Source: Nonlabens sp. (GTDB lineage: Bacteria > Bacteroidota > Bacteroidia > Flavobacteriales > Flavobacteriaceae). From it: a DNA stretch of 64,000 nucleotides. The position numbers were made by a program, and so were the translations under genes. Numbering within the stretch: position 1 is the first letter of the stretch; each line of letters starts with the position of its first letter. The notes beneath the pieces were generated by a model. It did no database searches. It worked only from the letters and a program-made list of their open reading frames with translations, and was not told the origin of the DNA. The stretch spans positions 12,329 to 76,328 of the forward strand of contig JBATVD010000039.1 of the NCBI GenBank assembly GCA_049671565.1, read 5' to 3'. Below are positions 1 through 64,000 of this stretch, piece by piece.

Positions 1-468
1 AATGATCCCTTTGTTTGTCTTGATTTTCAGCGTCAAGTGGAGAAGGACTGTTGGGAGGCGGCAGGTAAAACACAGCGTGTTCCAGCACAGCGTATGGTTG
101 ATTTTATTGAAGGTCGCGTCTCTACCGATTTCCCTAAAACTTCTTATCAGCCCGGTTTAACGAGTGTTGATTTAAATGAGGTTCTACCTGATCTTATTGC
201 TTCCCGATTGAGAAAAGCTTTCGTGGCTTTCGGTAAAAAGATGAATGGTTTTTATACAAATACTGCGGTACTGCATGCCCCTGAAAGTCGAACGAGCTCG
301 CCAGTAGCGATTCCGAGAAATTCAGAAACCTTTGAGCATGTTGAAATTAAAGGTCTATATCCATGTGGCGAGGGTGCTGGGTATGCAGGAGGAATCATAA
401 GTGCAGGTATAGATGGGATCAATTGCATGGACAAGATTATAGAGAAATACGATCTCTATATTAAATAA
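1..468 (+). CDS. FAD-dependent dehydrogenase-like protein, C-terminal fragment (5' end outside window)
   Basis: The frame is open from base 1, upstream of the listed 37..468 ORF. The C-terminal motif PESRTSSP...GLYPCGEGAGYAGGI is typical of COG2509-type FAD-dependent proteins. Confidence 0.55.
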   Translation, partial: NDPFVCLDFQRQVEKDCWEAAGKTQRVPAQRMVDFIEGRVSTDFPKTSYQPGLTSVDLNEVLPDLIASRLRKAFVAFGKKMNGFYTNTAVLHAPESRTSSPVAIPRNSETFEHVEIKGLYPCGEGAGYAGGIISAGIDGINCMDKIIEKYDLYIK

Positions 469-496
469 TCACTTATGAAGCTAGTTACTCCAGTTT

Positions 497-667
497 TTAA
501 TTCAAACTGTCTTTATTAGAACGTTCTCTTTTTTTACGCTCTAGTGATTCTCTAAAATTTCTTTTTGAACGGTTTTTGATGCTCGTGTTGCGTCCCTTGT
601 TCCAAAACAAGAAAAACACAAAAGCCGCGATAACTCCACCTATGTATAACCAGTCTGTATAGTCCAA
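497..667 (-). CDS. possible small membrane protein (56 aa, TTG start), below the ORF-track size cutoff
   Basis: My own minus-strand translation gives (M)DYTDWLYIGGVIAAFVFFLFWNKGRNTSIKNRSKRNFRESLERKKRERSNKDSLN*. It has one hydrophobic helix followed by a very basic tail. It starts 9 nt after the stop of the sulfotransferase at 677..1450. Confidence 0.3.
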   Translation of the reverse strand: MDYTDWLYIGGVIAAFVFFLFWNKGRNTSIKNRSKRNFRESLERKKRERSNKDSLN

Positions 668-676
668 AATCCTATT

Positions 677-1450
677 CTATAATCGTTTGTTTAAGAATTT
701 GGAAGCCTTTTCATTTCTGTTTATCATATTGAACATTTTAAGTTTTGTAGGTAGAAAATTTATGCGCTCCAACTCTTTTGTAAATCTCTGATTTATGATT
801 TCATACAATTTCATGTCAATTTCATTTGTTTCTGTAATTGCCGAAATTAATTCTGGGCTTATCTCGCTCTGTTTGGATGTTTTATTTAAGCTCTTATAGA
901 ATATTTTATTCCAGTTATAGGTTTTGTGAAGTAAAATTAAGGATTCATCAAATCTTTCTTGAATTCCAACGAAATCAAAATGTTGATCAATGTTTTTCAA
1001 AGCTAGATCGAGCATTTTATCTTCGTTATGTGTGCCACTTAATTTTCTTGCCTGTCCATTTATGACATCAAAGTCCCTGATTTCAGTAATGCATTCAAGC
1101 AAAGTTCTATTTTGTACTGCGCTCAGCAGTCTATGTTCTTTTTGGCGTCGTATATAATTGTAAAATGATATGGTTCTTTCAATAGGATTACGGAGCATGG
1201 TTATGTACCTAAAATCTCTTTCAAAAATCTCGTGAATTCCGTAGTTGAAATGACCTTGAAGTAGATTGATTTTTGCAAGCTCTTCTTTCGGAGAGCTTTT
1301 TAATTCTTCCATGTTCCAAATACCAGATGAATTGTACCCCACCTGAAAAATATTTTCCTTATCATAATATTTGGAAAGTATGGACTTAAAAGTCGTTCCC
1401 GCATTTTTAGGGAGATGAAGAAATATTATATTTTTTTCAGACTTGGTCAT
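677..1450 (-). CDS. sulfotransferase family protein (PAPS-dependent, family-2-like)
   Basis: 257-aa ORF with a 5'-PSB-like motif (LHLPKNAGTTF) near the N-terminus and a 3'-PB-like motif (RNPIERTIS). Confidence 0.75.
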   Translation of the reverse strand: MTKSEKNIIFLHLPKNAGTTFKSILSKYYDKENIFQVGYNSSGIWNMEELKSSPKEELAKINLLQGHFNYGIHEIFERDFRYITMLRNPIERTISFYNYIRRQKEHRLLSAVQNRTLLECITEIRDFDVINGQARKLSGTHNEDKMLDLALKNIDQHFDFVGIQERFDESLILLHKTYNWNKIFYKSLNKTSKQSEISPELISAITETNEIDMKLYEIINQRFTKELERINFLPTKLKMFNMINRNEKASKFLNKRL

Positions 1451-1470
1451 AAAAAGTTTAATTTCAATGT

Positions 1471-2166
1471 TTATCGATCGTTCCTTACATCGCTCTCTAT
1501 AACCCCATCGCGTAATCGAATAACTCTATGGGCATGTTCTGCAATTTCTTCTTCGTGTGTTACTAGGATCACTGTATTGCCATCTGCATGAATTTTATCA
1601 AATAGAGTCATGATTTCTACTCCAGTCTTTGAGTCAAGATTCCCAGTAGGTTCATCAGCTAGTATGATGGAAGGGTTGTTTACCAATGCCCGACCTACCG
1701 CTACTCGCTGGCGCTGACCACCTGATAATTGATTGGGTTGGTGATCCATACGATCTGCAAGCCCCACACTCTCCAGTACTTCGGAAGCTCTCGCAACGCG
1801 ATCTTTTTTTGATTTGCCCGCATAGATCATGGGTAAAGCCACGTTATCCAATGCCGTGGTTCTAGGCAAAAGATTGAAGGTTTGAAATACAAAACCGATT
1901 TCGGTATTGCGTATATCGGCCAAGTTGTCATCGCTCAAGCTGGAAACATCAGTGCCATTGAGTCTATAACTACCCGCAGTAGGCGTGTCTAGGCAGCCTA
2001 GTAAATTCATAAAAGTGGATTTGCCGCTTCCCGATGGACCCATGAAAGCTACATAATCGCCGCGTTTAATATCCAAGTCTATTCCCTTGAGGACTTTTAC
2101 CGTTTCCTGACCTAACCTAAAATTACGCACGATACCGCGCACCTCGATAACATTTTCACTACTCAT
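1471..2166 (-). CDS. ABC transporter ATP-binding protein (LolD/MacB type), no adjacent permease
   Basis: Walker [10 protein letters not shown], signature LSGGQRQR, Walker [13 protein letters not shown]-loop VTHE. Confidence 0.85.
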
Positions 2167-2218
2167 GGTACTAAATTAATTGATCTCACTTTATTAGGAC
2201 GCTCGTTTGCAATTTAAG

Positions 2219-3010
2219 TTACAGGTAAATATGAAAGCATTGCTGTCTTTGCTCCTTGCGCAGAAACAAAAAACCCAAGTCATACGTATCGATAGAAGCG
2301 GTTACCTGGTCATTTCTTTTCAAGCATTCCCATGCTTCATTCATATCCCGCGACCAGTAAATATCATCCAGAATGAATACAGTCTCATTGTGCGCAAATG
2401 GCAAAAGCTGCTCAAAATAGGATAATGTAGCCTTACCGTCATGATGACCGTCTATATAGATAAGGTCATATTTACCCTCTGGTTTCAGGGAAGCTTTCCC
2501 CTCGAGGTAGTCTTGAAAAATACAGTTAGTAAGGTTTACATTTGAAATACTACACTGCTTCAAATTATTATGAGTGAAATCTGCCAATTGATGAGAACCC
2601 TCAATGGTAGTGATTTCCGCTTTGGGATTTGATAATGCAAAAGCTTGAGTCGCAATTCCCAAAGATGTGCCTAATTCCAAAATACGTTTTGCATTGAAAT
2701 AGCGAGCAACTCTAAAAAGGGTTTTAGCAGTTTTGAGGGAAGAACTATTATGCTTTAAAATTTTATTTATAGCTCGTTGGTCAGATTTAAAGACTCTACT
2801 TCCTGCACCATGGTCCTCAACGGTGAGTATGGTGTTGTTTTTTTTTAAGCTTTCGCGAAAGCGAGATAGTTTCAGATACTCTTCAAAATGATTACGATCT
2901 CTCAAGCATTTTTTTTCAAATTGAAAGACAAACGGCGAGTGAATACCGTGCAGGTGAAAGGACTTTGCGAGGTGTGAGAAGTAAGTTGATATTTGAAACT
3001 GTGCCTGCAT
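2219..3010 (-). CDS. class I SAM-dependent methyltransferase (O-methyltransferase-like)
   Basis: Motif I ILELGTSLGIATQ and DLIYIDGHHD, characteristic of Methyltransf_24-like proteins. The gene contains one palindrome copy (LSRFRESL). Confidence 0.7.
   Translation of the reverse strand: MQAQFQISTYFSHLAKSFHLHGIHSPFVFQFEKKCLRDRNHFEEYLKLSRFRESLKKNNTILTVEDHGAGSRVFKSDQRAINKILKHNSSSLKTAKTLFRVARYFNAKRILELGTSLGIATQAFALSNPKAEITTIEGSHQLADFTHNNLKQCSISNVNLTNCIFQDYLEGKASLKPEGKYDLIYIDGHHDGKATLSYFEQLLPFAHNETVFILDDIYWSRDMNEAWECLKRNDQVTASIDTYDLGFLFLRKEQRQQCFHIYL
2849..2862. repeat. iterated palindrome copy (14 bp GCTTTCGCGAAAGC) inside the methyltransferase CDS
   Basis: Read directly from the sequence; perfect self-complementarity. 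Confidence 0.95.
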
Positions 3011-3015
3011 GCGAG

Positions 3016-4896
3016 CTATCCCATTTTTTCACTGAACTCAAGCCATTCCATCTCGGTTTCTTCAAGATCTGCTTTCACTTTTTCCAGCTCTATGGAGTTT
3101 TCGGTCATTTGCTCTGGATCAATCCCAGGATCTAGAAAACTGTTTTGCAGCTTCTTTTTTTGCTCTTCCAGCTTTTTGATTTTGTTTTCCAGTCGGGAGA
3201 GGTTTTTCTGCTGCTCTCGGCTAGGTCCCGAGCTTGAGTCCTCCTTTTTAAGAGAAGGTTCTTTTGCTGTTGGGGTCTCTGTTTTCTTTGAAATATCCTT
3301 TTCTAGTGAAATGTCTGTTGATCCTACATAAGCTCTGAAATCGCTGTAATTGCCAGGGAAATCAGTAATATTTCCGGAGGTATTAAACACAAAGAGATGA
3401 TCTACGATCTTATCCATAAAATAACGATCGTGGCTCACTACAATAATACAACCGGGAAAATCCATCAAAAAGTTCTCCAGCACGTTGAGCGTGGGAATAT
3501 CCAGATCGTTAGTAGGTTCATCCAAAATCAGGAAGTTGGGATTTTGAATCAGTATCGTGCACAAATACAGTCTTTTGCGCTCACCACCACTAAGTTTCTC
3601 AACGAAATCATGTTTCTTTTTACTATCAAACATGAAACGTTCCAGTAGCTGGCTTGCGCTTATTATCTTTCCTTTAGTAAGAGGTATGTACTCTCCATAT
3701 TCCTTGATCACATCGATTACCTTCTGGCCAGGATTGATATTGATACCTTTTTGAGTGTAGTATCCTATTTTAACGGTCTCACCAGTCACGATCTTACCCG
3801 TATCAGGCGGTAGCATGCCTGTTAGAAGATTTAGGAAAGTGGATTTCCCAGTACCATTTTTACCAATGATGCCAACGCGCTCACCACGCAAAAAGTTATA
3901 GGAGAAGTTTTCAAAAAGAGTATTCTCGCCAAAGGATTTGCTGATTTTGTGCAGCTCCACAACCTTGGTACCCATGCGCTCCATATTGATCTCAAGCTCT
4001 ACTTTGTGATCCTTGCGTCTATTCATTGCCGCCTCCTTGATTTGATAAAAATCATCGATGCGAGATTTGGACTTTGTGGTGCGTGCCTTAGGCTGGCGAC
4101 GCATCCAATTCAGTTCTTTTTTATAAAGTTGTTGCGCTTTTTCTTGAGTGGTTTGCTCCAGTATAAGGCGTTCTTCTTTTTTCTCAACATAATAGGAGTA
4201 GTTTCCTTTGTATGAGTATAGCTGGCCGTTATCTAATTCTATAATTTCAGTGCATACGCGATCTAGAAAATACCGGTCGTGAGTGACCATGAGGATTGTG
4301 TAATCTTCTTGTTTAAAATAACTCTCCAGCCACTCTATCATTTCTAGATCGAGATGGTTGGTAGGTTCATCCATGATTAGAAGTTGTGGATCAGAAAGCA
4401 AAGCTATGGCCATTGCTACACGCTTTTTCTGGCCTCCACTCAAGGTTTTTATCTTGATCGAGAGGTCGTCCAGTCTCAGTTTGGTTAGGATCTGTTTGTA
4501 TTTAGTTTCAAAATCCCATGCATTTGCAGCATCCATGCGATCCAGCGCATCTTGCATCTCATCAGCATCGTCTGGATTTGCCATGGCTTTTTCATACTGA
4601 GTAATAAGCTTTAAGGTGGGGATGTCGCTGTCTAAAATTACCTCTTCCACCGTCAAATCAGGCGCAAGGTCAGGCTCTTGGCTCAAGTAAGCCATGCGCA
4701 GATCGTTGCGGTAACTTACTTTTCCATCATCAGGCTGTTCCTTACCAGTAATTATGTGGAGAAGGGAGGTTTTTCCTGAACCATTTTTGGCAACGAAGCC
4801 TATTTTTTGACCTTGATTAATACCAAGGGATATATTTTTGAAGAGATATTTTTCTGCAAAGCTTCGGGAAACATTTTCAACCGTTAGGTAGTTCAT
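3016..4896 (-). CDS. ABC-F family ATPase (two NBDs, charged coiled-coil C-terminus, Uup-like)
   Basis: Two Walker A motifs (AKNGSGKTS, GKNGTGKST), two signature motifs (LSGGQKKR, LSGGERKR), no TM domain, and a K/E-rich tail. Confidence 0.85.
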   Translation of the reverse strand: MNYLTVENVSRSFAEKYLFKNISLGINQGQKIGFVAKNGSGKTSLLHIITGKEQPDDGKVSYRNDLRMAYLSQEPDLAPDLTVEEVILDSDIPTLKLITQYEKAMANPDDADEMQDALDRMDAANAWDFETKYKQILTKLRLDDLSIKIKTLSGGQKKRVAMAIALLSDPQLLIMDEPTNHLDLEMIEWLESYFKQEDYTILMVTHDRYFLDRVCTEIIELDNGQLYSYKGNYSYYVEKKEERLILEQTTQEKAQQLYKKELNWMRRQPKARTTKSKSRIDDFYQIKEAAMNRRKDHKVELEINMERMGTKVVELHKISKSFGENTLFENFSYNFLRGERVGIIGKNGTGKSTFLNLLTGMLPPDTGKIVTGETVKIGYYTQKGININPGQKVIDVIKEYGEYIPLTKGKIISASQLLERFMFDSKKKHDFVEKLSGGERKRLYLCTILIQNPNFLILDEPTNDLDIPTLNVLENFLMDFPGCIIVVSHDRYFMDKIVDHLFVFNTSGNITDFPGNYSDFRAYVGSTDISLEKDISKKTETPTAKEPSLKKEDSSSGPSREQQKNLSRLENKIKKLEEQKKKLQNSFLDPGIDPEQMTENSIELEKVKADLEETEMEWLEFSEKMG

Positions 4897-5006
4897 ATTT
4901 TTAATGTAATAGATGCAAAAATAGAGGTTCTTTGTCCTTAAACGATCATTTGCGTGAACCTAAGCCCAAACTCTTGTAAAATTCTTTCTCAATGGATAGG
5001 AATGAT

Positions 5007-5014
5007 TAGTTTTG
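5007..5014 (+). promoter_or_regulatory. Bacteroidota-type -7 box (TAGTTTTG matches TAnnTTTG) upstream of cysQ
   Basis: The motif lies 17 nt upstream of the ATG at 5032, at the head of the plus-strand locus. I saw no convincing -33 TTTG. Confidence 0.4.
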
Positions 5015-5031
5015 CCATTTAAATTTCATTC

Positions 5032-5832
5032 ATGATATCAAATCTAGGAGAACTTGCAATCAAAGCATCTATTAAGGCGGGCGCTGCGATCATGGAAGTT
5101 TATAATAAAAATGAGGCAATAGTAGATAAAAAAGCGGATGACTCACCACTTACTCAAGCAGATCTCAATTCCAATGCGGTAATCATCGATTATCTCAAAA
5201 GTACCGACATTCCCGTAATTAGTGAAGAGATCAAAAATTCCGATTACTTAGCTCGAAAAGATTGGGAGAAGTGCTGGATCGTAGATCCAATGGATGGAAC
5301 CAAAGAATTTGTCAACCGCAATGGCGAATTCACCGTCAATATTGCCTTACTGGAGAATGGGAAACTGACTATGGGAGTGATTTACGCACCTGTGTTGAAG
5401 TCCCTCTATTTTACTAGTGAAGGTATGGCAGATGCTTTCAGAGCAACGGTAGATTGGGAAAAGGGAATGAGCGTCTCTGAGATTGTGAAAGAAGCTTCAG
5501 TTTTAAAGCAGCATTCAGATAAAAATTACCTCAAGGTAGTCGCTAGTAAATCTCACTTAAATCAAGAAACTAAAGATTACATTGATCAGCTGTCTAGAAG
5601 TGACGATCGAGAATTGCAAATTGTGTCTGTAGGTAGTTCGCTCAAATTTTGTTTGGTAGCAGAAGGAACTGCTGAGGTCTACCCTAGATTTGGTCCTACA
5701 ATGGAATGGGATACTGCGGCCGGACAAGCCATATGCGAGGCAGCAGGCGTTTCTGTAACTTCTTACAAAAATAATCTACCTTTGCAATATAATAAGGAGG
5801 ATTTATATAACCCATTTTTTATAGTCAATTAG
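5032..5832 (+). CDS. cysQ: 3'(2'),5'-bisphosphate nucleotidase (PAP phosphatase), inositol-monophosphatase fold
   Basis: Motifs ISEE, WIVDPMDGTKEF and WDTAAG are characteristic of the CysQ/IMPase family. The gene sits directly upstream of cysC/D/N. Confidence 0.8.
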   Translation: MISNLGELAIKASIKAGAAIMEVYNKNEAIVDKKADDSPLTQADLNSNAVIIDYLKSTDIPVISEEIKNSDYLARKDWEKCWIVDPMDGTKEFVNRNGEFTVNIALLENGKLTMGVIYAPVLKSLYFTSEGMADAFRATVDWEKGMSVSEIVKEASVLKQHSDKNYLKVVASKSHLNQETKDYIDQLSRSDDRELQIVSVGSSLKFCLVAEGTAEVYPRFGPTMEWDTAAGQAICEAAGVSVTSYKNNLPLQYNKEDLYNPFFIVN

Positions 5833-5834
5833 CA

Positions 5835-6083
5835 ATGGATGTTACAAGGAAAAGGCATATTGCCAAAACAATTACGTGGAGAGTAATTGCGAGCGTTACT
5901 ACTTTTGCATTGGCTTTTATCTTCTTCCAAGAAGATCCAGATGCAATCACTAAAGCTTCGGGTGTAGCTATAGCAGAGTCGATTATTAAAATGGTACTTT
6001 ATTATTATCATGAACGTTTCTGGTATAAGTCAAATTTTGGTATTGAGGGCGAAAGAACAACTGAGGATGAAGGGAAAAAATAA
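5835..6083 (+). CDS. DUF2061-like small membrane protein
   Basis: 82 aa with two predicted helices. The KTITWRV...YYYHERFW pattern matches my memory of the DUF2061 signature. Confidence 0.6.
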   Translation: MDVTRKRHIAKTITWRVIASVTTFALAFIFFQEDPDAITKASGVAIAESIIKMVLYYYHERFWYKSNFGIEGERTTEDEGKK

Positions 6084-6669
6084 TATTTTCGCCACAGATT
6101 ATACAACTGAACAGCAACTTCGCATTCAAGTAAAAAAACAGAAACCTGTTCTTTTGTGGTTTACTGGACTTTCAGGGTCTGGAAAATCTACCTTAGCTCA
6201 AGCAGTTGAGAAAGATCTGCTCCGTGAGGGTTACCATACGTTTGTTTTAGACGGAGATAATGTGAGAATGGGTTTAAATAAAGGTCTCGGTTTTTCAGAA
6301 GAAGATCGGTCTGAAAACCTTAGACGAATAGGTGAGGTAAGTAAACTAATGCTTGAAGCTGGTTTGATAGTTATAGGTACTTTTGTTTCACCATTATTAC
6401 ATCAGAGGGAAAAGGTAAGAGAAATAGTGGGAGCGTCTCGCTTTCGCGAAATTTTTATTAATACTCCCCTCGAAGAGTGCGAAAAAAGGGACGTTAAAGG
6501 ATTGTATAAGAAAGCTAGAGCTGGGGAGATTCCTAATTTCACTGGTGTTGATGCTAAATATGAGATGCCTTTGAATCCAGATATAGAGGTTTTTACCACG
6601 GGAAAATCTGTTGAAGATACATCAAAAGAATTAAAAAATAAATTAATACCGTTTATAAACAATGGATAA
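6010..6669 (+). CDS. cysC: adenylyl-sulfate (APS) kinase; true start probably the ATG at 6067
   Basis: P-loop WFTGLSGSGKSTLA, then LDGDNVR and KGLYKKARAGEIPNFTGVD. The 6067 start (MKGKNNIF) overlaps the DUF2061 stop by 17 nt. Confidence 0.9.
   Translation: MNVSGISQILVLRAKEQLRMKGKNNIFATDYTTEQQLRIQVKKQKPVLLWFTGLSGSGKSTLAQAVEKDLLREGYHTFVLDGDNVRMGLNKGLGFSEEDRSENLRRIGEVSKLMLEAGLIVIGTFVSPLLHQREKVREIVGASRFREIFINTPLEECEKRDVKGLYKKARAGEIPNFTGVDAKYEMPLNPDIEVFTTGKSVEDTSKELKNKLIPFINNG
6439..6451. repeat. partial palindrome copy (CGCTTTCGCGAAA) inside cysC
   Basis: The left arm and centre of the iterated palindrome are present, and the right arm is replaced by TTT. It encodes SRFRE. Confidence 0.6.
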
Positions 6670-7567
6670 GTATTATTTAGATTATCTAAGCGAATTAGAA
6701 TCAGAGGCTATATATGTTATCAGGGAGGTGTGGGCTCAGTTCAACAAGCCTGTAATTCTTTTTAGTGGAGGGAAGGATAGCATCTTGGTGACACATTTGG
6801 CTAAAAAAGCATTTTATCCGGCAAAAATACCATTTGCCTTAATGCATGTAGACACAGGTCATAATTTTCCCGAGACCATTGCTTTTAGAAATGACATTGC
6901 AGAAAAACTCGATGTAGAATTAATTGTTGCAAAAGTCCAAGATTCTATTGATAAAGGACGCGTTGCAGAAGAAAAAGGCAAAAATGCAACCCGAAATGCT
7001 TTGCAGATAACTACTCTTTTGGATGCTATTGAAGAAAATAAGATAGATTGTGCTCTAGGAGGTGCGAGACGAGACGAGGAGAAAGCACGAGCAAAAGAAA
7101 GATTTTTTTCACATAGAGATGATTTTGGTCAGTGGGATCCAAAAAATCAGCGTCCGGAATTATGGAATATTCTTAATGGAAATCATTTTGAGGGTGAACA
7201 TTTTAGAGCTTTTCCTATTAGTAATTGGACTGAGTTAGACGTCTGGAATTACATTCATAGAGAAAACATAGAGGTGCCGAGCCTATATCTAGCACATGAA
7301 CGTAAAATGGTTTGGAGAAATGATACGTGGTTACCTTATTCTGAATATTTACAAGATGTAAAGGAAGAAGATATTGTCACAAAAAAAGTTAGGTTTAGGA
7401 CTTTAGGAGATATCACCATAACAGGAGCCATAGAATCAGACTGTGATACTACCGAAAAAATTGCCCTTGAGGTGGCGTCAATGAAGATGACAGAAAGAGG
7501 AAACCGCAGTGATGATAAAAGATCAGAATCTGCAATGGAGGATAGAAAAAAACAAGGATATTTTTAG
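6662..7567 (+). CDS. cysD: sulfate adenylyltransferase subunit 2
   Basis: PAPS-reductase-fold PP motif FSGGKDS. The conserved C-terminus is GDITITGAIES...ERGNRSDDK...MEDRKKQGYF. Confidence 0.9.
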   Translation: MDKYYLDYLSELESEAIYVIREVWAQFNKPVILFSGGKDSILVTHLAKKAFYPAKIPFALMHVDTGHNFPETIAFRNDIAEKLDVELIVAKVQDSIDKGRVAEEKGKNATRNALQITTLLDAIEENKIDCALGGARRDEEKARAKERFFSHRDDFGQWDPKNQRPELWNILNGNHFEGEHFRAFPISNWTELDVWNYIHRENIEVPSLYLAHERKMVWRNDTWLPYSEYLQDVKEEDIVTKKVRFRTLGDITITGAIESDCDTTEKIALEVASMKMTERGNRSDDKRSESAMEDRKKQGYF

Positions 7568-7576
7568 GAAAACAAC

Positions 7577-8833
7577 ATGAATTTAGATAAAAATCAATTA
7601 TTACGCTTTACTACTGCTGGTAGTGTTGATGATGGAAAAAGTACTTTAATTGGAAGGTTATTATACGACTCTAAATCGATCTTTGAAGATCAAATAGATT
7701 CCATTAAGAACACAAGTTCTCAAAAAGGTCTTGAAGATATAGACCTTGCATTATTTACGGATGGTCTGAGAGATGAGCGGGAGCAAGGAATTACTATCGA
7801 TGTTGCTTATAGATACTTTACTACTCCAAAACGTAAATTTATTATTGCGGATACACCTGGGCATATTCAGTACACTAGAAACATGGTTACTGGTGCCTCT
7901 ACTGCAAATGCTGCCCTGATACTAATTGACGCAAGACATGGAGTCATTGAGCAAACTAAGCGCCACGCATTTATTGCAAGTCTATTGAATATACCACACA
8001 TAATTGTTTGTATCAATAAGATGGACTTAGTTGATTTTAGCGAAAGTGTTTATGAACAGATTATCCAAGATTTCAATGATTTTGCTTCTAAAATGCTAAC
8101 GCGTGACGTAGCTTTTATCCCCCTAAGTGCCTTACTTGGTGATAACGTGGTTAATAGAAGTGAAAATATGCCGTGGTATCAAGCGGCTCCGTTGCTCTAT
8201 ACACTGGAGCACCTTCATATAAGTAGCGATATCAATAAGATTGATGTACGCTTCCCTATTCAAACAGTTTTGAGGCCACAACGCAAAGGGTTTGAAGACT
8301 ATCGTGGATACGCAGGGAGACTCGGTAGCGGAGTGCTTAGAGTGGGCGATGCAGTTACAGCTCTTCCGTCTGGATTCACATCTAGAGTTAAGTCAATAAA
8401 TTCAGGTGATAAAGAAGTTCAAGAAGCATTTGCACCGATGTCAATAGCAGTAACGCTGGAAGATGATATCGATATCAGCAGGGGTGGTATGATAGTACGA
8501 ACTAACAATATGCCAGAGTCCAAGCAACAATTTGATGTTATGATATGCTGGCTTAACGAGAAACCATCTCAAATAAGAAAAAAATATAAAATCATTCATG
8601 CTAGCAACGAGCAGATCTCTATGATTGCTGATTGTGTTTACAAAATTGATATTGAAACCTTGAAACGAGATAGCAATGTGGTTGAGTTTAAAATGAATGA
8701 AATTGGTAGAGTAAGTCTTAAAACCAATAAGTCAATGATGATAGATAGCTATCGAGATAATAAGTTGACTGGAAGTTTAATACTCATAGATCCTGATACA
8801 AATGAGACTGTAGCCGCTGGTATGATAGTCTAA
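7577..8833 (+). CDS. cysN: sulfate adenylyltransferase subunit 1 (GTPase), no fused APS-kinase domain
   Basis: GTPase motifs GSVDDGKST, DTPGH and NKMD. At 418 aa it stops before any CysC-like domain. Confidence 0.9.
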   Translation: MNLDKNQLLRFTTAGSVDDGKSTLIGRLLYDSKSIFEDQIDSIKNTSSQKGLEDIDLALFTDGLRDEREQGITIDVAYRYFTTPKRKFIIADTPGHIQYTRNMVTGASTANAALILIDARHGVIEQTKRHAFIASLLNIPHIIVCINKMDLVDFSESVYEQIIQDFNDFASKMLTRDVAFIPLSALLGDNVVNRSENMPWYQAAPLLYTLEHLHISSDINKIDVRFPIQTVLRPQRKGFEDYRGYAGRLGSGVLRVGDAVTALPSGFTSRVKSINSGDKEVQEAFAPMSIAVTLEDDIDISRGGMIVRTNNMPESKQQFDVMICWLNEKPSQIRKKYKIIHASNEQISMIADCVYKIDIETLKRDSNVVEFKMNEIGRVSLKTNKSMMIDSYRDNKLTGSLILIDPDTNETVAAGMIV

Positions 8834-8860
8834 TTAATGTGGGCATGAGCTATATTGTAG

Positions 8861-8868
8861 TATATTTG
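8861..8868 (+). promoter_or_regulatory. -7 box (TATATTTG) upstream of the wza-like gene
   Basis: Matches TAnnTTTG and lies 17 nt upstream of the ATG at 8885. Confidence 0.4.
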
Positions 8869-8878
8869 CAAGCTTAAT

Positions 8879-9700
8879 TTGATTATGAAAAATTTTTTTG
8901 CTCTCGTAATTCTGGCGCTGTTTGTAACTTCTTGTATACCTACTTCTCGCATTACTTATCTGCAAGATAAAGAAGAGTTTCCAAAAGATTCTCTACTTAC
9001 AATTCAGAGAGTACAGAGTCCTTACAGGCTGCAAGTAGGGGATATAATAGCAATAAACATTAAGGCCCCATTTGATAGCAATTTCGTTAGTGAGTTTCAA
9101 ATTGGTTCAGCTAGAGGAGGAGGAGGTAACGCTCAGCAGGTTTTACAAGGGGGCTTATATTTTACTGGTTTTACCATTAGTAATCGTGGTACCATCAGGG
9201 TGCCTCAATTAGGTGAAATATCTGTGGTTAGTAAAACTTTGGAAGAAGTGCGTTTACAAATTGAGGCTTTATTGTTTAAAACAAATTTTAAACAAACTTC
9301 TGATATTTTTGTAGACGTAAAGCTTGAGGGTTTACGATATACTATGGTTGGTGAAGTAAATAGTCCAGGTCAATACACTATTTTGAGAGACCAAGTAAGT
9401 ATCGTCGAAGCCGTGGCAGACGGTGGTGGAGTACCAGTGACCGGAGATCTTACTTCGGTGAAAATCATACGGCAATATGAGGGTGGGATCAAAACTCATA
9501 TACTTGATCTAACATCAATTGAGGTCATAAAATCCCCTTACTATTACTTGAGACCCAATGATATGATCGTTTTTAGTCCGCTCCCTCAAAAAGCTTTGGG
9601 TGTAGGGACTACTGGACTATCCACATTTACAACGGCCATCTCCATTTTTACTACAATTATCACTACTTATTTATTAATTGACAATTTATCTAATCGATAA
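8879..9700 (+). CDS. wza: polysaccharide export outer-membrane lipoprotein (OPX, Wza-like); likely start ATG 8885
   Basis: Signal peptide with lipobox (LFVTSC). A Poly_export-like segment (YRLQVGDIIAINI) is followed by an SLBB-like segment (GEVNSPGQY). Confidence 0.8.
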   Translation: MIMKNFFALVILALFVTSCIPTSRITYLQDKEEFPKDSLLTIQRVQSPYRLQVGDIIAINIKAPFDSNFVSEFQIGSARGGGGNAQQVLQGGLYFTGFTISNRGTIRVPQLGEISVVSKTLEEVRLQIEALLFKTNFKQTSDIFVDVKLEGLRYTMVGEVNSPGQYTILRDQVSIVEAVADGGGVPVTGDLTSVKIIRQYEGGIKTHILDLTSIEVIKSPYYYLRPNDMIVFSPLPQKALGVGTTGLSTFTTAISIFTTIITTYLLIDNLSNR

Positions 9701-12164
9701 GATGCAGGACGAGGATATTAATTCATTATCTGGGATTTTTGACATACGTCAATTTTTATCTAAAGTAATAAAGCTTTGGTGGCTTTTTATTTTAGTATTT
9801 GCCATTTGTTTCTCAATAGCCTATTACCAAAACCAATTTATCCAGACCTATTATGAGGTCGAATCATTGATCACAGTTACTGATAATTCAAGCCCTGGCC
9901 TTTCAGACAATACCAGCTTGACTTTTAATTGGGGAGGGACAACAGACAAAGTAACTACCGCAATAACTAAATATAAGTCCAGATCGCATAACGAACTTGT
10001 GGTAGATGAATTACAGATATATGTAGATTATTTGAAAAAAGGGGAATATTTTGATATTGACGCTTATAATAAAACTCCTTTTAAAATTCATGTGGATACT
10101 TCAAAAGCCCAGTTAAAAGGTGTTCCGATCCAATTTAACGTGCTTGATGAAAACCGTGTTAGGATAAGTGTTGACTTTCAAAAAAACAGTGCGAGTGGAT
10201 TTAATTATTCCACAAAGGAATCAGTGAGATTAAAAACTCCGATGGGACTTTTTTCTGATGTCTACAATTTTGGAGACAAGGTTGAGACTCCTTTTATGGC
10301 ATTTGAGATCAAACGCGTGCCTGAGCAGTTTAGAAAAGGGACTTGGGATGTTTACTTCAAAGACTACTGGTCTACAGTTAAAAATTATAAAGGAATATCT
10401 TTAGAGCAAACACCATCTGGTTCATCAATATTGACACTTACGCTTACAGGGACCAACAAACTCAAGTTGATTGATTACTTGAATGCAAGCTCTTCAGTTC
10501 TAGAAAAAGCAGAGCTTCTTAGGAAAAATTTATATGCGAACAGTCAAATCAGGTATATTGATAGCGTACTTAATGCTGATCTTCCAAAACTGGAGCAAGC
10601 AGAGAAAGCCTTAGAAGATTTTCAGTCTGAAAATGGAATTGTAGATGCATCTGCACAAATGTCCCAATTAAATAGCGAGCTATCAGTTCTAGAGTTAGAA
10701 GAGAAGCAGATTGAACGATCTAAAAAATATTACTATTCCCTCGAGGAGTTTTTGGAGAATAATACAGATTATACAAAAATTCAAGTACCTTCTGTAGTTG
10801 GGATAAATGAATCAAACATTGAACAATATGTAAGTCAGATCATCGAGAAGTCTCGAGAAAGAAATGTCAAACAATATTCTGTCAAAGAGAATACGTTTGA
10901 AATGGCTCGTTTAGATAGAGATATCGAAAGTTTGAGAAGACTGATCTTAGCAAACATTACGAGCTCCACAGAACTTCTCAATCAGGATTTGATTAGTAAT
11001 TTAGAAGAGCAAACTGAGGTAAAGCAGGAAATTAAAACACTTCCAGAGGAGCAGCAAGTGTTTTTAAGAATACAAAGAAACTTTGAGACTAGAAAATCGG
11101 AATTCAACAATTTGCTTAGAAGAAGATCCCAGGCGGAACTAGCTAAAGCATCAAATGTTTCGGACATTTATGTAATAGATAAAGCAAAAGATACTAACCA
11201 ATCAGGAAGGTCAAAAGATTCGACAGTTAACTATTTGTTGGCGCTTCTATTAGGATTGACAATTCCAACATTAGTGGCTTTTCTTCTTACATTATTTGAT
11301 AATTATATATATACTCCAAAACAAATAGAACGACTAACTACTATTCCCGTGCTTGGAGTTGTAGGAAAAGTAGATCACCCCAATAATCTAATCGTATACG
11401 AAAAGTCGAAATCTGCAGCCGCTGAAGCTTTTAGAGGATTAAGGTCGAGCCTTCACTTTATGTATGACCAAGATTCTCAAACCAATTCTAGGACTATCAT
11501 GGTTACGAGTAGTGTGAGTGGTGAAGGGAAAACTTTTTCCAGTATAAATCTAGCGTCTGTGTTTGCTTTAAGTGGTAAGAAAACAGTACTAGTAGGTTTA
11601 GATTTGAGAAAGCCAAAAATATTTGATGATTTTGATATTACAAATGACGTAGGTGTTTCTAATTACTTGGTGAAGGATTGTACCCTGCAGCAAATGACTA
11701 AGACAACTAAGATCAACAATCTTGATGTGATCCTATCTGGACCAGTTCCTCCTAATCCGAGTGAATTAATTTTGTCCGCTAAGATGAAGGAATTGATGAC
11801 GATTTTAAAGCAGGAGTACGATTATGTGATTTTGGATACGCCTCCTCTAGGACTGGTAGCAGATTCTATAGAATTAGCTAAGTATGCTGATGTGACACTT
11901 TATATGGTTAGACAAAAGTATACTAAAAAGATGATGCTTGATATTATCAACGAGAAGTATGCAAGAAAAGAGATAGATCGTGTCAGTATTTTATTCAATT
12001 ATTATAAGGATACAAAAGGTTACGGCTATGGTTATGGCTATGGTTACGGCTATGGTTATGGTTATGGCTATGGAGTCTATTCCAATGGGTATCATGAGCA
12101 AGACAGAGCTAGGGGCTTCAAATATGTTGTGAAAAAAATCCTAAAGCGTCTAATAAAAAAATAG
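9678..12164 (+). CDS. wzc: chain-length determinant / BY-tyrosine kinase (PCP-2a, Wzc-like); likely start ATG 9702
   Basis: N-terminal TM helix plus a long coiled-coil periplasmic region and a second TM helix. The cytoplasmic domain has Walker A SSVSGEGKTF, Walker B ILDTPP and a C-terminal Tyr cluster (GY)9. Confidence 0.85.
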   Translation: MTIYLIDKMQDEDINSLSGIFDIRQFLSKVIKLWWLFILVFAICFSIAYYQNQFIQTYYEVESLITVTDNSSPGLSDNTSLTFNWGGTTDKVTTAITKYKSRSHNELVVDELQIYVDYLKKGEYFDIDAYNKTPFKIHVDTSKAQLKGVPIQFNVLDENRVRISVDFQKNSASGFNYSTKESVRLKTPMGLFSDVYNFGDKVETPFMAFEIKRVPEQFRKGTWDVYFKDYWSTVKNYKGISLEQTPSGSSILTLTLTGTNKLKLIDYLNASSSVLEKAELLRKNLYANSQIRYIDSVLNADLPKLEQAEKALEDFQSENGIVDASAQMSQLNSELSVLELEEKQIERSKKYYYSLEEFLENNTDYTKIQVPSVVGINESNIEQYVSQIIEKSRERNVKQYSVKENTFEMARLDRDIESLRRLILANITSSTELLNQDLISNLEEQTEVKQEIKTLPEEQQVFLRIQRNFETRKSEFNNLLRRRSQAELAKASNVSDIYVIDKAKDTNQSGRSKDSTVNYLLALLLGLTIPTLVAFLLTLFDNYIYTPKQIERLTTIPVLGVVGKVDHPNNLIVYEKSKSAAAEAFRGLRSSLHFMYDQDSQTNSRTIMVTSSVSGEGKTFSSINLASVFALSGKKTVLVGLDLRKPKIFDDFDITNDVGVSNYLVKDCTLQQMTKTTKINNLDVILSGPVPPNPSELILSAKMKELMTILKQEYDYVILDTPPLGLVADSIELAKYADVTLYMVRQKYTKKMMLDIINEKYARKEIDRVSILFNYYKDTKGYGYGYGYGYGYGYGYGYGVYSNGYHEQDRARGFKYVVKKILKRLIKK
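12018..12074 (+). repeat. in-frame hexanucleotide repeat (GGYTAYGGYTAT-type) encoding (Gly-Tyr)x9 at the Wzc C-terminus
   Basis: Codons read directly: ggt tac ggc tat ggt tat ... gga. Confidence 0.95.
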
Positions 12165-12324
12165 GGAACTTGCAATCGGTTTGGAAGATCTTAGAATTGG
12201 TTTCCTTAGATATAGAATATTTAACAGGTCTAAATAAAATCTCAAACTGACCAGTTTAGAAATTGTTTTTGTCGTGATGAAAACTTGGTCACTAATTAAT
12301 TTTTATTAGGTAAATTAAAAAATA

Positions 12325-13164
12325 ATGAAAGTACAAATCTATCAGAAAGATAATCAAACCAAGTTTTTTAAGCTGTTAAAAGAAAGTTTATTTGATCTTA
12401 TAGATTCTAGATTTTTGGCTTATCAATTAGCAAAAAGAGATATATCCGCAAAATACAGACAATCACTTTTAGGTATTGTATGGGCATTTATAACCCCAAT
12501 AGCTACTGCAATAGTTTGGATATTATTAAGTTCAAGTGGAACGGTAAATATTAAGGATACAAATATACCCTATCCTGTTTACGTGTTTGCGGGTACCCTA
12601 TTATGGTCAATCATTACTGAATCAATAAACGCTCCTATTCAAAGCACAAATGGTTCTAAGGGAATATTGACAAAAATTAATTTTCCTAAAGAGGCACTTA
12701 TCGTTTCTGGTGTTTTGAAACTATTATTTAATTCATTTATTAAAGTTTTATTGCTGCTCATTTTTGTTTTTGCCTATGGCGTCGATTTAAGCTGGGGCTT
12801 ATTGTTATTCCCATTTGCTATTATTGGCGGTTTATTGATAGGAAATACCATTGGATTGTTGTTAACGCCTATAGGGATGTTATATCAAGATGTATCTAAA
12901 TTGATAAGCTTCTCCTTACGATTTATAATGTACGTTACACCTGTAGTTTTTGCTGTCCCAGAAAGTGGAGCAATTAAAATAATTATGGAACTTAATCCCT
13001 TGACCCCAATTATTATGGTAGGACGTAATCTTGCGGTTGGTTTACCTTTGGAGTATTTAACCTACTTTATAATAGTATTCCTAGTTAGCATCCCACTATT
13101 TTTAATCGGTCTGGTATTTTACAGGTTGTCCATTCCTATTTTTGTGGAAAGATTAAGTGCTTAA
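12325..13164 (+). CDS. wzm: ABC-2 type polysaccharide transporter permease (Wzm/KpsM-like)
   Basis: 279 aa with about 6 hydrophobic helices. The N-terminal LAKRDISAKYRQSLLGIVW is typical of ABC-2 permeases. Its end overlaps the downstream ATPase. Confidence 0.85.
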   Translation: MKVQIYQKDNQTKFFKLLKESLFDLIDSRFLAYQLAKRDISAKYRQSLLGIVWAFITPIATAIVWILLSSSGTVNIKDTNIPYPVYVFAGTLLWSIITESINAPIQSTNGSKGILTKINFPKEALIVSGVLKLLFNSFIKVLLLLIFVFAYGVDLSWGLLLFPFAIIGGLLIGNTIGLLLTPIGMLYQDVSKLISFSLRFIMYVTPVVFAVPESGAIKIIMELNPLTPIIMVGRNLAVGLPLEYLTYFIIVFLVSIPLFLIGLVFYRLSIPIFVERLSA

Positions 13165-14392
13165 AATGGCAAATAATTCAACTCAGAATATCCACAGAGA
13201 TAAAAATTTAGAGGAGGATGTTTTAATTGAGGTTTCAGATTTGTCAAAAAAATTCTGTAAAGATCTTAAAACCAGTTTGTATTATGGGGTCAAGGACCTG
13301 CTGACCAGTTATAAGGATTCCACATCAAGCATACTTCGTCCTAAAGAATTTTGGGCAGTCAAGGGTGTCAGCTTCAAGCTTAAACGTGGAGAGTGTTTAG
13401 GTTTGATAGGACATAATGGTGCTGGAAAATCTACATTGTTAAAGATGCTCAATGGACTTATTAATCCAGATGAAGGTCGGATAAAGATGAAGGGACGAGT
13501 GGGTGCTCTAATTGAATTGGGCGCTGGCTTCAACCCTATCTTAAGTGGTCGGGAAAACATTTACAATAATGGTGCTGTTTTAGGATTCTCTAAAAAAGAA
13601 ATTGATCAAAAACTATCTTATATAATCGATTTTGCCGAACTGAAAGAGTTCATTGATATGCCAGTGCGCAATTATTCAAGTGGCATGAAAGTTAGGTTGG
13701 GCTTTGCAGTAGCCGCGCAGATGAATCCTGATATATTGATTATCGATGAAGTTTTAGCTGTTGGCGATTTAGGCTTCGTTCTTAAATGCTTTAAAACTAT
13801 TGATGATATATTGCCAAAGACAGCGGTCATATTTGTTGCTCACAGTATGCCTACTGTTTCCCGTATTTGCTCCAAAATCATGTTATTAGAGAATGGGCAT
13901 GTGAAATATCAAGGCAACAATGTTTCAGAAGGAATCGACATTTATTATACGAGGTTTGCTGATAATGACGCAAATATTGTACTGAATGATGGTAGGATAC
14001 TATTTGGGTCAATGCTCTTAAATACTGATACTTATAGAGAAGGTGTTCAATGTTTGAGCTGGGGTGACGACCTGAACTTGAAATGTGATTTTGAGGTTGT
14101 AGATAGAAAAGCAAAATCCGTAAAAGTGGTGCTAACTTTGTCTGATAAAGAACAACGGCCGGTAGCTGTTCTTGATAATGACGCTGTAGAGCTCAACAAC
14201 AATCCGAATTGCGTACTGAATTTTAGCACCAGTAACATCCAACTCTCTAAAGGAGTTTACTCCATAAACATAACTGTCAACCTTGATGGTTCTCCCTGTT
14301 ACAGGGTCAATAGCCTTTTAGTTTTTCAAGTACTACATCATAAAGAAACTTGGCATCCTTTTATGCTAAAAACTGAAGTAACCTCTGGTTAG
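13157..14392 (+). CDS. wzt: polysaccharide ABC transporter ATP-binding protein with C-terminal extension (Wzt copy 1)
   Basis: Walker A GHNGAGKST, signature YSSGMKVRL, Walker B ILIIDEVLAVGD. An extra C-terminal domain of about 150 aa looks beta-rich. Confidence 0.85.
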   Translation: MLKMANNSTQNIHRDKNLEEDVLIEVSDLSKKFCKDLKTSLYYGVKDLLTSYKDSTSSILRPKEFWAVKGVSFKLKRGECLGLIGHNGAGKSTLLKMLNGLINPDEGRIKMKGRVGALIELGAGFNPILSGRENIYNNGAVLGFSKKEIDQKLSYIIDFAELKEFIDMPVRNYSSGMKVRLGFAVAAQMNPDILIIDEVLAVGDLGFVLKCFKTIDDILPKTAVIFVAHSMPTVSRICSKIMLLENGHVKYQGNNVSEGIDIYYTRFADNDANIVLNDGRILFGSMLLNTDTYREGVQCLSWGDDLNLKCDFEVVDRKAKSVKVVLTLSDKEQRPVAVLDNDAVELNNNPNCVLNFSTSNIQLSKGVYSINITVNLDGSPCYRVNSLLVFQVLHHKETWHPFMLKTEVTSG

Positions 14393-14676
14393 AAATCTAA
14401 TTTTATTATTTCCGAATCATAAATTATCGGTGGTCAGAAGAGTTTGAAAGGCCATTTGGTAATTCGGTTATTTGAATTTTTACGGTTTTTCTCAACCTGT
14501 CTTTTCCTGTCTCAAATTTAAAGACACAGCACTTACAATTTGATTTGAAAATATTGTGTAAGCTAGCCTTAGTATTCAAGATGTTATCCAGTATTGTTTT
14601 TTGATATTCCTATGAATAAGCATATCCGTATTTATTATAGATCATATGTTGATGAAACTTGAGTGTTTGATTGATG

Positions 14677-14694
14677 TCGCTTTCGCGAAAGCGA
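14677..14694. repeat. iterated palindrome copy (18 bp TCGCTTTCGCGAAAGCGA), intergenic
   Basis: Read directly; a perfect palindrome in the wzt1-wzt2 spacer. Confidence 0.95.
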
Positions 14695-14922
14695 ACTAGT
14701 TATAATCAATAGCCCTGCATATTTATTTCTTTCAAATTCCAAAAGTATGGAACAAACTCGATCAAAGAGATGGCAAGGATTTTTATCACTGTCGTTATTT
14801 AAGCATGCTATCTTTATAAGATATTCCTTACTTTCTAACCCGTTTATTAAAGGCAAGAAAAAATGATTTCTAGTTTTTAAATCAATTTGACTTGTAATGA
14901 ATAAATCCATTTGCACAATGGC

Positions 14923-14930
14923 TATCTTTG
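14923..14930 (+). promoter_or_regulatory. -7 box (TATCTTTG) upstream of the second wzt
   Basis: Matches TAnnTTTG and lies 23 nt upstream of the ATG at 14954. It follows a 560-bp non-coding spacer. Confidence 0.4.
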
Positions 14931-14953
14931 TAAATTGATAGAAGAATTAAAAA

Positions 14954-16192
14954 ATGAGTTCTACACCTATTTCAGTACCCCATGACAAAAATGAAACGTT
15001 ATATCAAAATGACGATATACTTGTAGAAGTTTCAGGCCTCTCAAAAAAGTTTTGTAAAGACTTGAAGACCAGTTTGTGGTATGGAGTAAAGGATTTGATA
15101 GCGGGCTATTCTGGGAATAGCAATAGTGAACTTAGGCCTAAGGAATTCTGGGCGGTTAAAGATGTTAGCTTTACTTTAAAACGAGGGGAGTGTTTAGGAT
15201 TAATAGGACACAACGGAGCAGGAAAATCAACCTTATTAAAAATTTTAAATGGATTAATTAATCCAGATGCAGGAAAAATCGTGATGAAAGGTCGCGTAGG
15301 AGCCTTAATTGAATTAGGTGCGGGTTTTAATCCTGTTTTAAGTGGACGTGAGAATATATATAATAATGGAGCCATTTTGGGTTTCTCTAGAAAAGAGATT
15401 GAAAACAAATTAGAAGAGATCATTGAATTTGCTGAACTCAGGGAATTTATAGATATGCCCGTGCGCAACTATTCTAGTGGTATGAAGGTGCGTCTGGGAT
15501 TTGCTGTCGCTGCACAAATGGAGCCTGATATCCTAATTGTGGATGAGGTGCTTGCTGTTGGTGATATGGGGTTCGTTTTGAAATGCTTTAAAACCATTGA
15601 TGAAATTTTACCGAAAACAGCTATTATTTTTGTGTCACACTCCACTCAGATGGTATCTCGTATTTGTACTCAAGTTTTGCTCATGGACAAAGGGAAGTCA
15701 AGATATCAGGGGACAGATGTTTCAAAAGGTATAGATCTTTATTATCAAAGATTTGGTGATATTAAGATGTCTACACTGATGGAGTCAAGCAAAATCAAGT
15801 ACCGCAGTTGCTCTATAAATGGTCTAGAAACTAAAACTGGGGTTCCAAAAATTAATTGGTTGGATGATGTGCGCTTTGAATTGACTTTTGAAAACTTAGA
15901 TATGACGCAATCTCCTTTCTTGTTAATTTCTATCTTTGACAAGGAACAAAGACCCGTAGCTATTGTAAATAATGACCTACAGCCCACTAAAATTGAAAAG
16001 GGAACTTTTTCTTTTAAGGTAGACCTGAAAAAGATTCAGTTGTCTAAAGGTATTTATCACTTAAACATATACTTATCTGATAAGAAGAGGAGTTCTCCTA
16101 TATTAAAGGTAAATAACGTGGGTTCATTTCAGATCATTTCAGAAATGGATATTTCACCACCATTATTGTTAGATAGCTATGTGGAAGTATAA
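14954..16192 (+). CDS. wzt: polysaccharide ABC transporter ATP-binding protein with divergent C-terminal extension (Wzt copy 2)
   Basis: It has the same NBD motifs as copy 1, and the NBDs are roughly four-fifths identical by eye. The C-terminal ~150 aa share only short islands (DKEQRPVA, IQLSKG[VI]Y). Confidence 0.85.
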   Translation: MSSTPISVPHDKNETLYQNDDILVEVSGLSKKFCKDLKTSLWYGVKDLIAGYSGNSNSELRPKEFWAVKDVSFTLKRGECLGLIGHNGAGKSTLLKILNGLINPDAGKIVMKGRVGALIELGAGFNPVLSGRENIYNNGAILGFSRKEIENKLEEIIEFAELREFIDMPVRNYSSGMKVRLGFAVAAQMEPDILIVDEVLAVGDMGFVLKCFKTIDEILPKTAIIFVSHSTQMVSRICTQVLLMDKGKSRYQGTDVSKGIDLYYQRFGDIKMSTLMESSKIKYRSCSINGLETKTGVPKINWLDDVRFELTFENLDMTQSPFLLISIFDKEQRPVAIVNNDLQPTKIEKGTFSFKVDLKKIQLSKGIYHLNIYLSDKKRSSPILKVNNVGSFQIISEMDISPPLLLDSYVEV

Positions 16193-16311
16193 TTTGAACC
16201 AATAACTCAATCAATATATCTTTTTATTTTAGATGTGTGGTGATTTATCAAAACGAAGTTTTTGTTATTAAAATGTAAGCAGATTTTTATTTGTTTTTTA
16301 ACCCTAAGTAA

Positions 16312-17385
16312 ATGATTAATGTAACGCAAACCTTCTTGCCTGACCAAAATGAATTTCAAGCTATTTTGAAAACCGCTTGGGATAATAAATGGTTGACCAA
16401 TCGAGGACAATTGGTAAAGGAGTTGGAATATAAGTTAATCAATTTTTTAGGGGTCAACAATTTGACTTTAACTACAAATGGAACCTTGCCTATTCAAATA
16501 GCTATTAAGTCTATGGGGCTTGAGGGTGAGATTATAACCACCCCTTTTTCTTACGTAGCCACAACATCAAGCGTTGTATGGGAGAATTGCACTCCCGTAT
16601 TTGTGGATATTGATGAAGATTTTTTTACGATTGACGAAAATAAAATAGCATCTGCAATAACCTCTAAGACTTCAGCGATTTTAGCAACCCATGTTTTTGG
16701 AAATCCTTGTAATATAGAGGCTATTGAAAAAATTGCACACAAACACAATATCAAGGTGATTTATGATGCTGCGCATTGCTTTGGTGTGAAGTACAAGGGG
16801 CAATCCATTTTCAATTATGGCGATGTTAGTACATGTAGTTTTCATGCCACTAAAATTTTTCATACTGGGGAAGGCGGGTGCTGGATCACTAATAATGATG
16901 AGTTGCAAAAGAGTCTATTTTTTCATCATAATTTCGGTCATGATGGTCCAGTTGACTTTTATGATGTGGGAATAAATGCGAAGATGAGTGAGTTACAGGC
17001 AGCCATGGGACTTGCCGTTTTTAAACATTTAGATGAAATTTTTCAGGCAAGGGAAAAAGTAGTTGATTCTTACAAAAAATTTCTAGCTGGCACCTCTTTG
17101 AAAATGATCAAGCTACGTCCAGGGACAGATTGGAACTTTCATTACTTTCCAGTTGTTTTTGAGTCAGAATCCCAATTGTTGAGAGTCAAACAGGTCTTGA
17201 ATGACCATGCTATCAATCCACGCAGGTACTTCTATCCGAGTTTAAATACTTTGAAATATGTAAGCTATCAAAAAATGCCTGTTTCTGAAAAAATCGCCTC
17301 AACCATTTTATGTCTTCCAAATTATGTAGGACTGGCTGGAAAAGATTTAAAACGGATAACTGATTTAATTAAAATGTCTTTATGA
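16312..17385 (+). CDS. DegT/DnrJ/EryC1/StrS-family PLP-dependent sugar aminotransferase
   Basis: The motif SFHATKIFHTGEGG carries the PLP-lysine. The N-terminus (FLPDQNEF...) is typical of the family. Confidence 0.8.
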   Translation: MINVTQTFLPDQNEFQAILKTAWDNKWLTNRGQLVKELEYKLINFLGVNNLTLTTNGTLPIQIAIKSMGLEGEIITTPFSYVATTSSVVWENCTPVFVDIDEDFFTIDENKIASAITSKTSAILATHVFGNPCNIEAIEKIAHKHNIKVIYDAAHCFGVKYKGQSIFNYGDVSTCSFHATKIFHTGEGGCWITNNDELQKSLFFHHNFGHDGPVDFYDVGINAKMSELQAAMGLAVFKHLDEIFQAREKVVDSYKKFLAGTSLKMIKLRPGTDWNFHYFPVVFESESQLLRVKQVLNDHAINPRRYFYPSLNTLKYVSYQKMPVSEKIASTILCLPNYVGLAGKDLKRITDLIKMSL

Positions 17386-18011
17386 TCTTCTCAAATAAAA
17401 AGCCAAAGGTTTTTTGCATAGGTTTTAATAAAACGGGTACCACTACCATAAAATATACTTTAGAGGAGCATAACTATAAAATGAATGTTCAGAGTAAAGC
17501 ATCGGTTTTTTTGAAAGATTGGAAGACTCGAAATTTTAAACCATTAATCAAATATTGCGAAAAATATGAAGCGTTTCAAGACTTTCCTTTTTCATTCCCA
17601 TATACATACATTGCTTTAGACCTGGCCTTTCCAAACAGCAAATTTATTTTGACGGTACGAGACACTCCAGAAGTTTGGTATAAGTCAATAACTACCTTCC
17701 ACGGTAAGTTATGGGCAAATGGAAAAACGCCCTCAAAGGAAGATTTGATGAATGCAGTTAGACACTATAAAGGAAGGCCTTGGGAAGTTAATAGATCAAT
17801 ATTCAAAACTCCAGAGAGTGATCCTTATAATGAAGAAATCCTTAAGGAACAATATGTAGATCATATAAAGTCTGTGAAAGAGTATTTCAGGTTTAGGCCA
17901 GATGATTTTTTAGTAATAAATGTCTCTAAGAATGATGATTATCGTAAAATGTGTGATTTTTTGAAGGTTAAACCAAAATTTGAGAAATTTCCTTGGAAAA
18001 ACAAAACTTGA
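17382..18011 (+). CDS. sulfotransferase family protein
   Basis: 5'-PSB-like GFNKTGTTT and 3'-PB-like RDTPEVWYKS. A 4-nt ATGA overlap links it to the upstream gene. Confidence 0.7.
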   Translation: MIFSNKKPKVFCIGFNKTGTTTIKYTLEEHNYKMNVQSKASVFLKDWKTRNFKPLIKYCEKYEAFQDFPFSFPYTYIALDLAFPNSKFILTVRDTPEVWYKSITTFHGKLWANGKTPSKEDLMNAVRHYKGRPWEVNRSIFKTPESDPYNEEILKEQYVDHIKSVKEYFRFRPDDFLVINVSKNDDYRKMCDFLKVKPKFEKFPWKNKT

Positions 18012-18017
18012 ATTGTC

Positions 18018-19190
18018 ATGAAGACTAAAAAGACTATAAAAATTGGTAATGAGAAAAAACTTTCATTCGGCTTTCATGCGTACAGAGTAAATGAAAAGAC
18101 AAAAGTTGTAAAGGATGAAGAGTCATTCCTTCCTAAACAAGACAATGATGGCGTACTTAATAAGTTTATTCATATAGGATATCCAAAAAGTGGCTCAACG
18201 GTTCTTCAAAATGGTTTTTTTGGCAAACACCCTGAAATACTTAACCTAGGTTGTGGAAATAGGAGTGATCAAACTTACTGGGATGATCTTGGATATATTT
18301 CTAGAGAAATCAACATCGCCATGGAGGTGGATTTGAGATACCGCAATTCCATCAGTTACAATGCAAAAAAGGTGAGGTCTAATTTTGAGAGCTATTTTGA
18401 ACAAGCAAAAAATTCAAACATCATTCGTACCGTAGGTATTTCTAACGAGAATTATAGTTTCCAATGGAACTACGGAATCGATATTGAAGAAAAAGCAAAG
18501 AGGTTAAAGGGTATTTTTGGTAGAGACACTAAAATTTTAGTTGTGTTGAGAGAGCAGATCGACTTGATAGCATCTTTATACAAAGAGCAAATAAGATTTG
18601 GTTATTCGGGCTCTATCAATGATTTTTTTAATTACCTATGGGATTATCAAGACAGGAGTGCCCTTCATGAATTTTGTTTTGACAAAGTAATTGATGTATA
18701 CGCGAGCTATTTCGGTAAGGAAAATATACATATTGTGCCCTTTGAATCCTTTAAAAAAGACAATGAAGTTTTTCTTAACAATATTGCTCGTGTGCTGGAT
18801 GTGGAAACAGATCTAATTACCAAAATTGAGACAATCTACAACCGCCAGCTCAGTGATCAGGCATTGGAGGTCAAAAAAATGATGAATGAACGATATAGTC
18901 ATTCTTTCGGTAATGGTTTTTACCAGGTGTTTGATAATCATAGGTACGTTCCCTATTTTACTGAAGAGTTAGGTAAGGAAGTTCCCCTTGAAGTTCACTT
19001 GGATTATCAGGTAAGACACCATTTGGTCAAGGCGGCAGAGAAAATAGCATCTTTGTCCAATGTGGAAAAAATTGATTTGAACATAGATAGCAACAATTTA
19101 AAACGCTTTTCTAAACTATTTAGTGAATCCAATAATAAGTTGGAAAAAGCTTATAAGCTAGATTTGAAACAATATAAATATTTATCGTGA
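18018..19190 (+). CDS. sulfotransferase domain protein
   Basis: 5'-PSB-like GYPKSGSTV and 3'-PB-like LREQIDLIAS. Confidence 0.65.
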   Translation: MKTKKTIKIGNEKKLSFGFHAYRVNEKTKVVKDEESFLPKQDNDGVLNKFIHIGYPKSGSTVLQNGFFGKHPEILNLGCGNRSDQTYWDDLGYISREINIAMEVDLRYRNSISYNAKKVRSNFESYFEQAKNSNIIRTVGISNENYSFQWNYGIDIEEKAKRLKGIFGRDTKILVVLREQIDLIASLYKEQIRFGYSGSINDFFNYLWDYQDRSALHEFCFDKVIDVYASYFGKENIHIVPFESFKKDNEVFLNNIARVLDVETDLITKIETIYNRQLSDQALEVKKMMNERYSHSFGNGFYQVFDNHRYVPYFTEELGKEVPLEVHLDYQVRHHLVKAAEKIASLSNVEKIDLNIDSNNLKRFSKLFSESNNKLEKAYKLDLKQYKYLS

Positions 19191-19876
19191 TGGGTAATAC
19201 TATTGCCATAATGCAACCCTATATTTTTCCCTACATAGGATACTTTCAGCTTATCAACTATGTTGATAAGTTCATATTTTATGATGATGTCACATTTATC
19301 AAGCAAGGCTGGATCAATAGAAACAAAATCACTATTAATGATAAGGAAGTTTTCTTCACGATTCCTCTATCCAATGCTAGTTCATATACCTTGATTCAGG
19401 ACATAAAGATCAACCAAAACTTGTTCAGCAAAGTCAAAAAGAAACTTTACAAAAGCATCAAGCAGTCCTACGGGAAAGCTCCGTTTTTCAATGAGGCATA
19501 TGAGATTATTGAAAAAACCTTTGAGCTAAATACAGATAGCATGAGCGAGATGGCAAAATATAGTGTTAAGCAGGTATCAGAATACCTTGAGCTAAATACT
19601 GAGTTTGCTAAAAGTCAAAACGCTTATGATAATTTAAGTTTAAGCGGTCAGGATAGGGTGATCGATATTGCAACTCAAGAAAAGGCAGTTCATTACGTGA
19701 ACCCAATAGGAGGAAAAGAATTATATAGTTCAGATATATTTCGCAAGAATAATCTGGATTTATCATTTATTAAAGTCAACGATAGTTTAGATAAAAAGCT
19801 TATAATTGATCTATTAATGAATCATAGTAAAGAACAGGTTAGAAGTATTTTGAATCAATATACAATTGTAAAATGA
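19187..19876 (+). CDS. WbqC-family protein
   Basis: The N-terminal MQPYIFPYIGYFQLI is the WbqC-family hallmark as I recall it. Confidence 0.65.
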   Translation: MMGNTIAIMQPYIFPYIGYFQLINYVDKFIFYDDVTFIKQGWINRNKITINDKEVFFTIPLSNASSYTLIQDIKINQNLFSKVKKKLYKSIKQSYGKAPFFNEAYEIIEKTFELNTDSMSEMAKYSVKQVSEYLELNTEFAKSQNAYDNLSLSGQDRVIDIATQEKAVHYVNPIGGKELYSSDIFRKNNLDLSFIKVNDSLDKKLIIDLLMNHSKEQVRSILNQYTIVK

Positions 19877-20874
19877 AAAAAGTTATTGTCTTAGGTGCTA
19901 CGGGTTCTCTGGGAACCTATTTTGTAGATTATTTGGTAGATCAAGGAGTTGAAGTTATTGCTTGTGGTAGAAAAACCGAGGTAAAAGATTACTATCAAAG
20001 CAGGAATATAGAATATATTTCTGTAGATATGACTAAGCAAGAAGACTTTGCCAAGCTTCCGCAAAAAGATGTTTCCGCTATTGTATTAATTTCAGGAGCC
20101 ATGCCATCTAGGATGGAAGGTTATAAGCCACACACTTATCTAGATGTAAATGTCATGGGGACATTAAATGTGTTAGAATTCGCTCGTAAGACCGGTGTAG
20201 AAAAATTTCTTTTTACACAATCCCACTCAGACGTTGCAGGTCACTGGAACACTGGAGAGGTGATTAAGCCAGACGCACCAAGAAGTTTGAATCTCAAAGG
20301 TGATCATGCAGTTTACATTATTTCTAAGAATACAGCAGTAGATTTAATTGAGCATTACAGACAAGACTACGGTCTCAAAACTTTCATTTTCAGACTACCT
20401 ACAATTTATCTCTACAGACCTATATTAGAAATGTTTGTGAATGGTAAAAATGTCCCAATTGGATATAGGTACTTTATGGATAAAGCAATGAAGTCAGAAC
20501 CTATTGAAATCTGGGGTGACCCTTCTGTTTCAAAAGATATTGTTTATGTTCAGGACTTTAATCAAATGCTCTATAAAGCTTTACAATCAAATCTGGACAA
20601 AGGTTTCTATAACGTGGCAAGAGGAGAGTCTGTTACCTTAGAAGATCAAATACGAGGCATAATCGAAGTGTTTTCACCAGACGACAATCCATCAGAAGTC
20701 ATATATAAGCCAGAGAAAAACAATCAGAATTCTTACCATTATGATATAAGTAATGCAGTAGAAGAGTTGGGCTATTCCCCAAAATTTGATTATTTGACCA
20801 TGTTAAAAGATATGGCCAAAGAAATGAAAGGAAGTCGATTTGAGCACCTTAAAAATTCTAATGTATCGATTTGA
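19873..20874 (+). CDS. NAD-dependent epimerase/dehydratase (extended SDR)
   Basis: Rossmann motif GATGSLG and catalytic YIISK (YxxxK). Confidence 0.75.
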   Translation: MKKVIVLGATGSLGTYFVDYLVDQGVEVIACGRKTEVKDYYQSRNIEYISVDMTKQEDFAKLPQKDVSAIVLISGAMPSRMEGYKPHTYLDVNVMGTLNVLEFARKTGVEKFLFTQSHSDVAGHWNTGEVIKPDAPRSLNLKGDHAVYIISKNTAVDLIEHYRQDYGLKTFIFRLPTIYLYRPILEMFVNGKNVPIGYRYFMDKAMKSEPIEIWGDPSVSKDIVYVQDFNQMLYKALQSNLDKGFYNVARGESVTLEDQIRGIIEVFSPDDNPSEVIYKPEKNNQNSYHYDISNAVEELGYSPKFDYLTMLKDMAKEMKGSRFEHLKNSNVSI

Positions 20875-21851
20875 TGAATGGTACAGTTACTGAAAAACCA
20901 TTAGTAAGCATATCTTGTATAACATTTAATCACGCACAATATATAGAGAAGGCGATTAACGGCTTTTTAATGCAAAAGACCGACTTTGCATTTGAAGTAC
21001 TCATTCACGATGATGCATCTACAGATGGTACTGAAGAAATTATAAGGGAATTTGAGCAAAAATTCCCTTCCATTATAAAGCCTCTCTACGAAGAAACAAA
21101 TCAATGGGTAAAAGGTAGAAAAGGGTCTGTTGTGTTCAATTTTCCAAGAGCTCAAGGAAAATACATGGCTCTGTGCGAGGGTGATGATTACTGGACAGAT
21201 CCATTTAAGTTACAAAAACAAGTGGACTTTTTAGAAAGGAATCCAGAGTTTGGATTGTGTTTTCATAAAGTAAGCCTGATACATCCTGATGGGGCTATTA
21301 CAGATGACTATAAAACCAAAGTTCCAGAACACTATCAAACCCATTCAGACTTAGCAGAAAAAGGTAATTATATTCAAACACCTTCTGTGATGTTTAGAAA
21401 AGAATATTTGTTATCAACTGAAGAAGCTAACCTAAGTCCGCTAGGAGATCTATTCATGTACATGATTGTTACCAGAAACAGCAAAATAGGTTATATAGAA
21501 GACACCATGGCAGTTTATAGGATTGGTTCTGGAATCTGGAGTGTTCAGAATGATTATGAAAGGAATATCAAAACCGCCCTGACTTTTGCGCTACTTATCA
21601 AAACAAGATTGTTTACTAGAGAAATTAATGACATACTCAACGCTAGAATTTTAAATATCATAACTAGATTTATTGATCAATTAAAATCAACTGATTTGGA
21701 AAAGCTGAGTATTGTACCAAAAGTCACCGAACAAATATTTGCGAAGCTCCTGTCTGAAATAGAGCTCCACAAAAATAGAACCAATCTGCCTTTTAAGGTT
21801 CAATTGAAGCGATATGCGAATTCAAAATTGAAGTCAATGGGTTTAAAATAG
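20871..21851 (+). CDS. glycosyltransferase family 2
   Basis: Motifs SCITFNHAQYI...HDDASTDGT and CEGDDYWTDPFKLQKQVDFL (DxD region). Confidence 0.8.
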   Translation: MMNGTVTEKPLVSISCITFNHAQYIEKAINGFLMQKTDFAFEVLIHDDASTDGTEEIIREFEQKFPSIIKPLYEETNQWVKGRKGSVVFNFPRAQGKYMALCEGDDYWTDPFKLQKQVDFLERNPEFGLCFHKVSLIHPDGAITDDYKTKVPEHYQTHSDLAEKGNYIQTPSVMFRKEYLLSTEEANLSPLGDLFMYMIVTRNSKIGYIEDTMAVYRIGSGIWSVQNDYERNIKTALTFALLIKTRLFTREINDILNARILNIITRFIDQLKSTDLEKLSIVPKVTEQIFAKLLSEIELHKNRTNLPFKVQLKRYANSKLKSMGLK

Positions 21852-21926
21852 GCAAGCTTGTTAAAGTCGAGAATAACCATTGTCTTTCTATTCTTTAATT
21901 AATTCAAACTGCCTTACATTAGTTTC

Positions 21927-21940
21927 GCTTTCGCGAAAGC
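21927..21940. repeat. iterated palindrome copy (14-bp core; flanks TTTC/AAA give an imperfect extension), intergenic
   Basis: Read directly. Confidence 0.9.
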
Positions 21941-22118
21941 AAATGATCTAAATCTTTTAAACCAGTCAAAAAAAAAATCAAAGTTTATAGGTTTGTCGTT
22001 TTACTTTGAACGAGATATTTTAGTAATTGTGAGAAAAATTAATACGTACTTCTGGATAAAGTAAGAAAAGCGAGTTATGACCTGTAAGTTGTAATCAAAA
22101 CCTGCTCAATCATGATTT

Positions 22119-23000
22119 ATGACGTTTAAAAAAGATGATCTAATTCAACCTCTACTTACTGTTTGTATAGTGACCTATAATCATGAAGCATATATTAAGC
22201 AGTGTCTTGAAAGTGTGCTGGCGCAACAAACCAGTTTTAAATATGTAATACATGTGGGAGAGGAGGATGGTCCAGATGGGACTCGAGATATTGTTGAGAA
22301 ATATACAGACAAATATCCAGATAAAATCAAGTTGTTCAAGTGGTTGAAAAAAGATAAGATACTCGTGAATGGACTTTCTACAGGTAGATATAATTTTAAG
22401 GAAACACTGAAAAGCGCCAGATCCAAATATGTTGCATATTGTGATGGAGACGATTACTGGACAGATCCTCTCAAACTTCAAAAGCAAGTGGATTTCTTAG
22501 AGGCGCACCCAGATTTTGCAATGTGTTTTCATAATGTAGACATTTTTGACCAGGATAAAAAGGAAGTCTTCTCAAATACATCCACGAGGGAAGTTGCTTC
22601 TGCTACTGATAGTATGGAGCTCGCAAAAGGAAACTATATTCATGCAGCATCCATTGTCCTCAGGAACGATTTTACTTTTCCAGAATGGTTCAATCTAGTA
22701 TACCTTGGGGATTGGGCATTTTATATGCTACAGGTGAAAAATAGGAAGATTAAAAAGTTTCATGAAGTAATGGCTGTGTATAGGATTCACAGTTCTGGAA
22801 TCTGGGCAAAACAGAACCGTAAACTCAGAATAAGACATACCGTAGAAAGTATGGAGATCGTACTCGAGCACTTGGAAAATTCCCCACAGGTAGAGCACGC
22901 CCTTACACAAACGATTCGTAAATTGCGTTCACAACTAGAAACTGACCAGAAAATAGGTCTGATCCAAAGAATTAAGAAAAAGCTTAAACTTCTGTTATGA
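22119..23000 (+). CDS. glycosyltransferase family 2 (paralog of 20871..21851)
   Basis: The motif CDGDDYWTDPLKLQKQVDFLE is nearly identical to the same block in the neighbouring GT2. Confidence 0.8.
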   Translation: MTFKKDDLIQPLLTVCIVTYNHEAYIKQCLESVLAQQTSFKYVIHVGEEDGPDGTRDIVEKYTDKYPDKIKLFKWLKKDKILVNGLSTGRYNFKETLKSARSKYVAYCDGDDYWTDPLKLQKQVDFLEAHPDFAMCFHNVDIFDQDKKEVFSNTSTREVASATDSMELAKGNYIHAASIVLRNDFTFPEWFNLVYLGDWAFYMLQVKNRKIKKFHEVMAVYRIHSSGIWAKQNRKLRIRHTVESMEIVLEHLENSPQVEHALTQTIRKLRSQLETDQKIGLIQRIKKKLKLLL

Positions 23001-23878
23001 AATCACTGGTTTCCGTTTGTCTACCTATGTATAACGGATCACAGTTCCTCAAAGAAGCTTTAGACTCCATTGGGGCACAAACTTATCCTAATATGGAGCT
23101 CATTGTTAGTGATGATGCTTCTAGCGATCATGGTCTTGAGATTGTTTCTCGCTTTCGCGAAAGCGTCACCTTTCCCGTTAAGATTTTTAAACATACACCA
23201 CAGGGAATAGGGGCAAACTGGAATCATTGCCTAGAAAAAGCAAGCGGCATTTATATCAAATACGTATTCCAAGATGATATTTTAGAGCCCACTTGTATAG
23301 AGGAAATGGTTGGGGCATTAGAAAACAATTCTCGCCTGGGCTTAATATCTTGTAAACGCTCTATAATTGTTGAAGAAGGCTCTGACCCACTTAAAATTCA
23401 AGAGTGGAAGTCAAAATATGGTAACCTTCAAAAGCAGCTTGAACCTAATTATTTTAAAGATGTCTTATTAACCAAAGATGTTTTTAAGCGTAAGGATTTT
23501 TTCAAAACTCCGCTCAATAAAATAGGAGAACCCAGCTTAGTACTTTTTAGGAAGTCTATCGTGGAGGAAGTGGGATATTTTAATGAGGATTTGAAACAAG
23601 ATTTGGACTATGAGTTTTGGTATAGGATTTTAAGAAAATATGATATTTTGATTTTGGGCCGGGAACTAGCCAGTTTTAGGATTCACTTAAATCAAGCGAC
23701 TAGTGTCAATGAACTTGAAGGAGCTGATGATTCAGACGCTTTTGCCCAAATCTTATACAATGACTTTCTACCTTACCTACACACAGATAAACAGAAAGAG
23801 CTTAAATTAAAATTCGATCCTTTTTTTAAGTGGAAGTTCAGGCTGAAACAAAGGTTAGGTAAGCTCGTCAAAAAATGA
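22997..23878 (+). CDS. glycosyltransferase family 2
   Basis: Motifs VCLPMYNGSQFL...SDDASSD and QDDI. It contains a palindrome copy that reads SRFRES. Confidence 0.8.
   Translation: MKSLVSVCLPMYNGSQFLKEALDSIGAQTYPNMELIVSDDASSDHGLEIVSRFRESVTFPVKIFKHTPQGIGANWNHCLEKASGIYIKYVFQDDILEPTCIEEMVGALENNSRLGLISCKRSIIVEEGSDPLKIQEWKSKYGNLQKQLEPNYFKDVLLTKDVFKRKDFFKTPLNKIGEPSLVLFRKSIVEEVGYFNEDLKQDLDYEFWYRILRKYDILILGRELASFRIHLNQATSVNELEGADDSDAFAQILYNDFLPYLHTDKQKELKLKFDPFFKWKFRLKQRLGKLVKK
23150..23165. repeat. iterated palindrome copy (16 bp CGCTTTCGCGAAAGCG) inside a GT2 CDS, codon phase 0
   Basis: Read directly; the codons are cgc ttt cgc gaa agc. Confidence 0.95.
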
Positions 23879-23899
23879 TTTCTAAAAAGAAGCATTCTC

Positions 23900-24790
23900 A
23901 TGATCATGAATGGTGACCGCATTTATATATTGATTCTCAACTACAACTCCTCTCAAGAGGTGATCAGGTTATACAATTCATTGAAAGTTGATTCCAGGGA
24001 AGAATACGTTTTTTTGATCATAGATAATTTGTCACCCCAGCCAGACCGGGAGCAATTAAAAAAAGCTATTCCTGATGAATGCCTTCTTTTGTTAAATACA
24101 AACGATGGCTACGCCTCGGGAAATAATGCTGGTATAAAACAAGCTATGAATAATGGGGCAACCCACATTTTAATATTAAATCCAGATATTGAAATAGCTG
24201 CAACAATCATTCATGATTTATATATACGCTTCAAATCGCTTGAAAAAACAGCTGCCCTAGGAACCAGGATATGTGATTCAGAAAACCCTGATATAATTTA
24301 TTCTGACGGTGGGATCATAAATAAAGAAAAAGGTTTTTCTACAAAACATCATAATGGCAAAAAGCTAACAAGTGAGGTTTCTGAGACTGGGTTACGAGAG
24401 GTAGATTATGTAAATGGGAGCGTCCTATTTACAAGTGTGGCAGTACTGCAGGATGTAGGACTCTTAGAGGAGTCTTTCTTTATGTATTTTGAGGAGACCG
24501 AGTGGTGTTTGAGAGCAAAGGAAAAGGGCTACAAATTGCTGGTAGATACAGATTTAACGGCCTACCACAAGCCGAGTTCAAAAAATACCCGTTATCAATT
24601 TTTAATGATTAGAAATAGGCTCTGGCTTGCCAAAAAATATCCAAAGTATTACCCAAAAGCAAAAAAAGTAGTTTTCCGTAAACTTAAGAAGGAGTCAATG
24701 AAAAAGCTAAAACGATTCCAACTACCCGGAAAAAATACCAGAGCAAAAATTAAAGGCTACCTGTATGGAGTCTATACCTCGCAGTCATGA
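23900..24790 (+). CDS. glycosyltransferase family 2 (rhamnosyltransferase-like subgroup)
   Basis: Motifs ILILNYNSS, IIDNLS and NDGYASGNN, with FMYFEETEWCLRA in the C-terminal half. Confidence 0.75.
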   Translation: MIMNGDRIYILILNYNSSQEVIRLYNSLKVDSREEYVFLIIDNLSPQPDREQLKKAIPDECLLLLNTNDGYASGNNAGIKQAMNNGATHILILNPDIEIAATIIHDLYIRFKSLEKTAALGTRICDSENPDIIYSDGGIINKEKGFSTKHHNGKKLTSEVSETGLREVDYVNGSVLFTSVAVLQDVGLLEESFFMYFEETEWCLRAKEKGYKLLVDTDLTAYHKPSSKNTRYQFLMIRNRLWLAKKYPKYYPKAKKVVFRKLKKESMKKLKRFQLPGKNTRAKIKGYLYGVYTSQS

Positions 24791-25827
24791 TCAAAGATGT
24801 ATTAATTCCCGCAGCGGCATCTGACAATAGTTTTTTTGAGGAAATTATAAATAATTCTCAATCTACACGATATCATTTCGGCTCCTTGGAGTCTGATATT
24901 TCAAAATTTAATGCTGTACTGATTCATTGGCCAGAGCAGTTGTTTGAATGGCAAGAACCTACAAATACTCAATTGGAGCAATTGGCTAGCGTATTGGGAA
25001 ATTGGTCATCGCGAGTACCTATTGTTCATGTAGTCCATAATCTGGCTCCTCATATCGGAACTAGTATTAAGTTCAGAAACCTGTATGAGCTGGTGTATAC
25101 AAATGCCACTACTATAATTCATTTAGGTACTTATAGTAAAAATCTTATGGAGGTGAAATATCCAGCCGCTGAGCATGTTGTCATAGAGCATCCTCTTTAT
25201 TCCAGTACCATGAGGGTTCGAGATAAATTTGAGGCGAGGAAACTTCTGGAGATTGATGAGGAACAATTCGTAGTTATAGTTCCGGGCACAGTCAGAAGCA
25301 TAGAAGAGAGAAAGATTATATTGAACTCTTTCAATGCTATAAATTGTAAGAATAAATTACTAATAGCCCCTAGAATGCTTTTTAAGCGTTTGAAGCCATT
25401 TTCAGGGTACTATAAAATAAAAAAGCTCTTTCCTATAGATCGTGTGTACGATTACTTTGCGAACAAACGATATGTGGGGAGTTATAGATTTAATAGTCGT
25501 TTTATAGACAGCGATAGCTTGTCTCAATTAATGTCTGCTTCTGATGTTGTATTAGTACCGAGATTTAATAATTTGAATTCTGGAATTATCTATTTAGGTT
25601 TGACGTTTTGTAAATTGATAGTAGGTCCGGATAACGGAAATAATTCTGAACTCTTGGAACGACATGATATGTTAAGTTACAATGTGGAAAAGCCAATTGA
25701 AGTGGCTCAAAAATTAAATCAAGCCTATAAACAGCATCGTGACTTTAGCTTAACTGATGGTGAGATAGATTATCTAAGACCCGAAAACATCGCTCTGAAA
25801 TGGGATCGTCTTTTTAGCAAGGTTTGA
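24787..25827 (+). CDS. hypothetical protein, possibly a GT-B-fold glycosyltransferase
   Basis: 346-aa ORF with a 4-nt overlap onto the upstream gene. The C-terminal half (VVLVPRFNNLNSGIIYLGLTFCKLIVGP) only loosely resembles a GT1/GT4 donor-binding domain, and I recognise no firm motif. Confidence 0.35.
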   Translation: MIKDVLIPAAASDNSFFEEIINNSQSTRYHFGSLESDISKFNAVLIHWPEQLFEWQEPTNTQLEQLASVLGNWSSRVPIVHVVHNLAPHIGTSIKFRNLYELVYTNATTIIHLGTYSKNLMEVKYPAAEHVVIEHPLYSSTMRVRDKFEARKLLEIDEEQFVVIVPGTVRSIEERKIILNSFNAINCKNKLLIAPRMLFKRLKPFSGYYKIKKLFPIDRVYDYFANKRYVGSYRFNSRFIDSDSLSQLMSASDVVLVPRFNNLNSGIIYLGLTFCKLIVGPDNGNNSELLERHDMLSYNVEKPIEVAQKLNQAYKQHRDFSLTDGEIDYLRPENIALKWDRLFSKV

Positions 25828-26118
25828 ATTTAGATTCAGGTAGGTGTATATCAAACAGAACTTACATCTACATCAACATATTCATTTAGACAGAGGGCTC
25901 AGTATTGTTTTCTGTAATAGGAGTTTTGCTTGTTATTATATTTAATTTTTAACCTGTATCTGTTATTAAAGCTACTCAATTTTCTGCAAAACGTCATGTA
26001 AAGTATTGACTTCGAGATATCAGCCATCAGTGACTACGGTTGTTTATAATTATCAAATAGTATTTTATTAATCAGGTATTAAGAATAGATAAGATCAGAT
26101 TATAAGTGCTCAGATTTG

Positions 26119-26126
26119 TATTTTTG
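26119..26126 (+). promoter_or_regulatory. -7 box (TATTTTTG) after a 319-bp gap inside the locus
   Basis: Matches TAnnTTTG and lies 20 nt upstream of the ATG at 26147. Confidence 0.4.
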
Positions 26127-26146
26127 CAGATCAATCATCTAATAAT

Positions 26147-27061
26147 ATGGATCCTTTAGTCTCTGTGATAATTCCTACCTTCAACGACTGGGATAGATTA
26201 AAGCTCTGCTTAAATGCTCTAGAAAAACAAACGTTCTCTATAAAGGATACAGAGATATTAGTTGTAAATAACAGCATAGATGATGATTGTCCTTACCAGT
26301 TAGACTCTAATGTAAGGTTACTAAGAGAGGTGACGCCAGGGTCTTATGCGGCTAGAAATAGGGCGCTAGGGGTTGCAAAGGGTAATATTTTGGGATTTAC
26401 TGATTCAGATTGTATTCCCAATGAAAATTGGATCAAATCAGGTGTTGATAAATTCAAACAGATTAATGAAGAATTCAAGGTAGTTTCAGGAAACATAAAT
26501 TTGTTTTATAGTAGTGAAAATCCATCTACCCTTGCAGAGCACTATGAGGCTCAATTTGGTTTCAGACATTTAGAGAAAAAAACTTCTAGAACAAAAACCT
26601 TTGTTACCGCAAATGTTTTTATTTCTAAAAACGTGTTTGATAGGGTAGGGTTATTCAATGAAAAGTTGTTTTCTGGTGGCGATTCAGATTTAGCCAAGCG
26701 AATTAAAAACAGCAAGATCAATATTCACTATTGTGAGCAGTGCTTGATTGAACATCCGGCGAGGAAGAATTTCAAGGATTTACTGAATAAAAGAGTCAGA
26801 ATCTTTGGAGGGAAGATTAAGAACAAGGCGTTGAGTCAAAATATTAAAATAAGCGGGTTTAATAAACCTTATTTAAATATCATTTGGAAAGAATTAAAAC
26901 AACAGAAAAAAAAATGGAAAGCAGATCGGTATCGAGCAAAACATGAAACTAAGCCCAAGGTAGAATCTACTAAGGTGATTAAGGCTCTTAATTTGATTTT
27001 TATAGGTATAGTTAAAGAGGCACTACATTTATCTATTTCCAGTAGATTTAAAAGAGAATAA
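26147..27061 (+). CDS. glycosyltransferase family 2
   Basis: Motifs VSVIIPTFND, ARNRALG and FTDSDC (DxD). Confidence 0.8.
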   Translation: MDPLVSVIIPTFNDWDRLKLCLNALEKQTFSIKDTEILVVNNSIDDDCPYQLDSNVRLLREVTPGSYAARNRALGVAKGNILGFTDSDCIPNENWIKSGVDKFKQINEEFKVVSGNINLFYSSENPSTLAEHYEAQFGFRHLEKKTSRTKTFVTANVFISKNVFDRVGLFNEKLFSGGDSDLAKRIKNSKINIHYCEQCLIEHPARKNFKDLLNKRVRIFGGKIKNKALSQNIKISGFNKPYLNIIWKELKQQKKKWKADRYRAKHETKPKVESTKVIKALNLIFIGIVKEALHLSISSRFKRE

Positions 27062-28243
27062 ATGAAATTAAACGTTTTGATATATTCTACTGTTTCGCCT
27101 TTTGAAAATAGAAGTCATGGTGGCGCAGAAACTTCTTTAAAGTTGCTCGGAGAGTCTCTGAGTAAAATTGGAGTTAATGTCGTTTATGTTACAGCTTCTT
27201 CAAAAAGGAGATTTAATACTTTATCTTATTCCCAAAAGGATAAATTAAAAGTGGTCACTTTGCATAATAGCATTTTGCCGCTAACAAATTTTCATAAAAT
27301 TAGATGTTTAATAAAGAAAATCAATGATCGTATTTTTGATAAAAATGTTCGCAAAATAATTGCGAACCATCAAATTACAACGGTATATACTTATTATGAA
27401 TTAGATGCGTGTCAACATTTTATCAAGTTGAAAGCAGAGCTGGGTTTCAAATATGTGGTTCGTATAGCGGGTATGCGCTGGGCAAACCAAATACAGAATA
27501 ATCCTGATCTTAAAGTCAATTTTGAGAATATCTTTAATTACGCTGATGGTTTGAATTTTATATCAGAGGGTCTAGTAAAAATTTTTAACAAAGAAGTATT
27601 CAGGCTAAATATGAATGTCATCCCAAAACAAAGCTTAGTGATGGATATAGGTGTGAGAAGCGATTTATTACGGAATAAGCACTGTGAACATTCAGATACT
27701 AATGGAAATATTTTCAATCTATTAATGGCTTCCAGACTTTCTTCACAACAAAAGAGGCAAGATATTTTAGTGAAGGCTATCAGCATTTTGCCTAAAAACT
27801 TCTCTTGCAAGTTATATCTAGTGGGAGATGGACCCGAAAGAAATTCCATTAAAAAATTGATTCAAGATTTGTCTATTGAGAACAAAGTTGAACTAATACC
27901 ATTTATGCCACAAGAGGATTTGTGGGGTTTAATGAAAGAAACTGATTTGCTATGTCATTCCTGTGATTACGAGGGTCTTAGTAAGGTTATTATTGAGAGT
28001 ATGGGTATGGGATTGCCGGTCTTGGCATCTAACGTACTGCCCCTAAATATGTATATCATTGATGGGAAAAATTCATACTTAGTAGACAACGATCCTCGAA
28101 AATGGGCTGATAAAATTTATCAGTTGTATTCAAATAAAGATCACCTTACAGAGGTAGGTACTAACGCTAAAGAATTTGTGAACAATCAATTTAACGCAAA
28201 GAAGAACGTACATAAATATGTTGATTTTTTTCAAAACTTATAA
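27062..28243 (+). CDS. glycosyltransferase family 4 (GT-B, group 1)
   Basis: The C-terminal motif EGLSKVIIESMGMGLPVLASN is of the EX7E type. Confidence 0.8.
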   Translation: MKLNVLIYSTVSPFENRSHGGAETSLKLLGESLSKIGVNVVYVTASSKRRFNTLSYSQKDKLKVVTLHNSILPLTNFHKIRCLIKKINDRIFDKNVRKIIANHQITTVYTYYELDACQHFIKLKAELGFKYVVRIAGMRWANQIQNNPDLKVNFENIFNYADGLNFISEGLVKIFNKEVFRLNMNVIPKQSLVMDIGVRSDLLRNKHCEHSDTNGNIFNLLMASRLSSQQKRQDILVKAISILPKNFSCKLYLVGDGPERNSIKKLIQDLSIENKVELIPFMPQEDLWGLMKETDLLCHSCDYEGLSKVIIESMGMGLPVLASNVLPLNMYIIDGKNSYLVDNDPRKWADKIYQLYSNKDHLTEVGTNAKEFVNNQFNAKKNVHKYVDFFQNL

Positions 28244-28249
28244 ATAGGC

Positions 28250-29371
28250 TTGTATCTTATGATATATCAAATTTTTGGAACATACCCGCAACCGTATCAA
28301 CCTTACAACATCAGATTGGTAGAAGGTCTCAAGCAAAAGCAAAAAATTCAAGCGGTGTCAGCGGCGGAGTTGCCTGTCTCTGAAAGAGAGAATGGTGTTT
28401 TTTATCATAGTTCTAAAAAATTCTCTTTGAGTGCACTCTGGTTTGCATTAAGTCAAAAAGATATGTCTTTCAAAAAGGCCTACCGATTTTATAAAAAATA
28501 TGATTATATCATCAATAATCAAGAGGCCATTTTTCATTTTCACAATCTGCAAAATATAAATGACGAGTTATTAGATTATTTGATTCATCATCAAATAAAA
28601 TATGTATTATCCTTAAGAGGTTACGACGTAACTATTTTTCCATTAATTTCTAATATTAACGAGAAATTTCTTGAAAAGAGATTAAGACATTCTTGGAAAA
28701 TACACTCGGTTTGTAATTCGCTTGTTGATAATGCTTCAACTTATTATAGTTTATCAAAAGAAAAGGCTCACGTAATTTATCGAACTCCTAACTTAAAAGA
28801 CGTGTTTGATTTCAAACCTAAAAGTACTTTAGGTAAAGAGATCAATATATTTACTATTTCTCGAGTTCACTGGAAAAAATGTATAGCGGAGTCTTTAATT
28901 TCCATAAAAAAGTTAATCGACCAAGGTTTTAATGTCAATTATCATGTCATAGGTGGATTTCAAGGCGATGAGAAAAAGAGGTTGCTGTACATAATTACAA
29001 AGCTTGGTCTTCAAAATAATGTTGTTTTGCACGGATACCAGCCAGAGGATCAATTTAAGGCGGTCATTGCTGGTATGGATATATGTTGGATTCCTACGAT
29101 AAATGAAGGATTGCCTAACACAATTTATTTTTTGTTAAAGAGTGGTGTGCCAACAATCGCATCATCCACAGACGGTATACCTGAGGTGATTAAAGATGGA
29201 ATTAACGGTTTGCTTTTCTCTCCATATAACTTTGATGAATTAACTACGTCTACAATCAATTTGCTTAAAAATAGTGAATTGCGTTTGCAATTATCAAACA
29301 ATGCCAGAAACACTGAGCTTCAAAATATAGAGTCGGAAGTGGAACAATATATTAATATGTATGAAGCCTAA
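28250..29371 (+). CDS. glycosyltransferase family 4
   Basis: Motifs SRVHWKK...NEGLPNTIYFLLKSGVPTIASSTDGIPEVI. Confidence 0.75.
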   Translation: MYLMIYQIFGTYPQPYQPYNIRLVEGLKQKQKIQAVSAAELPVSERENGVFYHSSKKFSLSALWFALSQKDMSFKKAYRFYKKYDYIINNQEAIFHFHNLQNINDELLDYLIHHQIKYVLSLRGYDVTIFPLISNINEKFLEKRLRHSWKIHSVCNSLVDNASTYYSLSKEKAHVIYRTPNLKDVFDFKPKSTLGKEINIFTISRVHWKKCIAESLISIKKLIDQGFNVNYHVIGGFQGDEKKRLLYIITKLGLQNNVVLHGYQPEDQFKAVIAGMDICWIPTINEGLPNTIYFLLKSGVPTIASSTDGIPEVIKDGINGLLFSPYNFDELTTSTINLLKNSELRLQLSNNARNTELQNIESEVEQYINMYEA

Positions 29372-30383
29372 AAAAGTTTTAATAACCGGGATTGCTGGAT
29401 TTATTGGCTTTCATCTTGCAGAACATTTACTTCAAAATGGATGCGAGGTTATCGGTCTTGATAATCTCAATACGTATTATGATGTTGATTTAAAATACGC
29501 GAGACTAGAGGTTTTAGGAGTGGCTAAAAAAGAAATAGAATATTATGGTAGAGAAGTTAAATCTACCATTCACGCAGAACTAAGTGTCTATCAGTTAAAA
29601 TTAGAAGACCGAGCAAATTTACCTAAATTGTTCAAGGCGCATCAAATTGATGTGGTCTGTAATTTAGCTGCTCAGGCTGGAGTACGTTATAGCATTGAAA
29701 ATCCAGAGGTTTATATAGATACAAACATTACTGGTTTTTTAAATGTTTTACAATGCATGCGAGAAAATGACGTGAAAAAAATTGTATATGCCAGTAGTTC
29801 TAGCGTTTATGGGAATTCAGACGACGTGCCCTTTACGGTTGATCAGACGGTAGATCACCCCATCAGTGTCTATGCAGCTACCAAAAAATCAAACGAATTA
29901 TTAGCGCACACTTATGCGCATCTATTTGGGATTCAGACAATAGGTTTAAGGTTTTTTACAGTATATGGACCGTGGGGTAGACCAGATATGGCTATTTATT
30001 TATTTGCAGATGCTATAACTAATAATAAGCCTATCAAGGTTTTTAACAACGGAAATTTGTCTCGGGACTTTACTTACATTGATGATATCGTTGAGGGTAT
30101 AACAGCTACGATAATGAAAGATTTACCCAACAATAAACTCTACGGTGTCTATAATATAGGAAATTCAAGTCCCGTAAGATTGCTGGATTTTATAGAGGCT
30201 TTAGAAGAAAGTTTTGATAAAAAAGCAATTAAAAAAATGTATCCTATGCAACCAGGAGATGTGAAGCAAACTTGGGCGGACGTTTCCAGCTTAAACAGAG
30301 ATTTTGGATATACACCTTCTACCGATATCCGAACTGGGATTCATAAATTTGTGGAATGGTATAGGGGATACTACAATTCTTGA
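29361..30383 (+). CDS. NAD-dependent epimerase, UDP-glucuronate 4-epimerase-like (CapI/LpsL type)
   Basis: Motifs VLITGIAGFIGFH and LDNLNTYYDVDLKYARL, catalytic YAATK, and FFTVYGPWGRPDMA. Confidence 0.7.
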   Translation: MKPKKVLITGIAGFIGFHLAEHLLQNGCEVIGLDNLNTYYDVDLKYARLEVLGVAKKEIEYYGREVKSTIHAELSVYQLKLEDRANLPKLFKAHQIDVVCNLAAQAGVRYSIENPEVYIDTNITGFLNVLQCMRENDVKKIVYASSSSVYGNSDDVPFTVDQTVDHPISVYAATKKSNELLAHTYAHLFGIQTIGLRFFTVYGPWGRPDMAIYLFADAITNNKPIKVFNNGNLSRDFTYIDDIVEGITATIMKDLPNNKLYGVYNIGNSSPVRLLDFIEALEESFDKKAIKKMYPMQPGDVKQTWADVSSLNRDFGYTPSTDIRTGIHKFVEWYRGYYNS

Positions 30384-30431
30384 TTATTTACCAAATCTGA
30401 TAAGCGTCTCAATGCCTCTTAAATTCAGTTC

Positions 30432-31598
30432 ATGAAAATTATCCTATTTGATGGTACTTTTGAAACCACTGCATTTATAAGGCGATTGATGCAAGGCCTT
30501 ATCAATGCTAATCATCAAATCTTTATACTTGGTTTCAATGAGCGACTTTCAAATCCTGTTTCTGGGGTCAACTATATAAGTCTAGGAAGTAATCAAAATA
30601 AAATAAGGTTTATAAAAACCAGTTTGTCTTGGGCGGTTCAATCGAAGTCTTTGATTAATTCTCTAAAGTATATTTTTCTCAATAATAAGAGCAAAGTCCA
30701 GCAAAGCAACTTGGAGGCTGCTTTTAATTCCATTCAACCTGATATTGTTCATTTGCAATGGGTTTCAAACATCCCTTTATTTGAAGACTTTTTAAAAAAA
30801 TCAACACACAGATTTATACTCTCGCAACGTGGCTTTCAAACTAACATAAGACCTTTCGTTAATTCTGATAACTACAATTACCTTAAAAAATGGCTACCAT
30901 ATTTTAATGGCTTTCACTCGGTTTCAAATGCCATATCAAATAAGGGTGATCACATGTATAATGATCACAATAAAATCGATCACGTGGTGTATACTGGATT
31001 AGATATGGATCAGATTGAGTATAGCAAAAAGGAGCCAGATAGTGATGTTTTCCAGATTATTTCAGTGGGCCGTCAGCATTGGGTAAAAGGATATGATCAT
31101 GCAATTAAAGCAATGAGTCTTTTGTTAAATAAAAATATAAAATTCAAATACAGTATTGTTGGAGCTCAGGGAGATGAGGAGTTATTGTTTCTGGTTGACG
31201 ATCTTAACCTTCGTGATTGTGTTGAGTTGTTACCCAAGTTACCTCAAAATGAAGTTTTTAAATTGATCAATCGATCAAGTGTGTTGCTCATGCCTAGTCT
31301 AGAAGAAGGAATCGCAAATGTTGCCGTTGAAGCCATGGCTTTGGGAACTCCAGTGATTTCTACTAATTGTGGAGGGATGGAAGAATTGATTACCCACAAT
31401 GAAACCGGATGGATTGTTCCCGTATATGAAGAGGAGGCACTTGCACATCAGATTTTAGAATTTACTCGATTATCAAATCACGATGTTTTAAATGTTGTAA
31501 ATTTCGCTCGAGCGAAAGTAGAAAAGCAACATAGTGAAGAACAAATGGTAGAAGGAATGTTAGAACTGTATCAAAAAGTCCAAAGTGTCGATATTTGA
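30432..31598 (+). CDS. glycosyltransferase family 4
   Basis: Motifs GRQHWVKG...EEGIANVAVEAMALGTPVISTNCGGMEELI. Confidence 0.8.
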   Translation: MKIILFDGTFETTAFIRRLMQGLINANHQIFILGFNERLSNPVSGVNYISLGSNQNKIRFIKTSLSWAVQSKSLINSLKYIFLNNKSKVQQSNLEAAFNSIQPDIVHLQWVSNIPLFEDFLKKSTHRFILSQRGFQTNIRPFVNSDNYNYLKKWLPYFNGFHSVSNAISNKGDHMYNDHNKIDHVVYTGLDMDQIEYSKKEPDSDVFQIISVGRQHWVKGYDHAIKAMSLLLNKNIKFKYSIVGAQGDEELLFLVDDLNLRDCVELLPKLPQNEVFKLINRSSVLLMPSLEEGIANVAVEAMALGTPVISTNCGGMEELITHNETGWIVPVYEEEALAHQILEFTRLSNHDVLNVVNFARAKVEKQHSEEQMVEGMLELYQKVQSVDI

Positions 31599-31770
31599 AT
31601 ATTCGGATTTGTCCAGGAGCTGTGTAAAATTTGATCAGGTTATGGCTAGTAGACTAAGAGTCTTGTGGACATCAATTAACCCTCGTTCCTATGATTGCGT
31701 TAAATCCTTGAGGTGTTTGGCACTAGCCACTAATTCATTTTACTACTTCTATTTTAACTAGATAGGGACT

Positions 31771-33207
31771 ATGCTGTTCAACTCAATAGATTTTGCAATA
31801 TTTTTACCGATAGTATTTTTACTTTACTGGTTTGTATGCAATAGAAATCTAAAGCTTCAGAATTTTCTCATAGTTGTTGCTAGTTATTTGTTTTATGGCT
31901 GGTGGGACTGGAAGTTTTTATCACTAATTATCTTTAGTACCATAGTAGACTTCACTATCGGGATTAGTTTGGATAAACAAGAAAATCCAACCCTTAGAAA
32001 ATTATTACTATGGATCAGTATTTTGGTAAATCTGGGTTTTTTAGGTTTTTTTAAATACTATAATTTTTTCATTGACAACTTCATAAGTGCTTTCTCATTT
32101 TTAGGTAGCGATATACAGCCCAATACCTTAAATATAATTTTACCGGTAGGAATAAGTTTTTATACGTTTCAAACCTTAAGCTACACCATCGATGTCTATA
32201 GGAAAAAATTAGAACCTACTAGAGATATCATCGCATTCTCCGCATTTGTAAGTTTCTTTCCTCAATTGGTTGCCGGTCCTATAGAAAGAGCAACACACTT
32301 ACTACCCCAGTTTTATGAGAAGCGCAAATTTGAATTACTTAAAGCAGTTGATGGAATGCGTCAGATTCTTTGGGGGCTGTTTAAAAAAATTGTCATTGCA
32401 GATAATTGCGCCCTTTATGCAAATGAAATTTTCAATGATTCTGCTGATTTGAATGGAAGTACTCTTATTGTAGGTGCAGTGCTTTTTTCATTCCAGATCT
32501 ATGGGGATTTCTCGGGTTATTCAGATATAGCTATAGGGACGTCTCGATTATTTGGTTTTGATTTGATGCAGAATTTCAACTTCCCATATTTCTCCAGAGA
32601 CATTGCTGAGTTTTGGAGGCGATGGCATATTTCACTCTCAACATGGTTCAGAGATTATTTATATATACCGTTGGGAGGAAGTAGGGGTAGCGTCCTGAAG
32701 AAAGTAAGAAATACCTTTATCATTTTTATCGTCAGTGGTTTTTGGCATGGGGCGAACTGGACATTTATTATATGGGGTGCCTTAAATGCGATATACTTTC
32801 TTCCATTATTGTTGACAAATAACAATAGGAGTAATATGGATGTTGTAGCGAAGGGTAGATTATTTCCTGAAATAAAAGAACTTTTTTGGATGTTATCCAC
32901 TTTTATACTTACCGTTTTTGCTTGGATCTTTTTTAGAGCAGAAAACATAAGTCATGCCTTTAGTTATATTTCTGGAATATTTTCTCCATCTACCTTTTCT
33001 CTTCCAGAGGTCAGGCCTACAAATGTTTTTGTATTGTTAGTAATATTCATGATCATCGAGTGGATCGGTAGAGAAAACAAATTTGCACTGGCCAAGTTAG
33101 GTCAAAAGTGGATTTGGCCATTGAGATATTCTTTTTATTACGTTCTTATACTTTTGATTTTTTGGTTCAGCCGTGAAGATCAAGAGTTTATTTACTTTCA
33201 ATTCTAA
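31771..33207 (+). CDS. MBOAT-family membrane O-acyltransferase (AlgI/DltB-like), copy 1
   Basis: Multi-pass membrane protein with motifs FWRRWHISLSTWFRDYLYIPLGG and SGFWHGANW (catalytic His region). Confidence 0.85.
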   Translation: MLFNSIDFAIFLPIVFLLYWFVCNRNLKLQNFLIVVASYLFYGWWDWKFLSLIIFSTIVDFTIGISLDKQENPTLRKLLLWISILVNLGFLGFFKYYNFFIDNFISAFSFLGSDIQPNTLNIILPVGISFYTFQTLSYTIDVYRKKLEPTRDIIAFSAFVSFFPQLVAGPIERATHLLPQFYEKRKFELLKAVDGMRQILWGLFKKIVIADNCALYANEIFNDSADLNGSTLIVGAVLFSFQIYGDFSGYSDIAIGTSRLFGFDLMQNFNFPYFSRDIAEFWRRWHISLSTWFRDYLYIPLGGSRGSVLKKVRNTFIIFIVSGFWHGANWTFIIWGALNAIYFLPLLLTNNNRSNMDVVAKGRLFPEIKELFWMLSTFILTVFAWIFFRAENISHAFSYISGIFSPSTFSLPEVRPTNVFVLLVIFMIIEWIGRENKFALAKLGQKWIWPLRYSFYYVLILLIFWFSREDQEFIYFQF

Positions 33208-33215
33208 GAGGGGTT

Positions 33216-34265
33216 ATGAAGATATTTTTGAAAAGACTTGTTTTATTTTTCTCGCTATTAATGGCTATTTTGGTGTTAAAAAAGATTTTCACACCCTACT
33301 TTCTTGGTAATGTCTATTTTAAGCCTAAACTGGAGTATTATAATAAAAATTATGAAACTAAAGACTATAATACTGTCTTTTTTGGCTCTAGCCGAATATT
33401 CAGACATATAAATCCCAATGTTTTAGATTCCATCATGAGTGATGAAAACATTGAGACCTTCAATTTTGGAACCGTAGGAACTTACAATCCTGAATCTTAT
33501 TTTCTTTATGAAAACTTCATTAACAATCAGGCAGATGAAAAAATAGACTATGCTTTTCTAGAGATACAGGCATTGAATGATATTGACGCTAAGAATCTTG
33601 CTACAACTAAAGGTAATTATTGGAATTCAATAGAATTTTTGAATTTTGCTATAAACTATATATCAGATACAAATAAAAGCGATAGTGAAAAATCAGACTT
33701 AATGGCTCGTTATTTTAAAAGTCATCTCTACAGTTATTTTGATGTAAAGATCTTTAAGCATTACTCCATGGATACAAAGAATACGGCAAGGCGCATGGGG
33801 TCAGATGGTTTTTATTCATTAGATGATGATCTAGAAGAAACGCCGAATAATAGAGTGCTAAATCAGAGAAGGGAAAATTTTCTAGCCGATACCGAAGTTT
33901 TGAAAGAAAGAAGACAGTCGGTTTTGGACATCTATGAAAGAACATCTGATATGGTTTTAAATGAATTTCATTACACTTACCTTTTATCTTTAATCGAAAA
34001 ATCTAAAGAAAAAGGTATTGACCTTATTTTTGTTTTACCTCCTAGGCTTACAGAAGAACAGTATTTAGAGTTGCTTCCCATTTCAAATCAATTGCCAAAA
34101 AGGAATGTCATAAATTTGAGTGACCCCAAAACATATGATAAATTATATATGAATGAGTACAGTTATGATGTGGGGCATCTAAATGCAAGGGGTGCCATTT
34201 TGATGACAACATATTTGGCAAATGAATTCAAGGATAAATTACAATTAAGGGATAATGGTAATTAG
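33216..34265 (+). CDS. membrane-anchored SGNH/DltD-like putative acyl-transfer partner of MBOAT copy 1
   Basis: N-terminal TM helix. A GSS block (VFFGSSRI) and a C-terminal DxxH block (YDVGHLNARG) resemble SGNH blocks I and V. It lies 8 nt after the MBOAT stop. Confidence 0.45.
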   Translation: MKIFLKRLVLFFSLLMAILVLKKIFTPYFLGNVYFKPKLEYYNKNYETKDYNTVFFGSSRIFRHINPNVLDSIMSDENIETFNFGTVGTYNPESYFLYENFINNQADEKIDYAFLEIQALNDIDAKNLATTKGNYWNSIEFLNFAINYISDTNKSDSEKSDLMARYFKSHLYSYFDVKIFKHYSMDTKNTARRMGSDGFYSLDDDLEETPNNRVLNQRRENFLADTEVLKERRQSVLDIYERTSDMVLNEFHYTYLLSLIEKSKEKGIDLIFVLPPRLTEEQYLELLPISNQLPKRNVINLSDPKTYDKLYMNEYSYDVGHLNARGAILMTTYLANEFKDKLQLRDNGN

Positions 34266-34411
34266 GAATTTTATTCGGATAGCTTTTGCCTATGTAATTT
34301 CGTTAAATACGTATTTCATCTTGCTCTTCATGGAGGCAAATATGGGTTAAAGAACAGAGATGTGTAAAATTTTACCCGATCTAATATTTCATCAAATCAA
34401 ATGAACTTTAA

Positions 34412-35413
34412 ATGAAAATAGCCATAGTAATAACAGCTAAAAATGAAGAACGATTGCTAAAAAGTAATCTTCAGTATCATTTTGCGGTGGGAGTAAACAA
34501 AGCTTACATATATTTTGATGGAGCTACTGATGGAGGTCCTGATAGTATAAGAGATATTCCTCAAGTAGAAGTGCAAGATTCAGTGAACCCAGAGACTTAC
34601 AGTCATTTGTCATTTTTGGATAAATTCACCACAATGGCGGATGAGCACCATACGGCGAGACAGTGTTTGAACACCTATAATGCCACGCTTAAATGCAAAC
34701 GGGACGGAATAGACTGGTTGATTTCTATAGATGCAGATGAGGTCATCATTGCAGATAAGAACGAGCCAGCACCATTGACAACTCTTTTTGATGGGGTTTC
34801 AGAAGATGTTGATTTAATCCACTTCAATACTAAAGAGGCAGTTCAGAGAAGAAATGAATACGACAATGTGTTTGCCGATGAGACTCTATTTAAATCTACG
34901 CATCTGTTTAAAAGAAAATTAGAAAGACCGAGTAAAGAAATTCATGACCCTTTCCTAAAGAAAAATACAAAGATATCATATTGGATGGGACAGTTTCAGG
35001 GAAAGTCGGCGATCAGGGTAGCCTCTGATTTAATTCCTAAAAACGTGCATAGGTACAAGCATAAGGATGGATCCTTATTAAAACAAATTGAAAAAGGCTT
35101 AGTGCTACATTATCATGCTTTCGATCAGCCTGATTTCATTAAAAAATTCACGAATTTCAAGAAACATCCTGATAATTTTTTGGCCGGTTCAGATGTGGGT
35201 TATGTTAAGAAATTGTGGAGAGATGTGGTAAATTCTGATGATATAGAGGCTCACTACAGAAACAATTACTTTCAAAATAATATAATGTTTACTGAATCTG
35301 AGATTAATAAAATGAGTTCTAAAATATTTGGAATTTTGCCCAGAAAGCAAAAGCCTTTTGAGAAGATTACATCTGTGAAAAAAGCCTTTGATTCGTTAAA
35401 CCTCCAAGAATAA
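34412..35413 (+). CDS. glycosyltransferase family 2-like (GT-A) protein
   Basis: Motifs IAIVITAKNEERLL...ISIDADE (DxD). Confidence 0.5.
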   Translation: MKIAIVITAKNEERLLKSNLQYHFAVGVNKAYIYFDGATDGGPDSIRDIPQVEVQDSVNPETYSHLSFLDKFTTMADEHHTARQCLNTYNATLKCKRDGIDWLISIDADEVIIADKNEPAPLTTLFDGVSEDVDLIHFNTKEAVQRRNEYDNVFADETLFKSTHLFKRKLERPSKEIHDPFLKKNTKISYWMGQFQGKSAIRVASDLIPKNVHRYKHKDGSLLKQIEKGLVLHYHAFDQPDFIKKFTNFKKHPDNFLAGSDVGYVKKLWRDVVNSDDIEAHYRNNYFQNNIMFTESEINKMSSKIFGILPRKQKPFEKITSVKKAFDSLNLQE

Positions 35414-35416
35414 GGG

Positions 35417-35998
35417 ATGATAAATAAAATTACAATCATTCAAAGGGTTTTAATAATAAAAGGTCTTTTTTCTAAAGTCGAGAACAACCATATTATTGAA
35501 CAAGATGTTCATCATTACTATGAACTACGTGGGTGTGATGCAAAAAAGAAAACATTTAAAGATCGTTACAAGCATTTAATGCTCTATTATCCTGAGTTTG
35601 TTTTTGTTTTTCAATGGAGAACTGGTTTGTTAAATAAAAGTCAGAAAAAGTTATTCAAACACCCCAATTATCAATGTAAGTTGTTCAAGAGTACTAAAAT
35701 AGCAGGTGGACTGTCGTGTTTCCATCCTTTTGCCACGGTTATAAATGCTAAATCAATTGGTAGGAATTTTGAATTTAGAAATGGTCTTACCATTGGTAAT
35801 AAAAATAATGACAATGAACTAGTGCCTACAATAGGAGATAATGTAGTGGTAGGGGCTAATGTTTGTATCATAGGGAAAATCAATATTGGGAATAATGTGG
35901 TTATAGGAGCAGGGAGTGTGGTTGTGAAGGATGTTCCAGATAACGTGGTTGTTGTGGGTAATCCGGCTAGGTTGATTAAGAACTTAGATACGCACTAG
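35417..35998 (+). CDS. hexapeptide-repeat acyltransferase (serine-acetyltransferase-like)
   Basis: The C-terminal left-handed beta-helix repeats are [46 protein letters not shown]. Confidence 0.75.
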
Positions 35999-36054
35999 AA
36001 ATTAATTATCACAAAAACATTTCAATTTTTGCAACTCACTAATAACTTGGAATA

Positions 36055-37449
36055 ATGCAGCAAACCATAAAAACCTCGATAATCCCAATCAATCAGCAAC
36101 TTGTTAAAATCAGGGGACAGGTACACGAAATTGACCATAAAGCAATTTGTCTATTTGCTGCAACTGGTTTCTTTTGGGATGATATGACATATTTTAAAGA
36201 TCAAAAAGTATTGCGTCCCGGTACGGTAAACAAAATTGATGATGATGGCTTTTTAATAGATTCTGAACCGTGGTTCAACTGGTATTATAAATCGGCAGAC
36301 CAGTCATTTCAAACCTCTGTCGAGCAACATAAGAATTTGCTAGAGCAGATTATAGGGGAGCAAGTTCAAGATAATAATGTGATTTTACCACTTTCTGGAG
36401 GCTTGGACAGTCGCAGTCAAGCCGTTGCCTTAAAAGAATTAGGTAAAAAGGTTACTTCTTATTCCTACTCGTTCAAGGATGGGTATAAAGAACATGGAAT
36501 AAGTCAAAAAATTGCCGAAGCTTGTAATTTTGATTTTCAAGCATTTGAAATACCATACAGTTACTTATGGAATAGAATTGATGAATTGGCAGAAATTAAC
36601 CAGTGTTATTCAGAATTCACCCACCCCAGGCAAATGGCCGTGCTTGATCAGCTCAAACAAATGGATGGAATTTTCTCACTTGGTCATTGGGGCGATGTAT
36701 TATTTGATACAGGTGGTGATGAGGGTATAGAAGACAACAACCTAGTCGCCTACATTCATAAAAAGGTAGTGAAAAAAGGAGGGATGGAACTGGCGCAATC
36801 GTTATGGAAATCTTGGGATCTTGATGGCTCATTTGAAGACTACATGACCCAAACGACTCAAGAATTGCTCGCTCAAATCAATATTGAAAACACCTCTGCC
36901 AAAGTACGAGCCTTTAAATCCACTTATTGGGCACCGCGCTGGACGAGTATCAATTTGAGCGTTTTTGAAGCCGCACATCCCATCACTTTACCTTATTATG
37001 ACGACCGTATGTGTCAATTGATTTGTGAAATCCCTGAAGACCATCTTGCAGACCGGAAGCTTCAAATTGAATATATCAAACAAACCAACCCAGAGGTTGC
37101 CAAGATTACTTGGCAGGATCAGAAGCCATTTAATTTGTTTAATTATCATAAAAATAGAATGCCATTAAACTTACCTTATAGGGTGACAAACAAACTCAAA
37201 CGCGTGCTTCAAGAAAAATCCGGTAAAAAATATGTGCAGCGCAATTGGGAATTACAATTTTTAGGTGAAGAGAATAAAAAGCAGTTGGAGTCTTATTTAT
37301 TTAGACCTGAATTTGCCAATTTTATCGATTCCGGATTGGTAAAGAATTTGTATCAAAAGTTTGAAAATCAAGATCAGGTTTGGTATTCGCACGCAATAAG
37401 TATGTTATTGACCTTGAGCGTTTGGCAGAGTCGTCAAGAAAATAAGTAG
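36055..37449 (+). CDS. asparagine-synthase-like ATP pyrophosphatase domain protein lacking the N-terminal glutaminase domain
   Basis: PP-loop LPLSGGLDSRS. There is no N-terminal Cys2/Ntn domain. Confidence 0.6.
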   Translation: MQQTIKTSIIPINQQLVKIRGQVHEIDHKAICLFAATGFFWDDMTYFKDQKVLRPGTVNKIDDDGFLIDSEPWFNWYYKSADQSFQTSVEQHKNLLEQIIGEQVQDNNVILPLSGGLDSRSQAVALKELGKKVTSYSYSFKDGYKEHGISQKIAEACNFDFQAFEIPYSYLWNRIDELAEINQCYSEFTHPRQMAVLDQLKQMDGIFSLGHWGDVLFDTGGDEGIEDNNLVAYIHKKVVKKGGMELAQSLWKSWDLDGSFEDYMTQTTQELLAQINIENTSAKVRAFKSTYWAPRWTSINLSVFEAAHPITLPYYDDRMCQLICEIPEDHLADRKLQIEYIKQTNPEVAKITWQDQKPFNLFNYHKNRMPLNLPYRVTNKLKRVLQEKSGKKYVQRNWELQFLGEENKKQLESYLFRPEFANFIDSGLVKNLYQKFENQDQVWYSHAISMLLTLSVWQSRQENK

Positions 37450-37536
37450 TAAATTGATCATAAGAACTGCTTAAGTCTTAATGTAGCAAATATTTCAAAG
37501 TCATTTTCAATTATTCAAAAGATCTTGAAGTGATAG

Positions 37537-37556
37537 TTCGCTTTCGCGAAAGCGAA
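37537..37556. repeat. iterated palindrome copy (20 bp TTCGCTTTCGCGAAAGCGAA), intergenic
   Basis: Read directly. Confidence 0.95.
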
Positions 37557-37710
37557 AAACCATATTACCTAGCCGTATTATCTGAATAAAATCATGTTGC
37601 AAAATACGGTAATATGACTGGGCATCTCATAGATCACACCTAGTTATTGTAAACGAAGATTGCACTAGTGTATTTTCTAATCAAAGAGAACTCATTTCAT
37701 CTAAATATTC

Positions 37711-37718
37711 TACATTTG
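37711..37718 (+). promoter_or_regulatory. -7 box (TACATTTG) after a 287-bp gap
   Basis: Matches TAnnTTTG and lies 18 nt upstream of the ATG at 37737. Confidence 0.4.
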
Positions 37719-37736
37719 TCCGCTGTTACTTAGTCC

Positions 37737-38840
37737 ATGCAACGATCTATTAGAATTCTTTATACCATTCCTAATTTTGACACGGCAGGAAGTGGGAAAG
37801 TGGTTTATGATTTAGTAAAGGGTCTGGATAAGAGCAAGTTTGAACCACAGATTTTAGTCAAACATACCAGAGGAAAGTTCTTCAAAGAGATTGAGAAATT
37901 AGGCGTTCCCATTCATATAATGGACTATGAGACTGATTACAGGCCATTTTTGACTTTTCCATCGCGATTATTAAAAGTAATTAGGTTCTTTAAAACCTTG
38001 GATATAGATGTAATCCATTCCTGGCACTGGAGTTCTGATTTTTCAGAAGCTTTAGCGGCAAAATTAGCGGGTGTAAAATTTATCTATACAAAGAAAGCCA
38101 TGGGCTGGGGAAATAAAGCTTGGGTCTGGCGATCAAAGCTGAGCACCAAAGTCATCGCTATCAATAGGGATATGATGATCGAGTTTTTTAATCCATTACC
38201 CACTGTGGATGCAGTCTACCTTCCTTTGGGCCTAGATACTGAAGTTTATCAACCGCGAGAGTTTCACAAACCTACTGCTGAAAAACACAAAATTGGAAAA
38301 AACGATTTTGTAGTGATCTCCGTGGTAAACATGGTAGCTGTAAAGGGGATTGAGATATTGATTGAGGCCGTAATTCAGTGTGGTATCCCTAATATCAAGC
38401 TACTTTTAGTAGGCAATGACCAAACCACTTATGTAGATGAGCTCAAGGCAAAATATTTAAACAAACATCCAGAAATCATCTTTACAGGCAAACAGCTTGA
38501 AGTGCGCAATTACCTATCCATAGCCGATGTTTTTGTGATCCCTACAAAGAACGAAGGTAAGCGAGAAGGAATGCCCATGGCTCCAGTTGAAGCCATGAGT
38601 TCTGGAGTGCCAGTAATTGGATCTAAAGTTTCAGGTATCACTGACATTTTAGAAGGTTTTGACGAGTGGCTTTTTGATGCGGGTGATGTGAGTTATTTAG
38701 TTACAAACCTAGAGGCTATGCACCGACTCCCTAGCGAGGAAAGAAGGAGTATTGGGCTTCACATGCGGCGTAAAGTAGTGGAACATTACTCCTATAGAAA
38801 CTTTATTGAATCTAGAGAACACCTTTATGAGTCTTTATAA
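37737..38840 (+). CDS. glycosyltransferase family 4
   Basis: Motifs NFDTAGSGKVV...NEGKREGMPMAPVEAMSSGVPVIGSKVSGITDIL. Confidence 0.8.
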   Translation: MQRSIRILYTIPNFDTAGSGKVVYDLVKGLDKSKFEPQILVKHTRGKFFKEIEKLGVPIHIMDYETDYRPFLTFPSRLLKVIRFFKTLDIDVIHSWHWSSDFSEALAAKLAGVKFIYTKKAMGWGNKAWVWRSKLSTKVIAINRDMMIEFFNPLPTVDAVYLPLGLDTEVYQPREFHKPTAEKHKIGKNDFVVISVVNMVAVKGIEILIEAVIQCGIPNIKLLLVGNDQTTYVDELKAKYLNKHPEIIFTGKQLEVRNYLSIADVFVIPTKNEGKREGMPMAPVEAMSSGVPVIGSKVSGITDILEGFDEWLFDAGDVSYLVTNLEAMHRLPSEERRSIGLHMRRKVVEHYSYRNFIESREHLYESL

Positions 38841-39675
38841 AAAGCATGTTATTGTTCTAGGATCTGCTAGGAGTGGAACAAGTTGGTTGAGTGAAAACTT
38901 GGCCAAGCCCTATCGTTATAGAATGCTTTTTGAGCCCGAGCATGACGAGAGAACGATAAACGGGCATTTGCTCACTGATCAGTTTTTTACTGATGAATAT
39001 CCGGCCTCCAAAAAAGCAGTGAACTATTTGACTCGGATTTTCAAAAATCGTGTAGATAGCGATTGGATCGCGCAAAATTCTAATAGAAAATATAAAAGGC
39101 ATCTCTGGCCATTTATCCCTAAAAAGTTTGTGATCAAATTTGTTCGCTTCAATCTGTCCGGACAATTTTTGCATGATAAATTCAAAATTCCCATAGTTCA
39201 TATTATTCGTGATCCATTTGACTTGATTCAATCTCAAAAAAGAGTCAGCTTTCCATGGCTATTTGATTTTTCATACTTTTTGGATCAACCACATTTATTG
39301 GAGTTGGTGAAGAATGAGTTCAATTACGATCTAACCAAAATTGAATCAAAATCGGACACTGAAAAATTAGCGGTACGATGGTGCATTGAAAACGTAATAC
39401 CTTTGCAAATCAATGCAATTCCAAATGACGATTATTGGGTGATCAAGCACGAAGATTTAAGAAAGGATGCAAATGTATACAAAGACTTATGCAATAAATT
39501 AGGGCTGGAGGTAGTAGATAATATTGAGAAAGAATTTAAGAAACCCTCCTCCAAAGCTCATCCAAAATCTAGTGTAAGAGGGCAGAATGATAAAAGAGAA
39601 TTTGTGAATGAACAAGAAGCTAAATTGATCTTGGATATCCTGAAAACGTTTAAACAGAACTTGTATCATTATTAA
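38806..39675 (+). CDS. sulfotransferase family protein; likely start ATG 38827
   Basis: 5'-PSB-like LGSARSGTSW and 3'-PB-like RDPFDLIQS. Confidence 0.7.
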   Translation: MNLENTFMSLYKKHVIVLGSARSGTSWLSENLAKPYRYRMLFEPEHDERTINGHLLTDQFFTDEYPASKKAVNYLTRIFKNRVDSDWIAQNSNRKYKRHLWPFIPKKFVIKFVRFNLSGQFLHDKFKIPIVHIIRDPFDLIQSQKRVSFPWLFDFSYFLDQPHLLELVKNEFNYDLTKIESKSDTEKLAVRWCIENVIPLQINAIPNDDYWVIKHEDLRKDANVYKDLCNKLGLEVVDNIEKEFKKPSSKAHPKSSVRGQNDKREFVNEQEAKLILDILKTFKQNLYHY

Positions 39676-39719
39676 TTGAAGCCTAGCTATTTTGAGGCTA
39701 CGAAATTTAACACCTTCTC

Positions 39720-40904
39720 ATGACGATTGCCCTAGTTCTTCCTAAACCACCAGCTTATTCTGAGACCTTTTTTAGATCAAAAATTAAGGGTTTGCAGGAT
39801 TCAGGGCATAAAGTTGTTCTAGTTACTGCGACAACTGGTTTTGAATTTGAAGAATGTGAGCACCTTCAGCACCCAGAAATAAGTAAGGATGTATTTGTTC
39901 AAGTTTTAAGAATGGTATTGGTTTTTGCCAGTTTGATTCCTTACTTGGGGAGAGTTAAATCTTACCTTACTTTGGAAAAGGAGGAAGGTACAAGCTTTAA
40001 AAGGTCTTTAGAGAAGCTGTACATTAATGCAACTTTAATAAAATTAAACTCAGACTGGATTCATTTTGGTTTTGCTACAATGGCTATAGATCGAGAGCTT
40101 GTAGGTAAGGTTATAGGAGCAAAACTGGCTGTAAGTTTTAGAGGCTATGATATAGGCGTCTACCCTTTGAAGCATCCAGGGTGTTATCATAAATTGTGGT
40201 CATACGTGGATCAAGTTCATTATATATCAGATGATTTGTACGAGAAAGCCCTAAATTTAGGTTTGTCAGCTGCAACTACAGGTAAGAAAATTACTCCTGC
40301 TATTAATACAGATTACTTCAAGCCATCAACACTTGAACTTAAAGGTGTTGCTGGCAACTTCACTTTTTTAACTTTAGGACGCTTGCATTGGAAAAAAGGT
40401 TTTGTAGATACATTAAAGGCGTTGAAACTATTGAAATTACAAGGCATAAACTTTATGTATAATATTGTAGGAGAGGGGCCTGATTACGAACGTATTGCAT
40501 TTGCAGCATATCAATTGGGGATGGCTGACCAAGTGAGGTTCTTGGGGAAATTGGATCACAAAGATGTCAAGGAACAATTGGACAAAGCTGATATTTACTT
40601 ACAATACAGCATACAAGAGGGCTTTTGCAATGCAGTTCTTGAGGCACAGGCTTTAGGTAAGTTATGTTTAGTTTCAGACGCAGAAGGTTTGTCAGAGAAT
40701 GTGTTAAATGGTAAAACTGGTTGGGTGGTACCTCGCCTTCAACCTGAACTTTTAGCCCAAAAGATTTTAGAAGTCATCAACTTACCAGATTTTGATAGAA
40801 ATAGGATTTGTCAGAATGCAATTGAACGTGTTCAGGACGAGTTCAACATAGAAAAACAAAGGAAAGAATTTAATCAGTTTTACTCTCATTCACATGCTGT
40901 TTAA
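39720..40904 (+). CDS. glycosyltransferase family 4
   Basis: Motifs GRLHWKKG...QEGFCNAVLEAQALGKLCLVSDAEGLSENV. It belongs to the same subfamily as the GT4s at 28250 and 30432. Confidence 0.8.
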   Translation: MTIALVLPKPPAYSETFFRSKIKGLQDSGHKVVLVTATTGFEFEECEHLQHPEISKDVFVQVLRMVLVFASLIPYLGRVKSYLTLEKEEGTSFKRSLEKLYINATLIKLNSDWIHFGFATMAIDRELVGKVIGAKLAVSFRGYDIGVYPLKHPGCYHKLWSYVDQVHYISDDLYEKALNLGLSAATTGKKITPAINTDYFKPSTLELKGVAGNFTFLTLGRLHWKKGFVDTLKALKLLKLQGINFMYNIVGEGPDYERIAFAAYQLGMADQVRFLGKLDHKDVKEQLDKADIYLQYSIQEGFCNAVLEAQALGKLCLVSDAEGLSENVLNGKTGWVVPRLQPELLAQKILEVINLPDFDRNRICQNAIERVQDEFNIEKQRKEFNQFYSHSHAV

Positions 40905-42318
40905 TTCTTTTACCTTTCTTATCTTTTTGCCAGTTGTATTTGCCTTGTTCTGGTTGTTCAGAAAACAACTTTTGTTGCAAAACATTCTTATTTTAATTGC
41001 TAGTTATGTTTTCTATGGCTGGTGGGACTGGCGTTTTTTGAGCTTGATAGCTTTTAGTACGATAGTGGATTATCTGGTAGCATTACAAATAGAAAAGTCT
41101 GAGGCCCCTAGAATAAGAAAACTTTTTTTAATACTCAGCCTTGTTGTCAATCTGGGCTTTTTAGGAGTGTTTAAGTATTACAATTTTTTCGTTGAATCAT
41201 TTGTTGAGGCTTTTTCAAGTGTCGGTATTGAGTTATCGCCATCCACTCTCAATATAATTTTACCAGTGGGTATAAGTTTTTACACTTTTCAGACCTTAAG
41301 CTATACCATTGATGTATACCGAAAGGAGCTGACTCCTACACGCTCCCTAATTAATTTTGCTGCTTACGTAGCTTTTTTCCCCCAGCTAGTGGCCGGCCCA
41401 ATAGAACGGGCAGCCAAATTACTTCCACAATTTAGTGTTGAGAAAAAATTCAGTTATGAACTCGCACGGTCCGGAATTTATCTAATTATATGGGGTTTTT
41501 TCAAAAAAGTTGTTGTGGCCGATAATTGCGCATTTTTTGTCAATCAAATTTTTGAAAATACAGAAGGAAGGTCTTCAGTAGAATTATTTCTTGGAGCTGT
41601 TTTATTTGCTTTCCAGATCTATGGTGATTTTTCAGGATATTCTGATATAGCCATTGGAACAGCTCGTCTGTTTGGCTTTAGATTAATGACTAATTTCAAA
41701 TTCCCCTATTTTTCAAGAGATATTGCTGAGTTTTGGCGTAGATGGCACATCTCACTGTCGACTTGGTTCAGGGATTACGTCTATATTCCATTAGGAGGAA
41801 GTAGAGGGCCTAAAACATTGCAATTAAGGAACGTGATGGTCATTTTTCTCGTTAGTGGATTCTGGCACGGAGCCAATTGGACATTTTTAGTTTGGGGATT
41901 GTTACATGCTTTGTTCTTCATACCCTTGTTACTTCAGAATAAGAACCGTAAAAATTTAAATTCAAGTGGTTATGACTTCAGAACTTTTGCGAGCACGTTG
42001 TATTGTTTCTTTTTAGTTACCATAGCTTGGATATTCTTTAGGGCTGTTTCGGTTACTGAAGCATTATTGTATATTCAACAAATATTCTTATTTGGATCAT
42101 TGGATTTAGGCATATTTATTCAATCAAGTAAATATGCCTTACTGAGTTTAATTTGCCTATTTGGAATAGGTTGTATTTTGATAATAGAATATGGAGCTTT
42201 TACAAAAGATCGGGAAGAAGTTAACTTAAACAAGTTTTCAGCGCTTATCATTAGTTGTTTAATTTTGCTTTTAGGTAGTTTCAAAAACCAAAGCGATTTT
42301 ATATATTTTCAATTTTAA
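40894..42318 (+). CDS. MBOAT-family membrane O-acyltransferase, copy 2
   Basis: About two-thirds identical to copy 1 by eye. It has the same FWRRWHISLSTWFRDY and SGFWHGANW motifs, and both copies end ...FIYFQF. Confidence 0.85.
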   Translation: MLFNSFTFLIFLPVVFALFWLFRKQLLLQNILILIASYVFYGWWDWRFLSLIAFSTIVDYLVALQIEKSEAPRIRKLFLILSLVVNLGFLGVFKYYNFFVESFVEAFSSVGIELSPSTLNIILPVGISFYTFQTLSYTIDVYRKELTPTRSLINFAAYVAFFPQLVAGPIERAAKLLPQFSVEKKFSYELARSGIYLIIWGFFKKVVVADNCAFFVNQIFENTEGRSSVELFLGAVLFAFQIYGDFSGYSDIAIGTARLFGFRLMTNFKFPYFSRDIAEFWRRWHISLSTWFRDYVYIPLGGSRGPKTLQLRNVMVIFLVSGFWHGANWTFLVWGLLHALFFIPLLLQNKNRKNLNSSGYDFRTFASTLYCFFLVTIAWIFFRAVSVTEALLYIQQIFLFGSLDLGIFIQSSKYALLSLICLFGIGCILIIEYGAFTKDREEVNLNKFSALIISCLILLLGSFKNQSDFIYFQF

Positions 42319-42320
42319 CT

Positions 42321-43196
42321 ATGTCTAAATTCCTTAGAAAAAGTATAATTTGGACTATCGTATTTTTAGTTCTAATGACAATTATAGCTGAGTTAAGCCT
42401 ATATTTACTTAGGTCATCTCACTTTTACAAGCCCAGTTTTGTGGCTCAATTGGAACAAAAAGACTTCGATTATGTGGTTTTAGGTTCTAGTACAGGTTTA
42501 ACTACTATTGATACTCAATTATTGGATAGTTTGTCTGGATATGAGGGCGTTAATCTGAGTATGGACGATACGGCTTTACCTACGCATTACTTAATGTTGC
42601 AGCATTTTTACAATACAGGTCATACAACTAAAAAGGTGGTTTTGAGTATTACCCCTTGGGATCTTGCAGAAGACACCCCAGAAATTGGAAATAATGACTA
42701 TCGGTTTATTCCTTATATAAATAGAGAGTATGTACATGGTCATTTAGATGAATTAACCAGTGAATTGTGGAATCCATTGACAGCAAGTAGGTTTTTCCCC
42801 TTTGTAGGTTTGTCATATTATAATACTGAACTGCTACCACCTAGCCTTATTAGTATAGTAGCTCCTGAGAAACGTAATCGATTTGATGAGAAAGGGAATT
42901 ACAGTTATCCAAAATCAATTTATAAACCTAAAGATGGTGAACCTCAGGTCTACGACTTACAATTTAATAATCCCTTCTTGGGAAAATTGGAGCAATTCTG
43001 TTCGGAGAAAGGCATTGAGTTGATTCTCTATCAATCACCTATTTACAATGGTAGTTATAAAGAACAAATAAAAGGCGATCACTTGATTAACCATATAAGT
43101 TTATTAGATTCGACAGAGTATTTTTACGACCGTATTCACGTAAATCAAAAAGGTCGTAAGTTGGTCACTTCGAACTTGGCAAATCGATTATTTTAA
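42321..43196 (+). CDS. membrane-anchored SGNH/DltD-like putative partner of MBOAT copy 2
   Basis: N-terminal TM helix, a GSS block (VVLGSSTGL) and a C-terminal DxxH block (YDRIHVNQKG). It lies 2 nt after the MBOAT stop. Confidence 0.45.
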   Translation: MSKFLRKSIIWTIVFLVLMTIIAELSLYLLRSSHFYKPSFVAQLEQKDFDYVVLGSSTGLTTIDTQLLDSLSGYEGVNLSMDDTALPTHYLMLQHFYNTGHTTKKVVLSITPWDLAEDTPEIGNNDYRFIPYINREYVHGHLDELTSELWNPLTASRFFPFVGLSYYNTELLPPSLISIVAPEKRNRFDEKGNYSYPKSIYKPKDGEPQVYDLQFNNPFLGKLEQFCSEKGIELILYQSPIYNGSYKEQIKGDHLINHISLLDSTEYFYDRIHVNQKGRKLVTSNLANRLF

Positions 43197-44054
43197 ATGA
43201 AATTAATAATATTAATAGGGCAGCGAGTCAGGTCAGGGACTAACTTTTTAGGTTCTACATTAGGTCAACATCCTGATATTCAAACCATACCTCCTGGAAA
43301 ATCCCACGGAGAATTTAATTTATTCAAGGATAGGGCGATTGATGGCGTTTTGAGAAACATCTCTGATAAGAGTTTTGGAGTTAAATATAACGATCAAGAT
43401 GTGGATGAATTCTATAGGAGGTTCGGCAACCTAATCTTAGAGCAGTTGAAGAATAAATACGAACTCAATTCTGAAAAAGCTGTTTTTATAAAATCTCCGT
43501 TTATTGCACATTATGATTTATGGCTCAGAGCTTTTCCAGAAGCAAAAGTCATTTTCTTATGCAGAGATGGTAGGGATAATGCAATATCTTCTGTTAAGGC
43601 AAGCCTGATAAGAAAAAGTTGGTTCTCCTTCCTAAGGAACACAAAAATTACACTAAATTATCGTTCAGGTCGCTTGTTAATTTCGCAAATAAAGGATTGG
43701 AAGAAAACGGCCAAAATCTATGATAGAGTACCTGCCAGTGAGAATGTAATTAAGGTACGATATGAAGACTTAATCAACTCAGAGGCGGATTTATCTCTTC
43801 TCTTAGATTTTTTGGAGGTACGTAACACAAAGGAAATTGTAGAAAGTTGTTTAAATGCTCCTGTAGTAGGAAGCTCATTTGGTATAAATTCTGAAAATAC
43901 CACTAAGTCCAATTGGATACCTGATCATGATAAATCAAAATTTAAATTCGTTAAAAAGTGGGAAAAGTGGAACTGGATCAAGAAAACGGCTTTCAAAGCG
44001 ATGTCCTCCGAAGAGTTAATTAAGCTTGGCTATGAAAAGAATGATCAATGGTAG
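43197..44054 (+). CDS. sulfotransferase family protein
   Basis: 5'-PSB-like GQRVRSGTNF and 3'-PB-like RDGRDNAIS. Confidence 0.7.
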   Translation: MKLIILIGQRVRSGTNFLGSTLGQHPDIQTIPPGKSHGEFNLFKDRAIDGVLRNISDKSFGVKYNDQDVDEFYRRFGNLILEQLKNKYELNSEKAVFIKSPFIAHYDLWLRAFPEAKVIFLCRDGRDNAISSVKASLIRKSWFSFLRNTKITLNYRSGRLLISQIKDWKKTAKIYDRVPASENVIKVRYEDLINSEADLSLLLDFLEVRNTKEIVESCLNAPVVGSSFGINSENTTKSNWIPDHDKSKFKFVKKWEKWNWIKKTAFKAMSSEELIKLGYEKNDQW

Positions 44055-44362
44055 CTTGTAAAAAAAAATGCTGTACATTTCAAATAAGTCAAAAAAAAGT
44101 CAGTCACAATTTTTTTGAGCAATGTCATCAGCTTCGTTAAAATAAAAAACAGCATTTTATTTGTATACCAATAATATTTAACAACGTAACCAGCTCAAGT
44201 TTTAAAGCTTTGATAACAAGAAACAAGGCTGCAAGATTATCATTCCTCTCTTAATTTGAAGGGGAACACTCTATTGGGAAAACAAATGATTACAACTTTT
44301 ATAATAGATAGGGTGTGAAAAGTAAATATATTGCAACTTGGTTTTTACTATAAAGAGAATAC

Positions 44363-45166
44363 ATGAATATTATACTAGCAGGGCCAGGTAGATCAGGAAC
44401 AACTTTGTTTAATCACATCTTTTCGCATCATGAAAAGTTTGCTTGGATTTCTGGTTGGGTAAGCAAATATCCAGCTTTTCCGCAGTTGAGCTTATTTAAT
44501 ATGCTTTATCAAAAGCAGCTGTGGGGCGTTAACTGGGCGCATGTAAGGTATTCGCCCAAACCAGCCGAAGCTTACCCTTTCTGGAATCATTTCTTCTATC
44601 CATTTGATAATTCAAATCACGCATTTGACAATAAGAGTATAACTCAATGTAGAGAAACGATATCAAAAATCAAGAAAGCATCACATAAAGAACATTTTGT
44701 CACTAAAATTACAGGTGAGACAAGGTTTGAAATATTGAATCAGGTATTTGAAGGAGATCTGAAATTTCTTTGGATAGAAAGAGATCCTCGAGTCGTGGTT
44801 TCCTCTTACATTAAACAAAAATGGGGTTATAAAAATAAACCAAAAGAGTTTGCAAATCTTTCAATGGAAGATAAGATAAATATAAATTGCTCAAGATATA
44901 TGAGTTTTTTCGAGGATTCCAAGAAAATAGAAAATAAGTCTCTTTATTTTTATGAAGATTTATGTGAGGATCCTATCGCATTTTTTACTAATATATTCAA
45001 TAAACTAGACCTAAATCTCAATGATGAATTGAAAGAAATTATTAGGAGTTGGGAGATCAAGCCTGTAGGTTGGGAGACGAAATATAAGCGCCAATATACA
45101 CAAGAACAACAATTCATGTTTGAGAACTTACTGTCTGAACCTCTGAAAGCATACAATTACCAGTAA
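44363..45166 (+). CDS. sulfotransferase family protein
   Basis: 5'-PSB-like AGPGRSGTTL and 3'-PB-like RDPRVVVSS. Confidence 0.7.
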   Translation: MNIILAGPGRSGTTLFNHIFSHHEKFAWISGWVSKYPAFPQLSLFNMLYQKQLWGVNWAHVRYSPKPAEAYPFWNHFFYPFDNSNHAFDNKSITQCRETISKIKKASHKEHFVTKITGETRFEILNQVFEGDLKFLWIERDPRVVVSSYIKQKWGYKNKPKEFANLSMEDKININCSRYMSFFEDSKKIENKSLYFYEDLCEDPIAFFTNIFNKLDLNLNDELKEIIRSWEIKPVGWETKYKRQYTQEQQFMFENLLSEPLKAYNYQ

Positions 45167-46491
45167 TGTTTAATTTTTTAAAATATCTACAACCTACTAG
45201 TTACTTTCGCTTAAAGCGAAAACAAAAAGGTAGCATATATCCTCACATAGAACAAATCAAACCTTCATTACTTAGTAAAGTGCCTAAAGATGTTTCTTAT
45301 CAGGACTCAAAGACTCAAGATTATGACCAGTCATGGAGGTTGATTCAAAAAGGTTATGTAGGTGATGGTGAAGCTTATAAGCAGTTTTCAAATCTACCTG
45401 TTGTAGATGAGTATAGATTTATACGCAAAAATTTCCATCCAGTTTGGGTGGTGTATGTTTTGGTAGTTAGGTTGCTGTCCTTTAAGAACCCAGTTCGTGA
45501 GATCTCCGCTTTCGCGAAAGCGAGATCCATAAAAAGAGTCAACGAGCATAAGGAACCCTTTGAATATCCTGAATATCAAACCTTCAACAGCTCCTTGATA
45601 GAGAAAAAGCCTCTTGTATCCATCGTGATTCCTACACTAAATAGATATCCTCATCTGAAGGACGTCATGGCAGATTTAGAAAAGCAGGACTACCAAAATT
45701 TTGAAGTGATCGTAGTGGATCAATCAGAACCTTTTCAACGTACATTTTATGAGGATTTTGATTTAGACATAAATTTGATTTATCAAGAAGAAAAAGCGCT
45801 TTGGTTAGCTCGAAATACCGCTATTCAGAAAAGTAAAGGTGATTTTATACTTTTATTTGATGATGATTCAAGAGTAGATCCAGATTGGATCAGTCAGCAT
45901 ATAAAGACACTGGATTTTTTCAAAGCTGATTTATCATCAGGAGTCTCTATTTCTACTCAAGGCGCAAAAGTTCCTGCTAGCTATGCGCATTTTGGGATCA
46001 GTGGTCAGCTGGATACGGGTAACGTTTTACTTAAAAAAGAAATTTTTAGGGATATCGGTTTATTCGATCGCCAGTTTGAAAAACAACGCATGGGAGATGG
46101 TGAGTTTGGCCTTAGAGCCTATCTAGCTGGCTATCTAAATATATCTAACCCATACGCCAAGCGTTTGCATCTAAAAGTAGGTTCAGGAGGACTGCGACAA
46201 ATGGGATCTTGGGATGGCTTCAGACCAAAAAAATGGTTTGACCCACGACCTATTCCAAGTGTCGTATACCTATTTCGTAAATATCACGGAAATTCTGCGG
46301 CGAGGTGGGCTCTTCTAAAAACGGTTCCCAGTTCAATTATGCCCTATAGATATAAAAGTAGCTCCATTATGATGTTATTAGGTGGTTTAATAAGTATATT
46401 TTTGTTACCAATTGTTCTATTACAGGTCAGAAAATCTTGGAAGCTAGCTACTCAAAAGCTAAATGAAGGTGAAAAAATTGAGAAGTTATGA
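45166..46491 (+). CDS. glycosyltransferase family 2 with ~145-aa N-terminal extension and C-terminal TM helix
   Basis: Motifs VSIVIPTLNRYPHL...VVDQS...FDDDS. The TAATG stop/start overlap with the upstream gene supports the long N-terminus. Confidence 0.75.
   Translation: MFNFLKYLQPTSYFRLKRKQKGSIYPHIEQIKPSLLSKVPKDVSYQDSKTQDYDQSWRLIQKGYVGDGEAYKQFSNLPVVDEYRFIRKNFHPVWVVYVLVVRLLSFKNPVREISAFAKARSIKRVNEHKEPFEYPEYQTFNSSLIEKKPLVSIVIPTLNRYPHLKDVMADLEKQDYQNFEVIVVDQSEPFQRTFYEDFDLDINLIYQEEKALWLARNTAIQKSKGDFILLFDDDSRVDPDWISQHIKTLDFFKADLSSGVSISTQGAKVPASYAHFGISGQLDTGNVLLKKEIFRDIGLFDRQFEKQRMGDGEFGLRAYLAGYLNISNPYAKRLHLKVGSGGLRQMGSWDGFRPKKWFDPRPIPSVVYLFRKYHGNSAARWALLKTVPSSIMPYRYKSSSIMMLLGGLISIFLLPIVLLQVRKSWKLATQKLNEGEKIEKL
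45205..45221. repeat. degenerate relative of the palindrome (TTTCGCTT-A-AAGCGAAA)
   Basis: Two 8-nt inverted arms separated by one base, read directly. It encodes FRLKRK in the GT2 N-terminal extension. Confidence 0.6.
45507..45522. repeat. iterated palindrome copy (16 bp) inside a GT2 CDS, codon phase 2 (reads SAFAKAR)
   Basis: Read directly; the codons are tcc gct ttc gcg aaa gcg aga. Confidence 0.95.
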
Positions 46492-47489
46492 GGCAGGGAA
46501 TTGAAATAGTTAATTATTGTCCCGCAATTGAGGAGCAACATTATTCTTTTGCCACAAGAATGTTTGGAAATCGTCGTAAACGTAGAAATCCCGAATATTT
46601 ATATTGGAAATTTAGAGGGAAGCAGGGCGAGGAACTAACGTCGTTTAAAATAGCCTTATCTAACGGGAAGATAGTTGGCCAGTTAGGTTTGATTCCTTGT
46701 CAATTAAATCTCGATGGTCAGATAGTTGACTCGCAGTGGGCTTGTGATTTAGTAGTTGATCCAGATTTTAGAGGTAAGGGCGTTGCAAAATTATTATATC
46801 AAGCGGCTCATGATCAAAAAGCTATAACTTTAGGTAGTGACCCTAGTCCATCGGCAGAGATATCAATGCTACGCGCGGGTTATAAAAAGTTGAAAAGCTC
46901 GAATAAGCAATTTGTGCCTATATTTTTAGGCTTGCCCCTAAGGATGAAAGGTGTGAATATTAAAATTTTAGATAAAGTAAGAAATCCATTCTTGAAACTG
47001 TACAGCTCAAGTAAGTATAAAAGTGATTTTGAAGAACTGGACATTATCGAGGCAAAACATGAAAAAATCTTCCAGTTAGAGAAAGACAAACAAATTTTTA
47101 TAGATAGGGGTAATTCATTTAAAAATTGGCGGTTTAGACCCTTTAAAGATTATTATCCTGGTGTAAAGCTATACGGTCTCACAGGTACAGGAACGTATTA
47201 TTCAGGCTACCACCATGGTGATGTATATTTTATTACAGACTTTTTTATAACTCACAGTGTACACTTCAAAAAGATTATTAATCACATTTTAGGTTATATT
47301 CCAGATAATATTGAAAGAATACGGTTCCAAAATAACACTAATAATGAACTTCTTGGTTCAAAATTGAATACTATTAAATACCGCACGGAAACCTCCATTA
47401 TTTATTATACAGAAGACGTAGAAATTGATAAGAAAGTAAAGAATCAATACTTTTATTATTCACATCAAGATTCCGATGAAAATGTCTAG
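46488..47489 (+). CDS. GNAT-family acyltransferase
   Basis: Motif A-like VVDPDFRGKGVAKLLYQAA. Confidence 0.6.
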   Translation: MRQGIEIVNYCPAIEEQHYSFATRMFGNRRKRRNPEYLYWKFRGKQGEELTSFKIALSNGKIVGQLGLIPCQLNLDGQIVDSQWACDLVVDPDFRGKGVAKLLYQAAHDQKAITLGSDPSPSAEISMLRAGYKKLKSSNKQFVPIFLGLPLRMKGVNIKILDKVRNPFLKLYSSSKYKSDFEELDIIEAKHEKIFQLEKDKQIFIDRGNSFKNWRFRPFKDYYPGVKLYGLTGTGTYYSGYHHGDVYFITDFFITHSVHFKKIINHILGYIPDNIERIRFQNNTNNELLGSKLNTIKYRTETSIIYYTEDVEIDKKVKNQYFYYSHQDSDENV

Positions 47490-48321
47490 TAAAAAGGTGG
47501 TCATAACGTGGGATTTTGATGGGCCTATTGGTATTATTAACGCTTCATATCCATATAATTTTCATTATAGTAACCTAGAGAGGGAAATAAATAATGCTAA
47601 AGCTATTCTCGATATTCTGGATGAGTATGATGTAAAAAGTTGTTTTGCAATAACTGGATTTTCTGCAGAGGAAGGGAAGTATCCATATACTTTCCCAGAA
47701 TTTATCAATGAGATATTTGAAAGAGGACATGAAGTTGCTTCGCACTCTTGGAGACATGAATGGTCTTCTATTTTTCAATTGAATCAAATAGATAAAAGCT
47801 TAAAACGCAGTAAAGAATCACTAAAGATGGCGATCAATCATAAACAGGAAATTTATGGCTTTGTACCGCCTCATAATAGACCTATGACTTGGCTCAGGCG
47901 TGGAGCTTTCAGTTGGGGTGATCGTGGCGTATATCCATTTTTCAAAGCAGCTGATAATGAGAGTATCATTAACCTTTTGAAAAAAAATAATTATAAGTGG
48001 TTGCGAGTTTCTTATAAAAACATTTTCCAAAAAATACGCCTTCAGTCCAGAAACATTACCGGTAGAATACATCATTATAAGGGAATCATGCTGCTTGAAA
48101 ACCACCACACAGGTTTTGGAAAAAAAGTCACCAAGCATATTTTGGAAACTAACTACGAGACTTATATTCTAAGTGCTCACCCTTTGATGTTTGATTTTAA
48201 AGATAAGACAGAAAATAAAGAGAATTTTATTTACTTACTAGACACCCTTAAAAATTCCACTCAGGACATTGAGTTTGTAAGACCTATTGATTTACTTAAT
48301 ATGTATAAGGGTGGCAATTAA
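47476..48321 (+). CDS. polysaccharide deacetylase (CE4/NodB homology domain)
   Basis: Motifs TWDFDGP (DD-type motif 1 variant) and HEVASHSWRHE (HxxxxH metal motif). Confidence 0.7.
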   Translation: MKMSSKKVVITWDFDGPIGIINASYPYNFHYSNLEREINNAKAILDILDEYDVKSCFAITGFSAEEGKYPYTFPEFINEIFERGHEVASHSWRHEWSSIFQLNQIDKSLKRSKESLKMAINHKQEIYGFVPPHNRPMTWLRRGAFSWGDRGVYPFFKAADNESIINLLKKNNYKWLRVSYKNIFQKIRLQSRNITGRIHHYKGIMLLENHHTGFGKKVTKHILETNYETYILSAHPLMFDFKDKTENKENFIYLLDTLKNSTQDIEFVRPIDLLNMYKGGN

Positions 48322-49420
48322 AGAGAAGAAAATTTTAATTCTAACATCAGAATTTCCACCTCAACCAGGTGGTATAGGCCAGCATGCGCTAGATTTAGCC
48401 AAACAATTAGAAAAAAGACATCAAGTCATAGTCATTGCAGATCAGCGATCTAATGATGGTGTGGAGGAACTCAATTTTGATGCTGATCTAGACTTTAAAG
48501 TAATAAGAATAAAACGTTTAGATAAAATCGCTTTCACTTATGCTTTTAGATTAAAAGAGACTTTGAATCATTTGAGTAAGGTAGATCTAGTGATGACATC
48601 GGGAAAATTTTCTCTTTGGCAAATCCATATGATCAAATTGCGCTTCCCTTCAAAGCCCGTGATTGCTATTATTCATGGATCTGAAGTGCTTCTACCATCT
48701 AAAATCACCAAAAAGTTGACAGATAGAGCCTTAGAGAAAGCAGATTGTGTAGTGGCGGTTTCACACTATACACAAAGTTTAGTCAATCACTTGAAAATTA
48801 AATCCATGAAAGTGATTCCTAATGGAATCACTAATATTCCCGACTATAAAAAAAATGTGATAGATTCCAATGAAATTCATTTGCTGACCGTAGGTAACCT
48901 CACTCAGCGTAAAGGGCAACACAATGTAATTGAAGCCTTGCCTCTGATTTTAAAAGAATTCCCACAAGTACACTACCATTGTGTTGGACTTCCTACAAAT
49001 CTAGAACAGCTTCAAGAGCTGGCGGAAAAACTTCAAGTTAGTGAGGCTGTCACTTTTCACGGTCGTTTGAGTGAGCGAGATAAGCAAAAATTTTACGAAA
49101 ACTCCCATATTTTTCTGATGTTGAGTGAGCGTACGGAATCAGGTGACGTTGAGGGTTTTGGTATAGCAATATTAGAGGCAAATGCTAATGGGCTTCCAGC
49201 AATAGGTAGTTCTGGTAGTGGAATAGAGGATGCTATAAAATCAGGACACTCCGGCTATTTGGTGAATCCACATGATAAAAACGATATCGTAGAAGCACTC
49301 CGAAACATTCTAAAAGATTACCCAAGTTTTGAAAAGCAATCCTATACCTGGTCAAAAAGTTTCAAATGGGAAGTTTTAATTCAAGACTACCATCAACTTT
49401 TAAAGCATTTATGCGCATAG
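48287..49420 (+). CDS. glycosyltransferase family 4 (start uncertain: TTG 48287 or GTG 48311)
   Basis: Motifs LTSEFPPQPGGIG...EGFGIAILEANANGLPAIGSSGSGIEDAI. Confidence 0.8.
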   Translation: MIYLICIRVAIKEKKILILTSEFPPQPGGIGQHALDLAKQLEKRHQVIVIADQRSNDGVEELNFDADLDFKVIRIKRLDKIAFTYAFRLKETLNHLSKVDLVMTSGKFSLWQIHMIKLRFPSKPVIAIIHGSEVLLPSKITKKLTDRALEKADCVVAVSHYTQSLVNHLKIKSMKVIPNGITNIPDYKKNVIDSNEIHLLTVGNLTQRKGQHNVIEALPLILKEFPQVHYHCVGLPTNLEQLQELAEKLQVSEAVTFHGRLSERDKQKFYENSHIFLMLSERTESGDVEGFGIAILEANANGLPAIGSSGSGIEDAIKSGHSGYLVNPHDKNDIVEALRNILKDYPSFEKQSYTWSKSFKWEVLIQDYHQLLKHLCA

Positions 49421-50547
49421 TAATCATTTCACATACGGAGCATTATAAAAGCACTGAAGGTGTAATCAAGGGATGGGGTTCAACAATACGTGAACTGAAT
49501 CATGTCGCTGAAATTTGTGATGAGTTGATTCATCTAGCTCCACTACATAATGATTTACCACCAGATAGCAGCTTAAGTTATACATCTAATAAAATCCAAT
49601 TTGTTGCTTTGAAGCCTTCAGGCGGTAAAGGTTTGAAGAAGTTAAGTATCATACAAACTGCTCTTCACAATTTAAAGTTGATTCACAAGTACACTAAGTC
49701 AGCTGATTATGCACAATTTCGAGCCCCAACAGGAATGGGTCTTTATGTGCTTCCCTATTTGAAACTGTTTAGATCTAATTCATACTGGATAAAATATGCG
49801 GGTAACTGGATTGACCCAGAAATGCCTCTTGGCAATCGTATACAAAAATATTGGTTGAAAAATATCGATCGTAAGGTAAAGGTAACGATCAACGGAAGAT
49901 GGGAAAGTAATCCACGATTCATCCCTTTCGAAAACCCTAGTTTGACGAGTGAAGAACATCTTATAGGTAAAGATATTATTAATGATAAAATAAAGAATTC
50001 TCCCGATAAATTCAGACTCATTTTTGTTGGAAGCCTTAATAGGCATAAAGGGGTTCATCTTATAATCGATACATTTATAAAGCTGAAAAATAAATCTTGT
50101 TTTTCCGAAATATTATTTGTTGGCGACGGAGCAGAGCGAAAAGTATTTGAAAAAAGTGCCAAACAAATTGATTTTCCAATTCATTTTCTAGGCCATTGTT
50201 CTAAAGAAAAAGTAGCAGAACTACTTGCGAGAAGCCATGTATTATTGCTTCCCTCAAAAAGCGAGGGTTTTCCTAAGGTAGTTGGTGAAGCGATGAATTT
50301 TGGATGTATTCCGATAGTTTCCGATGTCTCATGTTTAAGCGATTATATAAAAACAGGAGAGAATGGTTTAGTATTGGACGATCTGTCAAGTGACGCCATA
50401 TGGAGTGCTTTGGAGACCATAAGTAAATGGAGTTTGTCAGATTATCATATGGCTTTAAAGAAAAATGCAGGTCTAGCTTCTAGATTTACTTACCAACACT
50501 ATAACTTTGCACTAAAGTCAAAAATATTGAGGTCGGACAAAAGATAG
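49366..50547 (+). CDS. glycosyltransferase family 4; likely start ATG 49411
   Basis: Motif SEGFPKVVGEAMNFGCIPIVSDVSCLSDYI. The 49411 start gives a 10-nt overlap with the upstream stop. Confidence 0.75.
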   Translation: MGSFNSRLPSTFKAFMRIVIISHTEHYKSTEGVIKGWGSTIRELNHVAEICDELIHLAPLHNDLPPDSSLSYTSNKIQFVALKPSGGKGLKKLSIIQTALHNLKLIHKYTKSADYAQFRAPTGMGLYVLPYLKLFRSNSYWIKYAGNWIDPEMPLGNRIQKYWLKNIDRKVKVTINGRWESNPRFIPFENPSLTSEEHLIGKDIINDKIKNSPDKFRLIFVGSLNRHKGVHLIIDTFIKLKNKSCFSEILFVGDGAERKVFEKSAKQIDFPIHFLGHCSKEKVAELLARSHVLLLPSKSEGFPKVVGEAMNFGCIPIVSDVSCLSDYIKTGENGLVLDDLSSDAIWSALETISKWSLSDYHMALKKNAGLASRFTYQHYNFALKSKILRSDKR

Positions 50548-50647
50548 CATGTTTTAAAATCTTTAGAAGATGCATTTTGATGACTTTTAAGCCCTAAGAA
50601 AAGTAAACGTTCACAACTCGTTTTATTAATAGATACCTACTATAAGG

Positions 50648-52060
50648 ATGCCCAAAATAGAAAACCTTCCCTATCCTATAGTAATACTTATTCACATCAT
50701 TCTTGGAGCTGCTATTGTAACTGTTCCTTTTCTAGCCAAAATTCTTGTTTTAGTTGTAATGGGATATTTGTTGCTTAGAATTTTAAATAACTCTGATCGC
50801 AATAACGAGGTTCTGCTGGCATGTATTTACTTTGTCTGTGTAGAAGTTTTCTTTAAGATGACCAAAGCCATGCCCCTTTATGAAATGGGTAAATATTTTG
50901 TCTTGATTTGTGTTGTTTTAGGAATTTTACTGAAAGGATTTTCTTTAAAGTCTTCATTCTATGTCATTTATATTCTAACGTATATCCCTGCTATTTTTGT
51001 TGCAGCAGAAAATATAGCAATTGATGAGAGCCTCCGTAAATCCATAGCCTTCAACCTCGCTGGACCTGTCATATTGGGCGTTGTTGCCATTTACTGTTAT
51101 AACAGAAAAATTTCTAGAGAGAAATTACTAAACCTGTTTGGACTAGGGGCAGCTGCTTTAGCCATGATGGCTGTTTATGTGGTTTTTTCGGCTCCTAGTG
51201 TAGAAGAAATTGATTTCAATGCAGCTTCAAATGCTACAGCCTCTGGTGGGTATGGACCTAATCAAGTCTCTACCGCATTTGGTATCGGTATATTTTTGAC
51301 ATTTGCGAGATTTATTCTTATTAAAAAGCTATCCCATAACTTGATAGACCTCAGTCTTTTTTTAATATTTACTTACAGAGGATATTTAACTTTTTCAAGA
51401 GGAGGGGTTTTAACTGCATTTGTAATGATAGCGGCTTTCATATTTACAATAACCATTTTATATAGAAGTGGGTTTCGAAAATCTTTCATACCCAAATTTA
51501 TTTTAATAGGTGCAGGGGTCGTTTTGGCTTTTGCATATACCAGTGTAGTGACAGGAGGAATGGTGGACAATAGATATGCTAATAAAAATTCATTAGGAGA
51601 GGAAAAGGAAGACTTGACCACAGGTAGAGGTGAATTGGCAAGTTTGGAAATACAGGCTTTTTTAGAAAATCCAGTTTTAGGCATCGGTGCCGGGATGTCT
51701 AAGTATTATAGACTTAGAAAAGCAGGAATAGGAGGAGCTTCACATAATGAATTGACGCGGACTCTTTCCGAACATGGATCAATAGGGGTTTTGTCTATTG
51801 CAATGTTGGTTTTTATACCCTTGTTTTATCGATTGGGAGATCGATCCAACATATTTTTTTATAGTTTTTTAATATTTTGGTTTGCCACCATCAACCATTC
51901 CGCAATGCGTATCGCGGCACCTTCTTTTATTTATGGTTTGGCTTTGCTGAGATTCTTACCCCCAGATAAAAAATCTTTAAAAGATGAAGAGGGAAAAGAT
52001 GAATTTGTAGAGCTTATTAAAGAAAGAAAACTACTTTCACCAAGGCGCTTAAAGACATGA
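50648..52060 (+). CDS. O-antigen ligase / polymerase family membrane protein (Wzy_C domain)
   Basis: About 10-12 hydrophobic helices. A FSRGGVL block and a loop with GIGAG...ASHNELTRTLSEHGSIG (HNxxL...E.G hallmark) are present. Confidence 0.7.
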   Translation: MPKIENLPYPIVILIHIILGAAIVTVPFLAKILVLVVMGYLLLRILNNSDRNNEVLLACIYFVCVEVFFKMTKAMPLYEMGKYFVLICVVLGILLKGFSLKSSFYVIYILTYIPAIFVAAENIAIDESLRKSIAFNLAGPVILGVVAIYCYNRKISREKLLNLFGLGAAALAMMAVYVVFSAPSVEEIDFNAASNATASGGYGPNQVSTAFGIGIFLTFARFILIKKLSHNLIDLSLFLIFTYRGYLTFSRGGVLTAFVMIAAFIFTITILYRSGFRKSFIPKFILIGAGVVLAFAYTSVVTGGMVDNRYANKNSLGEEKEDLTTGRGELASLEIQAFLENPVLGIGAGMSKYYRLRKAGIGGASHNELTRTLSEHGSIGVLSIAMLVFIPLFYRLGDRSNIFFYSFLIFWFATINHSAMRIAAPSFIYGLALLRFLPPDKKSLKDEEGKDEFVELIKERKLLSPRRLKT

Positions 52061-53085
52061 AATTGGACATACTGTACATTGGCAATAAATTAAGTGTTCA
52101 TGGCTACAACGTGAGCTATATGGAAACTTTGGGGCCCTACTTGGAAAAAGAGGGGCATCAAGTGACTTACGCTTCAGATAAAAAAAATAAAATTTCCAGA
52201 TATATAGATATGTTGGTAACGCTTTCGCGAAAGCGTTATTCCGTAGACCTCGTGCTCATTGACACCTATAGTACATTGAATTACTGGTATGCAGTAAGTG
52301 TTGCGAAATTATGCCAACAATATGATATTCCCTATATACCTATTCTCCACGGTGGAAATTTGCCTCATCGTGCTAAATCATCAAGAAGTAGTTTTAAAAA
52401 ATTGATTGAAAGTGCATTTGTAGCCGTTTGTCCCAGTAAATATTTACAGGAATCGCTATCTCAGCTCGGTTTTTCTAATTTTGAGATTATCAAAAATACG
52501 GTGGCTATTAGTGATTATGATTTTAAGGCAAGAAAGAGTGCTCAGCCCAATTTATTATGGGTGCGTTCATTCTCACAGATTTACAATCCTGAGATGGCTG
52601 TTAAAGTATTGAAGTTTGTAAAGGCCAAGTATTCTAATGCCACCTTATGCATGATAGGTCCAGATAAAGATGGCTCGCTGGAACGAACTAAAAAATTAGC
52701 CCAAGGTTTAGATTTAAATGTGGAATTTACTGGGAAAATGACAAAGGAGGCCTGGAGAGCCAAAAGTCTAGATTTTGATATTTTTATTAATACCACCCAC
52801 TTTGACAACCTGCCTATAAGCCTTATAGAGTCTATGGCACTAGGACTTCCCATCGTGTCAACTAATGTAGGTGGCATTACTTACCTAATCAACGACGGCA
52901 GCACTGGGCTTTTAGTGGGTGATAAGGATGTGGATCATATGTGCGAGTCTATAGAAATGCTCATTCAATCACCAGAGCTTACCGCTTCAATCAGTGAAAA
53001 TGCAAGACTTGAAGCAGAGAAGTACGGATGGAACATCGTAAAAGAAGAATGGAAAAGGTTATTGTCTAAAGTTCCCAAGCGATGA
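52057..53085 (+). CDS. glycosyltransferase family 4
   Basis: Motif FDNLPISLIESMALGLPIVSTNVGGITYLI. It contains the longest palindrome copy. Confidence 0.8.
   Translation: MKLDILYIGNKLSVHGYNVSYMETLGPYLEKEGHQVTYASDKKNKISRYIDMLVTLSRKRYSVDLVLIDTYSTLNYWYAVSVAKLCQQYDIPYIPILHGGNLPHRAKSSRSSFKKLIESAFVAVCPSKYLQESLSQLGFSNFEIIKNTVAISDYDFKARKSAQPNLLWVRSFSQIYNPEMAVKVLKFVKAKYSNATLCMIGPDKDGSLERTKKLAQGLDLNVEFTGKMTKEAWRAKSLDFDIFINTTHFDNLPISLIESMALGLPIVSTNVGGITYLINDGSTGLLVGDKDVDHMCESIEMLIQSPELTASISENARLEAEKYGWNIVKEEWKRLLSKVPKR
52217..52238. repeat. iterated palindrome copy (22 bp TAACGCTTTCGCGAAAGCGTTA) inside a GT4 CDS, codon phase 1 (reads TLSRKRY)
   Basis: Read directly. Confidence 0.95.
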
Positions 53086-53104
53086 TTGTTTCTGATTAAT
53101 TGAC

Positions 53105-54514
53105 CTACAGATCAAAAATTTTACCCCTGTTCAATAGGTTTTTTGGATCCAATGATTTTTTGATAATCCTCATTAAATGAATTTCTTCATCGGTTTTACT
53201 GAGGCTCAGGTATTCTTTCTTGTCCACACCTATACCATGTTCCGCACTTACAGATCCGTTTAGTTCTTTGATCCCTCCATACACCACATGGTCAATTTCT
53301 TTTTTAAGTTCCGAGCTGGTATTTCCTTTGCCGATCATCAAATGAATATTTCCATCAGCTACGTGACCAAAGGCATAAATTTGCTCAACTCCAGCGACAA
53401 GTTTTAGAGATTCATAGCTCTTTGAGATATATTTATCTATGGCTGGAACAGGAATACTGATATCAAAATGCTGATCATGCTTCATGAAGTCTGTTATGTT
53501 GTTCACATCTTCCCGTATTTTGAAAAAGTGTTCTACCTCAGAAGGACTACTGGCAATGGCAGCATCTTCGATGATCTCATCAATCAACATTTTCTCTAGA
53601 GCCGCTTCCAGATCCTTGTGGTTGTTTGGGTCATTTGCACCCTGCATTTCAATCAATACATAAAACTTAAAACCATAGGGTACGGGTGGTCTTGCTTGTG
53701 CCCCATTTGATGTAAGTTGCTCATAAGCATTGCTCCACATGAGCTCATACCCGCTCAGTTTACCTGAAAGGCTGGCATCCATATATTTAAGCAATCGCAT
53801 TACATTCTTGTATTCATTTACGCCAACCATGGCTGCCTGTCTTGAAGTGGGAAGCTCTTCAAGTTTAAACACTGCCTTGGTAATAATGCCTAATGTACCC
53901 TCACTTCCAATTATCAATTGTTTAAGATCGTAACCGCTGTTATCTTTTATAATTGTCTTTAAAGATGAAACCACCGTCCCGTCTATAAGTACATACTCCA
54001 GTCCAAGAACGAGATTGCGAGTCATTCCATACTTCAAAACCCGCAATCCACCGGCATTGGTGCTAATGATCCCACCTATATGTGCACTGCCTTTTGCTCC
54101 AAAATTTAACGGAAAGAGCATACCCTTATCTTTCACAGCATCTTGTAGAATCTCTAGAATCACTCCAGCCTCTACGGTAGCGGTACGAGTCTCGTTGTTG
54201 ATTTCAAGAATTGAATCCATACGTTCAAGGCTAATGACCACGTCATTCTGCGTGCTAGTCGTGCTCCCCACGAGATTAGTAAGACCGCCATGGGTAACTA
54301 CGGTCAGTTCATGCTCATTGCAAATCTTTAAGACTGCACTCAACTGCTCCGTTGTTTCAGGCGATAGATGGCATAAGGCTGTTAGCGGTTCGTCCATTTT
54401 CCATATATGGGAATATCTGTCTGCTAAATCGGCTCCGGTCAGCACTCGCGATGCTGGAAGTATTTTCTTAAAAGCTGCTATTGCGTGATGCATCAATCTA
54501 TTTCTTTGGTCCAC
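53105..54514 (-). CDS. FAD-linked oxidase (GlcD/D-lactate dehydrogenase family); start may be the ATG at 54493
   Basis: FAD-binding PCMH-type N-terminal half (VVTHGGLTNLVGS...) and C-terminal SAEHGIGVDK. The alternative start forms a TGATG overlap with the upstream 81-aa ORF. Confidence 0.8.
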   Translation of the reverse strand: MDQRNRLMHHAIAAFKKILPASRVLTGADLADRYSHIWKMDEPLTALCHLSPETTEQLSAVLKICNEHELTVVTHGGLTNLVGSTTSTQNDVVISLERMDSILEINNETRTATVEAGVILEILQDAVKDKGMLFPLNFGAKGSAHIGGIISTNAGGLRVLKYGMTRNLVLGLEYVLIDGTVVSSLKTIIKDNSGYDLKQLIIGSEGTLGIITKAVFKLEELPTSRQAAMVGVNEYKNVMRLLKYMDASLSGKLSGYELMWSNAYEQLTSNGAQARPPVPYGFKFYVLIEMQGANDPNNHKDLEAALEKMLIDEIIEDAAIASSPSEVEHFFKIREDVNNITDFMKHDQHFDISIPVPAIDKYISKSYESLKLVAGVEQIYAFGHVADGNIHLMIGKGNTSSELKKEIDHVVYGGIKELNGSVSAEHGIGVDKKEYLSLSKTDEEIHLMRIIKKSLDPKNLLNRGKIFDL

Positions 54515-54738
54515 AATTGTCCTCTGTGAGGTTTGAGGTCGTCACGCACCTGAGGCATCTTTTCTTCATTTATCGCAACATATGCGATTGTGTGCATTTT
54601 ACTGATTTCCTCTGTTCCGGTTGCGATAAACTTAATGTCTTTCATAGATCCATATTCATTGAGGTGAGTCAAATGATGCTCGGCAGTTTTTTTACTGTCA
54701 GGTCCTTTAAAATCCCAAATCAACTTCAGATTTCTCAT
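54493..54738 (-). CDS. hypothetical small protein (81 aa)
   Basis: The ORF is translationally coupled at both ends (ATGA-type overlap at 54735..54738 and TGATG at 54493). I recognise no motif. Confidence 0.45.
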   Translation of the reverse strand: MRNLKLIWDFKGPDSKKTAEHHLTHLNEYGSMKDIKFIATGTEEISKMHTIAYVAINEEKMPQVRDDLKPHRGQLWTKEID

Positions 54739-55205
54739 GTATTGCTCGCTTTACTTTCTGCAAAAGTCTTGAAATCATTCATAAATTGTATGGTCTGCCC
54801 TTTAAAAAGATCGGGCTTGGTTCTACCTATCAGCCGCATGAAGCTCGTAAATTTAAAAACGCTGCGTGACTGCCATTCAGTGACTTTAGTGGTTTTGTTG
54901 TTTTTAGTGATCTCGCTTTCGCGAAAGCGGTTATACTGATAGTTCACAACTCCTTTTGAGCGATATACAGCTTCCCAGGCATGTGGCAGGTCTACTTTAG
55001 TAATTTCTTCTTCCATGGAGATTGAGGTTCCGGCAAGTCTTATTTTCATGGCACGCCTGCTACCTTCCTGTCCTATGGACGGAGTGATATTTGTCGAGCT
55101 CACGAGACCTTTTTGCCATTTTTTGAAATACTGTTGTTCTTGAAAGAGTTCCATCACAACATCGATGGGAAGTTCTACGGTGACATTTTGTTTGCTCTCT
55201 ATCAT
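54735..55205 (-). CDS. SRPBCC-superfamily (polyketide-cyclase/AHSA1-like) protein
   Basis: The size and beta-rich pattern with a terminal amphipathic helix (FMNDFKTFAE) fit this family. It contains a palindrome copy (NRFRESE). Confidence 0.45.
   Translation of the reverse strand: MIESKQNVTVELPIDVVMELFQEQQYFKKWQKGLVSSTNITPSIGQEGSRRAMKIRLAGTSISMEEEITKVDLPHAWEAVYRSKGVVNYQYNRFRESEITKNNKTTKVTEWQSRSVFKFTSFMRLIGRTKPDLFKGQTIQFMNDFKTFAESKASNT
54914..54929. repeat. iterated palindrome copy (16 bp) inside the SRPBCC CDS
   Basis: Read directly. Confidence 0.95.
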
Positions 55206-55260
55206 CTACACTACTTAAAATATCTGGTAAAGTTATGAAATAACTAAGCCTCTAATACGT

Positions 55261-55291
55261 TTTGAATGCGATCGCTAAATAGCTATTTTTG
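55261..55291 (+). promoter_or_regulatory. Bacteroidota sigma-A-type promoter: -33 TTTG (55261-55264), 19-nt spacer, -7 TATTTTTG (55284-55291)
   Basis: Both elements are present, spaced as in the published TTTG/TAnnTTTG consensus. The promoter lies 21 nt upstream of the ATG at 55313. Confidence 0.55.
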
Positions 55292-57292
55292 CACGCCTTC
55301 AAAATATGTATTATGAAAAGCTTAAATGCTGTATTAAAACTATTTATATTTCTATCTGTCGCTGCTGTCAGTGCGCAGGGATTAGAGGATAAAACTTTGC
55401 TTACCATAGATGGAGTAGATTACGATGCGGGTACATTTATGAAAGTGTATCAAAAGAATCTAGACATCGTTCAGGATGAATCCCAAAAAGATATCGATAA
55501 TTACCTTGAATTATACATCAAATATAGGCTCAAGCTACAACAAGCCTATGAATTGGGTCTTGAGAAAGATGAGGAGTATAAAAAAGAACTTAAAAATTAC
55601 AGAAGCAGTCTTGCGCAAGGGTATCTTACGGATACAGAAGTTACTGATGAGTTGGTAAAGCAAGCCTTTGACCGCTCGCTAGAGGAAGTAAATGCAAGTC
55701 ATATTCTCGTGAAGGTAGGTAAAGGAGCAACTCCTGAAGACACGTTAAAAGCATATAATAGAGCGCTGGAAATTAAAAAGGAACTGGATCAAGGTGCAGA
55801 TTTTGCCACTATTGCAAGAAACAAAAGCGAGGGCCCCAGTGCTGGAAATGAAGGGGAGCTTGGTTGGTTCGGACCTTTTAGAATGGTTTATGAGTTTGAA
55901 GATGCAGCATATTCTACGCCAGTGGGAGAATATACAGAGCCATTTAGAACAGATTTTGGCTACCATATTCTTAAAGTAAATGAACGTCGCAAATCTCGTG
56001 GTGAGGTAACGGTGGCTCATATCATGACCTTTGATAAACCCGCAGACTCCACTAAAACTGCTGAAAAACGCATCAATGAAATCAATGAACAGCTTAAGTC
56101 TGGCAAATCTTTTGAAGAACTAGCTCGGGAATTCTCAGACGATTTGCGCAGTGCTGATAAGGGGGGTGAGCTCCAAAAGTTTGGTACTGGTGGGTTGAAC
56201 TCTCCTATATTTGTGGACACTGCCTTAGAAATGGAAGATATAGGTTCATATTCGGAACCTTTTGAATCTAAATATGGCTGGCATATTATTAAGTTATTGG
56301 AAAAGCACCCAGTAAAATCTTTTGAGGAGCAAGAGAAGTTGCTTAGAGATAAAATCACAAAGTCGCCCAGAGCAAGAAAAATAACTAAATCCTTTATTGA
56401 GAAGCTCAAGACTAAGTATGATATCAATGCTGATTTAGCACTTTCTGATAGTATGCTTGAGGTGGTAGGGGACAGTATTATGCAAAAGGCATGGAAATAC
56501 GAGCCTAAGGATTTACATGAGGATGAGGTTCTTTTTTCTATAATGGACTCCACCTATACCGCTAGGGATTTTTACGAGTTTGCTGAGCAACGGCAAATGA
56601 AGGATTATGCAGAGTATAGCAACAAAAGAGAAAAGCTAGAAGGTATTCTAGATTCTTTTGAAGAGACTTCTATTATTGATTATTATGATCAAAACTTAGA
56701 ACGTGATAATGACGACTTTGCATTTGTTTACAGAGAGTTCAAGGAAGGAATTTTACTTTTTAACTTAATGGAGAAAAAGATTTGGGGTAAGGCAAAAGAA
56801 GATACTGTTGCTTTGAAAAGTTACTATGAAGATCATAAGCATGATTATCGCTGGAAAAGAAGGCTTGACCTTGTTCTAACCCAAAATACTTCACAAGAAG
56901 TGGCGGTTCAGGTGCAGGATCTTCTCAGAAAGGGTGTTGCGGTAGATAGTATCAAGTCTCAGCTTAATGTAGAAGGACGCACTAAATCCATTATCAGTTC
57001 TGGTACAGTTGAAGAGAACTATAACCGCCTGCCCGAAAACTTTGATATTAAAAAAGGAGTTTCTAAAATCTATCACGACGAGGGAGACTCATTTTATAAA
57101 GTGATTTTAGTAAAGGAAATTATGGAGCCATCCATCAAGAGTTTTGAAGAGGCAACTGGTGCTGTGATCAATAATTACCAACAAGTTCTTGAAAAGCAGT
57201 GGGAAGAATCTCTGGAAGAGGGTCACAAAATAAAGATCAATAAACGCACCTTGAAAAAGGTAAAAAATCAGCTTGCGAAAGAAGTTAAGTAA
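55289..57292 (+). CDS. peptidyl-prolyl isomerase (parvulin/PpiC domains, SurA-like periplasmic chaperone); likely start ATG 55313
   Basis: Signal peptide MKSLNAVLKLFIFLSVAAVSAQ. Two parvulin signatures are present (ASHILV...GELGWF...GYHILK and VAHIM...GGELQKF...GWHIIK). Confidence 0.8.
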   Translation: MHAFKICIMKSLNAVLKLFIFLSVAAVSAQGLEDKTLLTIDGVDYDAGTFMKVYQKNLDIVQDESQKDIDNYLELYIKYRLKLQQAYELGLEKDEEYKKELKNYRSSLAQGYLTDTEVTDELVKQAFDRSLEEVNASHILVKVGKGATPEDTLKAYNRALEIKKELDQGADFATIARNKSEGPSAGNEGELGWFGPFRMVYEFEDAAYSTPVGEYTEPFRTDFGYHILKVNERRKSRGEVTVAHIMTFDKPADSTKTAEKRINEINEQLKSGKSFEELAREFSDDLRSADKGGELQKFGTGGLNSPIFVDTALEMEDIGSYSEPFESKYGWHIIKLLEKHPVKSFEEQEKLLRDKITKSPRARKITKSFIEKLKTKYDINADLALSDSMLEVVGDSIMQKAWKYEPKDLHEDEVLFSIMDSTYTARDFYEFAEQRQMKDYAEYSNKREKLEGILDSFEETSIIDYYDQNLERDNDDFAFVYREFKEGILLFNLMEKKIWGKAKEDTVALKSYYEDHKHDYRWKRRLDLVLTQNTSQEVAVQVQDLLRKGVAVDSIKSQLNVEGRTKSIISSGTVEENYNRLPENFDIKKGVSKIYHDEGDSFYKVILVKEIMEPSIKSFEEATGAVINNYQQVLEKQWEESLEEGHKIKINKRTLKKVKNQLAKEVK

Positions 57293-58136
57293 CATATCTG
57301 TCTTTTTTGTAATAGTAATAGGCTTAGTCTCGTGTGACTTTTTTGATGATTCAAAAAATGTTAGCGGCGTCATCGAGCTGGATGAGAATTATCTCACTAG
57401 GGAAGAAATAGCAAGTCTACTACCTACTGATTATACCACAGAAGATAGTTTGAGGATCGTTGAAGGGTTTCTCAAAGAGTGGATGCTAAATGTTGCATTG
57501 AACAAAAAGGCTCTTGAGAATATTCCAGATGATAGACAGAAGGAGTTGAATATGCTAGTGAGCAGATATAAGGATCAGTTGTATTCACAAGAGTATCTTA
57601 CTGAACTTACAAAGCAGAATCTCGATACAGCTATTTCAATTAATGCTATCAAATCCTACTACGAGAAGAAGAGCGAAGAGTTCAGGCTCAACGAGGATTT
57701 ATTGAGGTTGACTTATGTAAAAGTAGATCCGTTTTATGATGATCTTGATCTAATTAAGAAATGGGTTCGTAAGAATGATTCTGCCTCAATGTTTAAGTTG
57801 GATAGTTTAAAGCTTACCTATAAAGATTATTTACTCAAGGATAGTCTTTGGCTTAGAAAAAGTACGGTTTTTGAAAAAATTGATTTTTTGAATGCTTCTA
57901 ATGAAGGTTCTTATGTAAGAGAAAATAAGTTTACGGAATATACTGACTCAACAGGGCTATATTTGATGCAAATCAACAAAGTATTGAAACGCGGGAATAT
58001 TTCTCCACTTTCATTTATTAAGCCTACTATCAAACAGATTATTCTGAATAGAAAGAAATTAGAGTACAAAAAAGAATTAGAAAAAGATTTATTACAAGAC
58101 GCTAAGTTGCGTTTGAAAAACAGGTTATATGAGTAA
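57273..58136 (+). CDS. lipoprotein, SurA-N-terminal-domain-like chaperone
   Basis: Lipobox GLVSC. It sits between two PPIase genes and overlaps both. Confidence 0.45.
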   Translation: MRKKLSNISVFFVIVIGLVSCDFFDDSKNVSGVIELDENYLTREEIASLLPTDYTTEDSLRIVEGFLKEWMLNVALNKKALENIPDDRQKELNMLVSRYKDQLYSQEYLTELTKQNLDTAISINAIKSYYEKKSEEFRLNEDLLRLTYVKVDPFYDDLDLIKKWVRKNDSASMFKLDSLKLTYKDYLLKDSLWLRKSTVFEKIDFLNASNEGSYVRENKFTEYTDSTGLYLMQINKVLKRGNISPLSFIKPTIKQIILNRKKLEYKKELEKDLLQDAKLRLKNRLYE

Positions 58137-59574
58137 ATTACTAAGTGTGGTTATAGCTTTAATGGGATCAGTGATGATCTATGGGCAAACCACGGACACA
58201 GCGGCAGAAGATCAAAAAAATACTAATGAAGTGATCAGTTCACTCATTAAAAATGATTCGGTTAAAAAGCCAGTTCAGAATACACGTTTCATGATAGACG
58301 GTGTCGCTGGAGTCATAGGTGATTACGTCGTTCTAGATTCTGATATTGCCAAACAGCTGGATGTGGTTAGGAGACAGGGTAACAATGCCAATTTGTCCAA
58401 GTGCGAACTTATAGAAAGCATTCTTCAAGAAAAAATGTATGCACACCACGCTATCCAAGATAGTATTACCGTGAGCGATGCAGAAATTAATGGACGTACT
58501 GAACAGCAAATCGAGTATTTCAAAAGCGAGCTGGGTACAGATGAAGCTGTTGCACGTTACTATAGACGTGATAATATTCAGCAAGTGCGTGATGAGCTAA
58601 ATAGATCCAATCGGGATCTCCTTTTGTCTCAAAGAATGCAAGAACGACTCACGGAATCCATTGAGATAACTCCTGAAGAAGTACGACAGTTTTTTAGTGA
58701 GATCCCCAAAGAAGAACGACCACTTTTTAATACAGAGGTAGAAATGTCCCAAATAATTGTTATTCCAAAGCCTACGCAGCAAGCGGTAGATGATGTTATT
58801 GAGCGATTGAATAGATACAGGGACGATGTTTTAAATAACGGTGCAAGCTTTGCCGCACTGGCCACCTTGCATTCAGACGACATTGGTACAGAACGAAATG
58901 GTGGGGTCTTGTCCATGAAGCGCAATGACCCATTTGTAAAAGAATTCAAGGATCAAGCATTTAGTTTGCAAGAAGGTGAGATAAGTGAGCCTTTTGAAAC
59001 AGGGTTTGGATGGCATATACTCTTGGTAGATAAAGTGCGCGGTCAGGTAAGAGATGTGAGACATATTCTCCTTGAACCATTTGTTTCTACCGCTCAGGTA
59101 AATGATGCACGACAGAAACTCGATGAAATGCGTGACAAGATAATTTTGGACGAGATCGAGTTTGGAGAAGCCGCCAAACAAATTTCAGATCAAGAAGAAA
59201 CCGCAAAAAATGGTGGTAAGTTCATTAATCCACGTACAGGTGATGTGCGTCTAGAAGTTGATAAACTACCTTCAGAGCTTGCTTCGCAACTTCAGTTTTT
59301 AGAAGAGGGAGGTGTAAGTGGAATTTTTCAAGAAAAGGATGAGCAGGATCGGGTTGTGTTCAAAATAATATATGTAGAAGATAAAATTGACGATCATATT
59401 GCAGATTATTCCCTTGATTATTTAAAGATCAAGAACCTTGCAATGAATAAGAAGAAGATTGATGCGATCAAAGATTGGAGAGAGGAAAAATTAAAGGATA
59501 CTTACATAAAGATCGGTCCTGATTTTAAAGATTGTGATTTTAACGCCACATGGACCGCAGGATCAAATAACTAA
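58129..59574 (+). CDS. peptidyl-prolyl isomerase (SurA-like)
   Basis: Signal peptide, plus parvulin motifs (MSQIIV...GFGWHILLV and RHILL...). Confidence 0.75.
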   Translation: MSKLLSVVIALMGSVMIYGQTTDTAAEDQKNTNEVISSLIKNDSVKKPVQNTRFMIDGVAGVIGDYVVLDSDIAKQLDVVRRQGNNANLSKCELIESILQEKMYAHHAIQDSITVSDAEINGRTEQQIEYFKSELGTDEAVARYYRRDNIQQVRDELNRSNRDLLLSQRMQERLTESIEITPEEVRQFFSEIPKEERPLFNTEVEMSQIIVIPKPTQQAVDDVIERLNRYRDDVLNNGASFAALATLHSDDIGTERNGGVLSMKRNDPFVKEFKDQAFSLQEGEISEPFETGFGWHILLVDKVRGQVRDVRHILLEPFVSTAQVNDARQKLDEMRDKIILDEIEFGEAAKQISDQEETAKNGGKFINPRTGDVRLEVDKLPSELASQLQFLEEGGVSGIFQEKDEQDRVVFKIIYVEDKIDDHIADYSLDYLKIKNLAMNKKKIDAIKDWREEKLKDTYIKIGPDFKDCDFNATWTAGSNN

Positions 59575-59583
59575 GAATACCAC

Positions 59584-60537
59584 ATGTCAGACGTACAAGC
59601 CATAGATCATCTCGTTCAGAAAAATAAACAGCTCAAGCAAGAGATTGCTAAGGTAATCGTAGGTCAGGAGGTCGTGATAGATCAGATCTTAATTTCTATA
59701 TTTTCTGGCGGGCATTCCCTTCTCGTGGGAGTTCCCGGGCTTGCAAAAACATTGATGGTCAATACTATTTCCCAGGCGCTAGGTCTTGACTTTAAACGTA
59801 TTCAATTCACCCCAGACTTGATGCCAAGCGATATTTTGGGGAGCGAAATCCTTGATGAGAACAGGACTTTTAAATTCTTGAAAGGACCGATTTTCTCCAA
59901 TATCATTCTTGCAGATGAGATTAACAGGACACCACCCAAAACCCAAGCGGCTTTGTTGGAAGCCATGCAAGAGAAAAGTGTGACGGTTGCAGGGAATAAC
60001 TATAAATTGTCGGCTCCGTATTTTGTACTCGCCACTCAAAACCCCATTGAGCAAGAAGGTACTTATCCATTGCCTGAAGCACAACTCGACCGATTCATGT
60101 TTGCTATTAAACTTGAGTATCCAACTTTTGCTGAGGAGGTTCAGGTAGTAAAATCCACTACATCAAATCATAAACCAGAGGTGAAATCCTTATTTAATGC
60201 CCAGGAAATCATTGATTTTCAGCAGTTGATTAGACGTATTCCAGTCGCAGATAATGTCATAGAATACACTGTAGGTTTGGTAAGTAGAACCCGTCCGGCA
60301 GGTGATTCCGCTCCAAAAATCATTAAGGAATATATAGACTGGGGAGCAGGCCCTAGGGCGTCACAAAATCTTGTTTTGGCGGCTAAAGCTCACGCTGCGG
60401 TAAATGGAAAATACAGTCCAGACATCGAGAATGTAAAAGCGGTGGCTACAGGAATTTTGCGTCACAGGATGATATTAAACTACAAAGCTCAGGCAGAGGG
60501 TTATACCGAGGAGCGTATCATTCAAGAAATCCTCTAG
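59584..60537 (+). CDS. moxR: MoxR-family AAA+ ATPase
   Basis: Walker A GVPGLAKT, Walker B ILADEINR, and ATQNPIEQEGTYPLPEAQLDRF. Confidence 0.9.
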   Translation: MSDVQAIDHLVQKNKQLKQEIAKVIVGQEVVIDQILISIFSGGHSLLVGVPGLAKTLMVNTISQALGLDFKRIQFTPDLMPSDILGSEILDENRTFKFLKGPIFSNIILADEINRTPPKTQAALLEAMQEKSVTVAGNNYKLSAPYFVLATQNPIEQEGTYPLPEAQLDRFMFAIKLEYPTFAEEVQVVKSTTSNHKPEVKSLFNAQEIIDFQQLIRRIPVADNVIEYTVGLVSRTRPAGDSAPKIIKEYIDWGAGPRASQNLVLAAKAHAAVNGKYSPDIENVKAVATGILRHRMILNYKAQAEGYTEERIIQEIL

Positions 60538-60587
60538 ACATTATTTGCCTCCTTGCTTAATTATCAATAGTTCTTGTAAAGGGTTTA

Positions 60588-60603
60588 CGCTTTCGCGAAA
60601 GCG
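60588..60603. repeat. iterated palindrome copy (16 bp), intergenic
   Basis: Read directly. Flanking GTTT-A / AAAC extends the pairing with one bulge. Confidence 0.95.
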
Positions 60604-60771
60604 AAACAAGCACCTATTATTTAGAATAATTACAGATTGCTAAAATGATAAAATATTAGCAAAATAAATACCGTATTGTTAATTTAAACACATCAAAAAT
60701 CATTAATTGTTAAGAATTGTTTAGTTCTTTCACTATATCGTTGTATATTTTTAAATGAGAACGGTTTTTTG

Positions 60772-60779
60772 TAAATTTG
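60772..60779 (+). promoter_or_regulatory. -7 box (TAAATTTG) upstream of aconitase
   Basis: Matches TAnnTTTG and lies 21 nt upstream of the ATG at 60801. Confidence 0.45.
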
Positions 60780-60800
60780 CAATCCTAAAAACAAAGAAAT

Positions 60801-63068
60801 ATGGCATTTGATATTGATATGATTAAGAAGGTTTATGCTGAGATGCCTGCTCGTATAGCAAAGGCTAGAGAGCTGACCAATAAACCGCTCACACTTTCAG
60901 AAAAAATTCTATACTCCCACCTTTGGGAAGGCAAGACTAGTAAAGCTTTTACAAGAGGAAAGGATTATGTAGACTTTGCTCCTGATCGTATCGCGTGTCA
61001 AGATGCTACCGCTCAAATGGCCTTGTTACAATTCATGCAAGCTGGAAAAGATAAAGTTGCAGTACCTACTACAGTGCACTGTGATCATTTAATCCAAGCA
61101 AAAGAAGGAGCTGATAAGGATTTACAGCACGCCATGAATACCAGTAATGAAGTGTTTAATTTCTTGGAGTCCGTTTCAAATAAATATGGAATTGGTTTTT
61201 GGAAGCCAGGTGCTGGAATTATTCACCAGGTAGTTTTAGAAAATTACGCATTCCCAGGAGGAATGATGATAGGTACAGACTCACACACGGTTAATGCTGG
61301 TGGTCTGGGAATGGTCGCAATAGGTGTAGGTGGTGCAGATGCGGTAGATGTAATGGCAGGAATGGCTTGGGAACTCAAATTCCCAAAACTTATAGGTGTT
61401 AAACTTACTGGTAACCTATCTGGATGGACGGCGCCTAAGGATGTCATCCTCAAAGTTGCAGAGATCCTTACTGTTAAAGGTGGTACTGGTGCGATTGTGG
61501 AATATTTTGGCCCAGGAGCTAAAAATTTGTCTTGTACAGGAAAAGGAACCATTTGTAATATGGGTGCTGAGATAGGAGCTACGACTTCTACTTTTGGCTA
61601 TGACGACTCTATGGAGCGTTATTTAAGAGCAACTGATCGAGAAGATATTGCCGATGCTGCAAATGAAGTACGAGAACACCTTACGGGTGACCCTGAGGTT
61701 TACGAGAAACCAGAGCAGCATTTTGATCAAGTGATAGAAATTGATCTTGACAAGTTGATGCCTCACCTCAACGGCCCTTTTACTCCTGATCTAGCGACAG
61801 AAGTAGGATCCATGAGACCTAAGGCAGAGAAAAATGACTGGCCTTTAAAAGTAGAGTGGGGATTAATAGGATCTTGTACAAACTCTTCCTATGAAGATCT
61901 TTCCAGAGCAAGTAGTATCGCACAACAAGCGATTGATAAAGGCTTAAAGACTAAAGCAGAATTTGGGATCAATCCTGGTTCTGAAAAAGTACGTTACACT
62001 ACAGAGCGCGACGGAATTTTAGGAATCTTTGAAAAATTAGATGCTAAGATCTTTACCAATGCTTGTGGACCATGTATCGGACAGTGGGCGCGTTATGAAG
62101 ATCCCAAAAATGCACCTAAAAACAGCATTGTTCACTCCTTCAACAGGAATTTTGCAAAACGTGCTGACGGTAACCCTAACACGCACGCATTTGTAGCGTC
62201 TCCAGAAATGACGGCTGCAATAGCGATCGCGGGTAGATTGGATTTTAACCCATTAACTGATAAGTTGATCAATGAAGACGGTGATGAGGTCATGCTTGAT
62301 GAGCCAACAGGATGGGAATTGCCGCCTAAAGGTTTTGAAGTAAAAGATGATGGTTATCTAGCACCAAAAGAAGATGGAAGCGATGTGGAAGTGGTTGTAG
62401 ATCCAGATTCTGAGCGATTAGAATTATTAGAGCCTTTTGAGCCGATAGGTCGTGAAATTAAAGGCGCAAAACTGCTCATCAAAGCATTTGGAAAATGTAC
62501 TACTGATCATATTTCCATGGCGGGTCCATGGTTACGATACAGAGGTCACCTCGATAATATTTCAAACAACTGTTTGATCGGAGCCGTAAATGCTTTTGGT
62601 AAAAAGACAAATTGGGTTAAAAACCAAATGACGGGAGAATTTGACGCAGTTCCTAAAACAGCTAGAGCCTACAAAGCAGAAGGAGTTCCTACAATTGTGG
62701 TGGGAGATCATAACTACGGTGAAGGTTCTTCTCGTGAGCACGCGGCAATGGAGCCTAGATTCTTAGGAGTAGTTGCTGTGATTGTAAAGTCATTTGCACG
62801 TATTCATGAGACTAACCTTAAGAAACAGGGAATGCTCGGTCTAACATTTGCAAATGAAGATGACTACGATTTAATTCAAGAAGATGATACGTTCAACTTC
62901 TTAGATCTAGATCAGTTTGCTCCAGACAAGCCGTTAACTATTGAGATTGTCCATAGAGATGGAAGCAAGGATAGCATCAAGGTAAACCATACTTACAACG
63001 ATGCGCAAATTGCTTGGTACGATAAGGGAAGTGCCTTGAATAAAATCAAAGAAGATAACGCGGCATAA
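60801..63068 (+). CDS. acnA: aconitate hydratase (755 aa, monomeric Fe-S aconitase)
   Basis: Fe-S cluster ligand regions IGSCTNSS and [10 protein letters not shown], plus DSHT and the swivel domain ([10 protein letters not shown]). Confidence 0.92.
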
Positions 63069-63091
63069 TCAAGCCAAATTAATATATAGCT

Positions 63092-63130
63092 AAAACGCCT
63101 TTTGATGAATTTCAAAAGGCGTTTTTGTTT
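63092..63130 (+). terminator. Rho-independent terminator after aconitase
   Basis: A perfect 14-bp stem pairs AAAACGCCTTTTGA (63092-63105) with TCAAAAGGCGTTTT (63112-63125). The 6-nt loop is followed by a T-rich tail (TGTTTTT). Confidence 0.85.
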
Positions 63131-63289
63131 TTAACTGGATCTGTAAACCGTTTCGATAAGAATTTTTGTTCTGAAGGTATAAGTACTTTTTGATTTAACT
63201 ATTTAACGTGAGTTCGACGTAAGAAAATAAGATTGGCTATAGGAAAAAAGAGAGGTAATTAGTATATTAATATCTTGTAATACAATTAA

Positions 63290-64000
63290 ATAACTAAAAA
63301 CTCTCTTATAGTTTCCGATGCAAAAACTATTGAAATCTTCTGTATAATTGATGACTTTATGATAGAACATGATCATATTGTCTCCCGATCTGGCATTTCT
63401 TCAGGCAAAACAACAAAATCACGCAATAGGAAATTTACCATGTCCGATAGTGAGGTAATGAAGATCATGACTCTATTTCACTTGAAGTCATATAGGAACC
63501 TCAAGGAATTCTATACTACCTAAGTATGCAGGCACATGCAGGATTTCTTTCCCAAGACGGTATCCTATAATCGGTTCGTTGAGCTTCAAAAACTTCTGGT
63601 CACGCCTCTGGCGGTCTATCTCAAACTATATGGCCTGGGAAGGTGTTCGGGAATATCCTTCATTGATTCAACTCCCTTAAAGGTGTGCCACATCAAAAGG
63701 GAAAAACCACATCGCGTCTTTGACGCAGTAGCCGAAAAAACCTTCGAGACCATGGGTTGGTATTATGGGTTCAAACTCCACCTGATAGCCAATGACATGG
63801 GGGAGATCATCGATTTTCAGTTGACCAAGGCCAATGTTGACCAAGGCCAATGTTGACCAAGGCCAATGTTGACGATAGGCAGCCACTAAAGGACAGGACC
63901 TTTCACGAAAAGGTATTTGGAAAGATATATGGGGACAAGGTCTATCTGGGAAGTACCTGTTTGACAAGCTCTTTGTTGATGGAATTCATCTGGTCACCAA
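63290..64000 (+). pseudogene. IS982-family transposase, disrupted (no ATG, in-frame TAA, two frameshifts); continues beyond the window
   Basis: My own translation gives ...IEIFCIIDDF...SDSEVMKIMTLFHLKSYRNLKEFYTT*VCRHMQDFFPKTVSYNRFVEL...GISFIDSTPLKVCH...GWYYGFKLHLIANDMGEIIDFQLTKANVDDRQPL...GDK..KYLFDKLFVDGIHLVT. This matches the IS982 transposase pattern I know. The TAA is at 63521-63523, a 32-bp tandem expansion lies at 63825-63872, and a further frame change lies near 63938-63952. Confidence 0.75.
63821..63872 (+). repeat. 16-bp direct tandem repeat (CCAAGGCCAATGTTGA) x3 (about 3.25 copies counting the leading TTGA)
   Basis: Read directly. The units are 63825-63840, 63841-63856 and 63857-63872. 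Confidence 0.95.

Follow-up and report, generated by a model that had tools for sequence, protein, structure and literature searches.

Why does a polysaccharide exporter with a single permease gene, wzm, come with two ATPase genes of the Wzt type? The question is raised by a 64,000-nucleotide stretch of Nonlabens sp. DNA (the window), in which the following features surround the transporter:

8879–9700, + strand: wza, outer-membrane export protein (Pfam Poly_export/SLBB)
9678–12164, + strand: wzc with a YG-repeat tail, tyrosine-kinase co-polymerase (Pfam Wzz/GNVR/AAA_31)
12325–13164, + strand: wzm, the sole ABC-2/type-V permease gene of the window (phmmer)
13166–14392, + strand: wzt1, 408 aa, NBD ~13214–13951 and CBD ~13952–14389 (ABC_tran, CBD model)
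14393–14953, no strand: non-coding spacer, 561 bp
14678–14693, no strand: perfect 16-bp copy of the palindrome CGCTTTCGCGAAAGCG
14867–14936, + strand: conserved block, 94% identical to a contig from another sample (L082), with the −7 box TATCTTTG (14923–14930)
14954–16192, + strand: wzt2, 412 aa, NBD ~15011–15748 and CBD ~15749–16189, resident ortholog
16312–21851, + strand: biosynthesis module (Pfam: DegT aminotransferase, two sulfotransferases, WbqC, epimerase, GT2)

The ATPase open reading frames span 13157–14392 (411 aa from a GTG) and 14954–16192 (412 aa). For wzt1 the ATG at 13166 is probably the true start rather than the GTG, because it lies 1 nt past the wzm stop, is used by an independent gene call and is the start of P0001, a 93% identical Wzt1 ortholog. 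Both proteins match ABC_tran (PF00005; 2.5e-24 for Wzt1 and 3.6e-24 for Wzt2), and for both the best PDB sequence match is A. aeolicus Wzt (8DKU_A, about 4.6e-57 to 4.8e-57), followed by TarH/TagH and M. tuberculosis Wzt/RfbE. The Walker A sequence GHNGAGKST, the signature YSSGM, the Walker B sequence ILI(I/V)DE and the H-loop histidine in (A/S)HS occur in each copy, and at the 181 columns with at least 95% conservation Wzt1 deviates at six and Wzt2 at seven. Both are intact NBD–CBD ATPase genes with canonical motifs and NBDs of the Wzt/TagH clade, in agreement with the first-pass annotation of this DNA.

That annotation had also placed only one permease before the ATPase pair, and our searches confirmed this. 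The adjacent partner is encoded by ORF 12325–13164, which matched A. aeolicus Wzm (6M96_B, E = 6.6e-13, phmmer) as well as TarG and M. tuberculosis Wzm; it gave no match in Pfam, and an NCBIfam Wzm/RfbD match (2.5e-15) fell under the cutoff. No second copy or remnant of wzm was found in the window by tblastn. Of the 162 fetched loci, 132 encode a Wzm homolog (48–75% identical) upstream of wzt on the same strand. The system is a polysaccharide exporter of the Wzm/Wzt (type-V ABC) kind, in which a single permease gene is accompanied by two complete ATPase genes. A Group 2 capsule exporter of the KpsMT type (KpsT without a CBD, accompanied by KpsE/KpsD) was ruled out, as both ATPases have a CBD and the accessories are wza/wzc.

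Overall, Wzt1 and Wzt2 are 60% identical (BLASTP, E = 2e-172). Identity over the NBDs (residues 20–265) is 78.5% (193/246), close to the four-fifths previously given for the first ~265 residues, and over the C-terminal domains (residues 266–411) it is 31% (44/143). Three blocks quoted earlier, RGECLGLIGHNGAGKSTLLK, MPVRNYSSGMKVRLGFAVAAQM and GRVGALIELGAGFNP, are identical between the two ATPases, and the islands DKEQRPVA and IQLSKG[VI]Y do occur in both C-terminal regions. At the nucleotide level the NBDs are ~72% identical and much of the CTD is unalignable. The contrast between a conserved NBD and a diverged C terminus is thus real, but it is family-wide rather than peculiar to this pair: compared with Wzt of other genera, either copy is ~76–80% identical in the NBD and 32–36% in the CBD. 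The two C-terminal domains are about 30% identical to each other, where the family medians are 32–36%, and the Wzt2 NBD is closer to those of many other genera (85–87%) than to that of Wzt1 (79%).

The genes had been described as tandem paralogs. A recent tandem duplication is refuted by several observations. Synonymous sites in the NBD are saturated (pS = 0.84), so that dN/dS per domain is not estimable between wzt1 and wzt2; other genera are equally near; and neighbour-joining bootstraps for Wzt1 and Wzt2 as sisters are 35% for the NBD and 0% for the CTD. Moreover, the syntenic locus L081 (wza-wzc-wzm-wzt-DegT-ST4-ST1-WbqC-epimerase-GT2) has a single wzt, the ortholog of wzt2. Its product, P0122, is 77% identical to Wzt2, and the gene starts 1 nt past the wzm stop. 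The window and L081 are collinear over 15023–21237 at 73% (blastn), with the same gene order downstream of wzt2. The saturated sites, the family-wide split in identity and the single wzt of L081 together indicate that wzt1 and the spacer, 1.8 kb in all, were added where the ancestral wzt had lain. Here wzt2 is the resident ortholog and belongs with the downstream DegT/sulfotransferase/WbqC module, while wzt1 is an extra copy holding the ancestral slot at the end of the wza–wzc–wzm run. The resident gene now heads the biosynthesis module at a distance of 1.8 kb from wzm and is preceded by a promoter-like −7 box.

The combination of one wzm and two wzt was not met in the 160 related loci, none of which has a second wzt within 7–8 kb. 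The arrangement recurs unchanged in a Logan assembly of run SRR28062231, possibly of the same organism as the window, with 100% identity across 9.2 kb. The contig L082, 2 kb long, carries the end of wzm, a wzt1 ortholog and the 3′ half of the spacer, and stops 18 bp short of the expected wzt2 start. Between Wzt1 and its L082 ortholog, dS is ~0.95 and dN/dS is 0.024 in the NBD and 0.075 in the CTD; values in this range (0.02–0.08) point to strong purifying selection on Wzt1.

The spacer (GC 0.296) had been credited with its own −7 box, and a match to the Bacteroidetes consensus, TAnnTTTG, indeed lies 31 nt before the wzt2 ATG. Of the 17 genes in the locus, five have such a box 18–31 nt upstream of the start, where the background density is 0.92 per kb; those comparable to that of wzt2 precede cysQ, wza (at 8861, 18 nt 5′ of the start) and two genes after intergenic gaps (26147 and 37737). 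The spacer has stop codons in all six frames, and its longest open stretch, a 93-aa antisense ORF at 14635–14916, is disrupted in L082 by indels of 13, 1 and 2 bp. Its 3′ half (14644–14936) is conserved in L082, at 94% within the 70-bp block and ~72% over the rest of the alignable part, compared with 85.6% for the wzm end and wzt1 coding sequence; the 5′ half resembles none of the fetched loci. Rfam gave no family at threshold for the spacer. Likewise, no terminator-like site was predicted after wzt1 or in the spacer, so that the two genes may not be regulated independently, a point against separate specificities.

The first-pass reading depended on C-terminal regions that fold like Wzt carbohydrate-binding domains, and this is what structure prediction gave. 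AF2 monomer models of both C-terminal domains are confident (pLDDT 91.1 for Wzt1 and 89.5 for Wzt2) and form beta-sandwiches. The best Foldseek PDB matches were 8DL0, 6O14 and 5HNO for Wzt1 and 8DKU, 8DKY, 2R5O and 5HNO for Wzt2; the top 8 (Wzt1) and top 15 (Wzt2) were all Wzt CBDs or full-length WzmWzt, from a set comprising 8DL0, 8DKU, 8DKY, 6O14, 5HNO/5HNP and, for Wzt2 only, E. coli O9a 2R5O (TM-scores 0.49–0.73; E from 9e-8 to 5e-6). Pfam Wzt_C (PF14524) was below its gathering threshold of 30.4 bits for both Wzt1 (19.0 bits, 1.5e-3) and Wzt2 (16.5 bits, 8.5e-3), most homologs have a precomputed PF14524 match, and the family HMM alignment spans the CBD of 8DKU_A (residues 32–373). The two domains are divergent Wzt_C members, which the Pfam model itself misses but which modelled fold and transitive homology identify.

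Specificity-pocket positions were mapped through an HMM/MAFFT alignment to A. aeolicus of ~15% identity, without coordinates. In this mapping L300 corresponds to T in Wzt1 and S in Wzt2, N313 to D and N, A348 to T and Y, and H350 to N and S; the trap loop is LDG in Wzt1, three residues shorter, and DKKRS in Wzt2. The predicted cap-pocket positions thus seem to differ between the two proteins. W362, the methyl-binding tryptophan of A. aeolicus, is replaced by R in Wzt1 and K in Wzt2. The conserved islands, invariant in ~120 homologs, map outside the specificity pocket: their counterparts in A. aeolicus Wzt are the NBD-docking loop and the core of the fold. Neither the docking loop nor the hinge-helix Tyr-Tyr varies.

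The surrounding marine flavobacterial locus, for a sulfated polysaccharide, is 47 kb long and has ~15 glycosyltransferases. Candidate glycan modifiers are five sulfotransferases, four confident (17382, 18018, 43197 and 44363) and one weak (38806), and two MBOAT acyltransferases; PAPS-synthesis genes are also present. Of 133 related loci, 91 have DegT downstream and 46 an ST4 sulfotransferase. No capping enzyme, either a WbdD-like kinase/methyltransferase or a Kdo transferase, was recognised by Pfam among ORFs of at least 120 aa between 5 and 53 kb, and this speaks against two specificities in one exporter. A terminal sulfate as the cap, as had been proposed, is pure speculation: all 179 homologs share the cationic pocket residue, whereas an ST4-type sulfotransferase is nearby in fewer than half of the related wzt loci.

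In our view the best reading, to which we give about an even chance, is that the one Wzm channel exports two differently terminated polymers by way of the two Wzt. The CBD recognises the cap, determines cap-dependent export and can act in trans (PMC9445017), which makes one channel with two specificity modules mechanistically reasonable. Wzt1 and Wzt2 would each form a homodimer on one shared Wzm dimer, either being able to engage the channel through the invariant gate-helix region, NBD and CBD docking loop. Through its divergent cap-pocket positions, each could then pick out, among the undecaprenyl-linked polymers of the locus, one with a different terminus, so that export specificity would follow whichever Wzt is expressed or bound.

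The pair might instead reflect a replacement in progress, in which wzt1 arrived by recombination and wzt2 is redundant or losing CBD function, kept mainly as the head of the downstream operon. We regard this as improbable, though as the strongest competitor. It would explain why wzt1 sits exactly in the ancestral slot under strong purifying selection, and why Wzt2 alone is substituted at two otherwise near-invariant CBD positions, R385K (R in 179/179 homologs) and W401S (W in 173/179), where its ortholog P0122 retains R and W; these changes could mean relaxed constraint on Wzt2 instead of a second specificity. Relatives of Wzt2 in a 5.8-billion-protein collection reach no more than 77% identity, against the 93% of the Wzt1 ortholog. 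However, lysine is a conservative replacement for arginine, the wzt2 ORF is of full length and has complete catalytic motifs and hardly more deviations than wzt1, and the AF2 confidence of its CBD matches that of Wzt1. The 94% block before wzt2, conserved in spite of the synonymous divergence of ~0.95 between wzt1 orthologs, further argues for a maintained wzt2 promoter.

An obligate or preferential Wzt1–Wzt2 heterodimer on one Wzm dimer, its strand-swapped CBDs fixing the active/inactive asymmetry of A. aeolicus WzmWzt, seems less probable again. It draws on the dimerisation of CBDs through C-terminal strand exchange and on the A. aeolicus CBD dimer, which lies asymmetrically on one NBD and binds O antigen with a single CBD (PMC9445017). 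The similar NBDs with identical docking loops and the adjacency of the genes, with no predicted terminator between them, would also suit it. Yet both NBDs are fully canonical, without the degenerate site typical of heterodimeric ABC pairs, and wzt2 has a promoter-like element of its own. The swap segments are unlike, HHKETWHPFMLK in Wzt1 and SEMDISPPLLLD in Wzt2, the latter lacking the conserved Trp. The pair is not co-conserved in relatives, and the single wzt in the 160 loci and in the syntenic relative indicates that each copy descends from a homodimeric protein. Finally, two strain variants of wzt might have been concatenated in a metagenome assembly, as the window resembles a metagenome-derived contig and its only fully identical match possibly comes from the same organism. 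We consider this very improbable: the nucleotide divergence of the NBDs and the unalignable CTD make collapse or concatenation of strains implausible, the spacer between the copies is unique, and L082 independently has the wzm end, wzt1 and spacer 3′ half at 85.6% nucleotide identity.

Two specificity modules on one channel would set the locus apart from its closest known counterparts. It resembles the CBD-dependent WzmWzt systems (A. aeolicus 8DKU, 8DL0, 7K2T and 6O14; E. coli O9a 2R5O; K. pneumoniae O12/R. terrigena 5HNO) in its homologous NBD, jelly-roll CBD and adjacent wzm, and A. aeolicus in particular in the hinge-helix Tyr-Tyr and a conserved loop at the position of the NBD-docking loop (302–308). 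Those systems have one NBD–CBD gene per wzm, in contrast to two here, and sequence identity to the solved CBDs is just 8–18%. Unlike a classical O-antigen cluster with a WbdD-type terminator, the transporter lies beside wza/wzc, PAPS-synthesis and sulfotransferase genes. The wza-wzc-wzm-wzt core is shared with marine Flavobacteriaceae loci (for example L081, Psychroflexus, Winogradskyella, Aequorivita and Aestuariibaculum; Wzm 48–75%, Wzt 54–77%), but all 160 of these have one wzt and lack the divergent extra copy between wzm and the resident wzt, with its promoter-like spacer. Genomes with two wzm–wzt pairs, such as Burkholderia pseudomallei (wzm/wzt and wzm2/wzt2), likewise encode two ATPases of the Wzt type, which presumably handle different glycans; there each Wzt has its own Wzm at a separate locus, whereas those of the window would have to share one.

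Details of CBD complementation and domain swaps in E. coli O8/O9a Wzt are reportedly given by Cuthbertson et al. In contrast to such laboratory constructs, the window would hold a natural version with two full-length wzt. Common to both would be a generic NBD and Wzm with a specific, separately suppliable CBD (PMC9445017). If the proposed function is correct, the locus is a natural case of a generic channel and NBD with two full-length, specificity-bearing Wzt.

The palindrome in the spacer has nine matches in the window, against 0.01 expected. It is lineage-specific: absent from 161 other loci, it occurs at the same position in L082.

The exporter genes under study belong to a ∼47-kb polysaccharide locus (window 5032–53085) that is carried on a single strand (+). 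It holds the following genes.

cysQ, cysC, cysD and cysN, + strand: PAPS supply
wza, wzc, wzm, wzt1 and wzt2, + strand: export genes
DegT aminotransferase, two sulfotransferases, WbqC and an epimerase, + strand
∼15 GT2 and GT4 glycosyltransferases, + strand
two MBOAT acyltransferases, + strand, with an unannotated ORF after each
sulfotransferases beyond the first two, + strand: two confident and one weak
GNAT, deacetylase and a Wzy_C/ligase-like protein, + strand

No Wzx flippase was seen in the ∼5–53 kb locus, and the ABC transporter is therefore the only inner-membrane exporter encoded there. The GC content is ∼35% and the best homologs come from marine Flavobacteriaceae, the nearest being Psychroflexus. 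The region looks like a flavobacterial locus for a sulfated polysaccharide whose export depends on the ABC transporter. A statement within a 2021 paper holds that, among bacteria, sulfated extracellular polysaccharides are unique to cyanobacteria (PMC8205485).

The permease gene and the two ATPase genes are arranged as follows.

12325–13164, + strand: wzm, the only such permease gene in the window
13157–14392, + strand: wzt1 ATPase ORF; the likelier start, ATG 13166, gives 408 aa
561 bp: non-coding spacer between wzt1 and wzt2
14954–16192, + strand: wzt2 ATPase ORF

The ATG at 13166 lies 1 nt past the wzm stop. The same start was chosen in an independent gene call on the identical assembly, and it matches the start of P0001, a 93% identical Wzt1 ortholog. 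The first-pass annotation had described tandem ATPases with a conserved nucleotide-binding domain (NBD) and a diverged C-terminus behind a single Wzm, and both points were borne out. Wzt1 and Wzt2 are 60% identical overall (BLASTP, E = 2e-172), with 78.5–79% identity in the NBD (residues 20–265) and 30–31% in the C-terminal domain (CTD; residues 266–411). The sequence blocks quoted in that annotation were all found, and tblastn detected no second copy or remnant of wzm in the window. The Wzm protein matches Aquifex aeolicus Wzm (6M96_B, 6.6e-13), TarG and Mycobacterium tuberculosis Wzm; it has no match in Pfam, with no ABC2_membrane hit even at E = 1. L081 and L164, the two relatives checked, have 279-aa Wzm proteins that likewise escape Pfam. 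All of these are recognisable only via PDB sequences and a sub-threshold NCBIfam match, a gap in family-model coverage of flavobacterial Wzm. Separately, the C-terminus of Wzc (9678–12164) forms an unusually regular (YG)n tail, YGYGYGYGYGYGYGYG, which is its tyrosine-rich phosphorylation cluster.

A recent tandem duplication was considered as the source of the two copies and rejected. Synonymous sites between wzt1 and wzt2 are saturated (pS 0.84 in the NBD and 0.68 in the CTD), so the pairwise dN/dS suggested in the first-pass annotation cannot be estimated. Against 181 family members, the median identities are 75.6% (NBD) and 36% (CTD) for Wzt1 and 80.5% and 32% for Wzt2, and the Wzt2 NBD is 85–87% identical to many proteins of other genera. 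The identity between the copies is thus about that of either one to the family, and proteins of other genera are as near to each copy as the other copy is. In neighbour-joining trees, Wzt2 falls with P0122, the single Wzt of the syntenic relative L081, within a clade holding a Psychroflexus halocasei protein, and Wzt1 groups with P0001 on a long branch apart from it. In bootstraps on a subsample of sequences, Wzt1 and Wzt2 paired in 35% (NBD) and 0% (CTD) of replicates. Decisive against the duplication was L081 itself, an 82-kb MAG contig with the order wza-wzc-wzm-wzt-DegT-ST4-ST1-WbqC-epimerase-GT2, as in the window. This contig is collinear with window 15023–21237, and its single wzt starts 1 nt past the wzm stop and encodes a protein 77% identical to Wzt2.

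By this synteny, with one wzt2-like wzt in the relative, wzt2 is the resident ortholog, and wzt1 plus the spacer (13165–14953, ∼1.8 kb) is an addition in the slot of the ancestral wzt. That the L081 lineage instead lost wzt1 is a formal possibility but the less favoured one, because a second Wzt-like NBD was found in 0/160 related loci (80 GTDB species-representative loci and 80 metagenomic ones retrieved with Wzt1; flanks of 7–8 kb). The only extra NBD matches in these loci were an unrelated ABC-F gene and one contig-end repeat. Two Aestuariibaculum proteins, P0036 and P0037, lie on different contigs of different assemblies (L005 from strain SC17 and L164 from GCA_039541475.1) and are taken to be strain variants at one locus, not two loci in one genome. 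No donor lineage for wzt1 was identified among its homologs; P0001 aside, none exceeds 65% identity overall or 44% in the CTD. Searching with the Wzt2 CTD alone returned two weak fragments only, an effect of the word prefilter. The GC, GC3 and codon usage of wzt1 are typical of the locus and give no compositional sign of horizontal transfer. Literature searches returned no described one-Wzm/two-Wzt system; the traces were a passing remark on two wzt genes in Massilia violaceinigra and separate wzm2/wzt2 loci in Burkholderia.

The first-pass annotation took the diverged C-termini for putative glycan-binding domains, a view that a fold unlike Wzt-type carbohydrate-binding domains (CBDs) would have refuted; structure prediction and profile comparison show the CBD fold. 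Pfam Wzt_C scores are below the cutoff of 30.4 bits for both proteins (19 for Wzt1 and 16.5 for Wzt2); precomputed PF14524 matches exist for most of the ∼180 homologs. AlphaFold2 models from residue 240 onward, based on alignments of ∼120 sequences, have pLDDT values of 91.1 (Wzt1 CTD) and 89.5 (Wzt2 CTD), with nearly superimposable beta-sandwich secondary-structure strings. In Foldseek searches of the PDB, the top-ranking matches of either CTD were Wzt CBDs or full-length WzmWzt: A. aeolicus 8DL0, 8DKU, 8DKY and 6O14, Klebsiella pneumoniae O12 5HNO/5HNP and, for Wzt2 only, also Escherichia coli O9a 2R5O (E 9e-8 to 3e-5, TM-score up to 0.73). Unrelated beta-sandwiches, NPC2 and RhoGDI among them, came lower in the ranking. 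The family profile aligns to 8DKU_A residues 32–373, that is, through the CBD; sequence-only PDB searches with the CTDs alone as queries gave nothing relevant.

Alignments of ∼120 homologs contain a few (near-)invariant islands: DKEQRP, (Q)LSKGxY, an Arg with an Asn two residues on, a C-terminal W.P and an IDxYYxxF hinge. When mapped onto A. aeolicus Wzt by HMM and MAFFT alignments, at low identity and without coordinates, DKEQRP aligns with the loop 302–308 (RDRFGQD), the YY with the hinge helix, Tyr233 included, and G..Y with the fold-core residues G341 and Y343. The A. aeolicus CBD loop 302–308 docks on the NBD hinge helix and the H-loop helix (PMC9445017). Since the islands align with the docking loop, hinge helix and fold core, they are read as parts that probably must fit the highly conserved NBD, not as specificity determinants. 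The positions that line the cap pocket, where the non-reducing end of the glycan is bound, are compared below through the same low-identity alignments.

Residues of Wzt1 and Wzt2 aligned with cap-pocket positions of A. aeolicus Wzt
L300: Wzt1 T; Wzt2 S
N313: Wzt1 D; Wzt2 N
T346: Wzt1 N; Wzt2 N
A348: Wzt1 T; Wzt2 Y
H350: Wzt1 N; Wzt2 S
Trap loop 352–356: Wzt1 LDG, 3 residues shorter; Wzt2 DKKRS
W362, methyl lid: Wzt1 R383; Wzt2 K385

Because these aligned residues differ, the pocket periphery would differ between Wzt1 and Wzt2 around a conserved polar and cationic core. The position aligned with W362 is Arg in 179/179 other flavobacterial Wzt homologs and is flanked by conserved Asn residues. 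In the marine Flavobacteriaceae CBDs, a cationic residue is invariant at the place that the methyl-binding Trp takes in A. aeolicus, a hint that the whole CBD subfamily may recognise a terminal group that is anionic or polar instead of a methyl cap. A terminal sulfate as the cap, raised in the first-pass annotation, would fit a cationic lid residue but has no specific support; sulfotransferases accompany wzt in only 46/133 related loci, although the cationic lid residue is family-invariant.

The two ORFs are full-length, their Walker A, signature, Walker B and H-loop motifs are canonical, and each copy deviates at only 6–7 of the 181 columns with a conservation of at least 95%. For dN/dS, ortholog comparisons were used in place of wzt1 versus wzt2. 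Against its ortholog on L082, a 2-kb contig from a different sample (85.6% nucleotide identity), wzt1 has a dS of ∼0.95 and dN/dS values of 0.024 (NBD) and 0.075 (CBD). The added copy, CBD included, is under strong purifying selection. Between Wzt2 and its distant ortholog P0122, synonymous sites are saturated; protein identity is 86% in the NBD and 60% in the CTD. Substitutions at invariant CBD positions, R385K and W401S, occur in the window Wzt2 alone and could reflect altered specificity or relaxed constraint.

The 3′ half of the spacer is kept in L082, including a 70-bp block with 94% identity that ends 18 bp 5′ of the wzt2 ATG. The predicted −7 box of wzt2 falls inside this block: TATCTTTG at 14923–14930, in keeping with the first-pass annotation, fits the Bacteroidetes consensus TAnnTTTG. 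Boxes of this type occur at window 5007, 8861, 14923, 26119 and 37711, each 18–31 nt upstream of a start codon, and precede cysQ, wza, wzt2, the GT2 gene at 26147 and the GT4 gene at 37737, respectively. They mark 5/17 of the gene starts that follow intergenic gaps, with a background of 0.92 per kb. This distribution suggests that the locus may be split into at least five transcription units, in which wzt1 would be expressed with wza-wzc-wzm and wzt2 would head a unit with the DegT/sulfotransferase module. No intrinsic terminator or terminator-like hairpin was predicted after wzt1, and read-through is therefore possible. A sigma-70 promoter scan stayed at background level, sigma-70 being the wrong model for Bacteroidota. 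Six-frame translation of the spacer gave short open stretches only, tblastn found no remnant of a second wzm or other gene in it, and Rfam gave sub-threshold chance matches only. An antisense 93-aa ORF (14635–14916) was rejected, as it has no homolog in the fetched loci and L082 carries 13-, 1- and 2-bp indels there and no ORF.

The arrangement is real and rare and its parts are well known: it is a CBD-dependent Wzm/Wzt exporter in a variant form, which does not make it a new kind of system. That it arose as an assembly artefact is highly improbable, given that L082 independently carries the wzm end, wzt1 and the 3′ half of the spacer, and given the 72% nucleotide identity between the copies. 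The best-supported reading, held with moderate confidence, is that Wzt1 homodimers and Wzt2 homodimers take turns on one Wzm dimer. Both Wzt proteins would fit the same channel through the conserved NBD, gate-helix region and CBD docking loop and, with CBD pockets that differ, would recruit lipid-linked polymers of different termination made by the unusually large locus. CBDs set cap-dependent export and act in trans (PMC9445017), which agrees with alternate use of one channel by two homodimers.

Tentatively, the separate predicted promoters may add a layer of control: if wzt1 shares its transcript with the export genes, and wzt2 shares one with a single biosynthesis module, the cell could switch or mix the sulfated polymers leaving the cytoplasm through the choice of ATPase it makes. 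In its radical form, this becomes a Wzt1–Wzt2 heterodimer whose mixed CBD pair would hard-wire the active/inactive asymmetry of A. aeolicus WzmWzt. The closely similar NBDs would suit such a pairing and the predicted separate transcription units would suit it less, and we consider the heterodimer improbable. It is somewhat less doubtful, while still unlikely, that wzt2 is a displaced copy, redundant or decaying; R385K and W401S could reflect relaxed constraint, to be set against the full-length ORF, the canonical motifs and the conserved block before its start codon.

CBD-dependent Wzm/Wzt transporters are the model for how cells certify that a glycan is finished and ready for export. The evidence that specificity resides in the CBD, with a generic NBD and channel, has come mainly from engineered chimeras and in-trans constructs. 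A natural locus in which a single permease has to serve two full-length Wzt proteins that differ in their CBDs would allow this modularity to be tested directly by genetics, and could show a second export specificity gained via a 1.8-kb cassette instead of a whole transporter. The locus also points to the under-studied ABC-transporter-dependent, probably sulfated, polysaccharides of marine Flavobacteriaceae.

Among the related loci, ∼20 have a wzm–wzt gap of ∼0.5 kb or more, including L005, L010, L013, L037, L041, L043, L046 and L049, with gaps of 450–600 bp. In L164 (Aestuariibaculum), the gap holds a 60-aa gene (4544–4726) of the 23S_rRNA_IVP (four-helix-bundle) family, not a second wzt. The wzm–wzt junction seems to be a recurrent insertion point. 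At the start of one MAG contig (L015, 1–780), a ∼600-bp direct repeat of the first ∼29 wzt codons and upstream sequence gives an apparent Wzt N-terminal fragment upstream; the repeat could stem from the assembly or from a real duplication of the 5′ end.

The 64 kb hold nine copies (0.01 expected) of a perfect 16-bp palindrome with an NruI site in it, CGCTTTCGCGAAAGCG, at 2848, 14678, 21926, 23150, 37539, 45507, 52220, 54914 and 60588. Four copies are intergenic (14678, 21926, 37539 and 60588), and those at 14678 and 37539 lie 172–245 bp upstream of −7 boxes. Five overlap ORFs, with 23150 in a GT2 gene, 2848 in a methyltransferase gene and 45507 and 52220 in the 5′ parts of ORFs. The flanks are not conserved. 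Outside the window, only the closest relative, L082, has the palindrome, and 161 related flavobacterial loci lack it; it may be a REP-like element specific to the lineage, or else a site bound by a regulator.

Follow-up and report, generated by a model that had tools for sequence, protein, structure and literature searches.

A highly iterated palindrome of Nonlabens and related Flavobacteriaceae is maintained as DNA within and between genes

Introduction

The palindrome described here, apparently undescribed so far, is HIP1-like in behaviour, yet longer and rarer than HIP1 (GCGATCGC) of cyanobacteria, its nearest analogue (Elhai 2015, PMC4390886; Xu et al. 2018, PMC5861425). Both words are clade-specific, exact and hugely over-represented, occur in non-coding DNA and in all three coding frames, are conserved across genomes above background independently of codon preference or peptide, and have spread by substitution with no evident gene-level function. 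Their sequences are unrelated, and the palindrome belongs to another phylum, the Bacteroidota. Compared with HIP1 it is longer (14–20 bp versus 8 bp), less dense (about one copy per 6–8 kb versus up to one per 0.3–1 kb) and more enriched by orders of magnitude; no short methyltransferase site inside it is enriched alone, its copies are enriched 3–5-fold in spacers, and nothing comparable to its strand-asymmetric flanks of about 30 nt was found in the consulted passages of PMC4390886 and PMC5861425.

The USS and DUS uptake signals share with the palindrome that an over-represented exact word lies in all frames of genes with a bias towards tolerable peptides, accumulates by point substitution, is enriched between genes, is clade-specific, occurs in phages of the host and shows a signal in the composition of its flanks. 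Known uptake signals are asymmetric, non-palindromic words of 9–12 nt found about once per kb, whereas the palindrome is perfectly symmetric, longer and rarer. The parS site TGTTNCACGTGAAACA and the Noc-binding NBS of the ParB-family/nucleoid-occlusion systems are perfect palindromes of 16 bp to which a dimeric protein binds; like the present word, they are scattered over the chromosome, often within coding sequences, and conserved as DNA. The half-site of the present word agrees with theirs at 3 of 8 positions, which we take to be no match, and its copy number is about 10–100 times higher. REP/BIME elements (RAYT) and the Rickettsia RPE are likewise short palindromic repeats with hundreds of copies, and some REP/RPE families stand in frame in genes, but as insertions that add residues, whereas the palindrome substitutes without indels; they are also imperfect, vary in a structure-preserving way, and are mostly extragenic and clustered, whereas the palindrome is invariant and found as singletons.

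Results and discussion

The window analysed here, a stretch of 64,000 nucleotides from Nonlabens sp., contains a sole highly repeated word, GCTTTCGCGAAAGC, with nine exact 14-mers (starts 2849, 14679, 21927, 23151, 37540, 45508, 52221, 54915 and 60589) where 0.11 are expected; a count of ten was reached in none of 100 shuffles. This core is mostly extended to a 16-mer CGC...GCG, seven of the nine exact window copies showing the full CGCTTTCGCGAAAGCG, and intergenic copies have a 20-bp consensus T-A-C...G-T-A. Extrapolation from the density of one per 6–8 kb leads to an estimate of about 400–500 copies per genome. Of 118 stretches sampled among the matches listed in a scan of 185,579 species genomes, 105 come from Dokdonia, Nonlabens or unclassified Flavobacteriaceae, and on these matches the word is clade-specific, belonging to Dokdonia, Nonlabens and their relatives in the Flavobacteriaceae. 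The contig of a bona fide tailed phage also has six copies or more, at a density like that of the host. With ORF-based gene calls and loci picked for at least one exact 16-mer, the census comprised 187 exact copies, 17 with one mismatch and 17 with two.

Five exact copies of the window lie in genuine genes, all of which match homologues in full length, and four are intergenic. The 14-mer at 2849..2862 (15/16 of the 16-mer) is read as RFRES (R50-S54) in a minus-strand class-I methyltransferase gene (2219-3010); the codons CGC TTT CGC GAA AGC are retained in three orthologues (L003, L124, L126), a fourth (L125) has one mismatch and reads RFRKS, and a fifth (L127), aligned without indels, has TFRKE and no palindrome. 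The same codons, in frame by the ORF coordinates, encode RFRES (R52-S56) at 23151..23164 (16-mer from 23150) in the plus-strand GT2 gene 22997-23878. Homologues at 40–48% identity show F(K/S)xx at this site without an indel, and the Phe predates the palindrome. At 45508..45521 (16-mer from 45507) AFAKA (A115-A119) is encoded by GCT TTC GCG AAA GCG in the plus-strand gene of a 441-aa GT2 (45166-46491), with identical codons in L196 and Nonlabens spongiae (L120). The site is missing, again with no indel, in L194, L195 and other genera, where A-Y/F/W-x-K-T-R is found; as the L194 orthologue is 86% identical, sites evidently turn over. The N-terminal domain of this GT2, taken for an extension in the preliminary description, is a real one, conserved end to end in orthologues of several other Flavobacteriaceae genera, including Psychroflexus, Mesonia, Winogradskyella and Aequorivita, and the site is therefore truly coding. 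In the plus-strand GT4 gene 52057-53085 the copy at 52221..52234 (16-mer from 52220) is read as LSRKR after T55, the codons from 52219 being ACG CTT TCG CGA AAG CGT (T55-R60); it is retained in N. spongiae (L120 position 12960), and remoter homologues have TLISNR, TIHKNR and the like, without indel. The exact 16-mer at 54915..54928 in the minus-strand SRPBCC gene 54735-55205 gives RFRES (R93-S97), and NRFRES is invariant in 13 of 13 homologues, with identical codons in all five for which DNA was available. A degenerate copy, GCTTTCGCGAAATT (12/14; 6440..6453), encodes RFREI in the plus-strand APS kinase gene 6010-6669; it may have decayed from an exact copy or may be a proto-site.

The occurrence in genes in three frames, as first described, was thus confirmed against the ORF coordinates (RFRES three times, AFAKA and LSRK). 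That no copy introduces a stop or frameshift is true but automatic, because the palindrome is stop-free in three frames and identical on both strands, and no site has an indel. An insertion of 5–7 residues, raised earlier as an alternative, is wrong for all four testable coding sites, which are substitution patches with no indels. Intragenic copies arose by base substitution without insertion, where the ancestral sequence resembled the palindrome and tolerated the change. The proposed placement in surface or linker segments is only partly right: in the predicted structures a core beta-strand (residues 86–101, pLDDT about 94) has the SRPBCC site at its middle, and the site of the 441-aa GT2 forms the C-terminal end of a helix (109–119).

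Between genes, exact 16-mers with cores at 14679..14692, 37540..37553 and 60589..60602 and an exact 14-mer at 21927..21940 were found. The first lies between the end of an ABC-transporter ATPase gene (14392) and the start of a plus-strand gene (14954), and the sole ORF overlapping it, of 93 codons on the minus strand, has no family match. The 14-mer lies between the GT2 gene 20871-21851 and position 22119, the copy at 37540 between an asparagine-synthase-like gene (36055-37449) and 37737, and the last between a MoxR ATPase gene (59584-60537) and an aconitase gene (60801-63068), a spacer in which L120, L121 and L123 also carry the palindrome although the rest can hardly be aligned. Overall, genes hold 60% of copies compared with a coding share of the DNA of 87%, an intergenic enrichment of about 3–5-fold, and all spacer types hold copies in proportion to their length.

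In orthologues at 53–100% identity the site is encoded by identical codons, in contrast to the synonymous variation of the codons around it, which strongly supports the earlier proposal that selection or a drive acts on the DNA word. The 14-mer was kept in 10 of 12 unbiased orthologous comparisons versus about 0.6–2% of control 14-mers, and against N. spongiae all four window sites were conserved (control 14-mers, 1.9%). The palindrome is hence maintained as DNA, letter-perfect, within and between genes; it is the DNA word and no peptide that is maintained, because it is letter-perfect in genes and translated in any frame it occupies. A continuing drive (biased uptake or repair) would, like selection, lead to this conservation. 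All three frames are used, but they are not equally tolerated: host genes show 65 AFAKA, 27 xFRES and 21 LSRK (chi-square about 30) and so prefer the frame with the blandest peptide, AFAKA, while phage DNA uses the frames evenly (15/15/14). These peptides are passive read-outs of the palindrome. At times AFAKA also serves as an A-x-A site for signal peptidase.

On balance we lean towards a clade-specific, highly iterated palindrome that is recognised as duplex DNA sequence by a two-fold symmetric, dimeric protein, a recognition step suggested by the symmetry and sharpness of the putative site. Sequence rather than structure would be recognised, since exact copies dominate, compensatory changes are absent among two-mismatch variants (0/17 in the census, 0/~20 with synteny loci added), preferences at the outer positions are symmetric but hardly covary, and the flanks add no folding energy. 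The whole word is needed, as sub-words such as TCGCGA, CGCG, GCTTTC and CTTTCG show no enrichment elsewhere, CGCG outside the palindrome even standing at about half of its expected count. A role at the level of single genes is disfavoured because all frames are used, spacers are occupied by length, and searches of Rfam and for tRNAs gave no match. Around the word, a footprint of about 30 nt per side is strand-asymmetric, C-poor 5' and G-poor 3', with T-rich sequence upstream and A-rich downstream; coding, intergenic and phage copies show it, and copies arising by chance in genomes of unrelated organisms do not. The footprint that the recognising protein or process would leave is symmetric and spans about 75 bp; candidate roles are the organisation or maintenance of the chromosome, the marking of self-DNA, or DNA uptake. 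Strand-specific C/G depletion over 30 nt is not usual at simple sites of the operator type, and may instead reflect an enzymatic or mutational process.

Much less likely is molecular drive by a DNA-uptake signal, in which competent cells would prefer DNA with the palindrome, and preferential uptake would therefore spread matching alleles via transformation, as for the Haemophilus USS and Neisseria DUS, while the word builds up by point mutation at tolerant places. Within the same family, Riemerella columbina is documented to be naturally competent and to favour its own DNA (PMC7965970). Such a drive accounts for accumulation through substitution without indels, for the genic deficit, for the frame bias to tolerable peptides, and for clade-specific 'dialects', conserved orthologous sites and copies in the clade's phages; it fits less well with the scarcity of one-mismatch copies (17 versus 187 exact) and with known uptake signals being about six times denser besides shorter and non-palindromic. 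Nor do we know of any counterpart to the way in which C and G are depleted strand by strand in the flanks.

Slightly less probable again is a neutral mutational drive, with repair or conversion turning near-matches exact and the palindrome itself functionless. The system would resemble very-short-patch repair and might be linked to a cytosine methyltransferase whose target is the central CGCG, but it would need a specificity of 14–20 bp, and to our knowledge no VSP or methyltransferase site comes near this. The large excess of exact over near copies is what it predicts, and among one-mismatch copies C6->T (CpG->TpG; 4/17) is the most frequent change, also seen in the orthologous decays in L090 and L115; the word is moreover present, evenly over the frames, in phage DNA resident in these cells. 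However, the unenriched sub-words and the low CGCG count speak against it, the intergenic enrichment and flank footprint are not obviously explained, and the equivalent idea for HIP1 was disfavoured by conservation tests (PMC5861425).

A mobile hairpin of REP, MITE or RPE type, which a Y1 (RAYT) transposase would have spread and sometimes placed in frame in genes, is already largely refuted and very improbable: 60% of copies are intragenic, the tested sites show no insertion although REPs and RPEs lengthen the proteins of the genes that they enter (PMC3733652), and copies are singletons, not arrays, with no GTAG or CGTC tag, no compensatory stem variants and no longer body in common. It would suit the palindromic form, the intergenic enrichment and the frequent position of copies near the 3' ends of genes (median 51 nt), and one Nonlabens genome has a RAYT-like Y1_Tnp gene (L123 1029-1577); yet the repeat that flanks this gene, the sole RAYT examined, is another one, of 55 nt, and not the palindrome.

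We give as little credence to a hairpin acting in transcripts as terminator, stabiliser or processing site. A stem of 6–8 bp with a CGCG loop is possible (−4.3 to −7.3 kcal/mol), and many intergenic copies follow soon after stop codons, but most copies are in coding sequence, the stem lacks a U-tract and its T-rich upstream and A-rich downstream flanks are the opposite of a terminator, convergent or tandem spacers are not preferred beyond their share of length, and neither compensatory changes nor Rfam matches were seen.

Finally, protein-level selection for a shared peptide motif, to which the invariant NRFRES of the SRPBCC homologues might point, was rightly excluded at the outset and is refuted by the codon data, given three unrelated translations, 30–40% non-coding copies, frozen synonymous positions, orthologues in other genera that lack these peptides, and peptides that almost never occur with codons other than those of the palindrome. 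Among 265,000 codons, the palindrome or a one-mismatch derivative encodes 74 of 74 AFAKA, 30 of 31 RFRES and 27 of 32 LSRK, despite rare codons such as CGC, GCG, TCG and CGA.

Copies of the palindrome in the window and their reading frames

The 14-mer GCTTTCGCGAAAGC is a perfect palindrome, commonly lengthened to CGCTTTCGCGAAAGCG in the window copies inspected, and occurs nine times exactly in the window (at 2849, 14679, 21927, 23151, 37540, 45508, 52221, 54915 and 60589), seven of these copies being the full 16-mer. Dinucleotide-preserving shuffles of the window, which has a G+C content of 36%, led to a mean of 0.11 and a maximum of one 14-mer, and no other 10-12-nt word in the window was repeated to a comparable degree. 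Five of the nine copies are located inside long ORFs with clear family assignments. On the plus strand the word is read as RFRES in a GT2 gene at 22997-23878 (GT2-293), as AFAKA in a second GT2 gene at 45166-46491 (GT2-441) and as (T)LSRKR in a GT4 gene at 52057-53085; on the minus strand it is read as RFRES both in a methyltransferase gene (2219-3010) and in an SRPBCC gene (54735-55205). These frames, derived from the ORF coordinates, match those of the preliminary description. Its further observation that no stop or frameshift arises is true at all of these sites but uninformative, because none of the word's three frames contains a stop codon and both strands of a palindrome read alike. The remaining four copies lie in spacers between plus-strand genes, and a family match for the 93-codon antisense ORF across 14679 was searched without result. 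A copy with two mismatches (12/14) at 6440-6453, within an APS kinase gene (6010-6669), reads RFREI; it either decayed from a full copy or represents a proto-site situated on a kinase motif that is conserved.

Distribution and anatomy of the palindrome

A taxonomic scan with one genome per species (185,579 species) detected at least 118 stretches carrying the 16-mer. Among the 118 matches listed, 45 were from Dokdonia, 34 from Nonlabens (including strain BBFL7, which we take to belong to this genus) and 26 from unclassified Flavobacteriaceae MAGs, with 13 sporadic single matches outside these groups. For a census of copies, ORF-based gene calls were made in the window and in the 105 loci from Dokdonia, Nonlabens and the unclassified MAGs (8-20 kb, each chosen for at least one exact 16-mer; L-numbers denote loci from other genomes or viral contigs). 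Of 187 exact copies in total, ORFs of 120 codons or more contained 113; a further 56 were clearly non-coding and 18 ambiguous. By the same criterion ORFs make up 87% of this DNA but hold about 60% of the copies, and spacers are 3-5-fold enriched in them. Tandem, convergent and divergent spacers showed no preference beyond their share of spacer length, which led us to reject a promoter or terminator role; an intrinsic terminator is also rejected by a downstream flank that is A/C-rich, not T-rich, and by the intragenic position of most copies.

Among the 113 coding copies, AFAKA was read in 65, xFRES in 27 and LSRK in 21 (chi-square about 30). Tolerance in all three codon phases, as claimed initially, thus holds in so far as every frame is occupied, but the frames are used unequally.

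Degenerate copies were rare, with 17 one-mismatch and 17 two-mismatch copies against the 187 exact ones. This ratio is inflated because every locus was picked for one exact 16-mer, but it is still at least about 5:1 when one copy per locus is subtracted, and 9:0 for one-mismatch copies in the window. Compensatory changes were absent among the two-mismatch copies. Outside the core, a consensus T-(A/T/C)-C ... G-(T/A/G)-A extends the word to the 20-bp palindrome TACGCTTTCGCGAAAGCGTA, which is sharper in spacers than in genes and covaries weakly at a single position (z about 3). Since TCGCGA, CGCG, GCTTTC and CTTTCG showed no excess except as parts of the complete word, the palindrome as a whole is the unit. 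Copies were singletons except for one pair in a single spacer (L097:5296 and 5384, 88 nt apart).

The commonest change in degenerate copies affected the central CpG (C6 to T, or G to A on the other strand), as at L090:4472, L115:994, L088:1091 and the methyltransferase site of L125, which would fit cytosine methylation of the centre, the numbers being small (four of 17 one-mismatch copies). In the window, TTCGAA is very scarce, with three copies where base composition predicts about 21, and CGCG outside the palindrome reaches about half of what is expected; these deficits may come from avoidance of restriction sites or from loss of CpG.

Conservation of the DNA word

The motif NRFRES was invariant in 13 of 13 aligned SRPBCC homologues, and this invariance, taken alone, could be explained by conservation of the protein. 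However, RFRES was encoded by exactly CGC TTT CGC GAA AGC in all five genomes for which DNA was compared (53-100% protein identity), whereas conserved residues beside the site varied synonymously (AAA/AAG, GGA/GGT/GGC, GTT/GTG/GTA, AAC/AAT and GAG/GAA). Fixed site codons with synonymous neighbours were also found in the methyltransferase and GT2-441. The window is syntenic over about 20 kb with Nonlabens spongiae CP019344, two of the proteins being 74% identical. At 71% nucleotide identity, all four palindromes of this syntenic segment were kept, compared to 1.9% of control 14-mers fully kept (0.6-2.1% in other pairs). Counting only loci that had not been retrieved via the palindrome, the word was kept in 10 of 12 orthologous comparisons; a BLAST cross-match between the window copy at 54915 and L196 was left out as it is not an orthologous comparison. 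The sample of these tests is small, about a dozen orthologous comparisons, and a whole-genome Jaccard test is not part of it. In the moxR-aconitase spacer the copy was present in four genomes, with the rest of the spacer at 55-59% identity and many gaps.

In the long ORFs surveyed (265,393 codons), 74 of 74 AFAKA, 30 of 31 RFRES and 27 of 32 LSRK peptides were encoded by an exact palindrome or by one with a single mismatch, and the codons of the word are disfavoured ones (GCG 13% of Ala, CGC 16% and CGA 13% of Arg, TCG 6% of Ser, TTC 20% of Phe). Judged by this codon evidence, the peptides exist owing to the DNA word and not vice versa. A shared peptide motif, which the preliminary description had already discarded on the strength of the differing translations, is largely ruled out by the frozen synonymous positions and the tie between peptides and palindrome codons; the same peptides without the palindrome were sought in distant genera, with a negative outcome. 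The proposal that the DNA word itself is constrained is likewise borne out by the frozen site codons, by palindromes that outlast control 14-mers and by peptides encoded almost solely by the palindrome. Either selection or a continuing drive could produce such conservation at orthologous sites.

Substitution in host proteins

Full-length homologues of GT2-441 (60-87% identity, 100% coverage) were found in Psychroflexus, Mesonia, Winogradskyella and Aequorivita, among other Flavobacteriaceae genera. Because of this full-length conservation the so-called N-terminal extension is a real domain, and a mis-annotated N-terminus at 45508 was ruled out by the 441-aa architecture kept across genera. The alignment is free of gaps at the site, with S-AFAKA-R in the window, three close relatives and N. 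spongiae, and A-(Y/F/W)-x-K-(T/G)-R in every other aligned sequence. Gap-free alignments were also obtained for the other three proteins. Homologues of GT2-293 (39-47% identical) carry, for example, TAFKNS, EEFKNE or EAFKER; TLSRKR of the GT4 is kept at 63-65% identity and replaced by TLISNR, TIHKNR or SIWKNR in farther relatives; and the methyltransferase site is RFRES in four genomes, RFRKS in one, TFRKE in a 44%-identical homologue and NLYKKL in distant ones. A Phe or Tyr plus a Lys or Arg was mostly present beforehand. The alignments with motif-less homologues thus identify the testable sites as substitution patches on a stretch that already existed, varied locally and resembled the motif in part, and the insertion of 5-7 residues considered as an alternative in the preliminary description is ruled out by zero indels in all four alignments. 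Intragenic REPs and Rickettsia palindromic elements enter as in-frame insertions and add residues to host proteins (PMC3733652), whereas the palindrome adds none at the four aligned sites and is therefore separate from both.

In AlphaFold models built from alignments, AFAKA (residues 115-119) closes helix 109-119 of GT2-441 at its C-terminal end, immediately ahead of a loop (mean pLDDT 77.7; local about 93). In the SRPBCC protein, beta-strand 86-101 has RFRES (residues 93-97) at its middle (mean pLDDT 90.5). By homology with GT-A/GT-B folds, the other two glycosyltransferase sites would be at the ends of surface helices. The suggested placement in surface or linker segments is therefore a tendency, to which the SRPBCC site in the middle of a predicted strand does not conform.

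About eight AFAKA sites end signal-peptide-like hydrophobic N-termini, as in MKKIITIILVF-AFA-KAVSAQQ; secreted-looking hosts are found at L055:1667, L014:4855, L064:6347, L065:3355, L007:5484, L023:1303 and L070:3059. Signal peptidase recognises sites by the A-x-A rule, and as A-F-A fits this rule, the palindrome supplies the predicted signal-peptidase site in those proteins.

Composition of the flanks

Over about 30 nt of the 5' flank, read toward the palindrome, the C content was 0.07-0.10 compared to 0.17-0.19, with T and G enriched, and the 3' flank was the mirror image (G-poor, A/C-rich). This footprint, for which window 45478-45551 is an example, was gone by 31-60 nt. In genes it covers all three codon positions and peaks at the third, where C falls to 0.07 upstream and G to 0.07 downstream; amino-acid composition is consequently altered too. 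It was also seen at spacer copies, phage copies and independently retrieved synteny loci (loci covered: L001-L123 and L152-L193) but was absent at 14 chance copies in unrelated genomes that served as a control.

Several origins of the footprint were rejected. A longer hairpin or extended stem was discarded because complementarity past offset 3 only matches marginal base frequencies, and additional base pairing because controls with shuffled flanks folded just as well. A longer mobile element or conversion with carry-over of flanks does not fit shared extensions that are near the null (49 flank pairs sharing at least 8 nt, compared to 38 in a column-shuffled null). In L194 the divergent patch round the GT2-441 site reaches about 130 nt into a generally hypervariable segment and is off-centre from the palindrome, so that it speaks neither for nor against this origin. 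Deamination coupled to replication or to sense transcription fails because the footprint is dyad-symmetric even within genes transcribed one way. The flank composition points to a two-fold symmetric agent that would act on, or select, about 75 bp.

Copies in phages

Among 2.9 million viral contigs, the 16-mer was detected in 42 stretches, and several contigs carry repeated copies. The 37-kb tailed-phage contig IMGVR_UViG_3300040781_000495 (L173:2050-6097 and L190) contains at least six copies at host-like density, together with genes for a terminase, portal protein, head protease, major head protein, tail sheath and baseplate hub. The copies of this contig include sites within its terminase and portal genes. 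Viral genes overall show no frame bias (15/15/14). Whichever factor keeps the word in place, it also affects the phages of the clade or is turned to use by them.

Comparison with known elements

The cyanobacterial HIP1 word GCGATCGC contains the GATC and CGATCG sites of orphan methyltransferases, and its spacing along the chromosome is periodic, with periods of 10-90 kb. To our knowledge its function has stayed unexplained twenty-five years after its discovery, and it has been essentially a curiosity of one phylum. HIP1 is the closest analogue of the palindrome, and published work has demonstrated its enrichment and conservation in all three frames and in non-coding DNA, independent of codon preference (PMC5861425; PMC4390886). 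The palindrome shares the features of this class: it is an exact short palindrome far over-represented across a clade (nine copies versus 0.11 expected), it occurs in coding (113 copies, 65/27/21) as well as non-coding DNA (56-74 of 187), and it is conserved above control words without codon preference or a peptide to account for it (4/4 versus 1.9%, in a small sample). It differs from HIP1 in phylum and sequence (GCGATCGC occurs only twice in the window), in length (14-20 bp versus 8 bp) and in being roughly ten times rarer per kb. It also differs in a far greater over-representation, the lack of an independently enriched core of methyltransferase size and a flank footprint that HIP1 is not known to have. 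The palindrome thus works like HIP1 yet is not HIP1, and tolerance in three frames is the behaviour expected of a HIP-like word. It appears to be an undescribed, unusually long variant with a strand-asymmetric footprint; no paper was found for the 12-mer or 14-mer, nor one linking iterated palindromes with Flavobacteria, in a literature search that was thin in subscription journals, so that a prior description is possible.

The parS site of the ParB family has the consensus TGTTNCACGTGAAACA and few copies near the origin; compared by eye with this consensus the palindrome differs, and nine copies in 64 kb are far too many. REPs are mainly extragenic imperfect palindromes with compensatory stems and BIME clusters, whereas the palindrome occurs as singletons without compensatory variants, and the REP/RAYT reading is largely ruled out by the approximately 60% of copies within ORFs of at least 120 codons. 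RAYT genes are flanked by their repeat, but the one RAYT-like gene seen, a 182-aa Y1_Tnp gene on the minus strand (1029-1577) of L123, is bracketed by another repeat. This locus (L123:480-1820; Nonlabens sp. MAG M30B61, JAGYKG010000003) shows inverted tandem units of about 55 nt with the GC-rich repeat CGCGTCACAGACGCGCGCGAA...GAGTCGCGTTGCAAACGC, unrelated to the palindrome, and is a classic REP/BIME-RAYT arrangement in the Nonlabens lineage.

Possible recognition and function

On this comparative evidence the palindrome proves to be a clade-specific, letter-perfect and highly iterated word under constraint at the DNA level, which, judging from the alignments, enters genes through substitution and is translated passively in whichever frame it meets. 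The invariant stem positions and missing compensatory variants, an outer consensus that is symmetric but does not covary, the need for the word in full and the symmetry of the footprint all suggest that it would be recognised as a sequence in duplex DNA by a dimeric protein and not as a hairpin. Such recognition would be independent of any gene-level role. An RNA element is largely ruled out, and a search for known RNA or tRNA gave no match.

As a tentative joint reading, which we regard as possible though not probable, the palindrome would be a genome-wide 'self' tag of the Nonlabens/Dokdonia lineage, read by a putative dimeric protein, and the phages of the clade would have adopted it so as to be treated as self. 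The action of this protein would span about 30 nt per side and distinguish the strands, leaving C-poor and G-poor flanks. The process served might be of a new type, with the palindrome signalling DNA uptake, acting like a bidirectional Chi or as a signal against degradation, or serving to load a chromosome-organising machine. Two rival readings survive, both at low probability. Molecular drive of the uptake-signal type is unlikely: competence with a preference for self DNA has been reported in the family, for Riemerella alone (PMC7965970), but the perfect palindrome of 14-16 bp, at about one copy per 6-8 kb, is unlike USS/DUS, which are non-palindromic, 9-12 nt long and present about once per kb. 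We consider a neutral drive by biased repair distinctly unlikely. A short methyltransferase-like core, to which such a drive may be tied, was rejected, since TCGCGA, CGCG and the half-sites show no excess beyond the full word.

Apart from the self-tag reading, the palindrome offers marine Flavobacteriaceae as a second, independent system, longer and sharper than HIP1, in which to ask what iterated words do. Practical advantages are the few hundred sites per genome, a 20-bp target long enough for the pull-down of a binding protein, cultivable hosts (Nonlabens and Dokdonia), phages that carry the word and a footprint hinting at the mechanism. It also illustrates how a constraint on DNA shapes proteins, whole pentapeptides being owed to the word even in a core beta-strand and at predicted signal-peptide cleavage sites. 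Annotators may note that the word marks the clade and gives rise to spurious 'conserved motifs'.

Surrounding locus

Nearly all genes between about 5000 and 53100 of the window (approximately 48 kb) are on the plus strand, and this region is a polysaccharide biosynthesis locus. It contains many GT2 and GT4 genes, an ABC exporter ATPase and the APS kinase; synteny with annotated relatives adds sulfotransferases, a Wzy-like polymerase, an acetyltransferase and a deacetylase. The right part of the locus (32-53 kb) is syntenic with N. spongiae CP019344. Just past the aconitase gene, at the end of the window, fragmented ORFs of a DDE transposase (DDE_Tnp_1_3) at 63359-63967 are probably a broken or frameshifted IS element.
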